From NCBI GenBank assembly GCA_964511375.1, contig CAZEEW010000002.1, positions 36,157 through 100,156 of the forward strand: DNA of 64,000 bases, written 5' to 3'. Source of the DNA: an uncultured Gammaproteobacteria bacterium. Its GTDB lineage: Bacteria > Patescibacteriota > Patescibacteriia > Magasanikbacterales > GWA2-37-8. This document shows, in pieces, positions 1 through 64,000 of this stretch. Both the position numbers and the translations under genes were made by a program. Numbering within the stretch: the stretch's first letter is position 1; every line of letters begins with the position of its first letter. Under the pieces are notes generated by a model. That model worked only from the letters and a program-made list of their open reading frames with translations, searched no databases and was not told where the DNA came from.

Positions 1-1
1 A

Positions 2-115
2 ATCGTCTATAGGAATACTACTAACCAACACTTGCCAAAGCCTTACGCGAATAATTGGGAAGAAGTTGAAAAAATAGTACGAAAAGAATTCGAGGAGTGG
101 AAGAAGTTAAATTAG
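2..115 (+). CDS. 3' end of an unidentified gene (partial, runs off window start)
   Basis: Open frame from window edge to TAG at 113-115 (…EEVEKIVRKEFEEWKKLN*); followed by hairpin terminator. Confidence 0.3.
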   Translation: MVYRNTTNQHLPKPYANNWEEVEKIVRKEFEEWKKLN

Positions 116-118
116 TTA

Positions 119-152
119 AAAAAGAGTGGGTTACTTGCCCCACTCTTTTTTA
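119..152. terminator. Bidirectional rho-independent terminator (agagtggg…ccactct + T/A runs) shared by upstream gene and tgt
   Basis: GC stem-loop flanked by A-run and T-run; overlaps tgt stop codon. Confidence 0.6.
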
Positions 153-1372
153 AATTCTGGGAATCGATCGTCTACAATACTCTGTCGCATCTGTCGAACC
201 AGATTTAGCATGAAGTAAACATTGTGTAGCGTGATGTGTCGGAGTGCGCTTATTTCGTTTGCCCCTAACAAGTGGTGCAAATAAGCGCGCGAGTAACTCT
301 TACAAGTTGGGCATCCGCAATTTTCTTCAATCGGCTGACTGTCTTTCTCATGAGCAGCATTATTCAAATTAATTCGGTAACTATCTTCTTTGTTTTTTTG
401 CGGCTTAGAAACATAGGCAACACCGTGTCGGGCTAAGCGAGTTGGAGCAACGCAATCAAACATATCAATCCCTCGTTCCACAACTTCAAAGAAATCTAAA
501 GGAGATAGACCAAGCCCCATCGCATAATGTGGTTTGTTTTCTGGTAAGTACGGGTACACCCAGTCTAAAATATTTTTGGTTGCTTCCATGTTGTAACCAA
601 CCGATTCACCACCTAAAGCAATGCCATCAAAATCTTTGGATGCAATAAATCGGGCAGATTCTTCCCTCAGGGATTTAATATTTGAACCCTGGATAATGCC
701 GAATAAAAATCTTTGGTGTGGAGATTTAATAATTCCCTCCTTATTTTCTTTTAATTTTTTATGCTCCGTCAAACACCGTTCCGCCCAGCGATGGGTACGT
801 TCCATTGCCGCCCGGGTATATTCTTCAGGAATTGAGTCAGGTGTACATTCGTCAAAAGCCATAATAATGTCTGCCCCGATTTTGTGTTGGGTTTCAATGG
901 CTTTTTCGGGAGTAAAGCGATGAATACTGCCGTCAATATGTGAATGGAAAGTCACTCCTTCTTCATCGATCTCGACTAACTTAGCATTACTGCTCTTTTT
1001 TCCTTTATCTGTTTTTTCTTTTTGCAAACCTAGACTAAAAACTTGAAAACCACCGGAATCAGTGAGGATCGGGTGCGACCAATTCATAAATTTGTGCAGA
1101 CCGCCAAATTCGTTGACTAAGTCTTCACCTGGTCGTAAATGTAAGTGGTAATTGTTGCCAAGGATAATTTGCGCACCTAAATTTTCCAGATCTTTCGAAT
1201 CTAGTGTTTTGACGGTTGCTTGGGTGCCGACTGGCATAAAGACTGGTGTTTCAATATCTCCGTGGTCAGTATGCATTAAACCCGCTCTAGCACGCGTGTT
1301 TTTATCCTTGTGGATTAGTTGGAAAAATGTCATATTTTGCGCTAGTTTAAACCATTTTGATGATTTTGGCAA
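131..1372 (-). CDS. tgt: Queuine tRNA-ribosyltransferase
   Basis: MHTDHGDIETPVFMPVGTQATVK, DSGGFQ motifs and C-terminal CxCxxC…H zinc site (CGCPTCKSYSRAYLHHL). Confidence 0.9.
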   Translation of the reverse strand: MPKSSKWFKLAQNMTFFQLIHKDKNTRARAGLMHTDHGDIETPVFMPVGTQATVKTLDSKDLENLGAQIILGNNYHLHLRPGEDLVNEFGGLHKFMNWSHPILTDSGGFQVFSLGLQKEKTDKGKKSSNAKLVEIDEEGVTFHSHIDGSIHRFTPEKAIETQHKIGADIIMAFDECTPDSIPEEYTRAAMERTHRWAERCLTEHKKLKENKEGIIKSPHQRFLFGIIQGSNIKSLREESARFIASKDFDGIALGGESVGYNMEATKNILDWVYPYLPENKPHYAMGLGLSPLDFFEVVERGIDMFDCVAPTRLARHGVAYVSKPQKNKEDSYRINLNNAAHEKDSQPIEENCGCPTCKSYSRAYLHHLLGANEISALRHITLHNVYFMLNLVRQMRQSIVDDRFPEFKKEWGK

Positions 1373-1414
1373 GGTATGGTAAGATGAAGTACGTTTAATT
1401 AAAGAATTTATATT

Positions 1415-2077
1415 ATGCCCAATGAATATAATGGTTATGAAGAATTTATGGCAGCGTATGGTTTGCCAGGAGAGAGCGAAGAAACAAAAGAGAGAAGAGA
1501 GGGTAAAAGAAGTAAGTATAATCCTGGGGACAGGTTTAAGGTAAAGTATTCTCCATTTGGTGACCTCTCAGATCCAGAAAATCCGACGGTTCAAGAAAAT
1601 GAAACAAAGCAATTTTATACTTTAGAAGGCGAAGAAGCCATTCTTACGAAAGCCGGTGCGGCTTTATTGAGTGCTGAGTATAGTAAAATGAGGGATAATA
1701 TGAGATCTAATGCTTTGAGAAAGACCTTAGATGTGCCGGGAAAAGGCCGCCAAAGAGATGTTCCCGTCGCCAGACTTAACACAGAGAAGAGATTTGCCTG
1801 GAGAGAAGAATTTAAACAGCTATTAGGGCCAGAGACGCTTGAACTTATGACTAAATATGAGATAACCGCGAAAGTAATAGTTAAAAATGAGGGGACAGAA
1901 GAATACACTCTTCAATTAATACAAGGCGGCGGAATCCTCCTGAAGGAGTATGATTTTAATAGAAATAGTTTTGATAAGGTTTGTAGTAAGGCTATCGCCT
2001 TTATCCAAAGCCAGACAGAAAGTACCGATGGTGAGGGTGCCCAAGAACGGAAAAGTTTTAAACGCAAGCGGAAGTAA
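1415..2077 (+). CDS. Hypothetical charged protein (220 aa), divergent from tgt
   Basis: Long ORF, K/E-rich, no recognisable motif. Confidence 0.5.
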   Translation: MPNEYNGYEEFMAAYGLPGESEETKERREGKRSKYNPGDRFKVKYSPFGDLSDPENPTVQENETKQFYTLEGEEAILTKAGAALLSAEYSKMRDNMRSNALRKTLDVPGKGRQRDVPVARLNTEKRFAWREEFKQLLGPETLELMTKYEITAKVIVKNEGTEEYTLQLIQGGGILLKEYDFNRNSFDKVCSKAIAFIQSQTESTDGEGAQERKSFKRKRK

Positions 2078-2079
2078 AA

Positions 2080-4104
2080 ATGCAAGATTTCACACACGAA
2101 CTTAACCAGGAACAACTAGCCGTCGTTTTACAAGGCGACGGTCCTTGTTTGGTGTTAGCTGGAGCCGGTAGTGGGAAAACTCGGGTTATTACTTACCGCG
2201 TAGCGTATTTGCTTGCCAATGGTACAAGACCAGAAGAAATTCTTTTGGTAACTTTTACCAATAAAGCCGCTGGTGAGATGCTTTCTCGCGTTCAGAAAAT
2301 CACCGGCCATACTGAGCACTTGCCTTGGGCCGGTACTTTCCACCATGTAGCAAATAAAATCTTGCGTCAGTATGCGCCTCTGGTTGGTTATAAAAACAAT
2401 TTTACAATTTTAGACACTGATGACAGCGAGGCACTCCTTAAACTTTGTATTAAAGAATATAAGGATGAAAAGATGGGGAAAAGATTCCCGTCAGCGAAAG
2501 TTTTGAAAGACATTTTCAGTTATGCGAGGAATGCTGAAACTACTGTTGATGACGTGATCGATCGTCGCCATCCAGATTGGTATATTTATGCCGAAAAGAT
2601 CAAGGATATTTGGAGCGCCTATGAACGACGCAAAAAAGAGGCTAATGCCATGGATTTTGATGATCTCCTCTTTAATCTTCTCTTACTTTTAAACCAAGAA
2701 AAAGTTATTGCCAAATTCGCTGATCAATTTAGATATGTTTTAGTCGACGAATACCAGGACACTAATCGATTGCAGGCTTCGATCATCAGTAAATTAGCCA
2801 TAAAACATAAAAATCTTTTGGTCGTGGGAGACGATGCTCAAAGCATCTATTCTTTTCGAGCGGCTGATGTGCAAAATATTTTAGGTTTTAGTAAGGTTTA
2901 CCCAGACGCTAGGGTGTTTAAACTGGAAACCAATTACCGTTCTCATCAAGAAATTTTAAATTTAGCCAATGACGTTATCGCGAATAATTTTAAGCAGCTA
3001 AAGAAAAATCTTCGTACCGCCTTTGAACAAAAGACTAGTTTAGAAAAACCCGCTCTTCATCCCCAAATAGATGAAGCGGACGAAGCCGAGTTTGTAGTCA
3101 GAGAAATTAAAAAGCTAAAAGATAAGGGGGTAAGGCCAGAAGAAATTGCCGTGCTGTTTCGGGCGGCTGGTCATGCCCAGCGTTTAGAAATGGAGTTAGT
3201 AAAAGCCAATATCCCTTATGATTTTCGTGGTGGCCTCAGATTTTTTGAGCGGGCTCATGTTAAAGATGTCTTGTCGTATTTAAGGCTTTTAACCAATCTG
3301 TCTGATACAGCCGCTTGGATGCGAGTGCTTTTACACGAAGAAGGAATTGGCCCAACTGGTGCAACCAAGATTGCGAGTGAAGTAAAAAGATTGGTTGATG
3401 CTCGAGAAATTCTGGGGTTAGATTTGGTTGGGGTATCTGAAAAAGCGAAAGTTGGTTGGAATAACTTTGTAAATATTTTCCGCACCCTTATTAATACTGG
3501 CGCCAAACCCAGTGAATTAATTTCTGCTCTTATTGATTCGCCTTATCGCGATTACCTAGAGACCGAGTTTATTGACGCCGATGAACGAATTGAGGATTTG
3601 GAAGAAATGGCTGGCTTTGCCAGTCAATATGGTACGGTCGAGGATTTTCTAGCTGAGGCAACTTTGCAGGAAAGTTTTATTTTGCAAAAGGATCGTACGA
3701 GTAGCCCGAAGGACAAAGTAATTCTTTCCACCATCCATCAGGCTAAAGGTTTGGAGTGGGAAGCGGTATTTGTCATTAACCTAACCAACGGTGCTTTCCC
3801 TAATGAACGAGCTCTTAAAGAAGACGGTGGTCTAGAAGAAGAGCGTCGTCTGTTTTACGTTGCGGTTACACGTGCAAAAAAACATTTGTTCCTTACTTAC
3901 CCCATGGAACAAAAAGGCTGGGGTGGTCTGGGTGGCCCGAGCCTATTCTTAGATGAAATTGACCGAGATCTTATCGATGATCACTCTTTGCTAGGTGGAA
4001 GTAACTATACCGTGCTAAATGACGACGACGTTACCTACGAGCCAGAGGATCGCCCTTTAAGAATTAAACCCGGCAGTTTCTTACGTGACGTTGACGACCT
4101 CTAG
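2080..4104 (+). CDS. uvrD: ATP-dependent DNA helicase, UvrD/PcrA family
   Basis: Walker A AGAGSGKT, DEYQDTN, helicase motif VGDDAQSIYSFR, C-terminal TRAKK motif. Confidence 0.88.
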   Translation: MQDFTHELNQEQLAVVLQGDGPCLVLAGAGSGKTRVITYRVAYLLANGTRPEEILLVTFTNKAAGEMLSRVQKITGHTEHLPWAGTFHHVANKILRQYAPLVGYKNNFTILDTDDSEALLKLCIKEYKDEKMGKRFPSAKVLKDIFSYARNAETTVDDVIDRRHPDWYIYAEKIKDIWSAYERRKKEANAMDFDDLLFNLLLLLNQEKVIAKFADQFRYVLVDEYQDTNRLQASIISKLAIKHKNLLVVGDDAQSIYSFRAADVQNILGFSKVYPDARVFKLETNYRSHQEILNLANDVIANNFKQLKKNLRTAFEQKTSLEKPALHPQIDEADEAEFVVREIKKLKDKGVRPEEIAVLFRAAGHAQRLEMELVKANIPYDFRGGLRFFERAHVKDVLSYLRLLTNLSDTAAWMRVLLHEEGIGPTGATKIASEVKRLVDAREILGLDLVGVSEKAKVGWNNFVNIFRTLINTGAKPSELISALIDSPYRDYLETEFIDADERIEDLEEMAGFASQYGTVEDFLAEATLQESFILQKDRTSSPKDKVILSTIHQAKGLEWEAVFVINLTNGAFPNERALKEDGGLEEERRLFYVAVTRAKKHLFLTYPMEQKGWGGLGGPSLFLDEIDRDLIDDHSLLGGSNYTVLNDDDVTYEPEDRPLRIKPGSFLRDVDDL

Positions 4105-5507
4105 GCCTTGCTCATCACCCTGAAGCCAAGCTCTTTCCCACGCTTGGCTAGTTTTTTTGTTGGCTTAACCAGGGTAGCGTGTTTGACCACGCGGAGCATG
4201 CCAAAGTCATGCCAAGAATTGCCATAGGCAAAGCTTTTGCCGAGATCAATCTGGTATTCATGGGCCAGATCAACAATTTTTTCTTTCTTAAAATCGTCTT
4301 TCATAATATGCCCAACTACCCGCCCGGTGAATCTTCCTTCTTTTATTTCCGCCCGGGTGCCGTAGCTCGGTATTCCAAGCCAGGTAGCAATTGGCTTCAA
4401 AATTTCTTCTGGCTCTTCGCTCACGATAAACAATAAATTATTCTCCTTGCGGTGTAAGTCTAAGGCCTCGAGCATTTTTGGGAAGAATATATTTGTGTTT
4501 TTTTTATCTAAGTTCTCGTAGAAGTTTCCGATTAATTCTTCTGCCGAAACCCCGCGCAAAGATTTAATTGCTTGTAAATAAAACCACCCATGTTTTTTGA
4601 ATAGTTGGATTAGACCAAGATGGAGAAGCTGTAAGAATAAGCGGGGCGATTTTTTTCGCCAGACGTAGTTTAAAACTATTTCTTGGTAAATATTTTTTTT
4701 AGTTAAAGTCCCATCCAGGTCAAAGAATGCGGCTCGGATCCCTTCTGGATAATGAGGTATACTTTTTTCCGTAACGTATCTCTTTGGTAAGTGTTGGATA
4801 ATTATTTCTTCAATCACCTGGATATCCCGTATCTCGTCTTGTGCTACTTCGTGTAAAAGTATGGGTTTTTCAATCGTTATTTCTAATCCAGTTGGACTAA
4901 GTAGAAATTTGCCAGGTGGGAAAAGTTGGTCAGCCCCTTTTAACACCACTGGCACCACTGGACACTTGGCTTGTAGCGCTATTTTTGCCACCCCAGCGTG
5001 GAAGGGGAGAAGTTTGTGTTTGTACTCACGTGTACCTTCGGGAAAGATTAATAATGATTGACCATTTTGAATTATCTCTACTCCGTTTTTTACCACTTGC
5101 TCGTGGTGTAGGGCGCTTTTGTATTTAAGCTCTTCAAAAATGTCTCTGGCCACCTCAAAGTATTGCATTTTTCTAAACCAGGGAGCAATGGGGAAGGGGA
5201 AAACACCAAACGGTGCCGTAACGGCAATAAACGGCCGGCGTACCAGATGAGAAATAATAAGACCATCTAGATAGCTTTGGTGATTGGCGCAGAATACGGC
5301 TGCCCCGTCTGGAATATTTTCAAGTCCATGTACTTTAATTTTGATTCGACAGGCTTTAAACAAGTTATCTATTACTTTAAGGGATAGGACACGCCATTCT
5401 AACGGACCTTGTTTGTTTGTTAAAATGCCGTATACATAGTAAAGAATAAGTAGACCAGCAAAGACAGAATAGAAATACAATGTAAAAAGAAGATTTTTAA
5501 TTTTCAT
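4101..5507 (-). CDS. Fusion protein: 1-acyl-sn-glycerol-3-phosphate acyltransferase (PlsC-like) N-terminal domain + HAD-superfamily (SerB-like) phosphatase C-terminal domain
   Basis: N-terminal TM, HX4D (NHQSYLDG) and FPEGTR acyltransferase motifs; then HAD motif I FFDLDGTLT and motif IV GNSWHDFGML. Confidence 0.7.
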   Translation of the reverse strand: MKIKNLLFTLYFYSVFAGLLILYYVYGILTNKQGPLEWRVLSLKVIDNLFKACRIKIKVHGLENIPDGAAVFCANHQSYLDGLIISHLVRRPFIAVTAPFGVFPFPIAPWFRKMQYFEVARDIFEELKYKSALHHEQVVKNGVEIIQNGQSLLIFPEGTREYKHKLLPFHAGVAKIALQAKCPVVPVVLKGADQLFPPGKFLLSPTGLEITIEKPILLHEVAQDEIRDIQVIEEIIIQHLPKRYVTEKSIPHYPEGIRAAFFDLDGTLTKKNIYQEIVLNYVWRKKSPRLFLQLLHLGLIQLFKKHGWFYLQAIKSLRGVSAEELIGNFYENLDKKNTNIFFPKMLEALDLHRKENNLLFIVSEEPEEILKPIATWLGIPSYGTRAEIKEGRFTGRVVGHIMKDDFKKEKIVDLAHEYQIDLGKSFAYGNSWHDFGMLRVVKHATLVKPTKKLAKRGKELGFRVMSKA

Positions 5508-7137
5508 AATTCTCGTTAACAGTATTTAATAACGAATATACTTTCTGTTCCCCCATACCTTTAAGATGCAAAGTCCTTTCTTCATACTGGAATTTCTCCA
5601 TTAAGAAGTTTTTTAACTCCCGACCCAAGAGTATTTCGTTTTTTTCGGCATTCTGACACAACCGGGCGGCGTAGTTTACAGTTTCGCCTAAGAAATCCCA
5701 GATCCGTTCATGCTCGGGTCCCACTTCCCCGGAAATAAATTCACCGTATTCTAAACCTACTCGCAGTTGCCAGCCCATCTGGTTAACTAGAGATACTAAT
5801 TTCTGCGCCGCCTCGAGCGCATTTACACACAGAGCCGGGTAATCCTCGTCATCTTTGTACCCACCAAAGACAACCATAATTCCATCGCCTAGATATTTGT
5901 AAACCCAGCCACCGCGTGACTTAACCACACTGTTAGACAGATCAAAGAAACGATTTAAGTCATTTAACATTTCAGTAATGTTGGCGGCCTCATGTACACG
6001 ACCCGAAAAATTGACTAGGTCAGCAAACAAAACTACACCACGATTACGACTCGGTGGCAATTTTTTTGTCGTCATGAGATTAACCAGATCTTCTGGCAAG
6101 TGTGAAGCAAGAATTTGGCTTAGTTGGTTTTTTAATTTTTCAACCTGTCGTTTTTCGTCAGTGATAATCTTGTTTCGCTCTTTAATGGTTTCTTCTAATT
6201 CCTGCGCGTAACTTTGAAAGTAACTAATGCGCTCTTCCAGGTCTTTAAAAGAAACATTAGTTTTTGCAAAAGGATGGGCCAAATTTTTTAGACGCTGTGT
6301 AAAAGGTAAATGCTCCCAACTAATTTTAATAATAAAATACGGCACGTTATATATTTGCCCGGGAATAAGTAGAGGATAGGTTTTATACCAGAGTTCTTTG
6401 GTAATAAGCACACCTTTAGTGGCAAATGGACTTTCGACCGGTTTGGTTTTGCCAAGGCATAGTGAGCCGAGAGAAGTTTCTTCGTTTACCAATTCGACGA
6501 CCTCACCGTAGACCGTATCTTCAATGTACAGTTTATCGTTTCTAAGTTCAGCAAAGATTTGGAATTGGTTACGAAGGAGTTTTACCACATCATATTGCAA
6601 GATTACCTCCTCAACTCTAGCCGGAGGTAAATTCCAGATCTTTGGTAAGCTGGAAAAAACACCTTTCACAAGTGGGCCAGAGATAAAGTCTTCTTCAATG
6701 TCTATACCGCCTCGGAAGCGTACGCGCAGGTAAGCCATGTTCTGGCCGCAAGAAATTACCTCCATGTACTTGGTTCGGTTGAAAAACTGGTTGTATTCAG
6801 GAATTTTTTTAATAACAAAACTGGGATCGGCGAAAGTCGAACCGATTAGCCTCTTCAAAATCTCGACAATGCCAAGCCCCCCTTCCTCAGTGGCCAAAAG
6901 CCCAATCTGGTAAAAGATGTTTGGGTCGTTGTCGATTAAATGCTGAACCCGACTGCAAAGTTTTAAGAAAGTAGGAAGCGAAATCCAATGATCAGGGTTT
7001 TTTAAATAGTCGGCAGGGTAGCCTAAATTATCTAAAATGTCATTTTCAGATAATCCTTTTTTGCGACAATATGTTAGTACAAGACCAACATTACGGTTGC
7101 AAACCAAAAGCTCCTCCTTTTCGTAGGATTTCTCCAT
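5497..7137 (-). CDS. Class III adenylate/guanylate cyclase domain protein with unknown N-terminal domain
   Basis: C-terminal cyclase homology domain: VVLFADLVNFSG … KYLGDGIMVVFGG … NYAARL. Confidence 0.7.
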   Translation of the reverse strand: MEKSYEKEELLVCNRNVGLVLTYCRKKGLSENDILDNLGYPADYLKNPDHWISLPTFLKLCSRVQHLIDNDPNIFYQIGLLATEEGGLGIVEILKRLIGSTFADPSFVIKKIPEYNQFFNRTKYMEVISCGQNMAYLRVRFRGGIDIEEDFISGPLVKGVFSSLPKIWNLPPARVEEVILQYDVVKLLRNQFQIFAELRNDKLYIEDTVYGEVVELVNEETSLGSLCLGKTKPVESPFATKGVLITKELWYKTYPLLIPGQIYNVPYFIIKISWEHLPFTQRLKNLAHPFAKTNVSFKDLEERISYFQSYAQELEETIKERNKIITDEKRQVEKLKNQLSQILASHLPEDLVNLMTTKKLPPSRNRGVVLFADLVNFSGRVHEAANITEMLNDLNRFFDLSNSVVKSRGGWVYKYLGDGIMVVFGGYKDDEDYPALCVNALEAAQKLVSLVNQMGWQLRVGLEYGEFISGEVGPEHERIWDFLGETVNYAARLCQNAEKNEILLGRELKNFLMEKFQYEERTLHLKGMGEQKVYSLLNTVNENYEN

Positions 7138-7242
7138 AAAGTCAATTATTGTCCACTCGGTATATTACTGCTTTTTAGTGGAAAACACAATATACAATTT
7201 GTCAACTTTCGCAGAAAGAAGCGATGTGTTAAAATATATCCA

Positions 7243-8055
7243 ATGTTAAATTATCATTTATATATGAAATACATTGCAAGATTGGGGTTAATAATAGGTG
7301 TAGTGTTATTGCTCGGTGCTTCTTGTGTTCCACAAGGGAATCAAGTACCAAGAACGAATACTCCTGTAAACAATAATGTAGCAAGCACAACAGACTCAAA
7401 TTCTGTCAATTCTGAAGTGCGTAACTCTGCTCCAACTGTTACGGGTTTACCCAAAGCGACTACAACTAGACCAGTAGTTAAACCCGTTACAACTTCCACT
7501 AATCCCTTGCCCTGCAATTCAAATGCTCAGTGTGTGTCTGGTAAGTTGTGTGTTAATAGCGAGTGCGTTCCAGCGGAAACGGTTCTACCAAAAGATCCAG
7601 TAACTGGTGAATTGCTCTGCAACAACAATGCCCAGTGTATTCCTGGGAAGCTTTGTGTGAACCAACACTGTGTACCAGCTGAGACCGCGCTCCCCACCAA
7701 TACCACCACCGGACAATTGCTTTGTAGTAATGATGCCCAATGTGTCCACGGTAAGGTTTGTGTTAATGGGAATTGTGTGGCTTCTTCTACAACTTCAAAA
7801 AGCTTGCCATCAGTTACTAATTGCTCATCAGATAGCCAGTGTAAAACCGGCGAAGCTTGTTTCCAGGGACGATGTACTACTGTGCCAGCAACCTGTAAGT
7901 ACCATACGGAATGTTTAAGCGATGATTATGTTTGTAGTAACGGGACCTGTGTTTGGCCAGGCTCAAGTGGTCATACTTGTCAGAATTCTTCCGGTGAAAG
8001 ATGGCATTGTCTGAATACCCAGAAGTGTGGAGTCAAAGAATTTGAGTGTATATAA
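7243..8055 (+). CDS. Secreted/lipoprotein-like cysteine-rich repeat protein
   Basis: N-terminal signal/lipobox-like LLGASC; S/T/N-rich linker; 3-4 tandem ~35-aa repeats CxxxAQCxxGKxCVNxxCV; alternative start at M8 (7264). Confidence 0.65.
   Translation: MLNYHLYMKYIARLGLIIGVVLLLGASCVPQGNQVPRTNTPVNNNVASTTDSNSVNSEVRNSAPTVTGLPKATTTRPVVKPVTTSTNPLPCNSNAQCVSGKLCVNSECVPAETVLPKDPVTGELLCNNNAQCIPGKLCVNQHCVPAETALPTNTTTGQLLCSNDAQCVHGKVCVNGNCVASSTTSKSLPSVTNCSSDSQCKTGEACFQGRCTTVPATCKYHTECLSDDYVCSNGTCVWPGSSGHTCQNSSGERWHCLNTQKCGVKEFECI
7510..7810 (+). repeat. In-frame degenerate tandem repeats (~105 bp x3) encoding the Cys-rich modules
   Basis: tgcaa(t/c)…aatgc(t/c)cagtgt…ggtaag(t/c)t(t/g)tgtgt(t/g)aa repeated at ~7510, ~7615, ~7720. 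Confidence 0.7.
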
Positions 8056-8068
8056 TTTATCGTAAAAT

Positions 8069-8105
8069 AAACACACCACCAGCTAAACTGGTGGTGTGTT
8101 ATATA
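8069..8105. terminator. Hairpin acacaccaccag/ctggtggtgtgt after Cys-rich gene; start of GC-rich islet 1
   Basis: 12-bp perfect stem, short loop. Confidence 0.5.
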
Positions 8106-8217
8106 CTAAATTCCTGTTCACGCGTATCTCCTTGTTATTCCCCCAAAACTTTAGGAAAATAACGGGCGGCGCGAACGAGGAACTTCGAGGTGGAGAATGC
8201 CACCCGTTGGCGATCGG

Positions 8218-8478
8218 TCAGTAGGTGTAACCTAGCTGCCGACGCCGTTCAGCTTCCGCGCGACGCTCGCGCTCCGCCGGTGCGAGCTTTTCGCACCGCG
8301 GGAGGAGGTTGCAGTCGAAGCAGGTCGACTGGACCTGCCCACCCATGGCGCGGGTGACGCGCTCGACGAAGTCGTGGCACGGGCTGTTCTTCAGTCCGCC
8401 GGCCCTCTTCCTCTCTTGGCCGGCCTTCCTCGTGGCTTCCCGGACTCTCTCGCGAGCCCGCCGCTGTTTCGCTCCCAT
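8218..8478 (-). CDS. GC-rich islet 1: small Arg/Lys-rich protein with Cys cluster (putative zinc-ribbon), 86 aa from ATG (TTG-extended ORF to 8529)
   Basis: ~65% GC segment 8150-8545 in a ~40% GC genome; GGAG 5 nt upstream of ATG; C-x17-C-x2-C-x5-C. Confidence 0.45.
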   Translation of the reverse strand: MGAKQRRARERVREATRKAGQERKRAGGLKNSPCHDFVERVTRAMGGQVQSTCFDCNLLPRCEKLAPAERERRAEAERRRQLGYTY

Positions 8479-8578
8479 GGCTTCTCCATGCACCCAGTAA
8501 ACCGGGGTGCCTCGGTGGACAATATACAACCACTATTTTATCTTGTTGTCAATTGTTTGTTTGCTGGGCTAACTAGGT

Positions 8579-8613
8579 ATTGACAAAAGACAGGGGATAT
8601 AGTAGAATTTCCG
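8579..8613 (+). promoter_or_regulatory. Sigma70-like promoter for rpsL-rpsG-fusA (TTGACA-17-TAGAAT)
   Basis: ttgacaaaagacaggggatatagtagaat. Confidence 0.55.
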
Positions 8614-8684
8614 CAGAACGTTGAACAAAAATCTCGTGGCTGAGCAATTTCGTTCAGCTTTTTTGTATCCAAGTTAATTTATTT

Positions 8685-9113
8685 ATGCCTACATTAAACC
8701 AAATAATGCGCAAAGGCCGAACCCCAAAGGTTCAAAAAACCAAGTCTCCGGCCTTGCAATTTACGGTCGACAACTTACACCGTAAGAAAACAGTTTTTGC
8801 AAAGGGAACCAGTTTTAAGCGTGGTGTTTGTACCAAGGTGTACACCACTACTCCTAAAAAACCAAACTCTGCTTTGCGTAAAGTTGCCAAAGTTCGTTTG
8901 TCCAATGGTATGGAAGTTATCGCTTACATTCCAGGCGAAGGACACAATCTTCAGGAACACTCTATCGTCCTTATCCGCGGTGGTCGTGTAAAAGACTTAC
9001 CAGGTGTCCGCTACCACATTGTACGCGGTGTTTATGATACTCAAGGTGTAGAAAAGAGACGACGTGGTCGCAGTCGTTATGGTGCCAAGAGACCGAAAGA
9101 AGCGAAAAAGTAA
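8685..9113 (+). CDS. rpsL: 30S ribosomal protein S12
   Basis: MPTLNQ…KGR…[10 protein letters not shown] hallmark. Confidence 0.95.
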
Positions 9114-9137
9114 TCTGTATTAGTAATCTAGAATATT

Positions 9138-9614
9138 ATGCGTGGAAATAATACTAAAAAGCGTGCTGTTCAACCAGACTTGAAATATGGTAATGTGAAC
9201 TTAGCACGGTTTATCAACTTCGTAATGCAAAACGGGAAAAAATCTGTTGCTCAACAGATCGTGTATTCCGCACTCGAAAAAGCTTCTCAAGAATTAAAGA
9301 AGGATGCTATTGCAATCTTTGATGAAGTGGTTCGCACAATTTCTCCTCAATTAGAAATTCGTACTCGTCGTGTTGGTGGTGCTAACTACCAAGTTCCAAT
9401 GCCGGTACGTGGTGACCGTCAGGTGGCTCTAGCTTTCCGTTGGATTATTGGCGCTGCTCGCAACAAGAAAGGCAAACCAATGGCAGATAAGCTAGCAACT
9501 GTTTTAGTTGAAAGCTTCCAGGGTGTTGGTGACGCTGTTAAAAAGCGTGATGATGTACATAGAATGGCTGAAGCTAACAAGGCTTTTGCCCACTTCGCCA
9601 ATTTCTCTCGCTAG
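9138..9614 (+). CDS. rpsG: 30S ribosomal protein S7
   Basis: Conserved S7 sequence, position after rpsL. Confidence 0.95.
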   Translation: MRGNNTKKRAVQPDLKYGNVNLARFINFVMQNGKKSVAQQIVYSALEKASQELKKDAIAIFDEVVRTISPQLEIRTRRVGGANYQVPMPVRGDRQVALAFRWIIGAARNKKGKPMADKLATVLVESFQGVGDAVKKRDDVHRMAEANKAFAHFANFSR

Positions 9615-9643
9615 AATAATTATTCAATTCATTTAAATTAATT

Positions 9644-11719
9644 ATGCCTCGAGAATTTAGTTTAGATAAAACTCGTAATATCGGTATTGCCGCGCACATT
9701 GATGCCGGTAAAACCACTACGACCGAACGTGTGCTTTTTTACACAGGTCGTAAACACAAAATTGGTGAGGTGCACGAAGGTGCGGCCGAAATGGACTGGA
9801 TGGAACAGGAAAAAGAACGCGGCATTACCATTACTTCCGCTGCGACTACTTGTTTTTGGAAAGATCACCGCATTAACATCATCGATACACCAGGTCACGT
9901 GGACTTTACTGTAGAAGTAGAACGTTCTTTGCGTGTATTGGATGGTGCAGTGGCTGTTTTCGATGGTTCACAAGGTGTTGAACCGCAGTCTGAAACTGTC
10001 TGGCATCAAGCAGATAAATATCACGTACCTCGTGTTTGTTTTATTAACAAAATGGACAAGATGGGCGCGGACTTTTACATGAGCTTGGATTCTATCCGGG
10101 AACGTTTGTCTCCAAATGCTTTTGCTATTCAGTTACCAATCGGTCAAGAAAGTTCCTTTAGTGGTATCATTGATCTTATTGAAGAAAAAGCTTACAAATT
10201 TGAGGGTATGAATGGTGAAAAAATGATAGAAATTGACATTCCTGAGGACATGAAGGAAAAAGTGAAAGATCATCGCCATAAAATGGTAGAAAAAGTGGCT
10301 GAAGCCTCTGACGATCTCATGACCAAGTATTTGAACGGTGAAGCCTTAAGCATTGAGGAAATTAAAGCTGGGATCCGTGCTTTGGTAGTTAAAAATGCCA
10401 TGCAACCAGTTATCTGTGGCTCTGCTTTAGCCAACATTGGTGTTCAATTAATGTTAGATTCGGTTGTTTGGTACTTACCATCACCATTGGACGTACCTCC
10501 AGTAAAAGGTATTAATCCAAATAATGAACAAGAAGAAGAAAGAAAAACCAGCGACGACGAATCGTTCTCTGCTCTAGCTTTCAAGATTGCCACTGACCCC
10601 TTCGTTGGTAAACTCGCTTTCTTCCGTGTTTATTCTGGTAAGATTTCTGCTGGTAGTTATTTATACAATGCCACGACTGGTAACAAGGAGCGCTTAGGTC
10701 GTATCGTCCGCATGCATGCTAATCATCGGGAAGACGTAACTGATGTTTACGCTGGTGAAATCGCTGCCGCCATTGGTTTGAAAGAAGTTACTACTGGTGA
10801 CACTTTGTGTGATGAGAATAAACCAATTGTTTTGGAAAAGATTACTTTCCCAGAACCGGTTATCTCAGTTGCGATCGAACCAAAAACCAAGGCTGACCAA
10901 GAAAAGATTGGCTTGGCTTTACAGAAATTGGCTGAAGAAGATCCAACCTTCAAAGTCCATACTGACGAAGAAACTCTCCAGACTATTATTTCTGGTATGG
11001 GTGAGTTGCACTTGGATATTATCGTTGACCGCATGAAACGCGAGTTTAAAGTAGAAGCCAACGTCGGTGCCCCACAGGTTGCTTACAAAGAAGCAATTAA
11101 GATGAGCGCTGAAGGTGAAGGTAAATACATTAAACAGTCTGGTGGTCGTGGTCAGTACGGTCATTGTTGGTTACGTGTTGAGCCACAGGAGCGCGGTAAA
11201 GGTTTTGAATTTATTGATGAAGTTAAAGGTGGTGTAGTTCCTCGTGAATACTTACCAGCGATTGAAAAAGGTGTCAAAGAATCCATTTCACGTGGTATCC
11301 AAGCTGGGTACCCGGTTGTAGATGTTAAAGTTACTTGTTTTGATGGTTCTTACCACGAAGTTGACTCTTCAGAAATGGCCTTTAAAATGGCCGGCTCCAT
11401 GGCTTTCCAGGATGCCTGCCATAAAGGTAATCCGGTAATATTGGAACCAATCATGAAGGTGGAAGTAGTCACACCAGAACAATATATGGGTGAAGTAATT
11501 GGTGACCTTAACTCCAAGCGAGGTCAGATTCAAGAAATGACTGATCGTGGCCAGATGAAAGTTGTTCGGGCCATGGTACCCTTGGCAAGCATGTTTGGTT
11601 ATGCCACCTCTTTACGCAGTATGTCTCAGGGTCGCGCTAGTTACGCAATGGAATTCGATCATTACGCTGACGTACCAAACAATGTTGCTCAACAGATTAT
11701 TGAGGGAAAGAAGAAATAG
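9644..11719 (+). CDS. fusA: Elongation factor G
   Basis: [32 protein letters not shown]; 691 aa. Confidence 0.95.
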
Positions 11720-11735
11720 CCTCTTAAACGATGAA

Positions 11736-11764
11736 AGCCTCGCATTGAGCGGGGCTTTTCTTTT
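11736..11764 (+). terminator. Rho-independent terminator after fusA (aagcctcgc-attga-gcggggctt-TTTT)
   Basis: Stem-loop + T-run; near-identical copy at 12461-12487. Confidence 0.7.
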
Positions 11765-11827
11765 GCAACTCTCTTGTTGACTTAAGAAAAATATTTTATA
11801 CTATGACCGTAACTAATTTAGGATATT

Positions 11828-12457
11828 ATGGGAGATAAGCCAGCATTTTTTGGAGACAGAATCCACAACGCACTGGATCAGAAAGAAATTCAATACGAAA
11901 TTAAGACCCCGCCCGTCTGGTATATACAGGGCTCTTATGTCTTGGACAAAATATTTGGTGTACGTTTAGCGAGAGATGTAGACATTTTTGCCCCACAAGG
12001 AGGCAGCCCGCCTCAATTAGAAACTATTGATGATCTGCCTGTCCACCTGACTGAGGTCGGGGATAAATCATATTTTCCGCCTGTGCTTGGCACGTATAAT
12101 ACTGACCGCTATCTGCTTGATCCTGCTGGGCAGGTTATAAAACCAAGCGGTTTCCCGGAGCGGCCCATAAGATTAGAGTTGTTGCCCGGGAGAAAATTAA
12201 GTATTGTTAACGTTGTCCGTGGAGTTAAGGTTTGTAAAAGGTATGGTTTAGAATACTCTCCTGAATTAAAAGATGAGATGACTAAGTCACTACGCAAATT
12301 ACTAAGTAAACAATCGATGGCGATGCTCATGATATTTAGCGAATCAGATTTGGCTGAATTTATTAAAGAAACTGTTGAAGCAGAAACTTCTGAAGAAGAG
12401 AGAGGAAAAGTTTGGCAGGAAATGATAGCCTTGTGCCCGAAATTAGCTAGTAAATAA
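11828..12457 (+). CDS. Nucleotidyltransferase-fold (Pol beta superfamily-like) protein, hypothetical
   Basis: GS-x12-DVD motif (GSYVLDKIFGVRLARDVDIF) typical of minimal NTase fold. Confidence 0.45.
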   Translation: MGDKPAFFGDRIHNALDQKEIQYEIKTPPVWYIQGSYVLDKIFGVRLARDVDIFAPQGGSPPQLETIDDLPVHLTEVGDKSYFPPVLGTYNTDRYLLDPAGQVIKPSGFPERPIRLELLPGRKLSIVNVVRGVKVCKRYGLEYSPELKDEMTKSLRKLLSKQSMAMLMIFSESDLAEFIKETVEAETSEEERGKVWQEMIALCPKLASK

Positions 12458-12460
12458 ATC

Positions 12461-12487
12461 AAAGCCCCGCATTGTGCGGGGCTTTTG
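12461..12487. terminator. Bidirectional terminator (gccccgc-attgt-gcggggc), near-identical to the fusA terminator
   Basis: Perfect 7-bp GC stem + T-run; 24/26 identical to 11736-11761. Confidence 0.7.
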
Positions 12488-12793
12488 TTAGGCCGCTTCC
12501 TTGTTCTCTTCATCATCTGGACTTGAGACATCTGGATCTAATTCCAGTTCTTCATTTTCATCGTTTCCTGGTCCACCGAAAGCATCGCGCCTCAAACTTT
12601 CCTCTGTATCTTCATCATCAAACATCTCGTCTAGACTTTTCCCTGGCACTTCCGTACTTTTCAACTCGTGAACTGCTTTTTGTAAAGGTGTTTCTTTTCT
12701 TTTGGCACCGGGTATTTCTGGTGGTAATTCAGAGGTATCAAAAATCTCGTCTATAGATTTTCCTAGTTTAGGCTCACCATTTTTTCTTAGCAT
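12488..12793 (-). CDS. Small acidic protein with internal repeat (GKSIDEIFD… / GKSLDEMFD…)
   Basis: ORF with two ~35-aa acidic repeats; no known motif. Confidence 0.4.
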   Translation of the reverse strand: MLRKNGEPKLGKSIDEIFDTSELPPEIPGAKRKETPLQKAVHELKSTEVPGKSLDEMFDDEDTEESLRRDAFGGPGNDENEELELDPDVSSPDDEENKEAA

Positions 12794-12798
12794 ATAAA

Positions 12799-13770
12799 TT
12801 ATTTTAAAAATACATTACGAATAACTTGGTCGATTTCGACTTCGTTAATAAGAATATCATCAACCGGAAAATCATTCAAGAGTTTTATGGCAACTTGTTT
12901 CGCTTCTGTCTTTGGCACTTCTAAAACCGTTCGCTGCGGTGTTTTTTCTTTAATATTCCCTAATTTCTCTAAAGAACTATTTTGAATAGGTTCAGTAAAG
13001 GTCACTTCCAAAACTTTGTGATGTACGTATTGGTCGATTAATTTTCTTAGTCCACCATCGTAAATAATATTACCGTGATTAACAATGATTACCCTTTCAC
13101 ACAAAGCTTCAACATCTTCCATATAATGCGAAGTGAGTACGATCGTAATCTTTTTTTCTCTGTTGTACTTTTTTAAGAATTCTCTAATGTTGTTTTGAGA
13201 TATCACATCCAAACCAATCGTCGGCTCGTCCAAGAATAATACCTTGGGGGAATGAATTAAGGCCGCAACTAACTCACATTTCATTCTTTGGCCTAAAGAT
13301 AATTTACGAACTGGAATATCTAAGATGTCTTTAATATCTAGCAAAGTCGTTAATTCCTCTAAGGTTTGTTCAAACTGTTTTTTTGGTATTTCGTAAATTT
13401 CTTTGTTTAAAATAAAACTTTCCATGGCTGGTAAATCCCACCATAGCTGGTTTTTCTGACCCATGACTAGAGCAAATTGTTTCTGGAATTCTGCCTGTCG
13501 TTTCCAAGGAGTAAAGCCTAACACTTTCGCCTCTCCCGAGGTGGGGTAAAGAATACCGGAAAGCATTTTCAGTGTCGTCGTTTTACCGGCACCATTTGGT
13601 CCTAAGAAACCCACCATCTCTCCTTCTTGAATAGTAAAGTCTATTTGTTTTACTGCTTCAGTATAAAGTTTTTGTCGATGGAATAAACTTTTGACTGAGT
13701 TCCACAGCCCAGCTTGTTTTTTGTAATATTCGTAGGTTTTAGATAAACCTTTAACTTCAATAATCGCCAT
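12799..13770 (-). CDS. ABC transporter ATP-binding protein
   Basis: Walker A GPNGAGKTT, signature LSLGQ, Walker B LFLDEPT. Confidence 0.9.
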   Translation of the reverse strand: MAIIEVKGLSKTYEYYKKQAGLWNSVKSLFHRQKLYTEAVKQIDFTIQEGEMVGFLGPNGAGKTTTLKMLSGILYPTSGEAKVLGFTPWKRQAEFQKQFALVMGQKNQLWWDLPAMESFILNKEIYEIPKKQFEQTLEELTTLLDIKDILDIPVRKLSLGQRMKCELVAALIHSPKVLFLDEPTIGLDVISQNNIREFLKKYNREKKITIVLTSHYMEDVEALCERVIIVNHGNIIYDGGLRKLIDQYVHHKVLEVTFTEPIQNSSLEKLGNIKEKTPQRTVLEVPKTEAKQVAIKLLNDFPVDDILINEVEIDQVIRNVFLK

Positions 13771-13793
13771 ATGGTTTGGTTAGATTACTTTTA

Positions 13794-14587
13794 CTAAATG
13801 CCCACTCCCTCATATTTCTTAATACCAAAATGCCATGTGATTTTGATTGCAATAAATAAAATGCCGATCCACATTACTTCGATACCGATCCCTTTCCAAG
13901 CAGTTACTAGAGGCATCCTCCCTAAAAAGATTTGGGCAGGTACAAAGAAACTGTAGGCAAAAGGTAAGAAAAAACTCATAGTAACAAACCAAGTCGGTAA
14001 AAGATTGAGAGGAAAATATCCACCAGCAAAGAAACGGCGCAGGCGTAAGATAATAGTATTCAACCCATGTACTTCATCCTGCCAAAAGTAATAAGACCCG
14101 TAAGATATGAAATGAACATTTCAATTATAAATGATAACGCTACCATTATTAGTATTGTTATAATTACAATTGGATCACTATTTAATTTCAGTCGATCGAG
14201 AAAAAATAAAGTAATGACTAATTGTGTTGTAAAGGCAAGAATAGTTACTAGACCAATCCGACCGATTTCTCGAACTAAAATATATCTAAAATAGCTAATC
14301 GGTTTTAATATATGAGTAGTTAAAAGACCTTCTTTGATATCTCTGGCGACAACTTCATAAAGGAAGTTACGAATTGCGACTGAAATAAGATTGCCAATCA
14401 ATAAATAGGTTAGCATCTCTGGTAGAGTGTACCCACCAATAATATTATTTCCCTGATATATTGCTGACCACATTAATATAACAATGAGCATCTCAGCGAT
14501 ATCACCGAAACGATAAGCCACTATGTCAAAGCGGTAAGTTAACGAACGCTGGAATGCCATTTTGATGATCGTTGCATTTTTGCTCAT
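13794..14587 (-). pseudogene. ABC-2 family permease, third paralog, split by a -1 frameshift at ~14060 (N-part 14060-14587, C-part 13794-14063)
   Basis: 175-aa + 89-aa ORFs overlap by 4 nt; C-part ends GIKKYEGVGI like paralogs (…GIKKYSSEGI, …LKKYSSASS); combined ~264 aa vs 261/265 aa paralogs. Confidence 0.55.
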
Positions 14588-14588
14588 A

Positions 14589-15374
14589 CTAACTCGACGC
14601 GCTTGAATATTTTTTTAAGCTATTATTCCAAAACAGAATTGATCCGTAAATCCAAAGACCGGTAATTAAAAAAGCCAGTAATATATTTTGCCAGCTTAAT
14701 AATCCTAATAGCCCTTTCACGGGGAAAGCCACAATTACGAAAATAGGCAGGATGAAAGTAAAAAAGAATTGAAACGCTGAGTTAAATATTTCCGGTGGAA
14801 AGCTGCCAAGATACAACCCACGACGATACAGCCATATGACACTATCACTTTCTTCGGTCCTAATTGTAATAGCGGCTGTTAAAACATGCATGCCCATTAC
14901 AATTATCATTCCTAATATAATGAGTAATATGTACCATGCCATTTCCGCCCATCCCCAAGTAAGAGGTAACCTCTGGATTACTAGTATTGTGAGTACAATT
15001 AAAATAGAGCTGAAAATAATATCTAGTAGGTCGGTTAAACGGGAGAGGATGTAGAAAAGAGTGTTTACGGGTTTTGGTAAAAGATAATCCAATTGTCCTC
15101 GCTGGATATCGTTTTTAAATACATATACACCACGGAACAAAGCTTGGGCTAATGAATCGATGAGGTTAAATGTTAAAAAGAAAAGCAAGGCTTCGTATTT
15201 ACCGTAGCCAGAGATATTGTCGGTAAAACGAAAGATGGAAAAGATCATGAGGGCGAAGAAACCAAAACGTATAATTTTGCCAATAAAATAGCTTACCGTA
15301 TCAATACGATTTGTCGCATAGCTCATGAAAGCACAGTTGGTAAGTTGTACCCAGACTCGAACGTGTTTAATCAT
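14589..15374 (-). CDS. ABC-2 family transporter permease (paralog 2)
   Basis: 6 TM hydrophobic protein, C-terminal …LKKYSSASS shared motif, adjacent to ABC ATPase. Confidence 0.75.
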   Translation of the reverse strand: MIKHVRVWVQLTNCAFMSYATNRIDTVSYFIGKIIRFGFFALMIFSIFRFTDNISGYGKYEALLFFLTFNLIDSLAQALFRGVYVFKNDIQRGQLDYLLPKPVNTLFYILSRLTDLLDIIFSSILIVLTILVIQRLPLTWGWAEMAWYILLIILGMIIVMGMHVLTAAITIRTEESDSVIWLYRRGLYLGSFPPEIFNSAFQFFFTFILPIFVIVAFPVKGLLGLLSWQNILLAFLITGLWIYGSILFWNNSLKKYSSASS

Positions 15375-16168
15375 ATGCCTTCACTGGAATATTTTTTAAT
15401 TCCCGAATTAAACATCAGTCTATTTAGGCCTACTAAAATTATTAGCCACATCACACCGCCAAAAATGTAAAAAGGCATGTCAGTAAGTATTCCTTTTTTG
15501 AGGAAGATCATGAGTGGGTGGTAGATCATGTAGATGAAAGGTAGTTTATGTAGAATGGAAAAGAAAATCCCACCAGTTAAAATTGAGATTGGGAAATATG
15601 CTCCAGAAGCAAATTCCAGGATCCATTCAAATAAAAATCGCGGCCCCATTGCTTCGCGTGACCAAAAGGCTAGATAATTAAGTAGAGTGCTAAAAAAGAA
15701 GTAAAGTAACTGAGCAAGAATGATCGCCAGGATAAAATAAAACCAGGTTGTGTAACTGGTTGGTATAAACCAGTCAACCTTAAGAAGATAGGTTAAGATT
15801 AGTGTTTCAACTATGGCCGCTAAAGTTCCTACCAGGCGTTCTGCTAATTCTTCAAAATAATAGAAGGCTACAGAATTAAATGGTTTAACCAAATTGACAG
15901 AGTACGTACCTTTGTTGATATCACTCGCCATGCGCCTAGTTTGGCTGCCAAAAACAAAAGCCCGAAGGATGTTTACTAGAAGAACGTAAGTAGCGATTTC
16001 TTCCGGTGTAAACCCAGCAAATCGGCCGGTTTGGCGAGCGAGGGTGACCCAGAGGAAGTACAAAAGAAGAATAGTAACTAAACCTTGCAATCGGCCAATA
16101 AGAAAATTAAGTCGGTAGGCGAAAATCGATCCAATCCGATTCTTAAAAACTAGCCAGTATTTGTTCAT
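15371..16168 (-). CDS. ABC-2 family transporter permease (paralog 1)
   Basis: Polytopic membrane protein, C-terminal GIKKYSSEGI. Confidence 0.75.
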   Translation of the reverse strand: MNKYWLVFKNRIGSIFAYRLNFLIGRLQGLVTILLLYFLWVTLARQTGRFAGFTPEEIATYVLLVNILRAFVFGSQTRRMASDINKGTYSVNLVKPFNSVAFYYFEELAERLVGTLAAIVETLILTYLLKVDWFIPTSYTTWFYFILAIILAQLLYFFFSTLLNYLAFWSREAMGPRFLFEWILEFASGAYFPISILTGGIFFSILHKLPFIYMIYHPLMIFLKKGILTDMPFYIFGGVMWLIILVGLNRLMFNSGIKKYSSEGI

Positions 16169-16171
16169 AAC

Positions 16172-17725
16172 TTAAATTAGCGATTGGCTTGTCATTTCCT
16201 GGGGTTGATCTAAACCAAGTAGAGCGAGAATAGTTGGAGCAATCTGGTTTAAATAACCAGTTTGAGGAAGATTAAGGCCAGGTTTGGTAATGACCAACGG
16301 TACGTGGTTGAAGGTGTGAGCCGTATGAGGTTCCTCTCCGCTCCACATACTTTCGATGTTGCCGTGGTCAGCGGTAATAACCATAGTATATCCCAATTCC
16401 TCTGCCTTGGGAACTATGGAAGACAAAGCTTTATCAACTAATTGTACAGCTGTGGCCGCCGCTGTCATATCTCCACTGTGGCCAACCATGTCTCCATTTG
16501 CGATATTACAGACAATTAGAGAAAACTCATTGCGTTCAATTACGCGCAGTAAGCTGTTCGTTACTTCCGGTAAACTCATTTCTGGATTAGAAGCATAATT
16601 CATGAGACCAAGTGACGGAACCACTAATCTTTCTTCGCCTGGGAAAACGTCTTCGCGTCCGCCATTAAAGAAGTAGGTGATGTGAGCATATTTCTCTGTC
16701 TCGGCTACTCGGAATTGTTTTAATCCTTTTTTGCTTACCCACTCGCCGATGGTGTTAAGGGGAAGCTCATTGGGGAATAACACAGCTACGTTAGTGAAAT
16801 CTTTATCGTATTCAATTAGACTCGCTAAATACAGATTACTTGGTATCTGTAGAGTGTTTTGCACAGTATGTGGTGCACGTTTTGTAAGTAGGCGCACTAA
16901 TTGTCTCATGCGGTCAGCACGGAAATTGAAGAAAATAACGGCGTCGTTTTCTTTAACCACGTCATCACTAAAGCGTGTTGGCTGGATAAACTCGTCAGTG
17001 ATTTCCTCAGAGTATTGGCTGTCTAAGAATACCTCTGGCTTAACTAAAACCAACTCATCTTGTTCGGTCATCGCCTTATAAACAGTCGTGGTTCGATCCC
17101 AGTTTTCACTACGATCCATCGCAATCGCTCGGCCAGTCATTGTCGCAATTCTAATCCCTTCAGACAGGTGGGGCTTTAACGTTTCCAACAATTTTCTAGC
17201 GCTTTTCGGCGCCATGTCGCGGCCATCTAAGAATAAGTGAATCGCGGTTTTCAGGTTGTTATCCTTTGCCCACTCGACTAGGGCAATAATATGATTAATG
17301 TGTGAGTGGATGCCACCGTCGCTAAATAATCCTGCTAGATGCAGTATTCCCTTGTTTAGAGTTAAATGTTTTTTAACCTCTTCTAATTTTGGATTCGTTT
17401 TAAAAGTATTAGTTTCAATTGCGTTGTCGATTTTCGCCGCATTCTGGTAGATAATTCTGCCTGCACCCATGGTCATATGCCCTACTTCCGAACCAGACAA
17501 GCATCCTTTCGGTAAGCCCACTGATTCCTCTTTGGCATGTAAGACCGTGTTGGGGTAATTTTTGAGTAGCTCATTCCAGAATTTTGGTTGAGTTTGAAAA
17601 ATAGCATTGTGTTCATTGTTTTCACCGGTTCCCCAACCGTCTAAAATTAATAAGATTACTTTCTTGTCCCCCAGTTTTTTATGACTCATAAATATATTAG
17701 ATTTTAAACCTGACAGTGAGGGCAA
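16172..17725 (-). CDS. gpmI: 2,3-bisphosphoglycerate-independent phosphoglycerate mutase
   Basis: ILDGWG, 517 aa iPGM architecture, Mn-binding DHGN. Confidence 0.9.
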   Translation of the reverse strand: MPSLSGLKSNIFMSHKKLGDKKVILLILDGWGTGENNEHNAIFQTQPKFWNELLKNYPNTVLHAKEESVGLPKGCLSGSEVGHMTMGAGRIIYQNAAKIDNAIETNTFKTNPKLEEVKKHLTLNKGILHLAGLFSDGGIHSHINHIIALVEWAKDNNLKTAIHLFLDGRDMAPKSARKLLETLKPHLSEGIRIATMTGRAIAMDRSENWDRTTTVYKAMTEQDELVLVKPEVFLDSQYSEEITDEFIQPTRFSDDVVKENDAVIFFNFRADRMRQLVRLLTKRAPHTVQNTLQIPSNLYLASLIEYDKDFTNVAVLFPNELPLNTIGEWVSKKGLKQFRVAETEKYAHITYFFNGGREDVFPGEERLVVPSLGLMNYASNPEMSLPEVTNSLLRVIERNEFSLIVCNIANGDMVGHSGDMTAAATAVQLVDKALSSIVPKAEELGYTMVITADHGNIESMWSGEEPHTAHTFNHVPLVITKPGLNLPQTGYLNQIAPTILALLGLDQPQEMTSQSLI

Positions 17726-18564
17726 AAATGTGTCCCACGACCAACCAGGCGTACTTTTTTAATGATATGTTTTTTACATTTTTTACATTTTTTATTGCCT
17801 CGTCCATAGACATTGAGAAAATCATAATGTTTACCTTTTTGTCCCTTTAGATCAATGTAATTGCTAAAACTTGTTCCTCGGTTTTTAATTCCTAGTTCCA
17901 GTACCCTCCTACAAGCCGCATGCAGTTTTCTAACCTCATAGTCATTTAAAGATCTAGCTGTACGGTCTGGTAAAACTCCAGCGAAGAAGCATGCTTCATC
18001 GGCATAAATATTACCGAGGCCAGCAATCAGTGTTTGGTCTAAAAGTAAAGCCTTTAGTTTTGTTTTTCTTTTTTTTAATAAGTTTTTAAAGTAAGCCAGA
18101 GTAAATTTGTGATCTATTGGTTCAATACCAAATCTAGCGCGCGCTTTTTGTAGACCAACGTCATCGACAACTTGCATGAATCCGAATCGCCGCAAGTCAT
18201 TAAAATACAGTTTTGCCCCGCTGGAAAAACTGAAAACTACCCGGGTAAACTTATTTGGTAAACTGGCTTCAATATTTGTAAAAGGATGCCCACCAGAAAG
18301 ACGTTTCTTTTTTTCTTCCAAAATAAACTGACCAGTCATCTTTAAATGAGTGAGCAAATACTGGTCCTCTTGTAAAACAAAAATTAAGAGCTTACCAACA
18401 CGGTCGATTCTTTTGAAGCAGTTATTAAAAACAGGTTTTTTAAAATCACTAATTTTACCACGGATAGTTTGTGGAGACAGTACTTCAAGAGAAGTAATTT
18501 TTTTATTCAATATATGTGCTTCTAAGTCTCGACGAATTGTTTCGACTTCTGGCAATTCAGGCAT
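17704..18564 (-). CDS. mutM: Formamidopyrimidine-DNA glycosylase
   Basis: N-terminal MPELPEVETIRR, C-terminal zinc finger CxxC…CPHCQ. Confidence 0.9.
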   Translation of the reverse strand: MPELPEVETIRRDLEAHILNKKITSLEVLSPQTIRGKISDFKKPVFNNCFKRIDRVGKLLIFVLQEDQYLLTHLKMTGQFILEEKKKRLSGGHPFTNIEASLPNKFTRVVFSFSSGAKLYFNDLRRFGFMQVVDDVGLQKARARFGIEPIDHKFTLAYFKNLLKKRKTKLKALLLDQTLIAGLGNIYADEACFFAGVLPDRTARSLNDYEVRKLHAACRRVLELGIKNRGTSFSNYIDLKGQKGKHYDFLNVYGRGNKKCKKCKKHIIKKVRLVGRGTHFCPHCQV

Positions 18565-18741
18565 ATAGTTTATTAAATAACCAGTTAATCATATTACTGT
18601 AAAGACAGAAAAAAATCAACAATTTTTTCATTAAAAAGTCAAATTTATGGTCCACTAGCGTTGACTTATTGTACACCTGGGTTACTGTACTAAAATGGTA
18701 TGACTTCGTAGTCCCAGCGCAAGCTGGGGGAGGAGTACAAC

Positions 18742-19656
18742 ATGTGGTGGGTTTTCGTGGCTGCCGTTTCGGCTGCTGTCGGTCAGCCTCCTGACGAGTG
18801 TTGGCAACCGGCCCGAGCCGCGCTGGAATCAGTCGGCGCTGTCTGGACCGGCACGCAGCCAGACGACACCCGTGTCGGCTGCCGTGAGGTGGTCGACGGA
18901 ATGTGGGGATCCTGGGAGTACACTGAGGAGAAGCTGGCCCGCTCAGCCGAAAGAGACGGTTGTCGTGGAGCCAGAGTGCTCCATAGGAGCTATGCTGCTG
19001 GACCCGCCGGGTGCAGTGTCATCTGTGTGCGCCTCAAGTGTTACGCCGAGGATGTTGACCTGGCGCCGGAGATGGAGACCGGCATCGACGAAGTCACGCT
19101 CCTCGCTCTCCTCAGGAAATCGGAACCTGAGGAGCAGCTTCCTGAGGAAGACGACTACGCATCTCTGGAGGCTGCTTCGGAAGAAGCGGTCCACCCAGAC
19201 GAGGAGGAGCTTGTTCCTCCAGACCCTCCGTCTTCGGAGGATCCAGCTCGGCTCGCCGGCGACATGACTGGGCTGGCGGTTCTCCTCGAGAGACAGTCCG
19301 GGTCGTCCGAGACTGAGATGCGCTTTCCTCGTCGGAACGCGAAGCTGGCTCAGCCGGTGTATGAGCCGGAGCCTATCGCTGACTCGGTCGTGGCCGAGGC
19401 GAATCCTCAGCCAATTGCGATACTCGAGCAGGCTCCCTCAGTGCCGGAGTCCCCGCTGCCGGCTGCTTCCCCCGAACTTCGTGCGTTCCAGGTGGAGATT
19501 GGGGGTATGATCGACGAATTTCGCCGCTCGCGTGAGTCTCTCAGGGAGAAGCGGCGGGAGATGCGGGAACGTTCCCGCGCCATTCGCGATGACTGGCGGC
19601 GCAAGCGTGACGCTTTGCGTTTCCAGACTCGCCAACTCGGGGCAGCGCGTCCTTGA
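18742..19656 (+). CDS. GC-rich islet 2: 304-aa Pro/Glu/Arg-rich hypothetical protein
   Basis: ~63% GC block 18716-19735; GGAGG 8 nt upstream of ATG while native genes lack SD; hairpins after stop; no recognised domain. Confidence 0.4.
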   Translation: MWWVFVAAVSAAVGQPPDECWQPARAALESVGAVWTGTQPDDTRVGCREVVDGMWGSWEYTEEKLARSAERDGCRGARVLHRSYAAGPAGCSVICVRLKCYAEDVDLAPEMETGIDEVTLLALLRKSEPEEQLPEEDDYASLEAASEEAVHPDEEELVPPDPPSSEDPARLAGDMTGLAVLLERQSGSSETEMRFPRRNAKLAQPVYEPEPIADSVVAEANPQPIAILEQAPSVPESPLPAASPELRAFQVEIGGMIDEFRRSRESLREKRREMRERSRAIRDDWRRKRDALRFQTRQLGAARP

Positions 19657-19825
19657 AGGGGCAGCTGTCCTTCGCCCCTCGATCTGAGGTATCGGGTCGA
19701 GGGCTGTGTCACGAGCGTCAAATGTTTTGGCTCTGGTGAAACCGTATTCATACACAGTTAATACACACAATTTTCGTTGACGAGACGATATATTTTGTTA
19801 TAATGATGAGGTAATTATTGAATTT

Positions 19826-20308
19826 ATGAATAATAATCAATTGGATAGGGTTTTACGCTTAGTTAAGCGAACAGGAGACAAGGTGGTTGTTTTAGATCGT
19901 GCGAGCGATGCGGCAGTAGTACTCATGGATCTAGATGATTATGAATTATTACTAGAGGAAAGTTTTACGAACGATGGCGTTGGTCCTACGAATTTAGACA
20001 ACGATTCTTTCGCTGACTGGGAAATAGACGATGCACACAATGAAGATCAAGAGACTGAAGAAATAGCTCATGAAGACACAGATGAACCTCTAGCCCCACT
20101 CGATACTCTTGAAGAAGAGTTACCTTTAGAATCCTTCGAAAAGGAAGTTGCTGAACACGGTGACGGAGTAGGAGAAGATCTGGTGGCTGAGCCTATAGTT
20201 GAAGCATTGCCAACTCAAGATAGAAATATTTCGCTAGACAAAGAGGAAAAAATAGATGATTTGCCTGACGACGGCGAAGAAGAGCGCTTCTATTTAGAGC
20301 CGGTTTAG
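19826..20308 (+). CDS. Acidic protein with Phd/YefM-antitoxin-like N-terminus and long D/E-rich tail
   Basis: N-term DRVLRLVKRTGDKVVVLDRASDAAVVLMDLDDYELLLE resembles Phd/YefM fold; no adjacent toxin. Confidence 0.4.
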   Translation: MNNNQLDRVLRLVKRTGDKVVVLDRASDAAVVLMDLDDYELLLEESFTNDGVGPTNLDNDSFADWEIDDAHNEDQETEEIAHEDTDEPLAPLDTLEEELPLESFEKEVAEHGDGVGEDLVAEPIVEALPTQDRNISLDKEEKIDDLPDDGEEERFYLEPV

Positions 20309-20397
20309 TCCGTTTACTGGTCGGATTGAACACTATTTGTATTCAGGGTAGGTCAGTTTTTTCTCAAATTTTGGCCATTTGTCCACAGTTTTTCCCC

Positions 20398-20425
20398 TTG
20401 CCAAAATTTAAATATCTGCTATAAT
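20398..20425 (+). promoter_or_regulatory. Sigma70-like promoter for tuf (TTGCCA-16-TATAAT)
   Basis: ttgccaaaatttaaatatctgctataat. Confidence 0.55.
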
Positions 20426-20434
20426 GCACACGCT

Positions 20435-20453
20435 GTAATTGGTGAACCAATTA
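20435..20453 (+). promoter_or_regulatory. Palindrome gtaattggt-g-accaattac in tuf leader
   Basis: 9-bp inverted repeat arms just downstream of -10. Confidence 0.35.
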
Positions 20454-20556
20454 CGCTATTATTTTGTCTTAATTTATTATTTATATACAATTGTCGCGGC
20501 TGGATAACAAATCTGCACCGACCACTCGGTAGCAGTGCCGTGTAAGTATTAAATGT

Positions 20557-21744
20557 ATGGCTGATTTTCAAAGAAACAAGCCACACGTTAATATCGGTAC
20601 TATTGGTCACGTTGACCATGGTAAAACAACGTTAACTGCAGCTATCTTGCAGGTTTTGACGGCTCATGGCATGACCGCTCAAAAGAAGGGTGTTGATGAT
20701 TTGGATAAAGCTCCAGAATCAAAAGCCCGCGGTATCACCATCTCAACTGCTCATGTTGAGTATGAAACCGAAAAACGCCACTACGCTCACGTTGACTGTC
20801 CAGGTCACGCTGACTACGTAAAGAACATGATTACTGGTGCTGCTCAGATGGATGGTGCAATCTTGGTTGTTTCCGCTGCTGATGGTCCAATGCCTCAGAC
20901 TCGTGAACACATCTTGCTTGCTCGCCAGGTAGGTGTACCTTATATCGTTGTTTTCTTAAACAAAGTTGACCAAGTATCTGATCCAGAACTTGTTGACTTA
21001 GTTGAAGCCGAAGTTCGCGACTTATTAAATAAATACAAATTCCCAGGCGATACCACTCCGATCATCCGTGGTTCCGCTTTGAAAGCTTTAGAAAATCCAT
21101 CAGATCCTGCTGCTTCTCAACCTGTTATGGATCTTATGGCTAAAGTTGATGAATATATTCCAGAGCCAACTCGTGCTACTGACAAGCCAATGTTGATGCC
21201 AGTAGAAGACGTTTTCTCTATCGAAGGTCGTGGTACCGTAGTAACTGGTCGTATTGAGCGCGGCATGATCAGCTTAAACGATGAAGTAGAAATCGTTGGT
21301 TTACGCGATACTCAAAAGACCGTTGTGACTGGTATCGAAATGTTTAACAAGAGCTTAAAAGAAGGCCAAGCTGGTGACAATGCTGGTTTGTTACTTCGCG
21401 GTACTAAGAAAGAAGATGTTGAGCGTGGTATGGTTCTTGCTAAACCAGGTTCCATTACCCCACACACCGAATTCGAGGCCAACGTTTACGTTTTGACCAA
21501 AGAAGAAGGTGGCCGCCACAAACCATTCTTCAAGGGCTATAAGCCACAGTTCTACATCCGTACTACTGACGTAACTGGTGAGGTAGAGTTAGCTGAAGGC
21601 GTTGAAATGGTTATGCCAGGTGACACTGTTAACATCACCGTAAAATTGATCGTACCAGTTGCTATGGAAGAAAAGATGAACTTCGCTATCCGCGAAGGTG
21701 GCCGCACCGTTGGTGCTGGTGTTGTAACCAAGATTATTAAGTAA
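20557..21744 (+). CDS. tuf: Elongation factor Tu
   Basis: [25 protein letters not shown]. Confidence 0.97.
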
Positions 21745-21752
21745 ATTTAATG

Positions 21753-21790
21753 AGGGGGCCGTATTTAAACGGCCCCCTTAATTTAGTTCT
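21753..21790 (+). terminator. Rho-independent terminator after tuf (agggggccg-tatttaaa-cggccccct)
   Basis: 9-bp GC stem. Confidence 0.65.
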
Positions 21791-21804
21791 TTATTCTTTT
21801 TAAC

Positions 21805-22152
21805 ATGACGACAGCCATGAACCCGACCACCCAGAAAAAAGAGGAGCAAGGGAGTAGAATCCGTATCAAGATTCGTGCTTATGATAATCACATTCTTGAC
21901 CAGGCAGTAAAGACCATTATTGAAACTGCTGAACGCAATGACGCGAAAGTAGTTGGTCCAGTACCATTGCCAACGGAAAAGACCAAATTTACCATCCTCC
22001 GCTCCACTTTTGTGCACAAAGATGCTCGTGAACAATATGAAATGAGCGTGCACAAGCGCTTGGTCGACATTATGAACGCTAGCCCAAAATGCATTGATGC
22101 TTTAATGAGCTTATCTTTGCCAGCTGGTGTTGATGTCGAAATCAAGATGTAA
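21805..22152 (+). CDS. rpsJ: 30S ribosomal protein S10
   Basis: RIRIKIRAYD…LPTEKTKFTILRS…HKDAREQYE. Confidence 0.93.
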   Translation: MTTAMNPTTQKKEEQGSRIRIKIRAYDNHILDQAVKTIIETAERNDAKVVGPVPLPTEKTKFTILRSTFVHKDAREQYEMSVHKRLVDIMNASPKCIDALMSLSLPAGVDVEIKM

Positions 22153-22195
22153 AAATTAGGGGTTTTTTGACAACCGGATAGTCTTTCCTTTGTTC

Positions 22196-22224
22196 TTGAC
22201 AAATAGTCGGGTTTGTGTTATTAT
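22196..22224 (+). promoter_or_regulatory. Consensus-like promoter TTGACA-17-TATTAT inside the rpsJ-rplC gap
   Basis: ttgacaaatagtcgggtttgtgttattat; a second TTGACA at 22167 and a third at 22332. Confidence 0.45.
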
Positions 22225-22412
22225 TTTGGCACACCAATTTATCTTTATCTCGCGGTAAATAAGATTTTCTTCTCTCTGGGTAATTCAGAGAGGAAAAAAA
22301 CATTTAGACGAGCAAAAGATAAGAAAGGGTTTTGACAATAGTTAAACGACAATTAAAGCCAATCTTAGAAAAGCCATATTTTATGGCACTTCGGTATATG
22401 CCGGAAAAGAAA

Positions 22413-22467
22413 GGCTAGAAGCCCGGATTAGAAAGTAATATTTTTAGTCAGGGCTTCTAGTTTTTTG
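22413..22467 (+). terminator. Long stem-loop (ggctagaagccc … gggcttctag) + T6, 40 bp upstream of rplC: terminator/attenuator or 3' end of a small RNA
   Basis: 10-12 bp stem, 26-nt loop, followed by tttttt. Confidence 0.5.
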
Positions 22468-22509
22468 TTAAGACCCTCTAGGTCGGGGGTCCGCTAACAC
22501 ATTATATAT

Positions 22510-23256
22510 ATGAAATTCATTTTAGGTAAGAAATTAGGCATGACACAGGTCTTCCTTCCGAATGGCGAGGTAGTACCAGTCACACGCGTCCAAGCTGGAC
22601 CATGCTTTATCACAGCATTGAAGGAGGAAAAGGAGAAGGCGCAAAAAATGGTGCAGATTGGTTTTGGAGAAATTAAAGAATTTCGTTTAAGTAAGCCTGA
22701 AGCGGGTCATTTAAAGGATTTGACGCCAGTCCGCCATTTGCGCGAATTAGCTGTTGAAACTTTAGATAACTTAAAGCGTGGCGATCAAATAGATTTAAAT
22801 ACCTTTGTAACTGGTGATCGAATTGATGTCGTCGGTGAATCAAAAGGTAAAGGTTTTGCTGGCGTTGTAAAACGCCATCACTTTTCTGGTGGTCCAGCTA
22901 GCCATGGTCACAAAGATAACTTACGCGCTCCTGGTTCTATTGGTGCTGGTGGTGTACAACGTGTTTTTAAAGGTATGCGCATGGCTGGTCACATGGGTAG
23001 TGATCGCGTCACAGTTAAAAATTTAGAAATTATTGAGGTCCATCCAGAAACTAATGAGATTTTAGTAAAAGGTGCTGTTCCAGGTGCTCGCAATGGTTTG
23101 TTATTGCTTATTGGTACCGGCGAATTAAAAGTTAAACAAGAAGTTGCTCCAGTTGTTGAACAACCGGTAGCGATTGAAACACCAGTTGAAGAGGTCACTT
23201 CATCTGCTCCAGTTACTCCGGAAGAAACTACTGCTCCAGAAGCTAAAAATGAATAA
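22510..23256 (+). CDS. rplC: 50S ribosomal protein L3 (with low-complexity C-terminal extension)
   Basis: GKKLGMTQVF; tail PVVEQPVAIETPVEEVTSSAPVTPEETTAPEAKNE. Confidence 0.93.
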   Translation: MKFILGKKLGMTQVFLPNGEVVPVTRVQAGPCFITALKEEKEKAQKMVQIGFGEIKEFRLSKPEAGHLKDLTPVRHLRELAVETLDNLKRGDQIDLNTFVTGDRIDVVGESKGKGFAGVVKRHHFSGGPASHGHKDNLRAPGSIGAGGVQRVFKGMRMAGHMGSDRVTVKNLEIIEVHPETNEILVKGAVPGARNGLLLLIGTGELKVKQEVAPVVEQPVAIETPVEEVTSSAPVTPEETTAPEAKNE

Positions 23257-23267
23257 TTTTTACCACT

Positions 23268-23900
23268 ATGAAAGTTAAAGTATACAATTTAGACGGTAAA
23301 GAGAGTAAGGAACTAGAATTAAACGAAGCTATTTTTAACGTCAAAATTAAACCAGCCGTCGTTCATGAAGTTTTTGTCATCCAAAGTGGTAACCAACGCG
23401 AACCATGGGCTGACACCAAGAATCGCGGTGAAGTAAGCGGTGGTGGACGCAAACCCTGGAGACAGAAAGGAACAGGTCGCGCTCGTCATGGTTCTATCCG
23501 TTCTCCGATCTGGAAGGGCGGTGGCGTAACTTTCGGTCCTTTGAGCATTGAAAATTATAGCCGAAAAGTTAACAAGGCTACTCGTCGCTTAGCTACCAAG
23601 ATGTGTTTAAGTGACAAAGCTTTGAATAATTCCTTAGTTGTTTCCGAGAGTTTTGAATTTTCTGAAAAGAAGACCAAATTATTTGCTGGCTTCTTAAAGA
23701 AGTTGCCAGCTCAGTTTAAGCGTTATTTGGTTTTGACAGGTGAGAACGAGAAAGAATTATATAAGCAAACCCGTAACTTAGCTAAGGTGGTTACAATGCC
23801 GGCAGCTGATGTTAATGTCATGGAGTTAGTCGAGAACGAAGCGGTCGTTGTAAGTATGGATGGTTTGAAAACCTTAGAAAAAGTTTTTGCTAAAAAATAA
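23268..23900 (+). CDS. rplD: 50S ribosomal protein L4
   Basis: Order after L3; GGGRKPWRQKGTGRAR motif. Confidence 0.93.
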   Translation: MKVKVYNLDGKESKELELNEAIFNVKIKPAVVHEVFVIQSGNQREPWADTKNRGEVSGGGRKPWRQKGTGRARHGSIRSPIWKGGGVTFGPLSIENYSRKVNKATRRLATKMCLSDKALNNSLVVSESFEFSEKKTKLFAGFLKKLPAQFKRYLVLTGENEKELYKQTRNLAKVVTMPAADVNVMELVENEAVVVSMDGLKTLEKVFAKK

Positions 23901-23911
23901 TCTAGACTAAT

Positions 23912-24370
23912 TTGAACAATATGGGTTTACTAGATAAATGGACAAAAAAGAAAAAAGACGAACAACTAAAGGAAGTTGTTGACTCAGATCAGAAGGCCGC
24001 TGCTCCAGTTGTCAAAAAAGTTGTTGAAAAAGACGATAAAGCAGAAGAGGCTAAGACTACAGTCAAAGCTCCGGTGGCGCCAGAGAGCCAAGCTTACAAA
24101 GTACTCGTCCGTCCACTTGTGACTGAAAAATCGACTATCGCAGAAAGTCACAATCAGTACAGCTTTTTAGTCGCTAACGACACCACTAAAACCAAGATTA
24201 AAGAAGCGATAGAAAAAGTTTACGGTGTCAGACCAGTTAATGTCCGCATTATTAATGTTCAAGGCAAAATCGTTCGCTTCGGTCGTTCCTATGGTCGTCG
24301 TGGTGATTTCAAAAAAGCCGTGGTCGCTTTACCAAAGGGCAAGACCTTGAATTTACACGAAGGAGTGTAA
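23912..24370 (+). CDS. rplW: 50S ribosomal protein L23 (with ~60-aa K/E-rich N-terminal extension)
   Basis: Core YKVLVRPLVTEKS…; position between L4 and L2. Confidence 0.85.
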   Translation: MNNMGLLDKWTKKKKDEQLKEVVDSDQKAAAPVVKKVVEKDDKAEEAKTTVKAPVAPESQAYKVLVRPLVTEKSTIAESHNQYSFLVANDTTKTKIKEAIEKVYGVRPVNVRIINVQGKIVRFGRSYGRRGDFKKAVVALPKGKTLNLHEGV

Positions 24371-24398
24371 GAAATTAAAAACTTTTCTTCAAAGGATT

Positions 24399-25235
24399 AT
24401 GCCAATTAAAGTTTACAAACCAACAACCAGTGGACGTCGTGGTGCCAGCGTCGACGCTTTTAAGGATGTTACAAAATTTGAGCCAGAGAAGTCTTTGGTG
24501 AAAATTTTAAAACCAAAGTCTGGTCGTAACAACCAAGGTCACATTACTGTTCGCCATCAAGCTGGTGGAGCCAAGAAGTATTACCGTCTGGTGGATTTCA
24601 AGGGCCAGAAGTTTGATGTCGAAGCCACTGTTACTGCAATCGAATACGATCCAATCCGTGGACCTCGTATTGCTTTAATCCAATATACCGATGGAACTAA
24701 ATCCTACATTCTTTGCCCACAAGATTTGAAGGTTGGCGACAAAGTTATGTCTTCTCAGAAAGCCATTGAGGCAAAAGTAGGAAACCGCATGCCGCTAAAA
24801 CATATTCCAATCGGTTTATTTGTGTATAATATTGAACTAACCGCTGGTAAAGGTGGGCAGTTAGTCCGTGGCGCTGGTTTAGCCGCTCAGTTAGTTGGTC
24901 ATGAGGGGGACTATGCTCAGATCAAGTTGCCATCTGGTGAAATTCGTATGATCTCCAATGAGTGTGCCGCTTCTGTCGGTATGATGGGAAATCCAGATCA
25001 TCGCTTGGTTCGCCTTGGTAAGGCTGGTCGTATGAGACATCTTGGTGTTAAGCCACGCGTTAAAGGTAAAAACATGAACCCAGTTGACCACCCACATGGT
25101 GGTGGTGAGGGTCACTCTCCAATTGGTCAGAAACGTGGTCCACAGACTGTATATGGTAAGACTGCTATGGGTGTCCGAACTCGAAAACCAGATAAATGGA
25201 GCGATAAATTTATCATTAAATCTCGTAGAAAGTAA
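24399..25235 (+). CDS. rplB: 50S ribosomal protein L2
   Basis: HPHGGGEG motif, 278 aa. Confidence 0.95.
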
Positions 25236-25240
25236 TCTCT

Positions 25241-25570
25241 ATGTCCAGAAGTTTAAAAAAAGGACCATTTATTGATCCAAAGTTACAAGCTAAAGTAGCG
25301 GCTTTAAAAGCCAGCGGAAAACGCGAGAGTATCAAAACCTGGGCACGCGCTTCCGTTATAACTCCGGAAATGGTTGGTATGACTTTTATGGTTCATAACG
25401 GCAAGAATTTTATTAATGTTTTTGTTGAAGAAAACATGGTCGGCCACAAGTTGGGTGAATTTGCTTTAACTCGCAAGTTCATTGCCCATGGTGGTAAGAT
25501 GGCAAAAGAACAAGCCACTGCGGCAGCTGCAAAACCAGCTGCTCCAGCTGCCCCGGCTGCTAAAAAGTAA
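25241..25570 (+). CDS. rpsS: 30S ribosomal protein S19 (Ala/Pro-rich C-terminal tail)
   Basis: [10 protein letters not shown]; tail [16 protein letters not shown]. Confidence 0.93.
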
Positions 25571-25580
25571 TATTTAATAT

Positions 25581-25940
25581 ATGTCACAGGAAGTAACCGC
25601 TAATCTAAGATTTCTACGTATTGGCCCACGCAAGGTTAGACTCGTGGCTGATGCGATTCGTGGTCGAAAAGCAACCTTTGCGATCGATGTTTTGGAGATG
25701 ATGAACAAACGTGCTGCCAAGCCGATGATCAAATTGCTGAAGAGCGCTATTGCTAACGCTAAGCACAATCATAATTTAGAAGTGGAAACCTTGCGTGTGA
25801 AAAGCGTTATGGTCGATGGTGGACCAGTTTTAAAACGCTGGATGCCACGGGCCCATGGTCGAGCCACCCCAGTTCGCGAGCGTACTTCCCACATTAATCT
25901 AGTTTTATCTGAAATTGTTAAAAAAGATAAGCAGAAGTAA
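25581..25940 (+). CDS. rplV: 50S ribosomal protein L22
   Basis: Conserved L22 sequence and position. Confidence 0.92.
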   Translation: MSQEVTANLRFLRIGPRKVRLVADAIRGRKATFAIDVLEMMNKRAAKPMIKLLKSAIANAKHNHNLEVETLRVKSVMVDGGPVLKRWMPRAHGRATPVRERTSHINLVLSEIVKKDKQK

Positions 25941-25969
25941 ACTTTCTAAAATTTCTTTCTAATAATTCT

Positions 25970-26674
25970 ATGGGTCACAAAGTCCATCCGAAAATTCATC
26001 GCACCCCACTTATCTACGCTTGGGATTCCAAATGGTACGCCAAAGATGCAGTTCTACCAACTGTTTTGAAACAGGAAATCTTAACCCGTGAATATTTGGG
26101 TAAAAAATTAAGGGAGGCCGGTATTGATGCTATTTCAATCGAACGTACACCGAAGGAGGCTGTGGTTAATATTTTAGCGGCTAAACCCGGTGTGATCATT
26201 GGTCGTTCTGGCCAGGAATTGGATGAGATTAGAAAACATTTAGAGAAAAAGATTTTCCAGTTTAAGAGCAAGGTAAAGATTAACGTTTTGCCTTTACAAC
26301 AGCCAGCTTTGTCTGCTTCCGTTGTTGCTCAGAACGCTGCGACTGAAATCGAAAAACGTATTCCTTTCCGCCGAGTCATGAAGCAAGCTATCGAACGAGT
26401 TATGTCAGCTGGTGCTTTGGGTGTAAAGATCAAAATGGCTGGTCGTTTGAATGGTGTAGAAATTGCTCGCCGTGAAGTTTTAGGCGCTGGTAAAATGTCT
26501 TTGATTACCCTTCGCAGTGATGTTGATTATGCTTTTGTCGAAGCTAATACGATCTACGGAAAGATTGGTATCAAAGTCTGGATTTATAAAGGTGAATCAT
26601 TTGGTCGCCGCGACAAATTTGGTGTTAAAAACACCGAAGAGGCTACTAAAGAAAAACCGCGTAAACAGAGATAA
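25970..26674 (+). CDS. rpsC: 30S ribosomal protein S3
   Basis: MGHKVHP, KH domain. Confidence 0.95.
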   Translation: MGHKVHPKIHRTPLIYAWDSKWYAKDAVLPTVLKQEILTREYLGKKLREAGIDAISIERTPKEAVVNILAAKPGVIIGRSGQELDEIRKHLEKKIFQFKSKVKINVLPLQQPALSASVVAQNAATEIEKRIPFRRVMKQAIERVMSAGALGVKIKMAGRLNGVEIARREVLGAGKMSLITLRSDVDYAFVEANTIYGKIGIKVWIYKGESFGRRDKFGVKNTEEATKEKPRKQR

Positions 26675-26686
26675 TTTTCAACCTGT

Positions 26687-27100
26687 ATGTTAATACCAAA
26701 GAAAGTACAGCACCGTAAATGGCATAAAGGCCGCCGCCGTGGACTTGGTCTAGCCCAACGCGCCAATGGCGTTGATTTCGGTGAATTCGGTTTAAAGAGC
26801 GAAGACCATGGTCGTATCACTAGTCGTCAGATTGAATCTGCTCGTCGTGTTTTGACAAGATATGTTCGCCGTGGTGGAAAAATCTGGATTCGCATTTTTC
26901 CTGATCGTCCAATTACTAAAAAAGGTAATGAGACCCCGATGGGTGGTGGTAAAGGCGCTCCGGATCATTATGTTGCCGTGGTAAAACCAGGTACCGTTTT
27001 ATTCGAAATGGGTGGTATTACCAAAGAGTCAGCTAAGGAAGCAATGAATCTGGCTGGTTATAAATTTGGTGTTAAGACCAAATTCGTAGAAAGACAATAA
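26687..27100 (+). CDS. rplP: 50S ribosomal protein L16
   Basis: [16 protein letters not shown]. Confidence 0.95.
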
Positions 27101-27109
27101 TCTAAACTT

Positions 27110-27295
27110 ATGGATTACGCTGAATTAAAAAATAAAGGTGTCGCCGAACTGAATGAAATGTTAGGATCTTTGCGCGAAGAGGTTCGTGTTGCTAAAGCGG
27201 GGGCTCGCCTGGGTTCTTATCGACAAAATCATAAAATTAAAGAGTTACGCAAAACGATTGCTCGGATTAATTCCTTAATCAAGAGCACAAAATAA
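27110..27295 (+). CDS. rpmC: 50S ribosomal protein L29
   Basis: 61 aa, position and helical K/E composition. Confidence 0.85.
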   Translation: MDYAELKNKGVAELNEMLGSLREEVRVAKAGARLGSYRQNHKIKELRKTIARINSLIKSTK

Positions 27296-27296
27296 T

Positions 27297-27566
27297 TTGT
27301 ATACTATGGAAAAAACCGAGACAAAAAAAATGACCCGTGTAATTGAAGGTAAAGTGGTTTCTGCGAGCATGACAAAGACCATCACCGTTTTGGTTGAGAG
27401 CGTAAAAACCAACCTCAAGTATAAGAGAAAATATAAAACAACGAAGAAATTCCCAGTTCACGATGAAAAGGGTTTGGCTAAAGTTGGTGATGTTGTTCGC
27501 TTTATCGAATGCCGACCATTATCTAAGACCAAACGCTGGAGAATTTTCGAAGTGGTAAAGAAATAA
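27297..27566 (+). CDS. rpsQ: 30S ribosomal protein S17
   Basis: [14 protein letters not shown] motif. Confidence 0.92.
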
Positions 27567-27597
27567 TTATTATTCAAAAGTTTCTAGAGTTAAAAGT

Positions 27598-27969
27598 ATG
27601 ATCCAACACCGAACCATGTTGAATGTCGCCGATAACACTGGTGCTAAAAAGTTACAGTGCATCCGCGTTTTAGGTGGCTACAAAAAGCGTTATGCCCAAG
27701 TCGGAGACATTTTTACCGCTGTTGTTAAGGTCGCTGCTCCTCGTGGCATGGTTAAAAAGAGTGAAGTGGTACATGCGGTCGTTGTTCGCCAACACAAGGA
27801 GATTCGTCGACCCGATGGTACTTATATTCGTTTTGACGAAAATGCCGCGGTAATCGTCGATAAGAAATCAAAGGAACCAAAAGGTACACGTATTTTCGGC
27901 GGCGTTTGCCGTGAACTACGTGCTAAGGGATTCCAAAAGATCATTTCTTTAGCTCCGGAAGTTTTATAA
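27598..27969 (+). CDS. rplN: 50S ribosomal protein L14
   Basis: [17 protein letters not shown]. Confidence 0.95.
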
Positions 27970-27981
27970 CCAATTACCAAT

Positions 27982-28290
27982 ATGAAAATTAAAACTAACG
28001 ACCAAGTAAAAATTATTCAAGGCAAAGACCGCGGGAAAACCGGCAAGGTGATCCAGGTTTTTAAGGCTGAAAACAAAGTGGTCGTAGAAGGAATGAACAA
28101 AATTAAAAAACACCTCCGCGCTCGAAAGCAAGGCGAAAAAGGTCAGACTATTGAATTGTCTGCCCCCATGTCCGTGAGCAATGTGATGCTAGTTTGCGGA
28201 AAATGCCAAGCCGGAGCTCGCGTTGGTTATAAACTTGAAGGCGACAAAAAGATGCGTGTTTGCCGCAAGTGTAAAGAGGTAATTGACTAA
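27982..28290 (+). CDS. rplX: 50S ribosomal protein L24 (KOW + C-terminal CxxC…CxxC zinc ribbon)
   Basis: KIKTNDQVKIIQGKDRGKTGKV; CGKC…CRKC. Confidence 0.9.
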   Translation: MKIKTNDQVKIIQGKDRGKTGKVIQVFKAENKVVVEGMNKIKKHLRARKQGEKGQTIELSAPMSVSNVMLVCGKCQAGARVGYKLEGDKKMRVCRKCKEVID

Positions 28291-28296
28291 TCCTAT

Positions 28297-28839
28297 ATGA
28301 ATAACGCCTTATATCAACAATATAAAGAGAAGGTTGTCCCAGCTGTAATGACGGAGTTGAATTTAAAAAATCGCATGCAAGTGCCAAAAATCAAAAAAGT
28401 GGTTATCAATGTTGGTGTTGGTAAATTTGTAAAAGATACTGGTTATATCGATAACGTTGAAAAGACCCTTTTGAAAATTACTGGTCAGAAACCAGTGCGA
28501 ACCAAAGCGAAGAAAGCCATCTCCAACTTCAAGATCCGTGAAAACCAGGAGATTGGGGTGATGGTCACACTTCGTGGTCCACGCATGTATGACTTTTTAC
28601 AAAAATTGTTAGTGGTTACTTTTCCACGTGTTCGTGACTTTCATGGTATTTCTGACAAAGGTTTTGACCGCCAAGGAAATTTGACCATTGGTTTTAAGGA
28701 AAATGTTGCTTTCCCAGAAGTTAAGAACGATGAATTGGATAAGGTCCATGGTTTAGAAATTGTAATCAATACCAATGCCAAAGATCGTACTGCTGGAAAG
28801 GCATTATTAACTCACATGGGATTCCCTTTTATCAAATAA
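28297..28839 (+). CDS. rplE: 50S ribosomal protein L5
   Basis: Conserved L5 sequence, position. Confidence 0.93.
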   Translation: MNNALYQQYKEKVVPAVMTELNLKNRMQVPKIKKVVINVGVGKFVKDTGYIDNVEKTLLKITGQKPVRTKAKKAISNFKIRENQEIGVMVTLRGPRMYDFLQKLLVVTFPRVRDFHGISDKGFDRQGNLTIGFKENVAFPEVKNDELDKVHGLEIVINTNAKDRTAGKALLTHMGFPFIK

Positions 28840-28842
28840 GAT

Positions 28843-29028
28843 ATGGCGACACAAGCACAAAAAGCAAAATCCAATCGCAAACCAAAATTTTCCACTCGAG
28901 TTGTTCGTCGTTGTTGGAAATGTGGTCGAGGCCGTAGTGTGATTGGTAAATTCGAGCTCTGTCGTATTTGTTTTCGCGAATTAGCGAATGATGGAAAGAT
29001 TCCGGGTGTTCATAAATCTAGCTGGTAA
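28843..29028 (+). CDS. rpsZ: 30S ribosomal protein S14 type Z (zinc-binding)
   Basis: 61 aa, CWKCGRG…CRIC. Confidence 0.92.
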
Positions 29029-29067
29029 TTTATTTCTAAAAGCAATAATATATAATCACTTAATGTT

Positions 29068-29457
29068 ATGTTGACTGATCCTATCGCTGACATGTTAACC
29101 AGAATCCGCAATGCCTCTATGGCTCATAAGAAAGAGGTAGTGATGCCATTTTCCAAATTGAAATTGGCGATTGCGGAAATTTTGGTTCGCGAAGGCTATC
29201 TTTTAAAGGCCGAAGTAAGCGAAGAAAATCCAAAGACCTTAGCGGTTACTTTGAAATATAATCATGGTACCCCAGCTATCCAATCTTTGGTTCGCAAAAG
29301 TACTCCTGGCCACCGTCAATATGTAAAGAAGACGGAAATTAAGTCGGTTTTGAACGGCTATGGTTTGTCGATTTTATCTACTCCTGCCGGAATCAAGACT
29401 AACAAAGAGGCCATTAAAGAAAATGTTGGCGGCGAATTGCTTTGTGAAGTATATTAA
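29068..29457 (+). CDS. rpsH: 30S ribosomal protein S8
   Basis: MLTDPIADMLTRIRNA. Confidence 0.95.
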   Translation: MLTDPIADMLTRIRNASMAHKKEVVMPFSKLKLAIAEILVREGYLLKAEVSEENPKTLAVTLKYNHGTPAIQSLVRKSTPGHRQYVKKTEIKSVLNGYGLSILSTPAGIKTNKEAIKENVGGELLCEVY

Positions 29458-29468
29458 AGAATAATAAT

Positions 29469-30017
29469 ATGTCACGTATTGGAAAAAAAATTCGACCGAT
29501 TCCAACTGGAGTTACAGTCGAAATCAATAAAGTAAATTTGAAAGTTAAAGGGCCAAAAGGCGAATTAACTTTGAAATTACACCCTCGTGTAATCGTAACC
29601 CAAAAGGACAATAATTTAGAATTTTCTGTTCGGAATGAAAATGATAAGAACGAACGGGCACTTTGGGGTACTTTCTCCAGTCTAGTAAATAACATGATAG
29701 ACGGTGTAACCAACGGTTTTAAAAAAGAATTAGAAATTAATGGTGTTGGTTTCCGTGCTAGTATGAAAGGCCAAAATCTTAGTTTAGAAATTGGTTTTTC
29801 TCATCCGGTTGAAGTTAAACCAATGCCCGGAACTAGTTTGAAAGTAGAAAAGAACGTTATTACTGTTGAAGGAACAGATAAACAAGTAGTCGGTGAAATG
29901 GCCGCTATCATTCGGGGACTTAAGAAACCAGAGCCATATAAAGGTAAAGGTATTAAATATATGGATGAAGTGGTTCGTCGCAAGGCCGGTAAGACTGCCG
30001 CTAAGGGTGCTAAATAA
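29469..30017 (+). CDS. rplF: 50S ribosomal protein L6
   Basis: MSRIGKK…, two-domain L6. Confidence 0.93.
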   Translation: MSRIGKKIRPIPTGVTVEINKVNLKVKGPKGELTLKLHPRVIVTQKDNNLEFSVRNENDKNERALWGTFSSLVNNMIDGVTNGFKKELEINGVGFRASMKGQNLSLEIGFSHPVEVKPMPGTSLKVEKNVITVEGTDKQVVGEMAAIIRGLKKPEPYKGKGIKYMDEVVRRKAGKTAAKGAK

Positions 30018-30039
30018 TTAGGAACTAATAAGGATACAT

Positions 30040-30414
30040 ATGCGAAGAATTTTCAATAAATCTAAAAACAGTTTACGCCAAGTCCGTCACAGTCGCGTTC
30101 GTGCTCGTGTGGTAGGCTCAGCAACAATCCCGCGTTTATCGGTCTTTCGTGGTTTGCGCTCAATGGTCGCACAGTTAATTGATGACACTAAAGGTCAAAC
30201 TTTGTGCCAAGCTACTTCCAAGGAAGTGCAGGGCAAGAAAGCTGAAGGCCGAACTGGCAAGGTCGCAGAAAGCTATTTACTTGGTCAATTACTAGCTGAA
30301 AAAGCCAAAGCTAAAGGTGTTTCCGTCGTTGTCTTTGATCGTGGTGGTTACAGCTATCACGGCCGTGTGGCAGCTTTAGCTGACGGTGCTCGCGAAGGCG
30401 GCTTAAAATTCTAA
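30040..30414 (+). CDS. rplR: 50S ribosomal protein L18
   Basis: Position; …VFDRGGYSYHGRVAALADGAREGGLKF. Confidence 0.92.
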   Translation: MRRIFNKSKNSLRQVRHSRVRARVVGSATIPRLSVFRGLRSMVAQLIDDTKGQTLCQATSKEVQGKKAEGRTGKVAESYLLGQLLAEKAKAKGVSVVVFDRGGYSYHGRVAALADGAREGGLKF

Positions 30415-30428
30415 TAATTCTTTGAACT

Positions 30429-30908
30429 ATGAGTAAACCTTTAAGTAGAGGACGCCGTGATGGCCGACCAGTCGAGAAACCCGAGTTTGATCAAAATATT
30501 TTAGATCTTGCTCGTGTTACTCGTGTTACCGAAGGCGGCAAACATTTAAGTTTTCGCGCTTGTGTGGTCCTAGGTGATCGCAAGGGACGTGTAGGTATTG
30601 GCTTGGCCAAAGGTAAGGATGTGCAGCTTGGCGTTGAGAAAGCTGTGAACAAGGCCAAGAAAAGTATGATCCGCGTGCCAGTATTAAAAGAAACGATTCC
30701 CCACGCTGTTGTAAAGAAGTTTAAGGCAGCCAAAATTATGTTAAAGCCAGCACCTCCTGGTTCTGGTATTATTGCTGGTGGTGCTGTACGTGTTGTTCTT
30801 GAACTAGCCGGTGTACCTAATGTTTCTTCCAAAATTTTAGGTAAGACAAAAAATAAAATCTCAATTGCTAAAGCCACTTTCCAAGCTTTGCAGTTGTTTA
30901 AAAAATAA
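30429..30908 (+). CDS. rpsE: 30S ribosomal protein S5
   Basis: Conserved S5 domains; followed directly by L15 (no L30). Confidence 0.93.
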   Translation: MSKPLSRGRRDGRPVEKPEFDQNILDLARVTRVTEGGKHLSFRACVVLGDRKGRVGIGLAKGKDVQLGVEKAVNKAKKSMIRVPVLKETIPHAVVKKFKAAKIMLKPAPPGSGIIAGGAVRVVLELAGVPNVSSKILGKTKNKISIAKATFQALQLFKK

Positions 30909-30913
30909 TTATT

Positions 30914-31354
30914 ATGACTTTACGAGCCCATACCTTGAAACCGGCTCCGGGCGCCCGCCACTCTTTAAAGCGAGTTGGTCGTGGCAATGCCTCAGGACAC
31001 GGTAACTACTCTGGCCATGGTGGCAAGGGTCAAACCGCTCGCTCTGGTGGTAACGCTGGTTTGAAACTCAAAGGTTTTAAAATGTTGTTACAATCAACTC
31101 CAAAGCTACGTGGCTTCAAGAGTTTATCTAACAAACCACGCACCTTGACCTTAACGGACTTAGAAAAGAATTTTAATGAAGGTGAGGTAGTAACAATCGC
31201 AACTCTTCGTGAAAAGAAGGTTGTTGGTAAAACCGTTAGTGCTGTAAAAGTAGTTAATACCGGTGAATTGAAAAAGAAGTTAGTTCTTGAAGGTATTAAG
31301 ACTACTAAAACCGTAATGGAAAAAATCACGAGTTTAGGCGGTGAAGTTAAATAG
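30914..31354 (+). CDS. rplO: 50S ribosomal protein L15
   Basis: GRGNASGHGNYSGHGGKGQTARSG. Confidence 0.93.
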   Translation: MTLRAHTLKPAPGARHSLKRVGRGNASGHGNYSGHGGKGQTARSGGNAGLKLKGFKMLLQSTPKLRGFKSLSNKPRTLTLTDLEKNFNEGEVVTIATLREKKVVGKTVSAVKVVNTGELKKKLVLEGIKTTKTVMEKITSLGGEVK

Positions 31355-31391
31355 GGGATAAACATTTCCCCTTTTTCCTTATCTAATTACT

Positions 31392-32666
31392 ATGTGGGAA
31401 AAATTTAAACAAATTTGGCAGATTAAGGAATTACGAAACAAAATCTTATTTGTTCTTGCTCTTTTAGTTGTCTTCCGTCTGGTTGCTCATATTCCGATTC
31501 CTGGTGTAAATGTAGAGAATCTACGTAACTTTTTCCAAAGCAATCAGTTGCTTGGATTATTGAATGCGTTTACCGGTGGTACGATGGAAAACTTTTCTGT
31601 AGTCATGCTTGGTGTTGGCCCTTACATTACTGCTTCGATCATCTTCCAGCTTTTAGCGATGATCGTGCCGAAACTTGAAGAAATGACCAAAGAAGGCGAA
31701 TCTGGACAACAGAAAATTAACATGTACACTCGCTGGCTTACTGTTCCCTTAGCTTTTCTACAGGCTTATAGCATGATCAAGTTGTTAGGCCAGTCTTCTC
31801 AACCAATCATTGGAAATCTCGATACTTTCCAGTTTATTACTGTCATGTTAACCATTACCGCTGGTACCATGTTTCTTATGTGGATCGGTGAAATCATTAC
31901 TGAACAAAAGGTTGGTAATGGCATCTCTCTTTTAATCTTTGCTGGTATTGTGTCTGGTTTACCTGGCGCTGTACGTAATGTTTTTTTGAACTACACCTCA
32001 GCTGACCTTTACACCGTCATTCTCTTTGCGGCTATTGCGGTTCTAACTGTTGTTGGTGTTGTATTCATTAACGAAGGTCAAAGAAATATTCCGGTTAGCT
32101 ACGCTAAACAGGTCCGTGGTAACAAGATATATGGTGGTTCTAACACTCACTTGCCAATGCGCGTTAACATGGCTGGTGTTATCCCAATCATCTTTGCTAT
32201 CTCTTTAGTTTTGTTCCCGCCGATGATCGCACAATTCTTTGTAAACGCGAGAACGGCGTGGGTTGCTAACCTGGCTGAATGGGTTATTACTACTTTCCAG
32301 AATCAAGTTTTCTACGCTATTGCTTACTTCTTACTAGTTTTTGGTTTTACCTATTTCTACACTGCCGTCGTATTTCATCCTCAGAAGATTGCTGAGAATT
32401 TGCAAAAGCAAGGTGGTTTTATTCCTGGTATTCGACCGGGCAAAGAGACTGAGAACTACTTACATCGCACCATGAATCGCATTAACCTAATCGGAGCATT
32501 GTTTCTGGGTGTAATCGCCATCCTCCCTCTTATCTTACAAGGTGCTCTTGGTACACAAAGTCTAGCCATTGGTGGTACCAGTTTGCTGATCGTGGTGGCT
32601 GTTGCGATTGAAACAGCTAAGCAGATCGAAGCCCAGGTAACAATGCATGAGTACGATAGGATATAA
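31392..32666 (+). CDS. secY: Preprotein translocase subunit SecY
   Basis: 10-TM protein, position after L15. Confidence 0.95.
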   Translation: MWEKFKQIWQIKELRNKILFVLALLVVFRLVAHIPIPGVNVENLRNFFQSNQLLGLLNAFTGGTMENFSVVMLGVGPYITASIIFQLLAMIVPKLEEMTKEGESGQQKINMYTRWLTVPLAFLQAYSMIKLLGQSSQPIIGNLDTFQFITVMLTITAGTMFLMWIGEIITEQKVGNGISLLIFAGIVSGLPGAVRNVFLNYTSADLYTVILFAAIAVLTVVGVVFINEGQRNIPVSYAKQVRGNKIYGGSNTHLPMRVNMAGVIPIIFAISLVLFPPMIAQFFVNARTAWVANLAEWVITTFQNQVFYAIAYFLLVFGFTYFYTAVVFHPQKIAENLQKQGGFIPGIRPGKETENYLHRTMNRINLIGALFLGVIAILPLILQGALGTQSLAIGGTSLLIVVAVAIETAKQIEAQVTMHEYDRI

Positions 32667-32694
32667 TGACAAGACAGAACTAAAACTAGAAATC

Positions 32695-32735
32695 AAAAAC
32701 CCAGTACTATATAGTGCTGGGTTTTATTGTTTCGG
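32695..32735 (+). terminator. Terminator after secY (aaaaacccagtact-atat-agtgctgggttttattgtt); near-duplicate after asnS
   Basis: Stem + T-run; same frame aaaacccag…ctgggttttattgt as 37478-37512. Confidence 0.6.
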
Positions 32736-32741
32736 TTTATA

Positions 32742-32797
32742 CTTCTCGACTCTCCAGAAAAGTCTATCTTAAACTTCTCTGGAGTCCAGTCGAGAAG
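32742..32797. repeat. Imperfect ~20-bp-arm inverted repeat (cttctcgactctccaga … tctggagtccagtcgagaag) at edge of GC-rich islet 3
   Basis: Seen directly; no T-run, so not an obvious terminator. Confidence 0.5.
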
Positions 32798-32834
32798 CGC
32801 GGGGTGAAGGCGCGACGCGTCTGTCCTCCGCCCC

Positions 32835-33125
32835 TTAGGTCAAGAATGCCTCGAGCAGGGCTCTGACGATCGTTCGTCCGAGCTGGTTCTGCAGGGTCGG
32901 CATTGCCGAGCCCGTCATCCCGGCTAGGAAGAAAATCGCCGCAACCGCACCGAGCGCTACCCCGGTAAGGGGAGGGTGCGGAGGGTTCTTGAGTCCGTCG
33001 TTAATCGCTGCCGCAGTTGCGACAGCAAGCGTCAGTGCTCCTAGTACGGTCCAGATCATATTCTTTCCTCCTCTTGTTTCCGTTGCGAAACAGCCAACTT
33101 TATCACAAACTCCGCCCATTGTCAA
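32835..33125 (-). CDS. GC-rich islet 3: small two-TM membrane protein (74 aa from ATG at 33059 with AGGAGG SD; longer 96-aa ORF to 33125)
   Basis: ~62% GC block between secY and adk; strong SD; two hydrophobic helices with G/A-rich faces. Confidence 0.45.
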   Translation of the reverse strand: MTMGGVCDKVGCFATETRGGKNMIWTVLGALTLAVATAAAINDGLKNPPHPPLTGVALGAVAAIFFLAGMTGSAMPTLQNQLGRTIVRALLEAFLT

Positions 33126-33147
33126 GTCTAAAAACCTATGGTATAAT
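33119..33147 (+). promoter_or_regulatory. Sigma70-like promoter for adk (TTGTCA-17-TATAAT)
   Basis: ttgtcaagtctaaaaacctatggtataat. Confidence 0.5.
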
Positions 33148-33225
33148 CCTTTTTGTTGGAAATTAGGCTAAATATAGCCCATGCCCCTTTTGGGGCGTTT
33201 TTCTTTCAGAACATTAATTATTATC

Positions 33226-33885
33226 ATGAAAAAAGTAATAATTCTTATCGGTCCTCCTGGATCAGGTAAAGGTACGCAAGCTAAGAGATTGGCGGCTAAG
33301 TTTAGGTATGGACATATATCCACTGGAGATTTACTGCGTCGTTTAATGACGAAAGGAAATAACGAACCAGAAATTGAAGTAATCTTAGAAGAGGTGCGCT
33401 CCGGTAAACTTGCTCCTGATTGGCTTATTTACAAACTTGCCTTTGAAGAAATGGATAAATATCTAGACGAAGATAAAGGAGTTGTCCTAGACGGTGCAAT
33501 TCGTAATACACTCCAAGCAGAAAAGTACGAAGAATATTTTAAAAATAAAAATTTGGAAACCGAAGTGGTGGCAATCGAGATTGCTTTGTCCGACGAAGAA
33601 TCTTACAAGCGTCTAACTCGACGCAAGGTCTGCAACGGTTGTGGGGATATTGTTACCTGGACAAAATTTACCGGTCAGGTTGAAAAGTGTATTAAGTGTG
33701 GTGGCAACTTAGTCATTCGCATGGATGATAATCCGGAAACAGTGAAGAAGAGAATAGCGAGCCAAGGGAATGCTGCTATGGCCCCAATTGTCGATTTTTA
33801 TAGCAATCTAGGCCTGTTACAACGTGTTGATGGAGCAGTTAGCATCCCTGAGGTGGACAAACAAATCGAACAAGTGTTACAGTAA
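33226..33885 (+). CDS. adk: Adenylate kinase (zinc-lid type); ORF also open from 33181
   Basis: MKKVIILIGPPGSGKGTQA; lid CNGCGD…CIKCGG. Confidence 0.92.
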   Translation: MKKVIILIGPPGSGKGTQAKRLAAKFRYGHISTGDLLRRLMTKGNNEPEIEVILEEVRSGKLAPDWLIYKLAFEEMDKYLDEDKGVVLDGAIRNTLQAEKYEEYFKNKNLETEVVAIEIALSDEESYKRLTRRKVCNGCGDIVTWTKFTGQVEKCIKCGGNLVIRMDDNPETVKKRIASQGNAAMAPIVDFYSNLGLLQRVDGAVSIPEVDKQIEQVLQ

Positions 33886-33909
33886 AGTGGTAAAACTAAT
33901 CTTTATCCC

Positions 33910-34734
33910 ATGCTAATAAAGGCCAAAGAAGATATTAAATCCCTGGAAAAAAGCGGCAAAATCATTGGCGAAATTCTTGAAGAACTCGGTAAAATGTGTA
34001 AGGCTGGTGTTTCCACCTACGACATTGATGTTGCTGCCGAAAAAATGATTCTTGAAGCTGGTGGCCGTCCTGCTTTTAAAGGTTATTGTGCCTCTTCTAC
34101 CGACACTCCTTTTCCAGGTACGATTTGCGCTTCTTTAAATCATGAAATTGTTCATGGTATTCCTCGACCGGAAATTGTTTTAAAAAATGGAGACATTTTT
34201 ACGATTGACATTGGTATGGAATGGCCGTATGCTAAAAAGTCACGTGGTAAACAAAAACAAAAAAGAGGGGTGTATACCGACACCGCGATTACAGTCGCCA
34301 TTGGTGACATAAATGAAAAAGTGCAGAAATTGATGCGCGTGACCCAAGAAGCTTTAGAGATGGCTATTCAAGCTGTTGTACCTGGCCATACTATCGCGAG
34401 CATTGGTAAAGCCGTTGAAGAATACGTGAAAAGCCAAGGTAAATATGGGATTATTCGGGATTTAGTGGGACACGGTGTTGGTTATGCCGTGCATGAGGAA
34501 CCCCGTATTCCGAATTATTATGATCAGCGTTTAGAAAGCTGGCTAATCCAACCTGGTATGGTTTTAGCACTTGAGCCCATGATTGCACTCGGTGATCATC
34601 GAATTGCTTCTGGTGCCGACGGTTGGACCATTGAGACTCTCGATCGTTCGCTTTGTGCCCATTACGAGCACACTGTTGTTGTTACTAACAAGGGTTGCAA
34701 AGTAATTACTCGTCGACCAGAAGAATTAGTATGA
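33910..34734 (+). CDS. map: Methionine aminopeptidase type I
   Basis: Pita-bread fold with metal-ligand D/H/E motifs (GHGVG, EPM); position after adk. Confidence 0.9.
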   Translation: MLIKAKEDIKSLEKSGKIIGEILEELGKMCKAGVSTYDIDVAAEKMILEAGGRPAFKGYCASSTDTPFPGTICASLNHEIVHGIPRPEIVLKNGDIFTIDIGMEWPYAKKSRGKQKQKRGVYTDTAITVAIGDINEKVQKLMRVTQEALEMAIQAVVPGHTIASIGKAVEEYVKSQGKYGIIRDLVGHGVGYAVHEEPRIPNYYDQRLESWLIQPGMVLALEPMIALGDHRIASGADGWTIETLDRSLCAHYEHTVVVTNKGCKVITRRPEELV

Positions 34735-35117
34735 ACATTTTAGCTATTGATTTCGGGACAAAAAATATTGGTTTAGCTTGGGCGGACACTGGTATTGGCA
34801 CGGCTCTACCATTTGGTTTAGTAGATAGCCGAGATAAGGGAAAAAGGAATCGTGAATTAGAGAAACTGGTAGAAAGAGAAAGTATCGACAAAATTGTGAT
34901 TGGTTTACCGCTCGGCATGGATGGAAAAGAGAATGACAACACCGCCCGTGTTAGAAAATTTGCCGAGGAACTGGAAGAGTTTGTACCTGTCCCCATAGAT
35001 TTCTTTGATGAGCGCTTAAGTTCATATGAAGCTGATCGGGCTGGAGACACAGGAGTGTCTCGCGATGAAATGTCAGCGGTCGTAATCTTGAATGCCTATT
35101 TGGAGAAAATAAAATAA
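34731..35117 (+). CDS. ruvX: Holliday junction resolvase-like protein RuvX/YqgF
   Basis: MNILAIDFGTKNIGLAWAD; start overlaps map stop (ATGA). Confidence 0.85.
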   Translation: MNILAIDFGTKNIGLAWADTGIGTALPFGLVDSRDKGKRNRELEKLVERESIDKIVIGLPLGMDGKENDNTARVRKFAEELEEFVPVPIDFFDERLSSYEADRAGDTGVSRDEMSAVVILNAYLEKIK

Positions 35118-35118
35118 T

Positions 35119-35850
35119 ATGCAAGCCATTATCTTGCGTCGCCAAGATTTCCGGGAATATGATGAGATTATTACGTTATACACCCTAGAAGGAGGCAAAG
35201 TAAACGCCCTGGCGAGAAGCGTAAAAAAAATTACCAGTAAAAATTCGGCTCATCTTGAGCCTTTTTCTTTAGTCGAAGCGGAGATTATTAAGGGCCAGGA
35301 AGTCCAACATATTATTAAGGCCCGCGGTTTGAATATCTTCTTAGGCTTAAGAAACAATCTTAAGAAAATGTCCATGGCGGCATTTATTGTTCATCTTTTT
35401 GACCAGCTTTTAGAAGTGGGGGAAAGAGATGAACAGCTTTTTTATCTGCTGCAAAGTTGGTTGGAGTTTCTGGATGTTTGTCATACTCCAAATAATATCC
35501 TAGTTTTAGGCTTAGAGATTAAGTTACTGCAACGCTTAGGTTTTACACCAATTCTCGACGACTGTGGCTTGGACCATGAGCGCCTTGGAGAAACTAATTT
35601 CTTTTTTTACCCAGCTGGTGGGATGTTGCTTTGTGAAAGTTGCGCCAAATTTAAAAGACAAAGCAACGAGGAATTGGTTGTTTTTAATCGAGGTCTTCAA
35701 GATGGTTTGAAAGTTTTGTTATATGGTGATTGGAAGAAAATTAGTGAATTAACTTTGAGCGAAAAAGAGATGAAGCACTTAGAAATTTCAGTATACTTGT
35801 TTTTGCGTTACCACACAGAGAAAAAGATTATAAGATTTAAAGGAGTTTAA
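35119..35850 (+). CDS. recO: DNA repair protein RecO
   Basis: N-terminal OB region MQAIILRRQDFREYDEIITLYT, CxxC zinc motif. Confidence 0.8.
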   Translation: MQAIILRRQDFREYDEIITLYTLEGGKVNALARSVKKITSKNSAHLEPFSLVEAEIIKGQEVQHIIKARGLNIFLGLRNNLKKMSMAAFIVHLFDQLLEVGERDEQLFYLLQSWLEFLDVCHTPNNILVLGLEIKLLQRLGFTPILDDCGLDHERLGETNFFFYPAGGMLLCESCAKFKRQSNEELVVFNRGLQDGLKVLLYGDWKKISELTLSEKEMKHLEISVYLFLRYHTEKKIIRFKGV

Positions 35851-35858
35851 TTAGAGAA

Positions 35859-35880
35859 CCCCACGACCGTGGTCGTGGGG
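35859..35880. terminator. Perfect GC hairpin ccccacgacc-gt-ggtcgtgggg after recO; edge of GC-rich islet 4
   Basis: 10-bp perfect stem; no T-run. Confidence 0.45.
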
Positions 35881-35906
35881 GCTGTGGGCCTTGCGCTTGG
35901 ACGGGT

Positions 35907-36041
35907 TTAACCACCACAAGCTGCTCGCAGGGCCAGGACAATAAATCCGACGATGATCAGGGCGCCAATCGCCCTAAATATCCCGCCGAAGATGAGGCAG
36001 ATCAGGCCGAGCGCAAACCCGGCCAAAAACCAACTTAGCAT
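35907..36041 (-). CDS. GC-rich islet 4: 44-aa hydrophobic single/double-TM peptide (MLSWFLAGFALGLICLIFGGIFRAIGALIIVGFIVLALRAACGG); below the ORF-track size cutoff
   Basis: GGAGG 5 nt upstream of ATG; ~62% GC; translated by hand. Confidence 0.4.
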   Translation of the reverse strand: MLSWFLAGFALGLICLIFGGIFRAIGALIIVGFIVLALRAACGG

Positions 36042-36153
36042 TTGTCCCTCCTAGTCGCCTTATTGAATTTTATATCATTCTATCCTCTTCAGCAAAACTT
36101 GCTAAAATTAGCGAAAAATGGTAAGCTAAAAAGGCTTTAAGCTTTGAAAACAT

Positions 36154-37446
36154 ATGTATTCCCTAATAAAAGATTTATCTAAACATGTTGGTGAAGAAGT
36201 AGTAATAAAAGGGTGGTTGTATAACAAGCGTTCTTCTGGCCCGATTGCTTTTCTTGAACTTCGAGATGGTTATGGTTGGGTACAGGGCGTGGTTGTTAAA
36301 AACGACGTCTCTGAGAAAGTGTGGCAAGACGCTGAGAAATTAACACAAGAGTCTTCTCTTGAATTAGTCGGTGTTGTGACTAAACATCCTAAAAAGGAAA
36401 ATATTTTTGAACTCCAAGTTAAAGACATTAAAGTAATTCAAATATCAGGAGAATATCCAATTGCTTTAAAAGAACATGGCCCGGACTTTTTAATGGATAA
36501 CCGTCATTTGTGGCTAAGAAGTAAAAAACAATGGGCGCTCTTACGTCTCAGGGATGCAATTATTACTGCTGTTAATGAATATCTGCATCAAGAGAATTTT
36601 ATTAAAGTTGATTCACCGATTTTTACACCAAATGCTTGTGAAGGCACAACCACATTATTCCCGGTGCCATATTTTGATCTTGGTACAGCTTATTTGTCTC
36701 AATCCGGTCAGTTGTATATTGAGGCTGCTATTGCTTCCGTTGGCCGTTGTTATGACTTTGGTCCAGTGTTTCGCGCCGAGAAGAGTAAGACCAAGCGCCA
36801 TTTAACCGAATTTTGGATGATGGATGCCGAAGGTGCCTTTATGGAGCATGAGGATAATTTAAAAAACCAAGAGGGTTTAGTACGTTATGTCGTACGTTAC
36901 GTTTTAGAACATTGTGATGAAGAATTAACTGTAATGGAAAGAGATAAAGAAAGATTGCGTCAAGCTGATGCTCCATTTACACGATTGACATATGACCAAG
37001 CGATTGAAAAACTTCATGAATTAGGATCAGATATTAAGTACGGTGAAGATCTGGGTAATGACGATGAAGGTCTTTTGACCAAAGATAGTGTTGTGCCAGT
37101 GTTTATTGAAAAATGGCCGAAAAGTATTAAGCCGTTTTACATGAAGCGTGACCCAAATAATGCTGAGCTGGTTTTAAATGACGACCTAATTGCCACCGAT
37201 GGTGGGGGAGAATTAATTGGTGGTAGCCAGCGCGAAGATAATTTTGATCTTTTGCTTGAACGTATTAAACATGAAGGCCTCCCAGTGGAAGATTATGAGT
37301 GGTATTTAGATTTACGTCGCTACGGCGCAGTGCCACATTCAGGATTTGGTATTGGTCTAGAACGCACTGTGCGCTGGATCTCTGGTACCGAACACATTCG
37401 TGAGTGTATCCCATTCCCGAGGACGATTGGAAGATTGAAACCGTAA
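36154..37446 (+). CDS. asnS: Asparaginyl-tRNA synthetase (class IIb)
   Basis: Motif 2 FRAEKSKTKRHLTEFWMMDAE, motif 3 GFGIGLERTV, 430 aa. Confidence 0.8.
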   Translation: MYSLIKDLSKHVGEEVVIKGWLYNKRSSGPIAFLELRDGYGWVQGVVVKNDVSEKVWQDAEKLTQESSLELVGVVTKHPKKENIFELQVKDIKVIQISGEYPIALKEHGPDFLMDNRHLWLRSKKQWALLRLRDAIITAVNEYLHQENFIKVDSPIFTPNACEGTTTLFPVPYFDLGTAYLSQSGQLYIEAAIASVGRCYDFGPVFRAEKSKTKRHLTEFWMMDAEGAFMEHEDNLKNQEGLVRYVVRYVLEHCDEELTVMERDKERLRQADAPFTRLTYDQAIEKLHELGSDIKYGEDLGNDDEGLLTKDSVVPVFIEKWPKSIKPFYMKRDPNNAELVLNDDLIATDGGGELIGGSQREDNFDLLLERIKHEGLPVEDYEWYLDLRRYGAVPHSGFGIGLERTVRWISGTEHIRECIPFPRTIGRLKP

Positions 37447-37477
37447 CGAGAAAAGGAGCATTAAAGTTCAAGAAACA

Positions 37478-37512
37478 AAAACCCAGCGCTAATTGCACTG
37501 GGTTTTATTGTG
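37478..37512 (+). terminator. Terminator after asnS (aaaacccagcgc-taatt-gcactgggttttattgt)
   Basis: Near-duplicate of secY terminator. Confidence 0.6.
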
Positions 37513-37525
37513 TTCCTTGATCTTA

Positions 37526-37583
37526 CGCTTCGCAGTTGATCTGAAATAACAATTGTTATTATCTCAGACCGACACTGCGAAGC
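37526..37583. repeat. Inverted repeat cgcttcgcagt … actgcgaagc enclosing a perfect 16-bp palindrome AATAACAATTGTTATT (37545-37560)
   Basis: Seen directly; operator-like symmetric site at the edge of GC-rich islet 5. Confidence 0.6.
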
Positions 37584-37612
37584 ATCGGACGCGCACACGC
37601 GCATGTTGGGGA

Positions 37613-38002
37613 TCAGAATCGGAGGGGGGTCGATGCCAGCTTGTCCCGTAAGTCCTTGAGGACCTGGTTTCGGTAGGGGAAGTACTCTGACCCGGTGCTG
37701 AGCTCGAGCCACATGCACCGCTCGCCGTGCTGTAGGTAGACTTCTACCGCGTCGTTGGAACAGCTTGGTGCACACCAGGGATCGATCTTGTACATCTCTG
37801 GGATGCGATCGAAGCTGTTCTCCAGCGCGTAGAAGACACCCTTGTCACAGTAAGACTTGACGACGAGCAGACGCCCTTCAGTTTGCGAGCGCAGAACTTG
37901 GTTGCTCTCGCGGTACAGCCGTGGACAAAACCACCCGAACAAGAACCAGATCACCGCGATCGTCGTCGCCGTCTTCATCGCCGCCGAGGTAAGCCTTTTC
38001 AT
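37613..38002 (-). CDS. GC-rich islet 5: 129-aa signal-anchored/secreted protein with 4+ Cys
   Basis: GGAG 7 nt upstream of ATG; N-terminal hydrophobic MKTATTIAVIWFLFGWF; ~60% GC. Confidence 0.45.
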   Translation of the reverse strand: MKRLTSAAMKTATTIAVIWFLFGWFCPRLYRESNQVLRSQTEGRLLVVKSYCDKGVFYALENSFDRIPEMYKIDPWCAPSCSNDAVEVYLQHGERCMWLELSTGSEYFPYRNQVLKDLRDKLASTPLRF

Positions 38003-38119
38003 CACTTAACTCCATGCGCCATCCAGGCGCTCTGTTGTCGAGGAACAAGTGATTATAGCAAAGAGAGAGAGAGTTGTCAAGATGGTCTAACAGAATTGTC
38101 TTTAATATTACCCAAAAAA

Positions 38120-38156
38120 TAACAAAACAAGCCTGGTTTCGAGGCTTGTTTTTTAT
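38120..38156. terminator. Bidirectional terminator (caagcct-ggtttcg-aggcttg) after metallophosphoesterase gene
   Basis: 7-bp stem with A-run upstream and T-run downstream. Confidence 0.65.
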
Positions 38157-38168
38157 CCTTTTTCGCTA

Positions 38169-39131
38169 TTATTTTAAATTTAACTGTACCACTTCAGGTG
38201 CGGCCATAAAGCGTAAAGGTCCACCAGATTCGCCCGCTCCAACTGAGGTATAAATTGGAATGCCTTTGTAGTAATTTAATCCACGATAATAGTTCTTCCA
38301 AAGGTCAATCTCCGCATCGCCCAAAGGTCCAATTAGTGGCAACCAGACCTGCCCACCGTGGGTATGTCCGGATAAAACAAGATCTGGATGCTTCGTGTTT
38401 TCTGGCCAGGTGAGAATGCCGTCAGGGTTATGCACTAAGAAAATTAAGGGAATATTTTGATCCCAGTCTTTAAGTTCCTCAAAATTAGGATTACCACCCC
38501 AGATATCGTCTAGACCAAAGATGCAAATTTTTTGGGACTTAATTTCCGGGCAAATCAAGTTGTTCTTTAGAAGGGGGATACCAATTTGTTCCATTTCTTT
38601 TACCACCTCAGGTGCACGGTTGCCGGTTTGTCTTTCCGGAAATTTAATCACTCGGCGACTAACTCCATATTCGTGATTACCCAAGACATAATATGTCGGA
38701 TATTTACCAACCAAATTTTCTAACGGTGCTAAGTATTTTTCTTCACCAGGAGGGGTGCCTTCGTTGTCAATCATATCACCGCCAAAGAGTATTAAATCAG
38801 GCTTAAGTTCATCAACTCTTTTTGCAACTTTCTCCATCCAGTCAGCTTTTTTATGGTTACCGACTTGTGGATCAGTTATTAGAATCACTTTTAAGTCTGA
38901 TATTTCTCTTATGTTTATATCCACTCTTGTTGTTACTAGGCGCCAGGGTTCGATGAAACGAGCATAAATTAGGGCTAGCAATACTAAAAAAGTAATTGAA
39001 ATTAAGGTCCATCCGAACCAGCGGTGTTTGCCTAAGAAATAGTCGGGTCTTTTCTGGTCGCGAAAAAAAATAGCGATGAGAACCAAGGATACTACCATTA
39101 GACCGACAGATAAAATAGAGTACAGATTCAT
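38169..39131 (-). CDS. Membrane-anchored calcineurin-like metallophosphoesterase
   Basis: N-terminal TMs; GDMIDNEG, GNHEY, GHTHGGQ motifs. Confidence 0.8.
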   Translation of the reverse strand: MNLYSILSVGLMVVSLVLIAIFFRDQKRPDYFLGKHRWFGWTLISITFLVLLALIYARFIEPWRLVTTRVDINIREISDLKVILITDPQVGNHKKADWMEKVAKRVDELKPDLILFGGDMIDNEGTPPGEEKYLAPLENLVGKYPTYYVLGNHEYGVSRRVIKFPERQTGNRAPEVVKEMEQIGIPLLKNNLICPEIKSQKICIFGLDDIWGGNPNFEELKDWDQNIPLIFLVHNPDGILTWPENTKHPDLVLSGHTHGGQVWLPLIGPLGDAEIDLWKNYYRGLNYYKGIPIYTSVGAGESGGPLRFMAAPEVVQLNLK

Positions 39132-39132
39132 G

Positions 39133-39705
39133 TTAATCTTTGACTAGTTTAATCAATTTAATAAAAATGTCAGTATTTTTTGAAATACGAATATTATATC
39201 TAATTTTACCTTTTGTTTTGATTTTGTAAAGATGTGCTGGTATAGAAAGAGATTCTAACATTTTCATTACATCTCGAGCTAAGTTAGGTATCATAGACAC
39301 AAAATTTACCATTTTGTATCCTCTGTCGATATATATTGACCCGTCTGTTTGGAATAAACCACGTAAACATTCAATTACTGTTTGTTCCTTTTTCATAATC
39401 CAGGTTGGAACCGACACTCCTTGTTTTTCTTTTGATCCACCTAGGGTTTTCCAGCCTAATAAACTTTCCCATTTGTTAGAATAGCAGCTTATATCTTTGC
39501 AATTTCTTTTAATGTTAATTATGTTAACTTTATTCCTTGGCATAAATGATCTTAAGGAATCGGCTATTGTTCGGATTAAATTCGGGTACTTAAGATCACA
39601 GGAAATTCTAAGACGGACCGCCCTACGATTAGGGTTAGAAAGATTGCCGTCCCCAAGTGCAAGGCCGGTAATATACGCCAGAAGCTTTTCCTCCTTTTTA
39701 AGCAT
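39133..39705 (-). CDS. Free-standing double-motif LAGLIDADG homing endonuclease
   Basis: Two LAGLIDADG motifs: LAYITGLALGDGNL and LRGLFQTDGSI; 190 aa; starts 7 nt after tRNA-Leu 3' end. Confidence 0.8.
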   Translation of the reverse strand: MLKKEEKLLAYITGLALGDGNLSNPNRRAVRLRISCDLKYPNLIRTIADSLRSFMPRNKVNIINIKRNCKDISCYSNKWESLLGWKTLGGSKEKQGVSVPTWIMKKEQTVIECLRGLFQTDGSIYIDRGYKMVNFVSMIPNLARDVMKMLESLSIPAHLYKIKTKGKIRYNIRISKNTDIFIKLIKLVKD

Positions 39706-39711
39706 AAGTCG

Positions 39712-39793
39712 TGCCGATGGTGGGAATCGAACCCACAGGCCTTACGGCACACGATTTTGAGTCGTGCATGTTTACCAATTTCATCACATCGGC
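39712..39793 (-). tRNA. tRNA-Leu (anticodon CAA), type II with long variable arm
   Basis: Hand-folded: acceptor GCCGATG/CATCGGC, anticodon stem CACGA/TCGTG, loop CTCAAAA, variable hairpin GCC-GTAA-GGC, T-arm GTGGG-TTCGATT-CCCAC; CCA not encoded. Confidence 0.75.
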
Positions 39794-39871
39794 ATTTTGT
39801 GACTGGCATTATACCCGAATTTTGCTTGGTTGTCAATTGTATGGTATAATTACTGCACTTAAAGAATAGTT

Positions 39872-40645
39872 ATGTCCGTTATTATTTCTATCGTTAACCA
39901 AAAGGGTGGGGTGGGCAAAACTACAACGGCCGTTAACTTGGCTGCTGCCCTTTCTGAGGCGGGTAAATTTGTGCTTTTAGTAGATTTAGACCCTCAAGCT
40001 AATGCAACTTCTGGATTAGGCATTAAACACAAGGAATTAGATAAGGGTTTATACCATTCGCTCATGGGCATTCATCGACTGCATGACGTTGTGCATAATA
40101 GTGCTCATGCTGGTTTGCGTGTAGTACCGTCCACGACCGATTTGGCCGGGGCAAATGTGGAACTAGTTAGTGTTGAAGGTCGCGAGTCTAAGCTGTCCGA
40201 CATACTTAGTGAGGCCCGTCATGCCTATGATTACATTATTATTGATTCACCCCCATCGCTTGGTCTATTGACACTAAACGGCTTAGTGGCGGCTGATCAT
40301 ATCCTTATCCCGGTCCAAGCTGAGTACTATGCCCTTGAAGGCCTTGGACAACTATTAAAAACAATAGAACTGGTTAGAGATAATATTAAGCCCAATCTCC
40401 AAGTACTCGGTGCGGTTTTAACAATGTTTGACGGTCGTAACCGTTTAAGCGAAGAGGTTTTACAAGAACTTTACAAATATTTTCCAAACAATATTTTCCG
40501 AACCGTTATCCCGCGTACGGTTCGCTTGGCTGAAGCTCCGAGCTTTGGGCAAAGTATTTTCCATTATGAACCACGCGGTAAAGCTGCCAAAGCCTACGAG
40601 CGTTTAGGTCGGGAAATTATGGATATTTTTGAAATCAAAGAATAA
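39872..40645 (+). CDS. parA: Chromosome partitioning ATPase ParA/Soj
   Basis: KGGVGKTTT deviant Walker A. Confidence 0.9.
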   Translation: MSVIISIVNQKGGVGKTTTAVNLAAALSEAGKFVLLVDLDPQANATSGLGIKHKELDKGLYHSLMGIHRLHDVVHNSAHAGLRVVPSTTDLAGANVELVSVEGRESKLSDILSEARHAYDYIIIDSPPSLGLLTLNGLVAADHILIPVQAEYYALEGLGQLLKTIELVRDNIKPNLQVLGAVLTMFDGRNRLSEEVLQELYKYFPNNIFRTVIPRTVRLAEAPSFGQSIFHYEPRGKAAKAYERLGREIMDIFEIKE

Positions 40646-40666
40646 TTTAGTAGTAAATAAAAATAT

Positions 40667-41512
40667 ATGGCACTAGGGAGAGGATTGGGCGCCTTGATCT
40701 CCTCAACTGGCCCCCAAAAATCTAAAGAATCTTCAAGCGATCTACAAAAAGTATGGCATGTTGCAATAGACAAAATTACTCCTAACCGCCAACAGCCCCG
40801 TACGGAATTTGATCCAGAAGCTTTAAAAGAGCTGTCTGATTCAATACGTGTTCACGGCGTTATTCAACCGTTAGTTGTTGTGGAAGACGCTAGCGGGGGT
40901 TATGAGTTAATCGCCGGCGAACGACGCCTGCGTGCTTCAAAATTAGCCGGTTTGAAAGAAGTACCGGTAATTGTGAAAAATCACTTAGAGGATCAGGCTA
41001 AGCTTGAAATTGCGCTAATTGAAAATATTCAACGCGCCGATCTAAATCCTATTGAAGAAGCCAAGGCTTACCGCGAACTAGCTGACGTGTTTGGTTTGAC
41101 CCAACAGGAAATTGCCGATAAAATGGGGCGTAGTCGTCCGGCCGTAGCTAACATCATGCGTTTACTAGATTTGCCAATTGAGGTTCAGAATGCCTTAAGT
41201 GAGGGCAAGATAAATACAGGCCAGGCACGTGCACTTCTCACATTAGAGAATCGCGAAAAGCAGTTAGAGATGCTCCAGTCTATGCTAGGTCAAAAGATTA
41301 GCGTACGTGAACTGGAGCGAGAAGCAGTAAAACAAAATCCCGCCCATGCTAGGCGGGATCCGAATATAATGTATCTGGAAGAAAAGTTACGATTAGCTCT
41401 CGGGACGAAAGTGTCCATCACTGAAAAGAGTGGAAAGGGGCAAATTACTGTTAGTTATTACTCAAAAGACGAACTGAAAAATCTTGTCTCCAGAATCGGC
41501 GGCGACCATTAA
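40667..41512 (+). CDS. parB: Chromosome partitioning protein ParB/Spo0J
   Basis: ParB box GERRLRA, HTH. Confidence 0.9.
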   Translation: MALGRGLGALISSTGPQKSKESSSDLQKVWHVAIDKITPNRQQPRTEFDPEALKELSDSIRVHGVIQPLVVVEDASGGYELIAGERRLRASKLAGLKEVPVIVKNHLEDQAKLEIALIENIQRADLNPIEEAKAYRELADVFGLTQQEIADKMGRSRPAVANIMRLLDLPIEVQNALSEGKINTGQARALLTLENREKQLEMLQSMLGQKISVRELEREAVKQNPAHARRDPNIMYLEEKLRLALGTKVSITEKSGKGQITVSYYSKDELKNLVSRIGGDH

Positions 41513-43011
41513 TGCTCTCGATTTGGTAAGATAATCTTTAGCCAGTTCTTAACCGCAGAATTCAAATTGTTTTTGATGTGGTTTCTAGCCACATGGGTCT
41601 TCACAAACTTTAACCAATTTGGACTTGGTCCTTTTCGGTTTTTGTCGACCATGATTTCAATCACATCGCCACTTTTCAAAGCCGTGTCCAAACTAACGAT
41701 TTGGTCATTAACTTTTGCTCCACCGCATTTATTACCAATGTCGGTATGAATGTGGTAGGCAAAATCAATTGGAGTTGCATTCTCGGGTAGGTCAATAACA
41801 TCTCCCCTGGGAGTAAAGACAAAGATACGATTCTGGAAAAAGTCGACTTTAATTTCTTCTAAATCCGAGAGATTGTTTAGCACCTCTTTTTGTAAACGCG
41901 CTAGTTCTTTAGCCCATTCAATATCTCTCGGTGCCATGCGGACTCCTTTTTCATCATAATGCCAATGGGCCGCGATACCATACTCGGCTTCGTTGTGCAT
42001 GTCTACGGTCCGAATTTGGAATTCCACCATTTTACCATCATCACAGAAAACCGTTGTGTGTAAAGATTGGTAGCCATTGGGTTTCGGTTGCGCTATGTAG
42101 TCCTTGATACGCCCTTTAATAGGCCGCCACAACTTATGGATTATACCTAGTGCCGCATAACAGTCACCGACATCTTGGACTAACACACGTAGAGCAAATA
42201 TATCGTAAATATTTTCCGTATCCCAGCCTTTTTTCATCAACTTTTGGTATAAGCTGTAAAGCTGCTTTTGTCTGCCCTGCACCTCGGCGGTCTTAAATCC
42301 CGCTTTATACAGCTCACCTTTAACTGTTTTCATTATTTTACTAATATATGCTTCTTGCCCAGTAACAATTCTTTCGCGAAGAGATTTTACTTTCTCAAAT
42401 TCTTTCGGATAAACATGCTTAAAGGATAAATCCTCGAGCATCCCCTTTATTTCATTCATGCCGAGACGGTTAGCAATTGGCGCATAGATTTCTAAACTCT
42501 CAAGGGCAATGCGGTAACGTTTTTTTTCCGGTAGCGCCTCAAGGGTGCTTAGATTATGGATACGATCGGCAAATTTAATAATCATGACCCGAACGTCTTC
42601 AGCCATGGCGACGAACATTTTGCGAAGGTTCTCGATATATCTTTCAACGCCACGGTATTTTAGTTTACCTAATTTGGTGATGCCTTTGATCAAAGAGGCA
42701 ATGTCTTCGCCAAAGTTTTTTTCAACGTCCTCGATCGTGACCGGCGTATCTTCCGGGACATCGTGTAGTATACCAGCGGTGACTAGATTAAGATCAAAAC
42801 GCATACCCGCTAAAATATATGCCGTCATTAAAGGGTGTTGGATATATGGTTCGCCAGATTTACGGGCTTGTCCAGCATGAGCCTTTTCGGCGTAATCATA
42901 AGCCAAACGAACTAATTCTATTTCTTTAGCCGTGTTGTATTTTTTGAGACTAGCGATGAGATCGTCGATAGTCACTGGCTTAGTTGTCGAGAGTAATGTT
43001 TCTAGGTCCAT
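41509..43011 (-). CDS. relA: RelA/SpoT-homolog (p)ppGpp synthetase/hydrolase (HD + synthetase + TGS), 500 aa
   Basis: HD motif ILHDVPEDT, synthetase domain motifs, C-terminal TGS-like region. Confidence 0.85.
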   Translation of the reverse strand: MDLETLLSTTKPVTIDDLIASLKKYNTAKEIELVRLAYDYAEKAHAGQARKSGEPYIQHPLMTAYILAGMRFDLNLVTAGILHDVPEDTPVTIEDVEKNFGEDIASLIKGITKLGKLKYRGVERYIENLRKMFVAMAEDVRVMIIKFADRIHNLSTLEALPEKKRYRIALESLEIYAPIANRLGMNEIKGMLEDLSFKHVYPKEFEKVKSLRERIVTGQEAYISKIMKTVKGELYKAGFKTAEVQGRQKQLYSLYQKLMKKGWDTENIYDIFALRVLVQDVGDCYAALGIIHKLWRPIKGRIKDYIAQPKPNGYQSLHTTVFCDDGKMVEFQIRTVDMHNEAEYGIAAHWHYDEKGVRMAPRDIEWAKELARLQKEVLNNLSDLEEIKVDFFQNRIFVFTPRGDVIDLPENATPIDFAYHIHTDIGNKCGGAKVNDQIVSLDTALKSGDVIEIMVDKNRKGPSPNWLKFVKTHVARNHIKNNLNSAVKNWLKIILPNREH

Positions 43012-43096
43012 ACATTGTTATTAAACCGCAAAATTCACCTTTTGGCAAGTACAAAAAAACGCTACTTTACAATTAAAGCAGCGTTTTTTGGTGTGT

Positions 43097-45319
43097 TTAT
43101 TCGGCCATTTTTGTAAAGTCGCATTCTTTACTGCTGCACTTTATTTGCCCTTTAGCAGCAAAGATTAAGAGAGAAGAACATTTTGGGCACTTTTCTCCGT
43201 TTGGTTTTTCCCAGAGAGCAAAATCGCAGTTTGGATATTGGTTACAGGCATAGAAAATTTTCCCGCGTTTACTTCGTTTCTCAATAATATCTCCTTTTTC
43301 ACACTTTGGACATTTAACATTGGTTTTTTTCTCAATACTTTTAATTGTCTTACATTCTGGATAATTAGAACAACTTAAGAAAGGTCCAAAGCGGCCAACT
43401 TTTTGCACCATTGGACTGCCACATTTTTCACATTTTTCGTCAGTTGGTACAGCGATGGGAGCCGCAGCGCTTCCCTCACCAGCTAATTGCTTGGTGCTTT
43501 TGCAATCTGGGTAGCCAGTGCAGGCCAAGAATTTTCCAAAGCGACCCATTTTAATGACCATGGGTTTACCACATTTATCGCAAGTCTCTTCTGTCGCAGT
43601 TTCGGTTAATTCTTTTTTGTTTAACTCTTGATCTTTAGCTAAAAGATTTTCTTTAAACGGCGTATAAAAACTTTTAATGATCGGTTGCCATTCCTTTTTC
43701 CCCTCAGCGATTTCGTCCAAGTTATTCTCCATCTCAGCAGTGAAGTTAAAATCCACAATATGCGGAAAATGTTCAACTAAAAGGTCGTTAACCACATAAG
43801 CTATTTCCGTTGGTTTTAAGCGCTTTTTTTCATCACGCTCGATATATCCACGATCTTCAATGGTCGCGATAGTTGGCGCATAGGTGGACGGGCGGCCAAT
43901 GCCGTACTCTTCAAGTGTTTTAACTAGTGTGGCATCAGAATAGCGGGCTGGTGGCTCAGTAAAATGCTGCTCTGGTTTCAATTCTAAGCAGTTAATTTTT
44001 TCGCCAATCGAAACAACTGGTAAAATATTCTCCTTGGCTTTATCGGGGTATAGTTTTAGGAAACCATCAAAAACAATTGTTTGACCAGTGGCGCGGAATG
44101 TATAGTCGCCACTTTTGATGTCAATATTTTTAGCCGACAATTCTGCAGCAGCCATCTGGGTCGCAAGGGCTCGTCGCCAGATTAAGTCATATAGCTTAAA
44201 CAGCTTTGGCTCGACAAATGGCTTGATTAATTCTGGGGAGCGGGAAGCGCTAGTAGGGCGGATTGCCTCATGGGCTTCTTGAGCATTTTTACTTTTCTTT
44301 TTATAAGAGCGAACTGATTCTAAGGCATACTTGTTTCCGAAACTTTTTGTAATCTCTGTCTTGGCTTCTTGGAGGAATTTATCTGACAAGTTTACCGAAT
44401 CTGTACGCATATAAGTGATTAAACCCACTGATCCTTCACTGCCTAATTCCACACCTTCGTAAAGTTGTTGGGCTAAACGCATGGTTTGTTTAGCTGAAAA
44501 ACCCAAGTGGTTGTTCGCCTCTTGTTGTAAAGAAGAAGTAGTAAAAGGGGGAGAAGGATTGCGTTTAACAGTTTTTTCCTCAAGATTGCTAACTTCGTAA
44601 TTAGCCCCAGTTAAGGATTTAATAATCTCATCTACTCCGTCTTTGTTTTTAAGATCTAATTTATCTAGTTTTTTGTCTTTGATCGCTTGTAACCTTGCGA
44701 TGATCTGTTCCTTAGAATCTAATTTTTCAAAAGTGGCCTCAAGCGACCAGTATTCGACCGGTTTGAAGTTTTGGATTTCTCTTTCCCGTTCTACAACCAG
44801 ACGGACAGATACGGATTGTACACGCCCAGCCGACAAACCCTTTGCGACCTTGCGCCAGAGAAAAGGGGAGAGCTCGTAACCAACTAAACGGTCTAGGACG
44901 CGACGAGCTTGTTGGGCGTCCACCAAGCGTAGGTTTAAGGCCCTTGGGTGCTCTAAAGCATCTTTAATAGCATGTTCAGTAATTTCATGAAAAACCATGC
45001 GCTCGGCTTTGTCTGGATTAATACCTAAAACATGGGCGAGGTGCCAGGAAATAGCCTCACCCTCACGGTCCTCATCAGTTGCGAATATGACACCGTCACT
45101 TTTTTGAGCAAGTTCTTTCAGCTTTTTTACTTGAGCGCTTTTATCTCGGGGAATAACATAGCTTGGTTCAAAAGTTTGCCCTTCAATGTCTACTCCCATT
45201 TTGCTTTTTGGTAGATCGCGGATATGGCCAAAAGAAGACTCGACTTTGAAGCCTTTTCCTAGGAATTTTGTAATTGTTTTTGCCTTTGTTGGGGACTCAA
45301 CAATGATTAATTTAGCCAT
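43097..45319 (-). CDS. topA: DNA topoisomerase I with multiple C-terminal zinc ribbons
   Basis: TOPRIM N-terminus, active-site region, four CxxC…CxxC zinc ribbons. Confidence 0.92.
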   Translation of the reverse strand: MAKLIIVESPTKAKTITKFLGKGFKVESSFGHIRDLPKSKMGVDIEGQTFEPSYVIPRDKSAQVKKLKELAQKSDGVIFATDEDREGEAISWHLAHVLGINPDKAERMVFHEITEHAIKDALEHPRALNLRLVDAQQARRVLDRLVGYELSPFLWRKVAKGLSAGRVQSVSVRLVVEREREIQNFKPVEYWSLEATFEKLDSKEQIIARLQAIKDKKLDKLDLKNKDGVDEIIKSLTGANYEVSNLEEKTVKRNPSPPFTTSSLQQEANNHLGFSAKQTMRLAQQLYEGVELGSEGSVGLITYMRTDSVNLSDKFLQEAKTEITKSFGNKYALESVRSYKKKSKNAQEAHEAIRPTSASRSPELIKPFVEPKLFKLYDLIWRRALATQMAAAELSAKNIDIKSGDYTFRATGQTIVFDGFLKLYPDKAKENILPVVSIGEKINCLELKPEQHFTEPPARYSDATLVKTLEEYGIGRPSTYAPTIATIEDRGYIERDEKKRLKPTEIAYVVNDLLVEHFPHIVDFNFTAEMENNLDEIAEGKKEWQPIIKSFYTPFKENLLAKDQELNKKELTETATEETCDKCGKPMVIKMGRFGKFLACTGYPDCKSTKQLAGEGSAAAPIAVPTDEKCEKCGSPMVQKVGRFGPFLSCSNYPECKTIKSIEKKTNVKCPKCEKGDIIEKRSKRGKIFYACNQYPNCDFALWEKPNGEKCPKCSSLLIFAAKGQIKCSSKECDFTKMAE

Positions 45320-45369
45320 ATTTTAGAGCAATTCTCGCTATTTTACCGGATTTATCTACCCCTGTCAAA

Positions 45370-46701
45370 CTAGAAGGTGTTTTTAACTAAATTACCCCGG
45401 AGTTCCCCGCTGATGAAAATAGAGCCAGTTACGAGTATTAAGTCGTCCTTTTTGGCCTTTCCTTTGGCTGCTTCAAAAGCCTCTTGGGGGTCGAGAAATA
45501 TGGGGGTAGGAGTTTGTGGTAAGAGCTTCTTAAAATCTTGCGCCATGGTTTGCGGACTTAACACTTTACGGAATGGATTCATGGTGTTCCGAGAGCAGTA
45601 GACAACTTTTGGTTTTAAGGTACTTAAATATTTCATCATCAGGCGGGTGTTTTTGTTTTCCGAACTGCCAATTATGAGATAGATGTCTTTAATGTTTTTC
45701 AATTGTTTAACGGCATCAACGGTTGTTTTGATTTTGTCTGGATTGTGAGCTGCGTCAAGGATAATCAGGGGATTGTGTTTAACTATTTCTAACCGCAATG
45801 GTTGGTCAACCTTTTTAAGTCCTTCGTAAATATGCTGGTACTTTATCTTAAGATGTTTGGTTATCTCAATACAAAGAACAGCATTTTTTATCTGGTGCAC
45901 CCCGAACATTGGTAAAGAGTATTCCTCGTTGTTATATACAAACCTTGTGTTCGCAAAGCTGGATTCAATGACTTTAAACTTCGGAATGTTAAAAACGTTT
46001 AACTTCACTCGTTGTTTCTTACATTCCCTTTCAAAAATGGCTCGAATGTTTTTGTCTCGTTCGCTTGTAAATACGCTACAGTTTGGTTTAATTATACCCG
46101 CTTTTTCATAAGCAATTTCACGTTTGTTATTGCCAATAATACCAATATGATCAACCCCAACGTTAGTAATAACAGCCACATCTTTATGCGGAATAATATT
46201 TGTTGCATCATACCTACCACCACAGGCAACTTCCATTACCGCCCACTTTACTTTGTTTTTTGCAAACCAGAGCATACCCAAGACCTCGGTCAATTCAAAG
46301 AAAGATAGCATGTCGTAAGGAGTTGTCCTAATATATTCGTCTAATTTTGGTTTGAGATATGTAACTAGCTCAATAAATTCACTACGTGTCATATACCGAT
46401 TACCAATTTTCCACCGCTCGTTGATGTAGGTTGGGTGAGGTGAAAAAGTGGCACCAACTTTTTGTCCACTGGCATTGAGAATGCTGTGTAAGTAAGCAGT
46501 GACTGAGCCTTTGCCGCTTGTACCAGTAACGTGGATGTAATGGGGGATCTTTTTCTCGGGGTTGCCAATCATGTTCAAAAAGAACTGGACGCGCTTTAAA
46601 TAAATTCCGGTATGTCTTGGGTCACGCATGTATTCCAGGCGAGGCAAGTTACCAAAAGACAGTACGTAATTGTAAGCCTCTTCAAAGGTCATTTTTTTCA
46701 T
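45370..46701 (-). CDS. folC: Mur ligase family protein, folylpolyglutamate synthase-like
   Basis: P-loop HVTGTSGKGS typical of FolC; 443 aa. Confidence 0.65.
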   Translation of the reverse strand: MKKMTFEEAYNYVLSFGNLPRLEYMRDPRHTGIYLKRVQFFLNMIGNPEKKIPHYIHVTGTSGKGSVTAYLHSILNASGQKVGATFSPHPTYINERWKIGNRYMTRSEFIELVTYLKPKLDEYIRTTPYDMLSFFELTEVLGMLWFAKNKVKWAVMEVACGGRYDATNIIPHKDVAVITNVGVDHIGIIGNNKREIAYEKAGIIKPNCSVFTSERDKNIRAIFERECKKQRVKLNVFNIPKFKVIESSFANTRFVYNNEEYSLPMFGVHQIKNAVLCIEITKHLKIKYQHIYEGLKKVDQPLRLEIVKHNPLIILDAAHNPDKIKTTVDAVKQLKNIKDIYLIIGSSENKNTRLMMKYLSTLKPKVVYCSRNTMNPFRKVLSPQTMAQDFKKLLPQTPTPIFLDPQEAFEAAKGKAKKDDLILVTGSIFISGELRGNLVKNTF

Positions 46702-46716
46702 ATATACTTTAAAAAA

Positions 46717-47580
46717 TTATTGTAAAGCCTGTATTACGTCCAGGCTAGTAGTAATGACTCTGGCTCCTAGTTTAAGCAGATTATTGTTTCCTTGTCCAGT
46801 CTCTGAAGTTAAAGAGTGGGGGATGGCCATAACCTCGCGATTGTAATCTAAAGCTAATCTGGCAGTAATTAGCGCACCAGATCGTTCTGGTGCCTCAATT
46901 AATAATAGTCCTTGAGACAGACCGGCCACAATGCGGTTTCTCTCTGGAAAGGTGTATTTGGTTGGCAGAAAGCCGGGTGGGTATTCAGATATGAGTGCTC
47001 CACCAGAATCAATTATTTCCCTTGCCATTTTTAGATGTTCCCGAGGATAAATTGTTTCGTCGCCTATTCCACCGCCGAGGACAGCATAAGTAATCCCTTG
47101 GTTGTCCAACGTTGTCTGGTGGGCAATGCCGTCAATACCAAGGGCCAAGCCGCTGACAATTTGTAGACCGGCTTTTACCAATTCACTAACAATATTCTCG
47201 CAAGTCTCTTTGCCATAGGCTGTATATTTTCTGGTGCCAACTATGGATAATAGAATACGGGGTGATGTCGGTAAAGTGCCACGGTAAAATAAGGTATGTG
47301 GCGGGTCAGTAATTTCTTTCAAGAGCCGGGGATAGTCTGGTTCACTTAAGGAAACAGTTTTAATATTATGCTGTAATAGATTGTGCGCAATTTGTTGTAG
47401 CGAAGTATTGTGACGCCAGGATAGAAAATCGTGAGCAACCTTTTCTTCCAGTCCAGCGTGGATTAAGTCAGAAAACTTGGCCTGCCAGAGTTCGCTTAAA
47501 TGATTAAAATAAGCCGCCAAAAGGCGGTAACGTCGGTAAGTAATTTTAGGGAAGTGGGCAAGTGCCGCGTGGTAGTTCAC
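46717..47580 (-). CDS. dprA: DNA processing protein DprA/Smf
   Basis: Rossmann-like VSGLALGIDGIAHQ motif. Confidence 0.82.
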   Translation of the reverse strand: MNYHAALAHFPKITYRRYRLLAAYFNHLSELWQAKFSDLIHAGLEEKVAHDFLSWRHNTSLQQIAHNLLQHNIKTVSLSEPDYPRLLKEITDPPHTLFYRGTLPTSPRILLSIVGTRKYTAYGKETCENIVSELVKAGLQIVSGLALGIDGIAHQTTLDNQGITYAVLGGGIGDETIYPREHLKMAREIIDSGGALISEYPPGFLPTKYTFPERNRIVAGLSQGLLLIEAPERSGALITARLALDYNREVMAIPHSLTSETGQGNNNLLKLGARVITTSLDVIQALQ

Positions 47581-47583
47581 AGA

Positions 47584-48105
47584 CTAGACCATTTCGGAAA
47601 GTCTCACAGTAATTTCCGAAAATATTTTTTTAAGTCGCTTTTTTTCTTCACTGTTAAAGTTTGCTACCACAAAGTCCGCTGTATCACCATTAATGCCATC
47701 CTTTGGCAGCACGCCAATTCTAATGCGGGTAAAATTTTGTGTTCCAAGGTGCTCGATCAATGAACGAATTCCATTGTGCCCGGCTGGCCCGCGATCAGTT
47801 TGAATTTTGAATTCACCAAAGGCAATGTCTTTATCGTCCTGGATTATGATCAGATCACTTGGCTTCAGGTTATATTTTTTTAAAGCCTGGGCAACCGCAA
47901 CTCCGGAGTTGTTCATATAGGTCATCGGTTTCAAAACTTCTATCTCTTTTCCTTCAAATTCTACAGCAGTGTATTCACTTTTAAGTTTGTCGCTTTTATG
48001 CCACTTAGCTTTAGGGAAAATAGAATCCAAAAATATCCACCCAATATTATGTCTGGTCTGTTCGTACTTTTTACCGGGGTTACCTAAACCAACAACTAGT
48101 TTCAT
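47584..48105 (-). CDS. pth: Peptidyl-tRNA hydrolase
   Basis: MKLVVGLGNPGKKYEQTRHNIGW. Confidence 0.92.
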   Translation of the reverse strand: MKLVVGLGNPGKKYEQTRHNIGWIFLDSIFPKAKWHKSDKLKSEYTAVEFEGKEIEVLKPMTYMNNSGVAVAQALKKYNLKPSDLIIIQDDKDIAFGEFKIQTDRGPAGHNGIRSLIEHLGTQNFTRIRIGVLPKDGINGDTADFVVANFNSEEKKRLKKIFSEITVRLSEMV

Positions 48106-49481
48106 AATGGACGTCGTAACTTAGTCATCTTAATTATAATCGGATTGGCAAAAAAACTATATTTCTCCCGTAGCCGGTTGGTTAAATAGTTTACGTAGGA
48201 AGAATGCAGGGAGGTCTTTTGTTTAATAACGATGTCAAACATTGGTGGGCCGCTTGCAATTTGTCGCATAGCCAAAATATCTGGTTGGCGAACACCTTTG
48301 CCGCGTGTTGGTAATCTTTTGCTCTTAACATTTTTTAAAAACGCCTTTAATTCGTCATCGGGTATTTCAATGTTTCGCTCTTTCCAAGCACGGGCAATGA
48401 GTGGGAATATTTGGTGAACACGGTAGCCGCTCTTCGCACTAATGAATACTATTGGTGCATAGCGTAGGTGGGGGAAGGAGTGATAAATTCTTTCCTCGAC
48501 TTCGCGGCGGAAAGCATCGTCATTATCTTCCGCTAAGTCCCACTTGTTAATGATAATAATTACACTTTTGGTGTGCTCACGCAACAATCCGGCTAACTGT
48601 TGGTCTTGATCGGTGATGGGTTCAGAAGTATCTAAAAGTAATAGTACAATGTCGGCACGTTTAATTGCCTCAATACTTTTCCCAATGCCGTATCTCTCTA
48701 ATTCACCTTTGACTTTGGTCTTTCGGCGGATGCCAGCAGTATCAACAAAAAGGTAGTGTTGCCCGTCGGTCTCTACCAAAGTATCGTGAGGTTCGCGAGT
48801 AGTATGTGGCATGTCAGAGACGATCACTCTTTCCTCGCCAATCAGCTTGTTGAACAAAGTAGATTTGCCAACGTTTGGTTTCCCTACCAAGGCGATGCTA
48901 ACCGGTTTAAAATCCAAAGATTCTTTGGCCTTTTTAATTCCTTTTTTCCCAAAGTGTTTGTAAATCAAATCCAACATGTCGCCTACATTGCCACCGTTAG
49001 CAGCCGAAACTGGTAATGGTTCGCCAAAACCAAGCGACTTCCATTCTGGGTCATAAATTCTTAAACGGATATTGGCATGATCAGCTTTGTTGGAAACTAA
49101 AACCACTGGCTTGTTTTTGTATTTACGTCGAATCAGTTTAGCCAGTTCTCTTTCTTGGGCCAACACACCGGATTGTAAATCAGTTACAAACACAATGACA
49201 TCTGCCGTATCAAGTGCTTTTTCTGTCTGTTCAACAATGTCCTTTTCTAGGGGTACGTCTTCATCAAAAGTTAACCCACCAGTATCTACCAAAACAAAAT
49301 TCTTACCTCGCCACATAGCTTCTTTAATGTTGCGCGTGCGAGTCGTACCAGGAATATCCGAAACAATTGCCTGACTGGTTTCAGTAATACGGTTAAATAG
49401 GGTGGATTTACCAACATTAACACGGCCAACTAGAACAACATTTGGCAAATTTTGATCAACTATCTTGGCAGGTGTTGGCAT
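48102..49481 (-). CDS. der: GTPase Der/EngA (tandem GTPase domains + KH-like)
   Basis: Two G1 motifs GRVNVGKSTLFN and GKPNVGKSTLFN. Confidence 0.92.
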   Translation of the reverse strand: MPTPAKIVDQNLPNVVLVGRVNVGKSTLFNRITETSQAIVSDIPGTTRTRNIKEAMWRGKNFVLVDTGGLTFDEDVPLEKDIVEQTEKALDTADVIVFVTDLQSGVLAQERELAKLIRRKYKNKPVVLVSNKADHANIRLRIYDPEWKSLGFGEPLPVSAANGGNVGDMLDLIYKHFGKKGIKKAKESLDFKPVSIALVGKPNVGKSTLFNKLIGEERVIVSDMPHTTREPHDTLVETDGQHYLFVDTAGIRRKTKVKGELERYGIGKSIEAIKRADIVLLLLDTSEPITDQDQQLAGLLREHTKSVIIIINKWDLAEDNDDAFRREVEERIYHSFPHLRYAPIVFISAKSGYRVHQIFPLIARAWKERNIEIPDDELKAFLKNVKSKRLPTRGKGVRQPDILAMRQIASGPPMFDIVIKQKTSLHSSYVNYLTNRLREKYSFFANPIIIKMTKLRRPL

Positions 49482-49490
49482 AAAAAAAGA

Positions 49491-50984
49491 TTAAATATTT
49501 AAATCGTTCCCAACAATAATTAAGATATCCGTATCCAAACTGTGTTTTAAACCAAATTCACTTTCTGGTGTGTCGGGATTATCGTATTCCTCTCCCAACC
49601 ATTCGGGTAGAGAAGTGGCAGCTTTGAGGCCAGTTTCTTTTTCTAAAGATTTAATTACGTCTCCTGAAATATTACTTCTTAATAAATAGATTTTACTTGC
49701 GTCAACTGGCCGGTAAACACTGTTGCCAATCGTCACAACTGTAAAGCCTTTGTCTTCTAATTTTTTTTGAAATTTACTAGCCAAGCCCACTTTCCATGTG
49801 CCGTTTTGTATTTCAAGCTTGGCACTTGGGAATACACTTTTATTAGCTTCGGGTACAGCTGTGGTTGTGGTAGCTATAGTGTAGTTCTCATTGAAGATAT
49901 TTTCAATGGCATCATTAATTTCGTTAAAGTTACCAGTACGGGGAGAAAGAATGTATGCACCGGACGGCGAGATGCTGTTGGTTAATAATCCAGTGCCGCC
50001 ATTGTCTAAAACTAAGGTTTTGCTCACCCCGCTCGTTTCTCGAGCCAGGCTGGCGAGATACATAATTTGTCCAAAGTTTAAATTGGTGCTGACGTGGTTA
50101 GACAATGATTCTAGCATTTTTTGCACTTTCACTGGGTTGGTATATGTCCCAAAGGATAGCAGGCGTTCTTTTAAAGCGACGATTATTTGCTGTTGTCGTT
50201 TGGCCCGCGCAAAGTCAGAACCTTCACCATTGTTACCATGGCGGGAGCGCGCGTATTGCAGAGCCTGTGTGCCATTCATGGCTTGAACACCGGCTTGGAA
50301 ACTAACAGTTTGGTAAGAATGGTTAGGTCCAGGAAACTGTGTATCGGTAAAAGCTCGTTCGACATTCACTTCTACGCCACCCACCTCGTCAATTAGTTCA
50401 GTAAATGCAGCAAAGTCAACTCGGATATAATACGGAATGTCTAGATCAAAAGTTTCGGCAAAGATTTTTCTGGCGTAATCTCCTCCCTGACCGGATTTTT
50501 CTATTTCACCAAAAGAATTGGCGTGATTAATTTTTCTCCAGCCATATTGGTTAATTTTCACCCCCAAATCACGGGGTACGGAAACCATGGCTACGGTTTT
50601 TTCTCTCGGCTTAATGCTTAAGATAATATTGGTATCCGTTAGGTATGGTCCGTCATGTCCCGGGCCACCCATACCAAGTAATAATATGTTAATGCGATCT
50701 TCCTTTTGCCCTTCCAAAATATTATCTGAATTGAAAATAAAGTTTTTAACAGTTTGTAAAAGCCCTACTTTTTTTGGTTGTAGGGTAATTGGGTCGTAAG
50801 CACTTCCATCGTTTGCTTGCCTGGCAGAGGAAAAAGCCTTAAAAGTGTAAACTAAGGCAATAATAAGCAAAATAACAACAAAAAAAGAAAAGAAGGGCTT
50901 CTTTTTTTTTGGTGGTTCCTCCAACCCACCACCGTTTAGTTCATCAGGTTTTAGAAAGTTAATTTGTGTACGGTACATAGCCAT
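49491..50984 (-). CDS. LytR-CpsA-Psr (LCP) family cell-envelope protein with N-terminal TM and extra C-terminal domain
   Basis: TM anchor, LCP core (INILLLGMGGPGHDGPYLTDTNIILSI…VSVPRDL). Confidence 0.8.
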   Translation of the reverse strand: MAMYRTQINFLKPDELNGGGLEEPPKKKKPFFSFFVVILLIIALVYTFKAFSSARQANDGSAYDPITLQPKKVGLLQTVKNFIFNSDNILEGQKEDRINILLLGMGGPGHDGPYLTDTNIILSIKPREKTVAMVSVPRDLGVKINQYGWRKINHANSFGEIEKSGQGGDYARKIFAETFDLDIPYYIRVDFAAFTELIDEVGGVEVNVERAFTDTQFPGPNHSYQTVSFQAGVQAMNGTQALQYARSRHGNNGEGSDFARAKRQQQIIVALKERLLSFGTYTNPVKVQKMLESLSNHVSTNLNFGQIMYLASLARETSGVSKTLVLDNGGTGLLTNSISPSGAYILSPRTGNFNEINDAIENIFNENYTIATTTTAVPEANKSVFPSAKLEIQNGTWKVGLASKFQKKLEDKGFTVVTIGNSVYRPVDASKIYLLRSNISGDVIKSLEKETGLKAATSLPEWLGEEYDNPDTPESEFGLKHSLDTDILIIVGNDLNI

Positions 50985-51121
50985 TCACGAGTAAAAATAA
51001 CCGTTTCAGATATAATATCACACCCGGGGAATAGGGAGTAAAGGGAGAAGATCAAACAGGTAAAAGAATTATATCAGACCGGAGGGTTTTAGACAAGCCG
51101 GGGATAAGCCAAATTTTCCCC

Positions 51122-51150
51122 TTGATTTTCTCAAATTCTTGTGGTATACT
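51122..51150 (+). promoter_or_regulatory. Promoter for tRNA-Val (TTGATT-17-TATACT)
   Basis: ttgattttctcaaattcttgtggtatact. Confidence 0.5.
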
Positions 51151-51172
51151 CCCCCTAGGTTTCGCGAAAAGG

Positions 51173-51246
51173 GGTCGCATGGCTCAGTTGGTTAGAGCGT
51201 CGCATTCACATTGCGAAGGTCCCTGGTTCGAATCCAGGTGCGACCA
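51173..51246 (+). tRNA. tRNA-Val (anticodon CAC)
   Basis: Hand-folded: acceptor GGTCGCA/TGCGACC, D-stem GCTC/GAGC, anticodon stem TCGCA/TGCGA loop TTCACAT, T-arm CCTGG-TTCGAAT-CCAGG. Confidence 0.8.
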
Positions 51247-51295
51247 CTGACCATTGAAAACCTCCAAACGCACCTTTCACAGCTAAAACTAATCT

Positions 51296-51802
51296 ATGCC
51301 AAAAGATATCCATAAAGAAGACGTTAATCCAGGCAAGGTTGTTTTTGAATGGACCGTGAAGGAATACGAGGAACAAGAGCGAGAAAGGCGCTGGTACTAC
51401 CTCATGGGAGTAATTGCAGTCGCCCTAGTCGTCTATGCGTTAATCGCTCAAAATTATTTGTTTGCTCTTGTCGTGGTACTTTTCGGCATCATCCTGTTCT
51501 TACAGGATATACAAAAGCCCAAAGAAGTATATTTCGCCCTTACTCAAAGTGGTATAATTGTGAGTTCCAGGTTTTACCGCTTTAGCGAAATAAAGAATTT
51601 TTGGTTGATATATAATCCACCAACGGTAAAGAATCTTTACTTCTCTTTAAATAGTGTGGTAAAGCATCGTTTACAGGTACCGCTTTTGGATTATGATCCC
51701 CGGCCGATTCGGGACTTCCTAAAACAGTATTTAGAGGAAGATCTTGAACAAGAAGATGAACCAGTAAGTGACAAGTTGGGTAGAATTTTAAAATTACACT
51801 AA
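51296..51802 (+). CDS. Hypothetical two-TM membrane protein (168 aa) flanked by tRNA genes
   Basis: Central hydrophobic hairpin; no known motif. Confidence 0.5.
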   Translation: MPKDIHKEDVNPGKVVFEWTVKEYEEQERERRWYYLMGVIAVALVVYALIAQNYLFALVVVLFGIILFLQDIQKPKEVYFALTQSGIIVSSRFYRFSEIKNFWLIYNPPTVKNLYFSLNSVVKHRLQVPLLDYDPRPIRDFLKQYLEEDLEQEDEPVSDKLGRILKLH

Positions 51803-51813
51803 TTACATAGTAC

Positions 51814-51885
51814 GCACCCGTCGTTCAACGGATAGGACACTGGCCTGCGAAGCCGGAAATTTAGGTTCGATTCCTAACGGGTGCA
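51814..51885 (+). tRNA. tRNA-Arg (anticodon read as GCG)
   Basis: Hand-folded: acceptor GCACCCG/CGGGTGC, anticodon stem CTGGC/GCCGG loop CTGCGAA, T-arm TTAGG-TTCGATT-CCTAA. Confidence 0.65.
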
Positions 51886-51995
51886 CTAAAAATGACGCTG
51901 TAAGGCGTTATTTTTATTATCTGTTTGATCTTTAAGATTTAATAAGCTAAAATCATTTTGGAATAAACTGGAACCTTTGGTTGTATTAAACTAAT

Positions 51996-52565
51996 ATGGA
52001 GACCAACCTAACGGACGAAGAGCTAATTGAAGAAATACGCGCTAAAGACAAAGAATTATACAGTGAAATTATTCGGCGCTATGAGACTAAGCTAGCCCAT
52101 TATTTGCGCAAGTTTTTTCGTGATAGCGACCAGTTGGCAGATGTTTTACAAGAGGTGTTCATTAAAGCTTATAGGAATTTGTATGGCTTTGACATAAAAA
52201 AACGTTTCTCCCCCTGGATCTACCGCATTGCGCACAATGAAGCCTTAAATCATATTAAAAAAAATCGTCGGGAATCAGTTTCCTTGGACGAATCGGAGTG
52301 GGAAATTATTGATGAAGATATTGATTTGAAAAAAGAAGTTGATGCTACTTTGTTAAAAGAGAAAATGGAGGTCGCTTTGCTGAGAATTAAAGAAAAATAC
52401 CGCGAACCAATTATATTGTATTATTTTGAACAAAAAACTTATGAAGAAATTTCCGACATCCTGCGTTTGCCTCGTAATACCGTCGGCACCCTAATTATGC
52501 GCGGAAAAAAAATGTTAAAAGAATTTTTGTTACAAGAAATGTATGGAGTCAAAACAAAATCCTAA
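51996..52565 (+). CDS. RNA polymerase ECF-type sigma factor (sigma-70 regions 2 and 4)
   Basis: Region 2 YRIAHNEALNHIKKNRR; region 4 HTH EISDILRLPRNTVGTLIMRGKKMLKE. Confidence 0.85.
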   Translation: METNLTDEELIEEIRAKDKELYSEIIRRYETKLAHYLRKFFRDSDQLADVLQEVFIKAYRNLYGFDIKKRFSPWIYRIAHNEALNHIKKNRRESVSLDESEWEIIDEDIDLKKEVDATLLKEKMEVALLRIKEKYREPIILYYFEQKTYEEISDILRLPRNTVGTLIMRGKKMLKEFLLQEMYGVKTKS

Positions 52566-53358
52566 CCTGGAAGATCAGGTGATGGGAAAAATTAAATGCG
52601 GACAGGTTAAGTTACGATCACGTTATATTTTTCTCGCCGAAAAGCTTGGTATCGGAAGCGTGTTAGTATTTACGGTATTACTCGCTGTGTTGCTTTTTTC
52701 GCTGGCCCTTTTTTATCTTCAGGCCACTGACAATTTGTGGTACTTAAGTTTTGGGTCTCGAGGTATCTATGCTTTTTTGGAATCATTTCCGTACTTTTTA
52801 GTAGTATGTCTAGTTCTAGTTATACTTTTATCTGGTTGGATTTTAAAAAAGAGCGGAGTTTTTTACCAAAAACCGTTCACTTATTCAATCATTGGCCTTC
52901 TGTGTCTAATATTTTTTGTCGGAACAGCTCTGGCTTTTACCGGTTTATCTGAAAAGATTGAAAATGAAACTTTTAGCAACGGTGATGCAGCAATATTTTT
53001 CCGGCCTTTCATTGGTCATGGAATAAAGCAGCGACAAAAAGGAACCGCCGGTAAGATTATTGAGGTGGGGGATGGGTATATACAGATTCAAACGCCGGCT
53101 TGTCAAAAGAAAGTATACTTAAACCGTCTAGTTCGACCGCTAGAAACAGATCTTAAACCAGGAATGTTTGTGGTGGCCGTGGGTGGACATGATGGCCCTG
53201 AATTTGTTGCTTATGACATGCGTATACTGGCCGAAGAGGATCTCCCAATGATCAAACGTGGCATTAGACGAGAATTTGGCCCAAATAATAACCGCCGCCC
53301 ACTTTTACCTTGCGGGAGTCCGGAAAACAACTTTAAGACAAAAATAATTGTTCAGTAA
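52543..53358 (+). CDS. Polytopic membrane protein, putative anti-sigma factor partner
   Basis: Overlaps sigma gene 3' end; 4+ TM helices; soluble C-terminal domain. Confidence 0.5.
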   Translation: MESKQNPNLEDQVMGKIKCGQVKLRSRYIFLAEKLGIGSVLVFTVLLAVLLFSLALFYLQATDNLWYLSFGSRGIYAFLESFPYFLVVCLVLVILLSGWILKKSGVFYQKPFTYSIIGLLCLIFFVGTALAFTGLSEKIENETFSNGDAAIFFRPFIGHGIKQRQKGTAGKIIEVGDGYIQIQTPACQKKVYLNRLVRPLETDLKPGMFVVAVGGHDGPEFVAYDMRILAEEDLPMIKRGIRREFGPNNNRRPLLPCGSPENNFKTKIIVQ

Positions 53359-53375
53359 ATGTATTAATAAATTTT

Positions 53376-53771
53376 TTGGTTATGCAAAAATTGGGTTTGT
53401 TAGGAGGAATGTTGGTTTTTGCAACATTGTTATCTGGTTGCGGGGCAACTTCGCTCACAGAGCCAGTTACTTCGAATGCTGATATCAATAGCAATGCGGT
53501 TGTCACTAATAACAGTGGACAAACAGCAGCACCAACTACTTTTACCATGGATGACGTGGCGAAGCACAATGTCAAAGAAGATTGTTACACAGTTGTCAAT
53601 GGATCGGTGTATAATCTAACTACTGCCATCTCCTCCCACCCGGGCGGTCCGCTTGCCGTCATTGGTTTGTGTGGTAAAGACGGAACAGAAAAATTCATTA
53701 ATAAACATGGTGGGCAAGACGGACCAGAGGCTAATATGGCCAAATTAAAAATTGGCGAGCTGGTGAATTAA
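53376..53771 (+). CDS. Lipoprotein with cytochrome b5-like heme-binding domain
   Basis: Lipobox LLSGC; b5 signature DVAKHN…CYTVVNGSVYNLT…HPGG. Confidence 0.7.
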   Translation: MVMQKLGLLGGMLVFATLLSGCGATSLTEPVTSNADINSNAVVTNNSGQTAAPTTFTMDDVAKHNVKEDCYTVVNGSVYNLTTAISSHPGGPLAVIGLCGKDGTEKFINKHGGQDGPEANMAKLKIGELVN

Positions 53772-53788
53772 ATTATCACCTTATATAA

Positions 53789-53820
53789 TACGAGCCGCTT
53801 AAACGGCTCGTATTAATTTC
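53789..53820 (+). terminator. Hairpin acgagccg-cttaa-acggctcgt after b5-like gene
   Basis: 9-bp stem; weak T-run. Confidence 0.45.
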
Positions 53821-53930
53821 TCTTGAAATTTGAAATAAATTATTTTCTTTGTGTGTATTAATAGTAGGTAACCACATATTTGAGAGGATTAGTGGATACT
53901 GGCTAGCCATTTAATTAACTTAACATATAT

Positions 53931-54386
53931 TTGTCTATGAAGAAAAAAGCTTTAATTATCGTTCCTGCCATTGCTTTGTTTACGCTTTTTGGTGCTACGA
54001 CTGCCTTTGCCCACGGGGGTTTTGGCGGAATGTGGAAGTCTGACCCCGCTGCTGCCGCTACTCATTGGGAGAATATGATCAAAGAGCAGGCCGGCTTACT
54101 AGGCATATCTCAAGATGAGATGAGATCTAAGTGGGCAGAAGGGAAGACTTTAAGAGAAATTGCTGCTGAAAAAGGAATATCGGAAACAGATTTGCACACA
54201 AAAATGAAAGCCGCGCGTGAAAAAGAGATGAAAGAACAATTACAGAGTTTGGTTAGCCAGGGTAAATTAACTCAAGCTCAGGCTGATGCTCGATTAAAAT
54301 TCATGCAGGCACAGCAAGAGAAAATGAATGGGAAGAAAATGGGTGGTGGCCGTCATGGGGGAATGGGCATGATGAGGGGTCTCTAA
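53931..54386 (+). CDS. Secreted protein with His/Gly/Met-rich termini (HGGFGGMW … GGGRHGGMGMMRGL), putative metal-binding periplasmic protein
   Basis: Signal peptide MKKKALIIVPAIALFTLFGATTAFA; Met/His clusters. Confidence 0.5.
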   Translation: MSMKKKALIIVPAIALFTLFGATTAFAHGGFGGMWKSDPAAAATHWENMIKEQAGLLGISQDEMRSKWAEGKTLREIAAEKGISETDLHTKMKAAREKEMKEQLQSLVSQGKLTQAQADARLKFMQAQQEKMNGKKMGGGRHGGMGMMRGL

Positions 54387-54401
54387 AGTTTAATTTTTAC
54401 G

Positions 54402-54438
54402 CAAACCTTGTTTCTTAAAGAAACAAGGTTTTGTTTTA
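54402..54438 (+). terminator. Rho-independent terminator (aaccttgtttc-ttaaa-gaaacaaggtt-TTTGTTTT)
   Basis: 11-bp perfect stem + T-run. Confidence 0.75.
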
Positions 54439-54498
54439 TTGACCGTTTTGTAATTTTAATATATATTAAAGGCATTAGACCTAATTACAAGGAAATAT

Positions 54499-54897
54499 AT
54501 GCATGGTTACAAAGACAACATTGAAAAACTTACTTTAGAAAATGATAATTTTCGTAAAGTATTATATAGCGGTCCATACAGTCAGTTAGTACTAATGAGT
54601 CTTCGTCCAGGCGAAGAAATAGGTTTGGAAGTTCACACGGAGAACGACCAATTTTTTCGTTTTGAAGCCGGAAACGGTAAAGTCGTAATTGATGATGCTG
54701 AATACACTGTCGGAGATGGTGATGCCGTAGTTGTGCCGGCCGGTGCTAAGCACAATGTCACTAATATTTCCGAAACTGAAAGTCTTAAGTTGTATACCAT
54801 CTACTCTCCAGCACACCATAAAGATGGAATTGTGCGGGCAACCCGTGAAGAAGCGATGACCAACGAAGCAGAATTTGACGGTAAAACGACCGAGTAA
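54499..54897 (+). CDS. Cupin-2 domain protein
   Basis: Cupin motifs G-x5-HxH… (EVHTEND) and VVVPAGAKHNVTN. Confidence 0.7.
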   Translation: MHGYKDNIEKLTLENDNFRKVLYSGPYSQLVLMSLRPGEEIGLEVHTENDQFFRFEAGNGKVVIDDAEYTVGDGDAVVVPAGAKHNVTNISETESLKLYTIYSPAHHKDGIVRATREEAMTNEAEFDGKTTE

Positions 54898-54907
54898 AAT
54901 TAAACTT

Positions 54908-54940
54908 TAAAACAGCTTTACCAAAGGCTGTTTTTTTGTT
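54908..54940 (+). terminator. Rho-independent terminator (acagcttt-accaa-aggctgt-TTTTTTT)
   Basis: Stem + T7. Confidence 0.7.
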
Positions 54941-54967
54941 AAAATTTAAGTATATTTATCGCTAATT

Positions 54968-57076
54968 ATGCAGCTAAATACGCCGGTTGGCGCTTTAACT
55001 AGAGTAGGAGTTGCGACCCAAAAGTATTTGGCTCGCTTGGGTGTAAAAAATGCCCGTGATCTTTTATTTTACTTTCCTTTTCGGTACGAGGACTATAGTC
55101 GATTATTAAAAATCAAAGAAGTTCATGAAGGGGAGATAGTTACTGTAAAAGTCAAAATAGAATTGATTTCTAATAAACGTACCCCGCGTTGGAAAAAAAT
55201 TATTACTGAAGCACTAGTTTCCGATGATACCGGTAGTTTACGAGTTGTGTGGTTTAACCAACCCTTTTTAATAAAAAATCTTAAACCGGGTGATTTGGTT
55301 TACTTGTCCGGTAAGGTGCAAACTGACATGATTGGTCCGGAATTAGTTAGCCCAACCTATGAGAAAGTAACAATTAAGGAAACCGCCAATACTGCCAGGT
55401 TAGTGCCTATTTATCCGTTAACAGATGGTATTACACAAAAACAGCTTCGTTTCCTAGTTACTCAGGTCATTGATCTCGTCGAACGTTTAACCGAGTGGAT
55501 TCCGGATATAATTAGACAAGAATTTAACTTGGTTAAACTCCCTGACGCTATAAAAGGCATTCATTTCCCTGATGACCAGAGACATTTGGATCTCGCCACT
55601 CGGCGGTTAAAATTTGATGAGATATTTATACTTCAGTTGCAGGCTGAATTAGCACGGCGCGAGAAAAACACTATTACCGCTCCGGCGATAAAATTCAAAG
55701 AAAAAGAAATTAAGGAATTTGTACAGAATTTACCTTTTACTTTAACTAATGCTCAAAAAATAGCCACCTGGGAAATTCTCAAGGATACTGGTCAAGCTCG
55801 TCCAATGAATCGTTTGTTATCTGGTGACGTTGGGTCAGGTAAAACAGTTATCGCGGCAGTCTCTGTTTTGAACGCGGTCCTAAATGGTTTTCAGGCCACG
55901 CTCATGGCGCCAACAGAAATATTAGCGAAACAACATTTTGATTCTTTCACTAAGCTTTTAGGAGATAAAATAACGATCGCGTTATTGACCAGGAGTCAGA
56001 TATGTTTGCATGGTGCAACTTTTGCGTCTCAAACTAAAAAAGGCCAGAAAGAGGAGTTGTTGGCTAAAATAAGAAGTGGCGAAGTCGAGACAGTTATTGG
56101 CACTCACGCTCTTTTAAGTGAAAATATTGCTTACCAAAATTTGGGATTAGTGGTCGTTGACGAGCAGCATCGTTTTGGTGTTAACCAGAGACGAATAATT
56201 AAAGAAAAAGGGGAAGGGGTGCACTTTTTGAGTATGACCGCTACACCTATTCCGCGCTCTCTGGCTTTAATGTTGTATGGTGATCTCGATGTCTCGGTTT
56301 TAAACGAAATGCCGGTGGGGAGGAAGAAAATTTTAACTCGACTAGTGGAACCACATAATCGAAACAAGGCCTATGAATTTATTCGAGCACAGGTTAAAGC
56401 GGGCCGACAAGTATTTGTAATCTGCCCTCTAATCCAAAACAAGAATGGGGAGGAAAACGGGACTGAAAATTTTTTGTCTCCCTTTGCACTTGCCAATGAA
56501 AAGAAAACAGTCATGAGTGAATATGAAAAACTGTCTAAAAAAGTTTTTCCGGATTTAAAAGTTAACTATCTGCATGGAAAGATGAGAGGGGAGGAGAAGG
56601 AGAAAATAATGCAGGATTTTAAGAATCAGGTTTTTGATATCCTTGTTTCTACCTCAGTGGTTGAAGTCGGCGTTGATGTGCCCAATTCTTCAGTTATGAT
56701 GATCGAAGATGCCGAAAAATTTGGTCTGGCACAGCTGCACCAATTCCGGGGACGAGTTGGTCGCTCTGTTTACCAGTCATATTGTTTCGTCTTTACGAGT
56801 AATAGTACTAAAAAAGTCTTGGAAAGGTTAAAGTTTTTTGAAGCAACTAGCGATGGATTTAAATTGGCTGAAAAAGACCTGGAGAATCGCGGACCTGGTG
56901 AAGTTTACGGCACTGTTCAGAGCGGTTTAATGAATTTTCGCTTGGCGAAATTGACTGATCGGGATATAATAAAGTCCGCTCGGGACGCGGCTAAGATTGT
57001 TGTGGAAGGCTGGGAAAAGTATCCAGCCATACATAAGGAACTCAAAGAATGGGAGGATAAAGTACATTTGGAATAA
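54968..57076 (+). CDS. recG: ATP-dependent DNA helicase RecG
   Basis: Wedge domain, GDVGSGKTV, DEQHRFGV, 702 aa. Confidence 0.9.
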   Translation: MQLNTPVGALTRVGVATQKYLARLGVKNARDLLFYFPFRYEDYSRLLKIKEVHEGEIVTVKVKIELISNKRTPRWKKIITEALVSDDTGSLRVVWFNQPFLIKNLKPGDLVYLSGKVQTDMIGPELVSPTYEKVTIKETANTARLVPIYPLTDGITQKQLRFLVTQVIDLVERLTEWIPDIIRQEFNLVKLPDAIKGIHFPDDQRHLDLATRRLKFDEIFILQLQAELARREKNTITAPAIKFKEKEIKEFVQNLPFTLTNAQKIATWEILKDTGQARPMNRLLSGDVGSGKTVIAAVSVLNAVLNGFQATLMAPTEILAKQHFDSFTKLLGDKITIALLTRSQICLHGATFASQTKKGQKEELLAKIRSGEVETVIGTHALLSENIAYQNLGLVVVDEQHRFGVNQRRIIKEKGEGVHFLSMTATPIPRSLALMLYGDLDVSVLNEMPVGRKKILTRLVEPHNRNKAYEFIRAQVKAGRQVFVICPLIQNKNGEENGTENFLSPFALANEKKTVMSEYEKLSKKVFPDLKVNYLHGKMRGEEKEKIMQDFKNQVFDILVSTSVVEVGVDVPNSSVMMIEDAEKFGLAQLHQFRGRVGRSVYQSYCFVFTSNSTKKVLERLKFFEATSDGFKLAEKDLENRGPGEVYGTVQSGLMNFRLAKLTDRDIIKSARDAAKIVVEGWEKYPAIHKELKEWEDKVHLE

Positions 57077-57096
57077 AAAATTTTAAATAATATATT

Positions 57097-59652
57097 ATGA
57101 TTGAATTTGGCCCTAAACCGGAGGGGCTAAAGATAGAAGCAAAAGAGCAAGAAAGGGTTAATGATGTCGCTCGGGTTTTTTTAGTTACAACCAGAACCTC
57201 AAGAGAGTTAACGCCCGATTATATCGAAGATCTAGGTGGTTTATCCCAAGTATTTTTAACAACTGGTTTATGGCTGGAAAAAGGGGAGGGTAGCGTTAAT
57301 GAGGGGCAGGTGATGCCAGTCGGTGGTAACAGAAAACTGAGGAAAAACGGTGAACCCGCAGAATCACTAAGAGCAACCGCCAGCCGCGAAAGTCGAGAAG
57401 AAGCCAGGTTAAATGTGGAGGAAAGCAGCCTCAAGGAATTGGGAGACGTTAAATATGTCATTGACCATCCTACAAAAGGGAGGTTAAAAATTAAGAGTCA
57501 TTATTATTTGGGTCGAATAAGCCCTCACGACGAAGCGCGTCAGTTGTATGAAGATGAAGACAAGATTCGCAATTTTTTACGGTTAGATGCACTCGGCCAT
57601 GCCACGTTGATGGGAGGGGTACGAGTAGACCAGAGGACAGAAGATGAATTCAAAGGGTGGGTCCGTGATCCCAGATTATTAGACAGTCTACAAAGTCCAT
57701 CCTTACCTAGTCGACCAAATTTATTGCCGACAAAAAATAAAGTGGCCCAAGCAGTTTTTGTAAACCCGGGTGAGGACAAGACCTTGACCACTGAAGAGAA
57801 AAAGAAGGCTGAAATAGAGTATGACGAGTCAGTACGCACCTTACAGATGAACTTAATGGTCGAGATGCAAAAGATCGAGGCAGATACAAAGCTTGCTATT
57901 TTAAGGGCTTTTTTAAGAAATTACCCACCAGAATCTGAGGAGTTAGAATACCAAAAGTTTGCACAGTTATTAAATAATAATGATGAAGAAGTATTAACCC
58001 CGGGCATCGTTGTTGGCGATCTTTGGCCTGGGATGATTAGATACCTTGAAAAAAGATATTCTAAGAGCGTGATACGCAAAAAATTTTACGAAGAGTTGGA
58101 CAAACAAAATTTAAATTTTGATGTTGAAGCAGCGGAGTCGCCGGCGGAAATTGTAATTAGATCAGTGTACACTCTCCTTGAATCTCATAATTTTTCGGGC
58201 GAATATTTTACGAGCAGTCGCCCAGAAATGAAAAAATTTGTTGAATCTATTATGAGGTTTATTGACGATGTAATTAAAAAATACGGATTAACTAAGCCGA
58301 AAAGACTAGGTCTGGCTGAGAAAATGGGCTACGTCAAAGATCTATTGGAGGATGTGGCGGGCGAGCCTCGAAAATGCGAAAAAGTTGAACAGATGTTTGC
58401 TCGCGATTTGGATTTACCCGAGAGACAGCTGGTTGAATTTAGAAACTCAGTTAATAATTTCCTAGTAATAATGGCGAATAAGATTATTGAGCGTTATCAG
58501 AGGCTACATAAAGGTAAAGCTGTCGCGGTCGACCCCGATCCTTTAAACGATATTAAAGACGGTGCGTTAGTTGATGTGATAAATGTTGCTTTGCCCGATT
58601 CCAGCAAGGGTGTGCGGCGAGATTGGAAAGTGCGAGAAAAGGTAGGAGAAGAGGAAGACGCAAAAAATAATTTACGACGAAAAGTTTTTGAGGCTAGACG
58701 TCTAATCGCTCTTATGTACTCCTTAAATCGTAGCTTTGATTTTTATAATCGTACAATTCTTAATGGTCGCGCACCAGTTGAGCGTATTTTTACCAGTTTA
58801 ACCAGTGGTGCAGAACAACGAAGAAAAAGAATAAAAATTGCGCAAGGTAAAAAAGGTGGATATATTGAAAATGTTGAGATTTTAAGTAGCGATAAACAAA
58901 GGGAGGAAAATAGCAGCCCAGTTGTTCTGCGTCAGGCCAGAGGTGTTTTGGCTGAATTATCCCCGGGCTTAAAAATGGAGGTGGATTCCCATGTCAAAAC
59001 TTTGCCATCATTTTATCGCAAAATACTACAATTCCGATTTGATGACGACCCCTCTACAAAAGTGCAAGACATATACCGTCGCGCGCTTACTCTTGAAAAC
59101 AGTAGCTTAAAACGGGTCGTAATTTCTGAAAGAATGGGTAAATATATTGCCGACGGTAAATTTACCATGGTTGAACCAAGATCAAAATTACAGAAAACTG
59201 TCTCGGCGGACGAACCAGACTACGAAGATGCCTTAAACATTGCGGAAGCGATTTTAATCGAAGGAAATCAGCACCCTGGGCAGCAGGTAAGAGTCATCGA
59301 TTATCGTCCTTGTGCGGCTGAAGGTGCAGGTTATGAAAGTCCATTTGGATCAGGAAGAATTCGTTTCAGTAAGTTTACGATTGAGCATACGGACGAAAAA
59401 GGTAATAAACGCTACGAGGAAGTCCAAATATATTTCCCAACTAGCGACGGCAAAAGTGCCTTTTATTGGAAAGAATTAAAAAAACGCGATGATGAATTCT
59501 TTTTCTTCGATCGCATTTTAAAAAGTCCTTACGCTCATTCTTTGGCAGATTTACTATTCCCGCCACAAATCTATGGAGAACTAGTGCATTTAGTGCACTA
59601 TAAGGATAAACAACAAGAGCTAGAAGATTTGATGAGTTTAAAAATTGGATAG
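57097..59652 (+). CDS. Large (851 aa) hypothetical protein with degenerate Nudix-like N-terminal domain
   Basis: N-term VARVFLVTT…GLWLEKGEG…GGNRKLRKNGEPAESLRATASRESREEARL (E-x7-REUxEE remnant of Nudix box); remaining ~700 aa unmatched. Confidence 0.5.
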   Translation: MIEFGPKPEGLKIEAKEQERVNDVARVFLVTTRTSRELTPDYIEDLGGLSQVFLTTGLWLEKGEGSVNEGQVMPVGGNRKLRKNGEPAESLRATASRESREEARLNVEESSLKELGDVKYVIDHPTKGRLKIKSHYYLGRISPHDEARQLYEDEDKIRNFLRLDALGHATLMGGVRVDQRTEDEFKGWVRDPRLLDSLQSPSLPSRPNLLPTKNKVAQAVFVNPGEDKTLTTEEKKKAEIEYDESVRTLQMNLMVEMQKIEADTKLAILRAFLRNYPPESEELEYQKFAQLLNNNDEEVLTPGIVVGDLWPGMIRYLEKRYSKSVIRKKFYEELDKQNLNFDVEAAESPAEIVIRSVYTLLESHNFSGEYFTSSRPEMKKFVESIMRFIDDVIKKYGLTKPKRLGLAEKMGYVKDLLEDVAGEPRKCEKVEQMFARDLDLPERQLVEFRNSVNNFLVIMANKIIERYQRLHKGKAVAVDPDPLNDIKDGALVDVINVALPDSSKGVRRDWKVREKVGEEEDAKNNLRRKVFEARRLIALMYSLNRSFDFYNRTILNGRAPVERIFTSLTSGAEQRRKRIKIAQGKKGGYIENVEILSSDKQREENSSPVVLRQARGVLAELSPGLKMEVDSHVKTLPSFYRKILQFRFDDDPSTKVQDIYRRALTLENSSLKRVVISERMGKYIADGKFTMVEPRSKLQKTVSADEPDYEDALNIAEAILIEGNQHPGQQVRVIDYRPCAAEGAGYESPFGSGRIRFSKFTIEHTDEKGNKRYEEVQIYFPTSDGKSAFYWKELKKRDDEFFFFDRILKSPYAHSLADLLFPPQIYGELVHLVHYKDKQQELEDLMSLKIG

Positions 59653-59659
59653 GCAATCT

Positions 59660-61033
59660 TTACTGGTTAACTACTTTCTCCACGACTTCTTGAACATTTT
59701 TTATAGGGGCAAGTTTGAGACCAACTGCTTTTCCGTATTTTGATCCAGTTGGGAATACAGCAAATTCAAAACCCATATTCTTTATTTCGTTTAATCTTTT
59801 ATCGGTCTGGTTCACACTCCTTACCTCGCCACCTAAACCCACCTCGCCAAAGGCAGCGAGGTTTTTTGGTAAAGTCTTATTTTTTATACCTGAAGCAATA
59901 GCGAGAACAACTGCCAGATCGGCTGCTGGCTCATCCGCTTGCAGGCCGCCAACTACATTTAGAAATACATCGTAGGAGTCTAAGGGTAGGCCGGCTCGAC
60001 GGGAGAGTACGCCAATTAATACCTGAAGGCGGTTTAAATCAAAGCCTGATGCGCGTCGCTGCGGATACCCAAAGTTCGTTTTGGTTACCAAGGCCTGTAC
60101 TTCAACCAGAATAGGCCGTGTTCCTTCTAATAAACAAGTAATAACACTACCCGGAACATTATCACCGCGTTCAGCTAGAAACACAGCAGAAGGGCTTTTA
60201 ACTTCTTTGAGGCCGTTTTCTTCCATCGAAAACACTCCCACTTCGTCTATCGAGCCGAAACGATTTTTAGCGGCCCTTAAAATTCGGTGTTCATGGAATC
60301 GATCTCCTTCAAGATAGAGAACAGTATCAACTAAATGCTCAAGTGTTTTCGGGCCAGCCACCAAACCTTCTTTTGTAACTTGACCGATAATGACCACAGT
60401 AACACTACTAGTTTTAGCTAGATCCATCAATTTAGTAGTGCAGGCGCGAACCTGGTTCACATTTCCTGGAGTGCCTTCAACTTCGTCAGTATACACAGTT
60501 TGGATAGAATCTACGATCACTAAGTTCGGACGGTCATTATTTTTTATCAAATCATTAATCGTGGCAATAATACTGTCAATATTTGTGGCACTGGCCAGTC
60601 GTAAATTAGTATAGGTTAATTTTAATCTTTCCGAACGCAGTTTAACCTGTTCAGCAGATTCTTCACCAGAAAAATATACACAGTTAGGTGAAGAGATGGC
60701 TATTTGTAAGGCTAAAGTAGATTTTCCAATACCCGGCTCGCCACCAAGTAAGATTAGAGAGCCAGGAACAATCCCGCCTCCCAATACCCGATCAAGTTCA
60801 CTGTTGCTGGTTGAAAATCTTTTAAAGTTTGCAGCCTTAATCTCTTTTAGAGCAGAGATTTTTAAAGCGGCGTGACTCTTTCCGTCAGAAGTTGAAGAAA
60901 AACGGATCTTTTCTTCAGGTTGTTCTTCAACAACTGTACCCCATTTTCCGCATTCTAGACACTTGCCCATCCATTTATGGAATTGGGCTCCACAGTTGGT
61001 ACAGGTAAATAGTTTATCAGCATTTTTAGGCAT
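59660..61033 (-). CDS. radA: DNA repair protein RadA/Sms
   Basis: N-terminal C4 zinc finger CTNCGAQF…CLECGKW, Walker A GGEPGIGKST, Lon-like C-domain. Confidence 0.92.
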   Translation of the reverse strand: MPKNADKLFTCTNCGAQFHKWMGKCLECGKWGTVVEEQPEEKIRFSSTSDGKSHAALKISALKEIKAANFKRFSTSNSELDRVLGGGIVPGSLILLGGEPGIGKSTLALQIAISSPNCVYFSGEESAEQVKLRSERLKLTYTNLRLASATNIDSIIATINDLIKNNDRPNLVIVDSIQTVYTDEVEGTPGNVNQVRACTTKLMDLAKTSSVTVVIIGQVTKEGLVAGPKTLEHLVDTVLYLEGDRFHEHRILRAAKNRFGSIDEVGVFSMEENGLKEVKSPSAVFLAERGDNVPGSVITCLLEGTRPILVEVQALVTKTNFGYPQRRASGFDLNRLQVLIGVLSRRAGLPLDSYDVFLNVVGGLQADEPAADLAVVLAIASGIKNKTLPKNLAAFGEVGLGGEVRSVNQTDKRLNEIKNMGFEFAVFPTGSKYGKAVGLKLAPIKNVQEVVEKVVNQ

Positions 61034-61034
61034 A

Positions 61035-62801
61035 TTAGTTTGGTCGGAATGTTTTAATCAATGGTTTCATTTTATCTCCGCAAGCAGTCTTTAGGCAAGT
61101 CTCACTGAGGCGTGCTGGTTTTCCAGCACTACCATTCAGTGTGATGGCCCATCCACTACTTGCATCACCATTTTTCCAGCCTAGAAACATACCGGTATGC
61201 AAACCAGACGAATAAACTGTTTTTTCACCAATCACTTGTCCCTTTTTATCCTTAATTTTTTTAATTGAAGTTACCCCCAGAGAGTTTGCGTTATATATCC
61301 AGTAAGAATCCCCTGGTTGCAACTCGTTTGCCCACTCGTCAGGCCAACCAGGAATTCCTGCCGCCCTGATACCGGCCGCGGCCTTTTTCATTGCCTCTTC
61401 TTGAGTCTTGCTGCACGTAGGGCAGTTATACTTTTCGCCGGTTGAAAGTACTATTTCTTTTGGAAGGGACTTCATCCCTCTAGCTGATTGTAAAATACTG
61501 CAGCCACCTTTAATAAATAAACATGATGGGTCGTAGGCGCCAGTATTAGCACGGGCAAGACGGTAAATAGTTCCAGCAGTTCTTCCACATGAACCAAAAT
61601 GCACGTTGCATTTTAGAGCTGCATCGGCGACTTGTTTAACTCTTTCTGCCACTGACCCGCCGGTTACAATCTTGCTAACGCTATTAAAGAATTCTTTATT
61701 TCGAGGTTCAGACTCTGGATGGCCTGAAGGATTAAACGGTGACGTTAGTGGTAATGGACAATCGGGATATGCTGAAGAATAACTTCCAGTGTAGGCAGGG
61801 GTTGCCACACTTCCCGTACTGGCGAACGAACCTGAATCAGAAATATTTGTAGTATCAAATTCAGTTGTTTGCATTTCCTCAAAAGCGGGGAGGTCCTCTT
61901 GCTCTATGTATAGGATTTTTAAGCTTTTAAATCTGACAAGCTCAGGGTTGATTGTATATAAAATAACGTATGATCCCCACATGACTATCAAGCCGATCAC
62001 CGCCTTTGTAATTCCTTTGTAGGCTTCGCTTTTGGCTGATCCACCAGCAGAAACAACTACCTTAGCTCCTTGGATTATTATCATTACCACAGCTACAATA
62101 CTAACTATACCCAAGGCAAAATTAAATATTGCTCCCATATATTCACCAATCCAGGGTATTAGGATAAAAGTACCTTCTGGTTCTTCTACAACATTTTTAC
62201 TTACGTCGCTAAAACCACCCGATAAAGTGGGGAGCTTAATATTAGTTTTAGGCTGGAATAGTTCAATGTCAGATTTAATTACTGGGAGCTGGTTCGCCTG
62301 ACTTTGTTGGTAAAATGCAAATGACTGCTCAGTTAGATAACAACTTCCACCCATACATTTATTATTTGGGTCAGTACCTAAAACACGACATAAGGTATCA
62401 TCATCTTGTTCAGCATCATTTTTGCATTCTTTGGTAGATTTTTTTAAACACAAGCCGCCGGTGTTTGGAGCATTGTTACACAGCTCACCAACTGCACAGA
62501 TAACCTGACCGCAGGTATGTGCGGTTGGTGCCTTGCAGATTTTTGTAGTGCCACTTTGTAATAAACACGTTAATCCACTACGGCAATCTGAGGTGTACTG
62601 GCAGACTGCACCTTCACCGCCTGGTGGTTGGCAAGTGTGCCCGGCAATTGCTGAACATATAAGAGCCGGTAGACAATCTGAAGTGTCTTGACACTGATCA
62701 CCCGTGCTTCCAACTGCCAAGACCTGGGCCGGTAAGAGAAAGAGTATTGAAAATAATACCCCTAAACTTGATGCTGCGATTTTATTTTTAAATAGATTCA
62801 T
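61035..62801 (-). CDS. Secreted Cys-rich surface protein (paralog 1) with two-TM hairpin module and C-terminal CHAP/NlpC-P60-like putative peptidoglycan peptidase domain; start taken at MNLFKNK signal peptide (ORF extends to 62873)
   Basis: Signal peptide; ~20-Cys module; hairpin AIFNFALGIVSIVAVVMIIIQGAKVVVSAGGSAKSEAYKGITKAVIGLIVMWGSYVIL; C-terminal Cys (GSCGRTAGTIY) … His (GLHTGMFLGW) pair. Confidence 0.6.
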   Translation of the reverse strand: MNLFKNKIAASSLGVLFSILFLLPAQVLAVGSTGDQCQDTSDCLPALICSAIAGHTCQPPGGEGAVCQYTSDCRSGLTCLLQSGTTKICKAPTAHTCGQVICAVGELCNNAPNTGGLCLKKSTKECKNDAEQDDDTLCRVLGTDPNNKCMGGSCYLTEQSFAFYQQSQANQLPVIKSDIELFQPKTNIKLPTLSGGFSDVSKNVVEEPEGTFILIPWIGEYMGAIFNFALGIVSIVAVVMIIIQGAKVVVSAGGSAKSEAYKGITKAVIGLIVMWGSYVILYTINPELVRFKSLKILYIEQEDLPAFEEMQTTEFDTTNISDSGSFASTGSVATPAYTGSYSSAYPDCPLPLTSPFNPSGHPESEPRNKEFFNSVSKIVTGGSVAERVKQVADAALKCNVHFGSCGRTAGTIYRLARANTGAYDPSCLFIKGGCSILQSARGMKSLPKEIVLSTGEKYNCPTCSKTQEEAMKKAAAGIRAAGIPGWPDEWANELQPGDSYWIYNANSLGVTSIKKIKDKKGQVIGEKTVYSSGLHTGMFLGWKNGDASSGWAITLNGSAGKPARLSETCLKTACGDKMKPLIKTFRPN

Positions 62802-62802
62802 A

Positions 62803-64000
62803 CTAGTGATAAAACTTCGGGAATGGGCACTTGTTATACATTTCAATCGCCCGATCAACTGACGCCTCACCAAGGCCCATACAGAACCACATCGCTTTTA
62901 GATCGCGATTAGCATGAGCTGTTTGACAGTCTTTCCTTTTGAATTTTTGTAAATGCCAATCCATCAAAGCACGAGTAGAACCCTCAATGTTGAGTAAATC
63001 AGTAACGGTATAAAAATGTTCACCAAATTGTATAGCCCACTCATCGCCATTCGGTCCTTTGACTTTAATAGGCCTTTTGGCTGGATTAATTGTAATTTGT
63101 CGAAGTCCCAAACCCTTCGAAAAACGCCAGTCATAACCGTAATCTGGCGGTTCGTTTTTCTTCGGATTCTTTGTAAAGTCACCAGTGCCGGGAGCGTCAT
63201 TCATAATTTTGTAGCCATCTGGAGTGCGCGCATCGTTATGACAGTGGGTGTAGTTAACGTTTGGATCCGGAAGTTTAACTAATTTGTCTTTGGGGTAGGG
63301 GTTAAGTTTGCTTGAACAGTCAGACGTATCCGGTCCCCATAAATCTTTGGTATCAAATGTTTTGCCTGAATATTTTACACCAGACATTATGAATTGACGG
63401 CGGGCAGCGATTTTCGCTGGACGGCCTTTTCTATCTGTTGTTTTGGCGACGTTTTCATCTATGCCGACGCGTTGTACCGATCGAGATTCTTTACGTACGC
63501 CTGCCCAGAGGAAGCAGCGATCTAGCTTGGACCCGTCAGGCAGAGTAGCAGCATCGGCTAATCCGGCAATTTGGGCGTCAGTTAGTGTTCCGTCTGGTCC
63601 AGTGTTTGCAGCATGAGTGAAATTATCTGAAAATGTAACCGGAACTATATTGCCACTGAAAACCGTTGTGTCATCCCAAGTGTTGTCCTCATTTATTTCT
63701 ATTTCGTCAACTTCAATCGGGTCAATGTATTGGATTTTTAAAGCCTTGAATTTTACTAAATCCGGATTGATTGTATAGAGTAGAGCGTAGGATATCCAAA
63801 GAATGGAAAGACCAATCGCAATCTTTGTTACCTTTTTATACGCCTCACTTTTACCCGAGCCGCCAGCTGAAACTACGACTTTGGCACCCTGGACAATAAT
63901 CATAACGACTCCGACGATGCTTGCTACAGCCAAGCCGAAATTATAAATTCCGGCCAGATATTCGCCGACCCAGGGCAGATGGAGGTAACCTTCTTCGTCA
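62803..64000 (-). CDS. Paralog 2 of the surface protein (5' end beyond window): same two-TM module + C-terminal lytic-transglycosylase (SLT)-like domain
   Basis: Frame stays open to window end (…LPWVGEYLAGIYNFGLAVASIV…); shared hairpin VVMIIVQGAKVVVSAGGSGKSEAYK…; SLT-like ES (VRKESRS) and GLGLRQI motifs; stop 1 nt before paralog 1 start. Confidence 0.55.
   Translation of the reverse strand, partial: DEEGYLHLPWVGEYLAGIYNFGLAVASIVGVVMIIVQGAKVVVSAGGSGKSEAYKKVTKIAIGLSILWISYALLYTINPDLVKFKALKIQYIDPIEVDEIEINEDNTWDDTTVFSGNIVPVTFSDNFTHAANTGPDGTLTDAQIAGLADAATLPDGSKLDRCFLWAGVRKESRSVQRVGIDENVAKTTDRKGRPAKIAARRQFIMSGVKYSGKTFDTKDLWGPDTSDCSSKLNPYPKDKLVKLPDPNVNYTHCHNDARTPDGYKIMNDAPGTGDFTKNPKKNEPPDYGYDWRFSKGLGLRQITINPAKRPIKVKGPNGDEWAIQFGEHFYTVTDLLNIEGSTRALMDWHLQKFKRKDCQTAHANRDLKAMWFCMGLGEASVDRAIEMYNKCPFPKFYH

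What the first reader, a model, noticed from the sequence alone, without database searches (positions are those of the whole stretch)
8105..38040. Five compositionally foreign GC-rich islets, each a hairpin plus a small ORF with a strong GGAG(G) ribosome-binding site, scattered between housekeeping genes
Five short blocks (8150-8545, 18716-19735, 32790-33125, 35860-36045, 37590-38040) are ~60-65% GC against ~40% elsewhere. Each sits in an intergenic gap just beyond a GC hairpin (four after an upstream-gene terminator, islet 2 before its own stop-proximal hairpins) and carries one dominant ORF. Those ORFs encode an 86-aa basic Cys-cluster protein, a 304-aa Pro/Glu/Arg-rich protein, a 74-aa two-TM protein, a 44-aa hydrophobic peptide and a 129-aa signal-anchored Cys protein. 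Every one has a canonical GGAG(G) 5-8 nt before ATG. Native genes (rpsL, fusA, tuf, rplC, adk, recG and others) show essentially no SD. Composition and translation signals both point to acquisition from a high-GC, SD-using donor, for example an actinobacterial host if this is an episymbiont. The repeated architecture suggests a common insertion mechanism or a dispersed small-protein gene family, and none resembles a known mobile-element gene.
Basis: partly seen in the sequence, partly recalled or inferred. Interest (0 to 1): 0.85.

Follow-up and report, generated by a model that had tools for sequence, protein, structure and literature searches.

The report
GC-rich small-gene cassettes in a Magasanikbacterium
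Five GC-rich islets in this AT-rich candidate-phyla-radiation genome are self-contained mini-genes (own promoter, ribosome-binding site, hairpins, terminator) for small, mostly membrane or secreted orphan proteins; they are long-term, reshuffled residents of this lineage, not fresh imports from a high-GC host.

Summary
Five islets of 55-63% GC sit in a 41.6% GC Candidatus Magasanikbacteria contig. Each has one ORF with GC3 of 0.62-0.79, against 0.37 in native genes, and a GGAG(G) site 4-7 nt before the ATG. Only 8% of native genes have such a site.

Each islet is an autonomous cassette: promoter, 5' stem-loop, SD, ORF, 3' hairpins and a bidirectional terminator.

Evidence against a recent actinobacterial origin:
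- Homologues occur only in sister genomes.
- I2 and I4 are syntenic in two sister species whose core synonymous sites are saturated (dS 2-4), yet they stay GC-rich.
- dN/dS of 0.23-0.30 shows I2 and I5 are real, fast-evolving genes.

Evidence for mobility:
- The I5 homologue lies in a different gap in the sister genome.
- The secY|adk gap holds three unrelated ORFs in three close genomes and is empty in many distant relatives.
- Cassettes with unrelated ORFs share 5' and 3' flank modules at 88-97% identity, including a covarying ~60-nt hairpin.

Across the loci from 80 Magasanikbacteria species, strong SDs mark 23% of GC3-excess genes against 1.3% of the others.

Best reading: clade-specific, moron-like, modular cassettes for envelope proteins. 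Why they stay GC-rich is unexplained.

The parts
8070..8100 (.). Cassette 1: bidirectional intrinsic terminator shared with the upstream 270-aa gene
   Evidence: 14-bp stem followed by a T-run on the - strand; sequence
8108..8185 (-). Cassette 1: long 3' hairpin with an outer mixed stem and an inner AU-rich stem
   Evidence: z = -4.0 for the 3' UTR
8218..8478 (-). Cassette 1 ORF I1: 86 aa, basic tails, C-x18-C-x2-C-x5-C, no TM segment, orphan. GGAG at 8484-8487. -35 TTGACA at 8547-8552; the -10 is weak.
   Evidence: GC3 0.80 is the highest of the three frames on this strand
18661..18696 (+). Cassette 2: promoter-like region (TTGACT ... TAAAAT), conserved in three genomes
   Evidence: it did not pass the strict consensus scan
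18713..18735 (+). Cassette 2: 5' UTR stem-loop (CCCAGC/GCTGGG) abutting the SD GGAGGAG (18729-18735). The stem differs in sequence but stays paired in sister genomes A and B, by eye on the alignment; no pair count was run.
18742..19656 (+). Cassette 2 ORF I2: 304 aa. Hydrophobic N-terminus, ~90-aa Cys6 alpha/beta domain, disordered acidic/Pro linker, long basic C-terminal helix.
   Evidence: (dN/dS 0.30)
19657..19760 (+). Cassette 2: 3' GC hairpins (19655-19673 and 19676-19703) followed by a conserved block before the next gene's promoter (19777-19804)
32696..32725 (.). Cassette 3: bidirectional terminator (AAAACCCAG...CTGGGTTTT) that also ends secY
32741..32798 (-). Cassette 3: bipartite ~58-nt hairpin of the GCUUCNC...GNGAAGY family
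   Evidence: z = -8.9; covariation in the outer stem
32835..33059 (-). Cassette 3 ORF I3: 74 aa, two TM segments, orphan. SD GGAGG at 33067-33071.
33097..33125 (-). Cassette 3 promoter (TTGACA-17-TAAAGT). Its -35 overlaps back-to-back with the -35 of the adk promoter (33119-33147, + strand).
35859..35880 (.). Cassette 4: GC hairpin and terminator shared with recO
35907..36041 (-). Cassette 4 ORF I4: 44-aa hydrophobic peptide ending in ACGG. It belongs to a clade-specific family found at the same site in genome A and in L010. SD GGAGGG at 36046-36051.
36077..36105 (-). Cassette 4 promoter (TTAGCA-17-TAGAAT), back-to-back with the asnS promoter
37478..37506 (.). Cassette 5: bidirectional terminator that also ends asnS
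37527..37603 (-). Cassette 5: bipartite hairpin (37527-37583) plus a small GC hairpin GCGCGUGUGCGCG (37589-37603)
   Evidence: (z = -9.2)
37613..38002 (-). Cassette 5 ORF I5: 129 aa, N-terminal membrane anchor and a domain with 5 conserved Cys. SD GGAG at 38010-38013.
   Evidence: dN/dS 0.23
38016..38095 (-). Cassette 5 5' module: UTR stem-loop GCGCC...GGCGC (38016-38030), perfect promoter TTGACA-17-TATAAT (38052-38080) with a (CT)5 tract in the spacer, and about 15 nt of conserved distal end

Best explanation
The five islets are autonomous, moron-like expression cassettes specific to one clade of Candidatus Magasanikbacteria.

Architecture (shown). Each cassette runs in this order:
1. a sigma-70-type promoter;
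2. a short GC-rich 5' UTR with a stem-loop next to a strong SD;
3. one small ORF;
4. one or two 3' hairpins, which in I3 and I5 include a conserved bipartite ~60-nt hairpin;
5. a bidirectional intrinsic terminator that also ends the upstream core gene.

Products. Two are shown to be real proteins under relaxed purifying selection (I2, I5). One belongs to a conserved peptide family (I4). The products are mostly small membrane-anchored, secreted or Cys-rich orphans. I infer that they are cell-envelope or partner-interaction proteins.

Evolution (shown). The cassettes occupy intergenic slots at operon boundaries that are empty in more distant relatives. Some are inherited vertically (I2, I4). Others are replaced or relocated (I1, I3, I5).

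Mechanism of turnover (inferred). Turnover most likely works by recombination within the conserved flank modules. Those modules are shared between cassettes with unrelated ORFs, at different loci and in different genomes. The ORF plus about 20 nt on each side is the exchangeable unit. DNA taken up from relatives could supply new variants.

SD and GC content (inferred). Core genes of the whole phylum start on A/U-rich leaders without an SD. The strong SD probably lets the GC-rich, structured leaders of the cassettes initiate translation. GC-richness is a stable, maintained property of this gene class in the clade. It is not an un-ameliorated trace of a recent high-GC donor. The force that maintains it was not identified.
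For: Architecture:
- Promoters and terminators. Hairpin z-scores of -7 to -9.
- Covarying outer stem in six cassettes, with G-U pairs only in the sense orientation.
- 5' stem-loop plus SD conserved in three genomes, with paired changes in the stem.

Coding:
- dN/dS is 0.23 for I5 and 0.30 for I2, against 0.01-0.10 for core genes.
- All Cys are conserved in I5.
- GC3 > GC1 > GC2 in I1, I5 and the sister-genome cassettes. GC3 exceeds GC2 in all five, but in I2 GC1 exceeds GC3.
- The I4 family has an invariant C-terminal ACGG.

Clade restriction:
- I5 has 2 family members and I2 has 4.
- I1 had no homologue in the database search. I3 was not searched for remote homologues; it had no tblastn match in the fetched loci.
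- No match in Pfam, PHROGs, NCBIfam or PADLOC.

Residence and persistence:
- I2 is syntenic between fpg and the 160-aa gene in genomes A and B.
- I4 is syntenic at recO|asnS in genome A and in L010.
- Core dS is saturated at 2-4, yet cassette GC3 is 0.62-0.86 in all genomes.

Insertion and mobility:
- secY|adk is 23-70 bp in many relatives but holds I3 in the window, an I5-like gene in genome A and a 249-aa Cys-rich ORF in L010.
- The site between the 546-aa and 270-aa genes is empty in the window and filled in genome B.

Module sharing between unrelated ORFs:
- 3' module: 90% identity over 125 nt.
- 5' module: 96-97% over 30-46 nt, and 88% over 41 nt for the two L187 cassettes.
- Homology stops about 8-23 nt before the ATG and resumes 7-24 nt after the stop.

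Phylum-wide link of SD with GC excess:
- 17 of 74 GC3-excess genes have a strong SD, against 25 of 1982 others. The complementary control motif occurs in 0 of 74.
- Ribosomal-protein genes lack an SD in all 75 loci tested.

Internal control: in genome A a DGR target gene has GC3 of 0.91, while its own reverse transcriptase has 0.41.
Against: - No recombinase, transposase or defined recombination site was found. No target-site duplication could be read at the single empty-versus-filled comparison, because the genomes are about 77% identical there. The exchange mechanism is therefore inferred.
- I1 and I3 have no homologue among the sequences examined, so their coding status rests on frame-specific GC3, the SD and ORF length alone.
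- The I1 and I2 promoters do not pass the strict consensus scan.
- ORF bodies fold no better than shuffled sequence, z = -0.3 to -2.5. RNA-structure selection therefore cannot be shown as the reason for GC-richness.
- The codon-position GC pattern is exactly what genes from a ~60% GC genome look like, so an ultimately foreign origin is not excluded.
- dS for I5 (1.1) is lower than for core genes. This fits horizontal exchange after the species split.
- The 16S anti-SD of this lineage could not be checked. About half of Parcubacteria reportedly lack it (PMC9297842).
Confidence: 0.55

Rival explanations
1. Horizontal acquisition from a GC-rich, SD-using donor pool. The donor could be a host, another bacterium or a mobile element. 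The ORFs would then have been placed under native promoters and terminators, possibly repeatedly at the same slots.
For: - Most ORFs show GC3 > GC1 > GC2, as in genomes of about 60% GC.
- Every cassette has an SD, while the recipient's core genes lack one.
- The cassettes are insertions relative to distant relatives.
- Other GC-rich islands in Magasanikbacteria include an M1 aminopeptidase that looks like ordinary horizontal transfer.
- I5 dS is lower than the core value, and the gene sits at a different site in the sister genome.
Against: - No homologue outside the clade, and none in viral contigs.
- I2 and I4 are syntenic in sister species across saturated dS and show no amelioration.
- The GC-rich UTR modules are themselves clade-specific and are shared between cassettes.
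- 9 of 10 GC-rich genes sampled from other Magasanikbacteria are also orphans.
Confidence: 0.25
2. Some islets, I4 and perhaps I3, are type I toxin-antitoxin-like or other selfish small-membrane-peptide modules. Their structured, stable mRNAs and strong SD would serve tight translational control.
For: - I4 is a 44-aa hydrophobic peptide and I3 a 74-aa protein with two TM segments.
- I4 is tandemly duplicated in genome A and in L010.
- Both are intergenic, have a strong SD and are flanked by GC hairpins.
Against: - No antisense promoter or sRNA was detected.
- No match to a known toxin family.
- The SD is not clearly sequestered in the minimum-free-energy fold.
- This does not explain I1, I2 or I5.
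Confidence: 0.08
3. I1 and I3 are not protein-coding. They would be GC-rich structured non-coding elements, or decayed remnants, in which long ORFs arise because stop codons are rare.
For: - Neither has a homologue among the sequences examined.
- Several overlapping ORFs occur on both strands of the islets.
Against: - The annotated frame has the highest GC3 of its strand.
- There is an SD at optimal spacing and an ATG.
- The architecture is the same as in I5 and I2, which are demonstrably coding.
- No Rfam match.
- The ORF-body fold z-scores are weak.
Confidence: 0.05
4. Chimeric assembly or contamination by reads from a high-GC organism.
For: One Logan contig ends inside islet 1.
Against: - Islet 2 and its flanks are identical in an independent assembly.
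- Homologous cassettes lie at the same junctions in several independently assembled sister genomes.
- AT-rich promoters and terminators are contiguous with the GC-rich bodies.
Confidence: 0.02

Closest known systems
Phage 'morons' (Juhala/Hendrix; reviewed by Cumby et al. 2012, PMC3594210)
   Same: - An independent transcription unit: own promoter, one ORF, own terminator.
- Inserted between two genes that are adjacent in relatives.
- Base composition unlike the neighbours.
- Products are often small membrane or surface proteins.
- The insertion mechanism is unknown.
   Different: - The cassettes sit in the core chromosome (the str/S10/spc ribosomal region) of a CPR bacterium, not in a phage or prophage.
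- No phage genes are nearby and there are no hits in viral contigs.
- They are GC-richer than the host.
- They share conserved 5' and 3' flank modules and a covarying hairpin.
- Some have been vertically stable for a long time.
Integron gene cassettes (including isolated attC cassettes without an integrase)
   Same: - Small, mostly orphan ORFs.
- Each ORF is followed by an imperfect ~60-nt hairpin.
- Unrelated ORFs are exchanged within a conserved framework.
   Different: - The hairpin lacks the attC R''/R' core (RYYYAAC/GTTRRRY).
- G-U pairs indicate an RNA-level structure in the sense orientation.
- Every cassette has its own promoter and terminator.
- The cassettes are scattered, not in an array.
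- No IntI or attI was seen.
Hypervariable chromosomal hot spots (flexible genomic islets) replaced by homologous recombination in conserved flanks
   Same: - The same intergenic slot holds unrelated genes in close relatives.
- The flanks are conserved.
- The products are likely surface-related.
   Different: - The units are single genes of 0.3-1.1 kb.
- They carry portable regulatory modules that also occur at other loci.
- They have a distinct composition and a distinct mode of translation initiation.
Type I toxin-antitoxin loci (hok/sok, ldr, ibs/sib, AapA/IsoA)
   Same: For I4 and I3: a small hydrophobic peptide, an intergenic position, tandem copies in relatives, and a structured mRNA with a strong SD.
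   Different: - No antisense RNA gene was identified.
- No family match.
- The other three cassettes encode larger or soluble proteins.
DGR variable-protein genes of CPR bacteria
   Same: The sister genome carries a DGR whose target gene belongs to the same GC-rich accessory class (GC3 0.91).
   Different: The window has no reverse transcriptase and no TR/VR repeat. None of the five ORFs shows a variable-repeat signature.

Membership tests
Phage moron | Own promoter upstream of a single ORF | tested here: met
   Consensus scan hits for I3 (10/12), I4 (9/12) and I5 (12/12 plus TG). I1 and I2 have only weaker candidates, conserved for I2.
Phage moron | Own factor-independent terminator | tested here: met
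   Terminators at 8070-8100, 32696-32725 and 37478-37506, and a GC hairpin at 35859-35880. I2 has GC hairpins without a T-run.
Phage moron | Lies between genes that are adjacent in related genomes | tested here: met
   The secY|adk gap is 23-70 bp and the asnS|metallophosphoesterase gap 6-85 bp in other Magasanikbacteria.
Phage moron | Composition different from the flanking genes | tested here: met
Phage moron | Resides in a phage or prophage genome | tested here: not met
   - The neighbours are ribosomal-protein, translation-factor and tRNA-synthetase genes.
- No significant PHROG family match.
- No relatives in IMG/VR.
Integron cassette | attC site with a conserved R''/R' core (RYYYAAC ... 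GTTRRRY) | tested here: not met
   The conserved hairpin ends are GCTTCNC ... GNGAAGY, with no GTTRRRY.
Integron cassette | Integron integrase and attI, or a tandem array of promoterless cassettes | tested here: not met
   The cassettes are scattered and each has its own promoter. No integrase appears among the called genes of the syntenic sister loci. The whole genome was not searched.
Recent horizontally transferred island from a high-GC donor | Atypical composition and codon usage | tested here: met
Recent horizontally transferred island from a high-GC donor | Homologues in a candidate donor lineage | tested here: not met
   For I1, I2 and I5, only self or sister-genome matches, or none. 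I3 and I4 were not searched against the large databases.
Recent horizontally transferred island from a high-GC donor | Absent from close relatives, or present with signs of amelioration | tested here: not met
   I2 and I4 are syntenic in sister species with saturated core dS, and their GC3 remains 0.62-0.86. I1 and I3 are indeed unique to this genome.
Type I toxin-antitoxin | Hydrophobic peptide shorter than about 60 aa | tested here: met
   I4 is 44 aa and entirely hydrophobic. I3 is 74 aa with two TM segments.
Type I toxin-antitoxin | Overlapping or adjacent antisense sRNA antitoxin | tested here: inconclusive
   The consensus scan shows no antisense promoter. This needs RNA-seq.
DGR target gene | VR/TR repeat pair with adenine-specific mismatches and a nearby reverse transcriptase | tested here: not met
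   No such repeat in the window. It is present only in sister genome A.

The most novel reading that the evidence does not exclude
Magasanikbacteria, and perhaps other CPR bacteria, have an undescribed modular cassette system. A portable 'chassis' would consist of a consensus promoter, a 5' stem-loop with an SD, a covarying bipartite 3' hairpin and a bidirectional terminator. This chassis would shuttle and swap unrelated GC-rich ORFs among intergenic slots without an integrase or transposase. It would define a second, SD-dependent translation regime, with codon usage held GC-rich, for accessory envelope proteins in genomes whose core genes start without an SD.
Probability: 0.22. Interest if true: 0.8.

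Novelty: new variant of a known kind. Interest (0 to 1): 0.6.

Why it matters
- CPR bacteria are uncultivated episymbionts, and their host-interaction genes are mostly unknown. A clade-specific, rapidly exchanged set of small envelope proteins is a concrete candidate list.
- Core genes here lack an SD and are AT-rich, while accessory genes have an SD and are GC-rich. This gives a testable case of two translation-initiation regimes in one cell. It also bears on reports that many Parcubacteria have lost the anti-SD.
- GC3 of 0.66-0.9 persists across saturated synonymous divergence in a genome whose native GC3 is 0.37. Composition-based detection of horizontal transfer would therefore mis-date these genes. 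It also raises the open question of what maintains such composition: selection on mRNA, biased gene conversion at recombination hot spots, or constant exchange.
- The compact promoter, UTR and terminator modules could be useful parts for genetic tools in CPR bacteria.

Tried and rejected
- Known RNA families: Rfam found only three tRNAs in the window.
- rRNA as the cause of large GC islands in relatives: rejected.
- Protein family libraries (Pfam, PHROGs, NCBIfam, PADLOC): no significant match for any of the five ORFs. PDB sequence search, run for I1 and I2 only, gave nothing.
- Structure:
  - The I5 model was unusable, with pLDDT 44.
  - The I2 N-terminal domain was modelled at pLDDT 70-82, but Foldseek against the PDB gave no hit with E < 0.07.
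- Phage origin: no protein or module match in IMG/VR.
- Integron attC: the hairpin lacks the core motifs.
- Extra copies of the cassette modules elsewhere in the window or in about 180 fetched loci: none beyond genomes A and B. The strict hairpin motif occurs only at I3 and I5.
- RNA-structure selection on the ORF bodies: z-scores of -0.3 to -2.5, not convincing.
- DGR involvement in the window: no TR/VR repeat.
- 16S 3' end, to check the anti-SD: no 16S in any fetched locus.
- Close relatives from JGI metagenomes via fusA: the best was only 80% identical and not informative for islets 1 and 2.
- Look-ups for I5 and I3 contigs in other assemblies: not on record.
- Target-site duplication at the empty-versus-filled site: unreadable at 77% identity.

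Full report
**1. The observation**

The window is 41.6% GC. With 100-nt windows above 55% GC, only five segments exceed 180 nt:
- 8140-8543 (62.6%)
- 18689-19758 (61.9%)
- 32740-33074 (58.5%)
- 35833-36062 (54.8%)
- 37548-38055 (55.9%)

| Name | Coordinates | Length |
|---|---|---|
| I1 | 8218-8478(-) | 86 aa |
| I2 | 18742-19656(+) | 304 aa |
| I3 | 32835-33059(-) | 74 aa |
| I4 | 35907-36041(-) | 44 aa |
| I5 | 37613-38002(-) | 129 aa |

All five have GGAG(G) 4-7 nt before the ATG. Their GC3 is 0.62-0.79. The 63 native ORFs of at least 100 aa average 0.365 +/- 0.042, and only 5 of them (8%) have any SD-like motif.

A scan for strong SD plus ATG plus ORF finds, in intergenic DNA, only islet ORFs: I2, I3 and I4. 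I1 and I5 carry only the 4-mer GGAG, which that filter did not list. The other hits lie inside annotated genes.

The islets are not assembly artefacts. Islet 2 with 6.6 kb of context is identical in an independent Logan assembly. Homologous cassettes occur at the same junctions in sister genomes from other samples.

**2. The organism and its relatives**

SecY relatives show that the contig belongs to Candidatus Magasanikbacteria (Patescibacteria/CPR), not Saccharibacteria. Two sister species could be read:
- Genome A: loci L002, L008 and L179, about 81% nucleotide identity in the ribosomal-protein operon.
- Genome B: L187 and L185. L010 is equally distant from genome A and may belong to genome B, but shares no overlapping sequence with L187, so this was not confirmed.

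Core genes of the window and genome A have saturated synonymous divergence: dS 2-4, third-position identity about 0.5.

Ribosomal-protein genes lack an SD in all 75 Magasanikbacteria loci examined, across 28-62% GC. Initiation without an SD is therefore a phylum-wide trait of core genes.

**3. Anatomy**

Every islet is a complete transcription unit.

Promoters:
- I5 has a perfect TTGACA-17-TATAAT promoter.
- I3 and I4 have 10/12 and 9/12 promoters. Their -35 hexamers overlap back-to-back with the -35 of the divergent adk and asnS promoters.
- The I2 promoter region is conserved in three genomes. The I1 promoter is weak.

5' UTRs:
- The 5' UTRs are GC-rich.
- I2 and I5 carry a short stem-loop directly before the SD. 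In the I2 alignment of three genomes the stem sequence differs while pairing is kept, judged by eye.

3' ends:
- Downstream of the stop codon come one or two GC hairpins.
- In I3 and I5 there is also a bipartite ~60-nt hairpin, GCUUCNC...GNGAAGY, with an AU-rich inner stem.
- A bidirectional terminator follows, which also ends secY or asnS. The 3' UTR fold z-scores are -7 to -9.
- The outer stem covaries among six cassettes. G-U pairs occur only in the sense orientation, which argues for an RNA-level role.

The ORF bodies are not more structured than shuffled sequence.

**4. Are they genes, and what do they encode?**

- I5 has one homologue, a 126-aa protein in genome A. All Cys are conserved and dN/dS is 0.23.
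- I2 belongs to a four-member family, out of 1.84 billion representatives, with dN/dS 0.30. Its parts are a hydrophobic N-terminus, a ~90-aa Cys6 alpha/beta domain (pLDDT 70-82, no fold match), a disordered acidic/Pro linker and a conserved basic C-terminal helix.
- I4 belongs to a family of 43-47-aa hydrophobic peptides that all end in ACGG.
- I3 has two TM segments. I1 is basic with four Cys. Neither has a homologue among the sequences examined.
- In I1, I5 and the sister-genome cassettes GC3 > GC1 > GC2, and the annotated frame has the highest GC3 of its strand. I2 is an exception: its GC1 (0.73) exceeds its GC3 (0.66).
- No Pfam, PHROG, NCBIfam or PADLOC family matches.

**5. Evolutionary behaviour**

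(a) Insertions. The secY|adk gap is 23-70 bp in many Magasanikbacteria, and the asnS|metallophosphoesterase gap is 6-85 bp.

(b) Vertical persistence.
- I2 lies between fpg and the 160-aa gene in the window, genome A and genome B. UTRs and ORF ends are alignable, and GC3 is 0.66, 0.67 and 0.71.
- I4 lies between recO and asnS in the window, in genome A and in L010. It is duplicated in tandem in the latter two.

(c) Relocation and replacement.
- The I5 homologue of genome A sits in the secY|adk gap, not after asnS. Homology covers promoter to terminator at 71% identity and stops at TTGTCAAG.
- The secY|adk slot holds I3 in the window, the I5-like gene in genome A and an unrelated 249-aa Cys-rich ORF in L010.
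- The slot before rpsL holds I1 in the window and an unrelated 79-aa ORF in genome B.
- The slot between the 546-aa and 270-aa genes is empty in the window and filled in genome B.

(d) Modularity.
- Cassettes with unrelated ORFs share a 3' module at 90% identity over 125 nt.
- They share a 5' module at 96-97% over 30-46 nt, and at 88% over 41 nt for the two L187 cassettes.
- Homology ends about 8-23 nt before the ATG and resumes 7-24 nt after the stop.
- This identity equals or exceeds that of the ribosomal-protein operon between genomes A and B, which is 88.6%.

**6. Generality**

In 2,056 called genes from the window and the loci of the 80 Magasanikbacteria species (loci of at least 8 kb), strong SDs are rare (42 genes). 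They mark 23% of GC3-excess genes, against 1.3% of the rest. The complementary control motif occurs in 0% of the GC3-excess genes. Nine of ten sampled GC-rich genes from other species are also orphans.

Genome A contains a textbook DGR. Its target gene has GC3 of 0.91, while its own reverse transcriptase has 0.41. GC-richness thus tracks a class of accessory, presumably surface-exposed, genes and not whole imported elements.

**7. Interpretation**

The best-supported reading is that these are clade-specific, moron-like, modular expression cassettes for small envelope or secreted proteins. They are partly inherited and partly exchanged, by recombination in their conserved flanks. Their strong SD compensates for GC-rich, structured leaders in a lineage that otherwise initiates on A/U-rich leaders.

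Status of the steps:
- Shown: the architecture, coding status of I2 and I5, family conservation of I4, insertion, synteny, relocation, module sharing and the SD/GC association.
- Inferred: the recombination mechanism, the envelope function and the reason for the SD.
- Unexplained: the force that keeps GC3 at 0.66-0.9 for as long as it took core synonymous sites to saturate. Candidates are selection on mRNA composition or stability, GC-biased gene conversion at recombination hot spots, or continual exchange within a GC-rich cassette pool.

It is not excluded as the ultimate origin, because the codon-position pattern is that of a ~60% GC genome and I5 dS (1.1) is below the core value.

About half of Parcubacteria reportedly lack the anti-SD motif (Tsurumaki et al. 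2022, PMC9297842). No 16S was available here. Conservation of the SDs between orthologues, despite saturated divergence, argues that they are functional.

**8. Comparison with known systems**

- Functionally the cassettes match the definition of phage morons (PMC3594210) in every respect except that they are not in a phage.
- They resemble integron cassettes in pairing orphan ORFs with a hairpin and in ORF swapping. They fail the attC-core, array and integrase criteria.
- I4 and I3 resemble type I toxins, but no antitoxin RNA was found.
- I file the finding as a new variant of a known kind: autonomous accessory cassettes in chromosomal hot spots.
- There is an open possibility, about 0.2, that the shared chassis defines a new cassette-exchange system.

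Noticed in passing
L179:11-580 (target gene), 442-578 (VR), 973-1109 (TR), 1458-2546 (RT): Sister genome A carries a textbook diversity-generating retroelement. The repeat is 137 nt and every mismatch falls on a TR adenine. The target gene is 64.6% GC with GC3 of 0.91, while the reverse transcriptase is 36.5% GC with GC3 of 0.41. The window lacks this element at the equivalent place (11720-12799).
   Followed up: partly
window 38052-38080; L002 ~11886-11914; L187 ~1738-1767: The I5-type promoter has a (CT)n tract in its spacer. The spacer is 17 nt in the window and in L187a but 15 nt in genome A. Such a dinucleotide repeat could switch the promoter on and off by slippage (phase variation).
   Followed up: no
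window 39133-39705 (-): A free-standing 190-aa ORF has weak matches to intein or LAGLIDADG-type regions (WhiA N-terminus, intein-containing helicase). It lies between the metallophosphoesterase gene and tRNA-Leu. It is possibly a homing-endonuclease-like gene.
   Followed up: no
window 11714-11783 and 12441-12510: 70-nt direct repeats (71% identical), each containing a terminator hairpin, flank the 209-aa ORF (11828-12457) just after fusA. This looks like an AT-rich inserted gene with a duplicated terminator.
   Followed up: no
window 11720-20556: fusA and tuf are adjacent or a few hundred bp to ~2.4 kb apart in most relatives. Here they are separated by about 8.8 kb carrying an ABC transporter, phosphoglycerate mutase, fpg, islet 2 and a 160-aa gene.
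   Followed up: partly
window 33119-33147 and 36077-36110: The -35 hexamers of the cassette promoters (- strand) and of the adk and asnS promoters (+ strand) overlap back-to-back (TTGTCA/TTGACA). The cassette end therefore supplies part of the promoter of the downstream core gene and splits the ancestral secY-adk operon.
   Followed up: partly
L090:5441-6212 versus L091:380-430 and L089:9780-9800: In the Hainich groundwater relatives, all encoding the same RpsL protein, some strains carry a 117-aa SD-led ORF plus short repeats of the GTCATTGCGAGGAGC type just upstream of the rpsL promoter. Other strains have nothing there.
   Followed up: partly
window 35907-36041; L002:14690-14833 and 14988-15119; L010:6587-6730 and 6892-7023: All five members of the I4 peptide family end in the invariant C-terminus ACGG. 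The window copy combines a type-B ORF with a type-A 3' region, as if two tandem copies had collapsed by recombination.
   Followed up: partly
window 5497-8055: The 546-aa gene has a guanylate/adenylate cyclase domain. The neighbouring 270-aa gene is a Cys-rich DUF7107/Dickkopf_N-like protein.
   Followed up: no
window 51996-53358: An ECF-type sigma factor (189 aa) is followed by an overlapping 271-aa ORF without a family match, possibly an anti-sigma factor.
   Followed up: no
L190 (Logan SRR5011273_696042), equivalent to window ~8395: An independent assembly of the same sample breaks inside islet 1. This could reflect low coverage, GC bias or strain heterogeneity at this cassette.
   Followed up: no
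L028:18019-21025, L020:17816-21014, L022:11589-15035, L037:19689-20831, L084:8390-9657: Other Magasanikbacteria carry larger GC-rich islands of 1-3 kb, 15-25 points above background, often just downstream of asnS. They contain orphan ORFs of 320-780 aa and no rRNA.
   Followed up: partly

Follow-up and report, generated by a model that had tools for sequence, protein, structure and literature searches.

The intergenic stretch upstream of rpsL in the Patescibacterium considered here raises the question of whether a small GC-rich islet beside a core ribosomal-protein operon codes for a genuine protein and, if so, whether that protein belongs to the regulation of the operon or has a different provenance. 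The islet (islet 1; approximately 8150..8520), delineated by composition profiles and an islet scan, has a GC content of 65% (0.652) as against 41.6% for the window, i.e., the entire 64,000-nucleotide stretch of DNA that was analyzed, and this difference in composition is its decisive feature. It is bounded on one side by a bidirectional terminator and on the other by the -35 element of the rpsL promoter. An initial annotation had recognized in it a strongly basic, zinc-ribbon-like mini-protein of 86 amino acids that would bind nucleic acid and that lies antisense, immediately upstream of the -35 element of the rpsL-rpsG-fusA (str) operon. The RpsL of the organism is closest to those of Candidatus Magasanikbacteria and Patescibacteria metagenome-assembled genomes (identity of 81% with the closest representative in GTDB and of at least 89-94% with relatives from metagenomes), and the flanks comprise UvrD, the str operon, and the ribosomal-protein operons through SecY and Adk.

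Coding potential of the 86-aa ORF

The ORF occupies positions 8218..8478 of the minus strand, with its ATG at 8478 and a TGA stop at 8218-8220, and both the frame and its translation are exactly as initially reported. Its length alone is insignificant at 65% GC: an ORF of at least 103 codons arises in 71% of the dinucleotide shuffles of the 371-nt islet and an ATG-initiated ORF of at least 86 codons in 23% of them, and it is overlapped by five further ORFs that are 43-94 codons long. Nevertheless, three independent signals, namely codon-position periodicity, codon score, and a Shine-Dalgarno (SD) element, favor this frame. Across the three codon positions the GC content runs 0.68/0.55/0.79 (p = 0.002 versus shuffles), a pattern of the type that is classical for high-GC coding DNA. 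Under a codon table for which the sibling-islet ORFs of the same window (see below) served as training set, the frame obtains +14.9 bits as against -0.7 to -27.7 bits for the five other frames at the same location, and its codon usage favors the islet model over the host model with a log-odds of +74 bits. The SD element, GGAG (8484..8487, minus strand), lies 5 nt before the ATG; a comparable 4-nt SD core is found in all five islet ORFs but only in 6 of the 54 host genes of the window (Fisher p = 9e-5). We conclude that the ORF is genuine and probably encodes a protein.

None of the six ORFs of islet 1 is present in a collection of 15 billion proteins in which islets 2, 4, and 5 of this contig are represented by their ORFs; therefore, gene callers did not call the 86-aa ORF.

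Expression signals and 3' structure

Upstream of the SD element, a hexamer match yields a candidate promoter on the minus strand (8521..8552), with TTGACA (8552-8547) and TATATT (8526-8521) separated by a 20-nt spacer. An alternative pairing, ACAACA-17 nt-TATATT, matches the consensus at 8/12 positions overall and 3/6 at the -35 element. The candidate promoter was missed by a consensus promoter scan and is the weakest among the five islets of the window, with siblings scoring 12/12 (islet 4) and 10/12 (islet 3).

Downstream of the ORF the organization is more elaborate. Folding predicts a short GC-rich hairpin directly 3' of the stop codon (8186..8206, minus strand), followed in the 3' untranslated region by a long, two-tier imperfect hairpin (8108..8185, minus strand; folding z = -4.5) with a GC-rich base and an AT-rich top. 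Beyond it is a predicted bidirectional intrinsic terminator (8070..8100) with a perfect stem of 13-14 bp, which is common to a plus-strand 270-aa gene and the minus-strand minigene and ends the upstream DUF7107 cysteine-repeat gene; the long hairpin and the terminator taken together fold with z = -6.9. The same two-tier architecture recurs in islets 3 and 4 and in a syntenic contig from a relative (L161). The inverted-repeat tool overlooked the bulged hairpins of the islets, and scanning the whole window for hairpins gave too permissive a result to be of use. Thus, read along the minus strand, islet 1 would constitute a self-contained unit with a promoter, an SD site, the 86-aa ORF, a long 3' hairpin, and a terminator.

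Searches for known RNA or mobile elements in islet 1 were negative. Rfam returned no family at its curated thresholds and no meaningful one at E <= 1 (the best scores, 24 and 21 bits, compare with gathering scores of 114 and 112), and blastn against phages and plasmids recovered no match. Terminal repeats or target duplications around the islet are limited to a 6-nt ATATAC on both sides, which is too short to matter. Neither a recombinase nor a target-site duplication or terminal repeat could be identified, and we therefore infer its mobility solely from comparative positions.

The slot upstream of rpsL

The rpsL promoter itself is real by its consensus, with TTGACA (8580-8585), a 17-nt spacer, and TAGAAT (8603-8608) on the plus strand (8580..8608) matching the consensus at 11 of 12 positions. 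It aligns with the promoters of relatives, in which both promoter and leader are conserved, and this homology begins at the -35 element; the earlier recognition of this promoter next to the ORF is thus upheld. The placement of the minigene on the opposite strand close to it is likewise correct, whereas "immediately upstream" proves a loose description, as 101 nt separate the ATG from the rpsL -35, with the GC-rich block stopping about 60 nt short of this element. The proposed antisense overlap with the str promoter finds no basis in this arrangement: the 86-aa gene and rpsL are divergent, with their promoters back to back, and therefore overlap between the transcript of the minigene and the str promoter or mRNA is not expected. 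Transcription of the islet would instead lead away from rpsL and run into the bidirectional terminator shared with the plus-strand gene; therefore, neither read-in to nor overlap with the str operon would result.

Comparison with relatives reveals that this location is occupied by different sequences in different genomes. At 89-90% RpsL identity, the order is UvrD, two small unrelated plus-strand genes, a short gap, and rpsL. Elsewhere, a GC-enriched gene for a 149-aa orphan protein (L185) or a 60% GC antisense membrane mini-ORF (L001, whose promoter reads TTGACT-17-TAGAAT) lies upstream of rpsL. A further set is formed by contigs whose RpsL (P0124) is identical across those compared and clusters at at least 90% with the RpsL of the window: in two of these (L186, L189) the UvrD stop codon abuts the rpsL -35, leaving an empty slot, whereas in L187 and four others an insert of about 720 bp occupies it, with an antisense 117-aa orphan gene, a perfect TTGACA-17-TATAAT promoter, and an AGGAGG. 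No protein from the rpsL-upstream slots of the relatives resembles the 86-aa product, and tblastn of the latter against all 195 fetched loci recovered nothing. An exact empty-site allele for islet 1 was not found among the relatives, in which the upstream neighbor differs too. On these comparisons, the slot is a hot spot in which the landing site is conserved and the cargo is not. The initial annotation had stated that its reading would fall if no relative conserved the ORF, and this is the case: the gene is absent from every available relative and, because of this, is not a conserved partner of the str operon.

The predicted protein

The product was described earlier as extremely rich in arginine and lysine, which holds: it has 17 Arg and 5 Lys as against 11 Asp/Glu, and a pI of 10.6. 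It is hydrophilic and lacks a hydrophobic segment. Its cysteines at positions 34, 53, 56, and 62 form the pattern C-x18-C-x2-C-x5-C, which retains the C-x2-C-x5-C part of the motif first proposed and corrects its first spacing from 17 to 18 residues; the sequence after C62 reads EKLAPAERERRAEAERRRQLGYTY. A single-sequence AlphaFold model of low confidence (pLDDT 63) has three helices (residues 4-25, 33-45, and 56-83) and no strand, and a Foldseek search of the PDB with this model gave 0 matches. The protein is best described as an orphan that is predicted to be cytosolic, Arg-rich, and mostly helical. Its four cysteines, which lie clustered, most likely coordinate a metal center (Fe-S or Zn), nucleic-acid binding is plausible given the composition, and the two long Arg-rich helices could hold the nucleic acid.

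Homologs of the 86-aa protein were not recovered in any of the collections searched, which included about 15 billion proteins, Pfam, the PDB, phages, plasmids, and metagenomes. The individual searches comprised word-indexed HMMER against 5.8 billion clusters (no match); a full phmmer run against 1.84 billion representatives, which returned one 322-aa repeat protein aligned over six short stretches and judged spurious; tblastn against 50,697 phage genomes (E <= 10) and against plasmids (E <= 1), with no match in either; Pfam (0 families at E <= 1), NCBIfam (0 at E <= 5), and PDB sequences (0 at E <= 10); PHROGs and PADLOC, with nothing usable (the best, phrog_27916, reached E = 0.035 over 19 residues); and JGI metagenome contigs along with IMG/VR viral contigs, with nothing similar. 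Because no homolog is present in any database searched, the maintenance of this particular protein finds no evolutionary support.

A zinc ribbon is defined by two CxxC (or CxxH) knuckles on beta-hairpins that jointly bind one Zn. In the 86-aa protein only C53-x2-C56 is of the CxxC form, with C34 and C62 being single, and the low-confidence model offers three helices without a strand; this, and the lack of Pfam, NCBIfam, or PDB matches even at E = 1-10, leads us to abandon the zinc-ribbon assignment. Being hydrophilic and basic, the product also differs from a type I toxin, i.e., a small hydrophobic membrane peptide.

Sibling islets in the window

Islet 1 is not the only such feature, as four more islets of 57-64% GC are found in other intergenic gaps of the window. 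Their ORFs code for a 304-aa protein (18742-19656), a 75-aa two-helix membrane protein (ending at 33062), a 44-aa hydrophobic peptide (islet 5; 35907-36041), and a 129-aa protein (37613-38002). Every one of them has an SD element, promoter-like hexamers, and hairpins, with islet 4 displaying a perfect TTGACA-17-TATAAT. Sequence similarity among the islets is confined to islets 3 and 4, whose ORFs are unrelated and whose 3' hairpin-plus-terminator modules are homologous. The 44-aa peptide of islet 5 fits the pattern of a type I toxin (a small hydrophobic membrane peptide), and two paralogs of it occur in the same slot of L161, all of them ending in ACGG.

Islet 4 illustrates that the class comprises genuine genes that relocate. 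Its protein has a homolog with about 58-60% identity in other Patescibacteria, represented on 6 contigs from ENA, NCBI, and JGI assemblies. In the syntenic contig L161 the entire unit is conserved, from the -35 element of the promoter through the 5' untranslated region and the ORF to the 3' hairpin. Its position there is between SecY and Adk, where the window has islet 3, whereas islet 4 of the window lies between AsnS and the phosphatase. At 4-fold degenerate sites, the identity between the window and L161 is 0.57 for this cassette (protein identity 60%; GC3 0.78-0.86) as against 0.36-0.40, i.e., nearly saturated, for most host genes (0.53 for L15), whose proteins are 71-96% identical. Given that the 4-fold identity of the cassette is as high as 0.57 with its protein only 60% identical, its spread postdates the divergence of the hosts, and its protein is fast-evolving.

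Alternative explanations

The rival that deserves the most weight, while still rather unlikely in our assessment, is that islet 1 is a non-functional GC-rich scrap that was acquired horizontally, or a decaying cassette, whose frame is a by-product of the paucity of stop codons and yields no useful protein. The frequency of long ORFs in the shuffles (at least 103 codons in 71% and, with an ATG, at least 86 codons in 23%), the five overlapping alternative ORFs, the absence of a homolog in any database, the neglect of the frame by annotators, and the weak promoter are all compatible with such a remnant. Against it stand the codon-position GC periodicity, the codon score that is positive in one frame only, the GGAG at the correct spacing as in all the sibling cassettes, and the intact frame followed by a structured 3' end and a terminator. 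A recently dead gene would keep its periodicity for a time, and therefore these observations only weaken this explanation. GC-rich intergenic regions of AT-rich genomes often correspond to structured non-coding RNAs, and region 8140-8530 folds somewhat better than its shuffles (z = -2.2 for the minus and -3.5 for the plus strand), with the 3' part folding strongly (z = -6.9). Yet the strong structure is in the 3' untranslated region and terminator, outside the body of the ORF, no Rfam family is matched, and the 3-base periodicity with a frame-specific codon score indicates coding; a non-coding RNA with an incidental ORF is accordingly very improbable. The least probable of all, to the extent of being hardly credible, is an assembly chimera in which the reads of a high-GC organism were joined into a Patescibacteria contig. 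The contig does come from a metagenome assembly, and no second assembly with islet 1 was retrieved, but each of five separate islets falls exactly within an intergenic gap and brings an SD, promoter-like signals, and a terminator of its own; the flanking operons are syntenic without a break; ENA, NCBI, and JGI assemblies, made independently, contain an equivalent GC-rich cassette in a relative; and NCBI and Logan both have records of the ORFs from islets 2, 4, and 5.

Two further explanations concern the protein rather than the DNA. The WhiB-like (Wbl) proteins of actinomycetes are small and soluble (about 80-140 residues), and the family is defined by CxnCx2Cx5C ligands of a [4Fe-4S] cluster and a G[V/I]WGG motif (PMC7363131). 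At 86 residues, with no hydrophobic segment and a CxnCx2Cx5C pattern with n = 18, the protein agrees with the first part of this definition (PMC7363131); moreover, its predicted helices would suit the helical bundle of Wbl proteins, GC content and SD usage resemble those of actinobacteria, and descent from an actinobacterium or an actinophage would explain the 65% GC. However, the G[V/I]WGG motif is lacking, as are the invariant Trp, Asp, and FFP of the WhiB alignment; there is no Pfam match at E <= 1; hhalign against WhiB1, WhiB, and WhiB3 gives a probability of 0.3% and aligns only the CxxCx5C stretch; tblastn finds nothing in the 50,697 phage genomes at E <= 10; and no Wbl protein is among the HMMER matches from the 1.84 billion representatives. 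We hence do not assign the protein to this family and regard a divergent Wbl [4Fe-4S] transcription factor, of a type that would bind sigma-factor region 4 in addition to its cluster, as improbable. Slightly less probable still is the reading derived from the initial annotation, i.e., a nucleic-acid-binding zinc-ribbon mini-protein with a regulatory role at, or antisense interference with, the rpsL-rpsG-fusA promoter. It draws on the basic character and four cysteines of the protein, on its location near the rpsL promoter on the opposite strand, and on the precedent of Brz of Halobacterium, a small zinc-finger regulator beside its target (PMC2253796). It is countered by the single CxxC and the all-alpha predicted fold, the lack of a match to any zinc-ribbon family, the divergent promoters with transcripts that do not overlap, and a composition that is not native to the operon. 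Above all, the gene is absent from all relatives despite their conserved rpsL promoter and leader, and this non-conservation largely refutes it. The islet-1 gene is accessory and not part of str regulation.

Proposed nature and significance of the cassette

The explanation that we prefer over these, with about an even chance of being right, is that islet 1 is the expressed gene of a foreign-looking, moron-like autonomous minigene cassette. It sits in a hypervariable intergenic slot, extending from the terminator of the upstream gene to the rpsL -35, in the chromosome of a Magasanikbacteria-like Patescibacterium, and is one of a set of at least five cassettes in the window that behave as autonomous units of deviant GC content, varying between related genomes and occupying different intergenic sites. 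Its cargo would be an orphan, Arg-rich, helical Cys4 protein that would probably engage a metal and nucleic acid. More speculatively, a doubtful but possible extension of this proposal is that Patescibacteria of the present clade harbor a new kind of mobile single-gene cassette, which is GC-rich and SD-led in AT-rich hosts with hardly any SD elements, furnished with its own sigma-70-type consensus promoter and a shared 3' module, and exchanged between slots beside core operons without a linked recombinase, with islet 1 being one that carries a new small Fe-S- or Zn-containing nucleic-acid-binding protein. The shared 3' hairpin-plus-terminator module may then be a recombination or stability element. 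A search of the literature for GC-rich islets or orphan cassettes in CPR/Patescibacteria returned nothing relevant.

Considered by itself, the 86-aa ORF is one more orphan without a functional annotation and of modest interest; the cassette context is more informative, and it is the class that merits a systematic survey. The genomes of the ultra-small, host-dependent Patescibacteria are thought to be streamlined and stable, and the gaps beside their most conserved operons here nonetheless hold fast-changing, foreign-looking minigenes that come with signals for their own expression. Should the cassettes be mobile, they would provide a means of tracing how genes enter episymbiotic bacteria, a source of candidates for surface and regulatory proteins in the interaction with host cells, and a natural test of the translation of SD-led genes in a lineage that lacks SD elements in its own genes. 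Gene callers trained on host composition overlook such genes, as illustrated by the absence of the 86-aa ORF from protein collections.

Comparison with known systems

At the level of the protein, one resemblance is to the Wbl proteins (PMC7363131; PDB 5OAY), with which the 86-aa product shares its size, the CxnCx2Cx5C pattern, predicted helices, basic segments, and a high-GC gene. It differs from them in the missing G[V/I]WGG motif and the lack of sequence or profile similarity, and its gene is located in neither an actinomycete nor an actinophage. Small, basic, four-Cys proteins encoded beside a promoter offer another parallel. Ogr/Delta of phage P2 is one such small Cys4 zinc-finger regulator beside its target. 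Brz of Halobacterium (PMC2253796) is a second; unlike such regulators, the 86-aa protein has a different Cys spacing, matches no family, and is not conserved with the neighboring operon.

At the level of the DNA, the association of one ORF with a long imperfect 3' palindrome is reminiscent of integron cassettes or single attC cassettes, as are the unrelated ORFs with a related 3' hairpin and the presence of cassettes at different sites. In contrast to integron cassettes, those of the window have strong candidate promoters and intrinsic terminators of their own and occur one by one at scattered sites instead of in arrays, no integrase was identified, and an inspection by eye of the hairpin bases discerned no convincing RYYYAAC / GTTRRRY cores. 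The phage moron is the best analogy for the element. Morons, such as HK97 gene 15, are added single genes that bring a promoter and a terminator of their own and differ in GC content from the genes around them (PMC3594210; Cumby, Davidson & Maxwell 2012). Unlike these, islet 1 is situated among the core ribosomal-protein genes of a bacterial chromosome rather than in a phage or prophage, has no phage homologs among those searched, is far GC-richer than its host, and is SD-led in a nearly SD-less host, and its sibling cassettes have a long 3' hairpin module in common. The likeness to morons lies in its organization as a single-gene unit with a candidate promoter, a predicted terminator, and a GC content deviating from its neighbors; in a content that varies between relatives, with the slot between adjacent genes seen empty in L186 and L189 and filled in L187; and in the comparison of islet 4 with L161, which points to insertion between otherwise adjacent genes.

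Translation signals and architecture of the GC-rich cassettes

The open reading frames of the five GC-rich intergenic blocks of the window (islets 1-5) and those of comparable cassettes in relatives are mostly set apart from the surrounding genes by their translation signals. Shine-Dalgarno sequences are rare among the ordinary host genes, preceding 6 of the window's 54 and, in L161 (a syntenic contig of a relative), 6 of 29, whereas nearly all islet or cassette ORFs of the window, L161 and L187 (a contig from Hainich groundwater strains) carry one, viz., all five window islet ORFs, the islet-4 homolog P0003 of L161, a 117-aa ORF of L187, and one of the two islet-5-like peptide genes of L161.

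Islet 4 (37460-38090; GC3 0.78) encodes, on the minus strand, a 129-aa protein with an N-terminal hydrophobic segment (37613-38002), preceded by a perfect TTGACA-17-TATAAT promoter and a GGAG of the Shine-Dalgarno type. Its L161 counterpart (9925-10520) codes for P0003, which is ~58-60% identical to the islet-4 protein, and the conservation between the two units extends from the promoter to the 3' hairpin; however, the P0003 cassette lies in the SecY/Adk gap, an intergenic site distinct from that of islet 4. The 3' hairpin and terminator of islet 4 are also homologous to those of islet 3 (32725-33150), and the ORFs of these two islets are unrelated, with that of islet 3 (32835-33062, minus strand) specifying 75 aa with two hydrophobic segments. 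The islet-3 promoter (TTGACA-17-TAAAGT) and the divergent Adk promoter (TTGTCA-17-TATAAT) have in common a palindromic TTGTCAA/TTGACAA -35 element.

Islet 2 (18600-19750), the largest of the blocks, with GC reaching 64%, contains a plus-strand ORF (18742-19656) for a 304-aa orphan with an acidic, proline-rich middle and a basic, helical C-terminus. This ORF has no match in Pfam, NCBIfam, PADLOC, plasmids, or viruses; the protein collection includes an identical sequence, a singleton.

The UvrD-rpsL interval

The hypervariable interval between UvrD and rpsL (2080-8685) measures ~4.5 kb in the window as against 0-1.3 kb in relatives, and accommodates an acyltransferase-HAD fusion, an adenylate/guanylate cyclase, a DUF7107 protein, and islet 1. 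Other ORFs occupy the rpsL-upstream position in relatives. In L187, a ~720-bp insert (3030-3790) opens with a tandem array of three degenerate repeats (tgtcattccgatcc..., tgtcattgcgaggagcggagcgacg..., tgtcatcctgagcaaagcgaagg...), after which comes the antisense gene for the 117-aa orphan; the entire insert is absent from the sister contigs L186 and L189. In L001, the locus from the Magasanikbacteria relative PFCB01000025.1, an antisense mini-ORF of 60% GC (L001 350-640), with the promoter TTGACT-17-TAGAAT, codes for a membrane protein of ~65-77 aa.

The rpsL 5' leader of the window (8615-8668) combines a conserved box, CAGAACGT ... CTCGTGGCTGAGCA, with a terminator-like hairpin (8638-8659) and a following U tract. 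It has no Rfam match; both box and hairpin are retained in all five relatives compared, with some compensatory changes among them. For the str operon, this element could act as an attenuator or as an autoregulatory leader.

Possible relationships to known families

The DUF7107 protein (7243-8055, plus strand; 270 aa) is of the secreted type and is built of repeated cysteine modules with C-x5-C-x4-C-x5-C-like units, matching the DUF7107, Dickkopf_N, and EB modules, an unusual find in a bacterium of this group. Islet 5 (35851-36045), furnished with an AGGAGG and a GC-rich terminator, encodes a 44-aa hydrophobic peptide (35907-36041, minus strand) ending in AACGG. The same RecO/AsnS gap in L161 holds two paralogous peptides of 43 and 47 aa (6727-6858 and 7013-7156), both of which terminate in ACGG. 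Together, these peptides look like a family of small membrane peptides or type I toxin-like proteins.

Follow-up and report, generated by a model that had tools for sequence, protein, structure and literature searches.

The window, a 64,000-nt stretch of DNA from a tiny-genome, Magasanikbacteria-like member of the Patescibacteria, carries rpsL, rpsG, fusA, an 8,837-bp gap, tuf and rpsJ in that order (Table 1). As judged from sequence, rpsL-rpsG-fusA (8685-11719, plus strand) is the 5′ part of the str cluster. The original observation that fusA and tuf lie apart was borne out, with ~8.8 kb between the end of fusA at 11719 and the start of tuf at 20557 compared with 85-900 bp in most of the other, distant loci that were fetched.

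The gap is occupied largely by a minus-strand operon that converges on fusA. Its first gene is mutM, followed by gpmI, for which the ATG at 17688 is likely the true start, by three permease genes and by an ABC ATPase gene, with an acidic ORF appended 5 nt past the ATPase stop codon. On the plus strand, a GC-rich ORF without a match to any protein family or to Rfam precedes a small acidic “Phd-like” gene, whose product gives a sub-threshold match to PhdYeFM_antitox (E 1.7e-4; 21.7 bits, cutoff 29.8). The N-domain of this protein is conserved, its C-terminal EE(K/R)FYLEPV motif is invariant, and many Patescibacteria loci encode it immediately before tuf (profile search: 1,488 cluster representatives). 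It had been counted among the inserted accessory genes, but most of the fetched Patescibacteria loci have it in this place, which indicates that it is a native neighbor of tuf.

Table 1. Features in and around the fusA-tuf interval, in window coordinates
Feature	Position	Strand	Evidence or remark
Promoter-like site TTGACA-17-TAGAAT, rpsL-rpsG-fusA	8580-8608		Consensus match
rpsL	8685-9113	+	Pfam Ribosom_S12_S23
rpsG	9138-9614	+	Pfam Ribosomal_S7
fusA	9644-11719	+	Pfam EF-G domains
~70-nt direct repeat, copy 1 (contains T1)	11714-11783	+	Repeat family D2
T1, predicted intrinsic terminator of fusA (AAAGCCTCGCATTGAGCGGGGCTTTT)	11734-11759	+	Hairpin -17.2 kcal/mol, z -3.2, U tract
Promoter-like site TTGACT-16-TACTAT, T1 to NTase-like gene	11777-11804	+	9/12 consensus matches
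NTase-like gene, 209 aa, lineage-specific	11828-12457	+	No Pfam, NCBIfam or PADLOC match; GS-x14-DxD motif
~70-nt direct repeat, copy 2 (contains T2)	12441-12510	+	Repeat family D2
T2, predicted bidirectional intrinsic terminator (AAAGCCCCGCATTGTGCGGGGCTTTT)	12461-12486	both	-20.1 kcal/mol (+), -19.8 kcal/mol (-)
Acidic ORF, 101 aa, internal repeat GKSIDEIFD / GKSLDEMFD	12488-12793	-	Translation; 28-nt repeat D16
ABC ATPase	12799-13770	-	Pfam ABC_tran; NCBIfam drrA-like match below its cutoff
Permease A	13794-14587	-	Pfam ABC2_membrane_6; split by 1-nt deletion near 14063
Permease B	14589-15374	-	Pfam ABC2_membrane_6
Permease C	15371-16168	-	Pfam ABC2_membrane_6
gpmI, between mutM and permease C	16172-17725	-	Pfam iPGM_N, Metalloenzyme
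mutM	17704-18564	-	Pfam Fapy_DNA_glyco, H2TH, zf-FPG
GC-rich ORF (originally “GC islet 2”), 304 aa	18742-19656	+	63% GC in a 42% GC window
Promoter-like site TTGACG-16-TATAAT, Phd-like gene	19777-19804		Consensus match
“Phd-like” small acidic protein, 160 aa	19826-20308	+	PhdYeFM_antitox match below threshold
tuf	20557-21744	+	Own promoter-like site 20398-20425; strong predicted terminator 21751-21780
rpsJ, then S10 cluster	21805-22152	+	

Comparison with relatives shows that the junction between the stop codons of fusA and the ABC ATPase gene is a true variable slot, since the homology of relatives breaks sharply and exactly at these two codons. The slot measures 1.08 kb in the window and 58 bp in L007, where it holds a single predicted bidirectional terminator. 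In another relative it is filled by a diversity-generating retroelement (DGR) of 2.9 kb. The DGR that L002, L005 and L006 carry there consists of a reverse transcriptase (RVT_1), a helical ORF of 136 aa where Avd would be expected, and a 137-nt TR/VR pair in which 18 of 19 mismatches fall at TR adenines; the window has neither a reverse transcriptase nor a TR/VR repeat. No empty-site allele was found and the closest relative shares only 84% DNA identity, so the direction and order of events given below are what we infer.

T1 starts 14 nt past the fusA stop codon. T2, with an A tract on one side and a T tract on the other, lies 3 nt past the NTase stop codon and 1 nt ahead of the stop codon of the acidic ORF, and is the predicted terminator common to the NTase-like gene (plus strand) and the minus-strand operon. 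The two terminators are identical at 24 of 26 positions, the two differences being a stem pair that is G.U in one and G-C in the other, and one loop base, and dinucleotide shuffles of the window yielded 0 matches for the pair. The original description of near-identical terminators bracketing the first inserted gene was therefore correct, as were its coordinates for T2 and its count of two mismatches, with T1, given as 11736-11761, placed about 2 nt off. Similarity extends past the hairpin by ~20 nt on the upstream side and ~24 nt on the downstream side, forming a direct repeat with 71% identity over 70 nt and a period of 727 bp. A second pair of look-alike terminators is present in the window at 32696-32725 and 37478-37506, and because of it look-alike terminators may be a general habit of this genome and not a mark of insertion.

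The hairpin alone proves nothing about duplication, because its 23-nt core occurs in at least 118 stretches or genomes of unrelated phyla where fewer than one would be expected by chance. It is a generic design that arose repeatedly and independently; the exact T2 26-mer occurs 15 times among the core matches listed, and the fusA terminators of relatives share the outer stem AAAGC...GGGGCTTTT with T1 and T2. These observations would suit a reading of independent origin, with T1 and T2 having converged on one optimal hairpin, the NTase-like gene simply having its own terminator and no duplication having taken place. We consider such convergence unlikely, since each core match is single-copy in its stretch, pointing to a low per-genome frequency at which a chance pair spaced by 727 bp is very improbable. 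In relatives, the orthologous terminator after fusA has a different upper stem and loop, and T1 is therefore closer to T2 than to its own orthologues. No further copy was found in the window at up to 3 mismatches or in 1.4 Mb of Patescibacteria loci within 6 mismatches; for the source genome this result covers the window, and further copies may lie in the ~94% of an assumed ~1-Mb genome beyond it.

Further evidence against convergence comes from the flanks on either side of the hairpin. They match at 26 of 44 positions, a similarity that is short, fades past ~24 nt and was measured over a span picked after the repeat had been seen. By comparison, 200,000 random window pairs gave a mean of 11.3 +/- 3.0 and a maximum of 25, and for 117 copies of this hairpin from unrelated genomes the values were 11.5 +/- 2.9 against the T1 flanks and 11.8 +/- 3.2 against the T2 flanks, with a maximum of 21 in each case. 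Thus, none of 234 comparisons with independent hairpin copies from unrelated genomes exceeded 21. T1 and T2 most likely descended from one sequence, and on the strength of the flank comparisons a local duplication of ~70 nt is the best reading of the pair. The duplication signature that had been proposed is upheld through the flanks, but not through the hairpin on which it was based.

The gene between the repeats belongs to a rare family. Three homologues of 46-49% identity were found, of which one (L211) has unrelated genomic surroundings, and L002 and L007 lack the gene. All four family members share an invariant GS-x14-DxD motif, and the AlphaFold model (pLDDT 80) has class II CCA-adding enzymes as its best Foldseek match (prob ~1.0, E 1.7e-3, TM ~0.5), in support of the “NTase-like” label. 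Its promoter-like site is a consensus match only, the count of such sites for the whole region being no higher than shuffles would give. With T1 and T2 on either side, the NTase-like gene is thus predicted to be an insulated unit of one gene, served by a promoter-like site of its own. The adjoining acidic ORF, with no tblastn matches beyond L001, a contig of the same organism, is also lineage-specific.

A promoter-gene-terminator unit bracketed by direct repeats could instead be a small non-autonomous mobile cassette, the repeats being recombination sites for a recombinase that is encoded elsewhere and acts in trans. The rarity of the gene family and its unrelated context in L211 would fit this reading, as would the DGR in the same slot of relatives and the second look-alike terminator pair in the window. 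We regard it as quite unlikely, because the interval has no integrase, transposase, relaxase or other mobility gene, no attC-like site and no tRNA or att-like target, and the repeats lack inverted-repeat ends besides the hairpin itself. In addition, the module is missing around the L211 homologue, and a single instance is known. The earlier term “cassette” is therefore unproven in the sense of a mobile element.

We compared window proteins with the loci of relatives by tblastn, together with gene tables, and found that the fusA-tuf interval is best described as at least three age layers, its genes gained at different times and not in one insertion. L002, L005 and L006 (EF-G 95%) have the ABC-2 genes, mutM, the GC-rich ORF and the Phd-like gene, and are without the NTase-like gene, the acidic ORF and gpmI; L007 and L008 (EF-G 94%) are alike except that they have two permease genes and that fusA is directly convergent with the ATPase gene. 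Orthologues in L002 and L007 are 80-88% identical for the ABC-2 genes and 71-74% for mutM, and those of the GC-rich ORF, in the same position, have 33-37% protein identity and 63-65% GC. In these two loci no gpmI intervenes and mutM directly adjoins permease C or overlaps it, and the lineage-specific share of the interval amounts to ~1.08 kb (NTase-like gene and acidic ORF) plus gpmI (~1.5 kb). In more distant Magasanikbacteria (80-85%), fusA and tuf either enclose unrelated genes or lie wholly apart. The interval contains a purF-like gene in L207, UMPH-1 and a 46% identical mutM on the opposite, plus strand in L208, a radical-SAM gene in L210 and Lys/Glu-rich ORFs in L127; in L209, dksA, lspA and other genes through to dnaA lie downstream of fusA, with no tuf.

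The synteny comparison marks the zone as a hotspot of gene turnover, in line with the insertion hotspot originally proposed, in that relatives do not share the arrangement, the content of the zone differs in every Magasanikbacteria lineage examined, and the NTase-like gene, acidic ORF and gpmI are found in the window's lineage only. It contradicts the accompanying view that the whole 8.8 kb is one accessory island placed into a once-contiguous fusA-tuf, to which the adjacency of the two genes in most distant loci, the mixture of unrelated functions and the compositionally odd GC-rich ORF might have pointed. That view is very improbable: the parts differ in phylogenetic depth, with mutM, the ABC-2 operon and the GC-rich ORF common to the closest relatives and the Phd-like gene native to the site, mobility genes are absent, and GC content is like that of the rest of the window, the GC-rich ORF excepted. 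An assembly or binning artefact of the metagenome-assembled genome is scarcely credible, for although the organism is uncultivated and mis-joins can occur at repeats, an independently assembled Logan contig of SRR5011273 (L001) is 100% identical to window positions 11018-14030 (3,013 bp, 0 mismatches, spanning fusA, T1, NTase, T2, acidic ORF and ATPase gene), flanking genes are collinear with relatives, and a 26-nt repeat is far below sequencing-read length.

We conclude that an old operon boundary was probably colonized repeatedly, with a ~70-nt terminator duplication at the arrival of the NTase-like gene. Patescibacteria carry the small acidic Phd-like gene between fusA and tuf. Good promoter-like sites, by consensus match, precede both this gene and tuf, so tuf is probably transcribed apart from rpsL-rpsG-fusA and the gap would be neutral ground. 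Different Magasanikbacteria lineages have filled it with unrelated genes, one of them splitting fusA and tuf completely, and the window's genus fixed the convergent minus-strand operon (mutM and the ABC-2 exporter) and the divergent GC-rich ORF. The head-on meeting of fusA transcription and this operon is a soft spot, at which a ~70-nt segment with the junction terminator may have been duplicated as the NTase-like gene arrived. T1 would now stop the heavily transcribed fusA message, and bidirectional T2 would stop both the new gene and the oncoming operon. Selection for termination could have kept the hairpins near-identical as the flanks drifted to ~59% identity. The duplication may have come about when circular DNA with the same terminator integrated through a single crossover (Campbell-type), or else locally, during replication or through illegitimate recombination, and the data fit both. 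A small, recently gained gene between two copies of a duplicated terminator would be a tidy but unremarkable example of how genes come and go at the edge of an operon, and events of this type are known.

The locus resembles several known systems in part. As in genomic islands and integration hotspots, content varies among close relatives between conserved flanks with sharp breakpoints, but there is no tRNA or tmRNA target, integrase, usual att repeats or island-typical size. DGRs occur in CPR bacteria, and the canonical element of L002, L005 and L006, with its adenine-specific TR/VR differences, lies in the same slot; the window itself has no such element, and that of the relatives shows only that the slot accepts accessory modules. 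Campbell-type integration or local duplication leaves a short homologous segment as direct repeats around inserted DNA, an arrangement seen here at the 727-bp period, although the repeat is only ~70 nt long, has diverged to 71% identity, and nothing points to a circular donor, recombinase or empty site. Like known bidirectional intrinsic (Rho-independent) terminators, T2 and L007's single terminator lie between convergent stop codons as symmetric A-tract/GC-stem/T-tract hairpins and fold equally well on either strand, the difference being that in the window the single junction terminator is predicted to have become two copies with a gene between. Another parallel is provided by the inter-operon junctions of the ribosomal super-cluster in Gammaproteobacteria and Bacilli, where small gene sets invade, complete separation follows and 67% of rearrangement events were traced to such insertions (PMC8046335). 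Both cases involve a few unrelated genes at a boundary, lineage-varying content, no need for mobile-element genes and later loss of linkage in some lineages, here L209. The junctions described there lie between named operons (rpoBC-str, str-S10), whereas the one described here lies inside the E. coli-type str operon, between fusA and tuf, in a Patescibacterium in which a small conserved gene already stood between the two.

In the window tuf does not directly follow fusA as in a canonical str operon: ORF listing and Pfam scans place a gap of 8,837 bp between them, within which lies T1, the first of two near-identical hairpin terminators, so the two genes are apart rather than contiguous, as the original prediction had it. 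A separate assembly of the same organism, the Logan assembly of SRR5011273, reproduces window positions 11018-14030 with 0 mismatches, and the arrangement of fusA, NTase-like gene and terminators is therefore confirmed as real. Relative to the intact orthologue in the relative L002, one of the ABC-2 permease genes (13794-14587) has a CC run near 14060-14063 shortened by 1 nt and is broken into ORFs of 175 aa and 89 aa, through either loss of function as a pseudogene or an error of sequencing; this permease is wholly lost in the sister lineage L007. An Rfam gathering scan of the window returned three tRNAs only, with nothing inside the fusA-tuf interval.

Features of the fusA-tuf interval in the window and related features in the loci of relatives (L numbers; T1 and T2, hairpin terminators; DGR, diversity-generating retroelement)
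Feature	Locus	Coordinates	Strand	Details
rpsL	window	8685-9113	+	ORF listing and Pfam
rpsG	window	9138-9614	+	ORF listing and Pfam
fusA	window	9644-11719	+	ORF listing and Pfam
T1 hairpin	window	11734-11759	+	starts 14 nt past the fusA stop codon
NTase-like ORF	window	11828-12457	+	209 aa; no family match
T2 hairpin	window	12461-12486	both	3 nt past the NTase stop, 1 nt from the acidic-ORF stop
Acidic ORF	window	12488-12793	-	101 aa; internal repeat
ABC ATPase and three ABC2_membrane_6 permease genes	window	12799-16168	-	
gpmI	window	16172-17725	-	
mutM	window	17704-18564	-	
GC-rich ORF	window	18742-19656	+	304 aa; 63% GC
Phd-like ORF	window	19826-20308	+	160 aa; sub-threshold PhdYeFM match
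tuf	window	20557-21744	+	
rpsJ	window	21805-22152		S10/spc genes after
Phd-like gene	L002	20397-20879		
Phd-like gene	L007	11856-12350		
Phd-like gene	L208	4988-5356		
Phd-like gene	L210	14288-14803		
Phd-like gene	L127	7870-8451		
Phd-like gene	L140	4927-5409		
DGR target ORF	L002	VR at 12819-12955		188 aa; C-terminal VR
DGR TR	L002	13350-13486		
DGR helical ORF	L002	13523-13933	-	136 aa; Avd position
DGR reverse transcriptase	L002	13820-14923		RVT_1

The best EF-G matches are Patescibacteria MAGs, mostly labelled Candidatus Magasanikbacteria, with top matches at 95% and 94% identity followed by a broad group at 80-86%. Loci of the closest relatives were taken with 10-kb flanks and compared by tblastn using the window proteins, and a metagenome EF-G scan, with relatives at most 80% identical among the matches listed, served for deep synteny. 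In the relatives at 95% (L002, L005 and L006) fusA is followed by a GC-rich 188-aa ORF, a 136-aa helical ORF and an RVT_1 reverse transcriptase, and then by the ABC ATPase, three permease genes, mutM, the GC-rich ORF, the Phd-like gene and tuf; by tblastn and gene tables these loci are without the NTase-like gene, the acidic ORF and gpmI. In those at 94% (L007 and L008) a stretch of 58 bp with one bidirectional terminator leads from the fusA stop to the ABC-ATPase stop, beyond which lie two permease genes, mutM, the GC-rich ORF, the Phd-like gene and tuf. DNA identities across rpsL-fusA (84.2%, 84.2% and 89.8%) make the window the outgroup to L002 and L007, and in alignments the homology of all three ends exactly at the fusA stop and restarts exactly at the ATPase stop. 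This slot, the space between the two stop codons, has conserved flanks and a different content in each of the three: by lineage it takes the NTase-like gene and acidic ORF, a DGR, or 58 bp, which largely bears out the proposal of an insertion hotspot at the fusA-tuf junction. Comparison across relatives had been named as a check, and the arrangement is not the same in all of them. Loci at 80-85% EF-G identity have fusA-tuf gaps of 2.4-3 kb with unrelated content. Among them, the interval holds a purF-like gene (L207), mutM on the other strand and UMPH-1 (L208), a radical-SAM gene and small ORFs (L210) or Lys/Glu-rich ORFs (L127); the genes after fusA in L209 are dksA, lspA and others as far as dnaN and dnaA, and tuf is absent from the 10 kb that follow. 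The gap in more distant loci is mostly 85-900 bp.

The insert after fusA in L002, at 12391-14923, is a diversity-generating retroelement, also found in L005 and L006, and its start is present in L003 and L004. TR and VR form a 137-nt repeat of 86% identity between the template copy and the target ORF, at its 3′ end, and of their 19 mismatches 18 fall at TR adenines (A-to-N). A reverse transcriptase and an adenine-biased TR/VR pair thus occur together in these three loci; this is not a feature of the window, which has no TR/VR-type repeat, its GC islets included. The GC-rich sequence after fusA in L004 had been considered a chimeric join, which was rejected on finding the DGR target gene and TR in L002, L005 and L006.

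The 8.8-kb interval thus holds gene content of at least three ages. Judged by its distribution, the Phd-like gene is a phylum-deep layer, and mutM, the ABC-2 genes and the GC-rich ORF are about genus-level because they are common to the close relatives. Specific to the lineage of the window are the NTase-like gene, the acidic ORF and gpmI, the last of these lying where mutM and permease C of the relatives are 24 nt apart or overlap. A single 8.8-kb insertion does not agree with parts of such different phylogenetic depth and a native Phd-like gene, and the interval should not be annotated as one.

Both T1 and T2, which follows the NTase-like gene, have the features expected of intrinsic (Rho-independent) terminators, namely a GC-rich stem-loop, a T tract and a position close to a stop codon. 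Their folding energies are -17.2 kcal/mol for T1 and, for T2, -20.1 and -19.8 kcal/mol on the + and - strands respectively, with fold z-scores of -3.2 to -5.5 and a T tract after each hairpin. Since T2 folds equally on either strand and is flanked by the stop codons of two convergent genes, it is predicted to be bidirectional. The original prediction of two mismatches stands (24/26 identical), with its T1 coordinates about 2 nt off, and the differences preserve structure: a G.U pair becomes G-C in the stem, and a loop base adds an A-U pair. The 64-kb window holds no further copies at up to 3 mismatches, shuffles of the window gave 0 matches to the hairpin, and 1.4 Mb of Patescibacteria loci contain no other copies within 6 mismatches.

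We asked whether this likeness reflects common descent. In a scan covering 185,579 species genomes, the hairpin core AAGCCNCGCATTGNGCGGGGCTT had at least 118 single matches in unrelated phyla, when by our own estimate fewer than 1 would be expected by chance, and the exact T2 26-mer occurs 15 times among the matches listed. The hairpin is thus a generic design that recurs by convergence, and by itself is not diagnostic of duplication. The repeat search, however, extended the T1/T2 similarity over 70 nt at 71% identity, and outside the hairpin the flanks agree at 26 of 44 positions, over a span picked after the repeat had been seen and with similarity dying out past ~24 nt. Random pairs from the window (200,000) agreed at 11.3 ± 3.0 positions (maximum 25). 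A fairer control comes from 117 independent occurrences of this hairpin in terminator context, whose flanks agreed with those of T1 at 11.5 ± 2.9 positions and with those of T2 at 11.8 ± 3.2 (maximum 21 for each). The similarity of the pair therefore reaches beyond the constrained core and tops the independent instances. The fusA terminators of L002 and L007 depart from T1 in the upper stem and loop, so T1 is nearer to the adjacent T2 than to the orthologous terminators; that of L007, a lineage only 84% identical to the window in DNA, is the single bidirectional terminator of its junction. We conclude that T1 and T2 probably arose by local duplication or equivalent gene conversion, in line with most of what had been proposed for a duplicated terminator.

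A second look-alike terminator pair, AAAACCCAGT.C...G.GCTGGGTTTTATTGT, lies at 32696-32725 and 37478-37506, 4.8 kb apart; its members have in common a G.U wobble and some flanking bases, with a compensatory change from A-U to G-C. Such pairs may be a recurrent trait of this genome.

At a convergent junction with one bidirectional terminator, like that of L007, DNA could be added without breaking an operon, on condition that both incoming transcripts were still stopped. In the window a terminator module stands on either side of the newcomer NTase-like gene, with T1 predicted to stop the fusA message and T2 predicted to stop both the NTase-like gene and the oncoming operon running from mutM to the acidic ORF; a promoter-like TTGACT-16-TACTAT (11777-11804) precedes the NTase-like gene. 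The terminator copy could have arisen when a circular DNA with the terminator in common integrated by a single crossover or, alternatively, by replication slippage or illegitimate recombination. The case offers an example of how a new gene can be tolerated beside a very highly transcribed operon, with the junction terminator on both its sides. We regard it as very improbable that these reduced genomes have an undescribed gene-capture process in which the terminator modules themselves serve as recombination substrate, ~70-nt terminator segments being copied along with incoming genes at convergent junctions. Two independent look-alike pairs in 64 kb and a slot holding an NTase, a DGR or nothing would fit such a process, under which foreign genes would arrive pre-insulated beside highly expressed operons. 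A cassette, as originally proposed, is unsupported: Pfam found no integrase, transposase or recombinase in any ORF from 5497 to 22152, the nearest tRNA in the window is at 39711, and the interval holds no att-type flanking repeats, the terminator module being the only flanking repeat. An integron gene cassette fares no better, with no integrase in the same ORFs and repeats that are plain terminator hairpins.

The NTase-like protein has just three detectable homologues (46-49% identity) and gave no match in Pfam, NCBIfam or PADLOC. A QGS-x14-DVD motif is invariant across the 4 proteins, and the AlphaFold model (pLDDT 80, pTM 0.77) has its best structural matches in class II CCA-adding enzymes and tRNA nucleotidyltransferases (probability ~1.0, E 1.7e-3, TM ~0.5). 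The 209-aa protein thereby shows the pol-beta-superfamily pattern, hG[GS]-x(9-14)-DxD on an NTase fold, and the motif together with the structural matches makes its earlier naming reasonable. The only informative homologue context, that of L211, is unrelated, and the homologue there is without the T1/T2 hairpin.

The small + strand Phd-like ORF lies directly 5′ of tuf in most Patescibacteria loci fetched and is not part of any insertion. The family has a conserved N-domain of ~45 aa (...LV(K/R)(K/R)TGD...), a variable acidic linker and a C-terminal EE(K/R)FYLEPV that is invariant in the window, L002, L007, L208, L210, L127 and L140, with variant C-termini in L128, L137, L144, L151 and L207. 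A profile of 17 members retrieved 1,488 cluster representatives at E <= 1e-3; the family is unannotated, and the source names seen are all 'hypothetical protein'. An identity as a Phd/YefM antitoxin is not supported: likeness to Pfam PF02604 is weak (21.7 bits, below the 29.8 cutoff), the gene 3′ of it is tuf and no toxin in every locus examined, and the AlphaFold model (pLDDT 55) is too poor for a fold search. PADLOC gave no match for the gene, and a PDB profile search with the protein found nothing. Since EF-Tu is phosphorylated by Doc, the toxin that pairs with Phd, a role of the family in regulation or one linked to EF-Tu is worth considering. The gene should be annotated as a conserved resident of the fusA-tuf spacer rather than as an island antitoxin.

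The GC-rich ORF lies in a GC-rich region (18671-19750) with counterparts at 19368-20222 in L002 and 10752-11690 in L007. Its position and its GC content of 63-65%, within genomes of 42-44% GC, are kept in three lineages, whereas the proteins are just 33-37% identical among them, compared with 60-97% for the neighbour genes. The ORF has no family or Rfam match, and neither it nor the acidic ORF matched Pfam, NCBIfam or PADLOC. Four more islets of 57-61% GC (8121-8550, 32751-33090, 35841-36030 and 37561-38040) lie in spacers of the ribosomal-protein clusters, mostly adjoining strong hairpin terminators; compared mutually and with the islet at 18.7-19.7 kb, they gave no significant sequence similarity. 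Just upstream of the str genes, a cysteine-rich protein gene (7243-8055) carries DUF7107, Dickkopf_N and EB-module repeats, domain families found mostly in eukaryotes, and is kept in close relatives (L002 6928-7812, L007 2660-3442).

A very strong hairpin terminator (-24.3 kcal/mol, 21751-21780) lies between tuf and rpsJ, and the 357-nt rpsJ-rplC spacer (22153-22509) contains a promoter-like site at 22196-22224. On this evidence the S10 cluster, too, seems broken up into small transcription units to a greater degree than in model bacteria. Promoter-like sites precede the Phd-like gene and tuf, and together with the conserved small gene they suggest that the fusA/tuf boundary in Patescibacteria is already an operon boundary. 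Even the str-S10 ribosomal cluster, the most conserved gene neighbourhood of bacteria, has a long-lived soft spot in this phylum, where lineage-specific genes come and go, including a hypermutation retroelement in close relatives. In Gammaproteobacteria and Bacilli, small groups of genes invade the inter-operon junctions of the ribosomal super-cluster, after which linkage selection relaxes and the operons end fully separated, with 67% of events attributed to insertions (Brandis 2021, PMC8046335). The pattern described here is like that one, in Patescibacteria and at the fusA/tuf boundary; it leaves the understanding of operon evolution unchanged and adds an understudied phylum to the groups in which such a pattern has been described.
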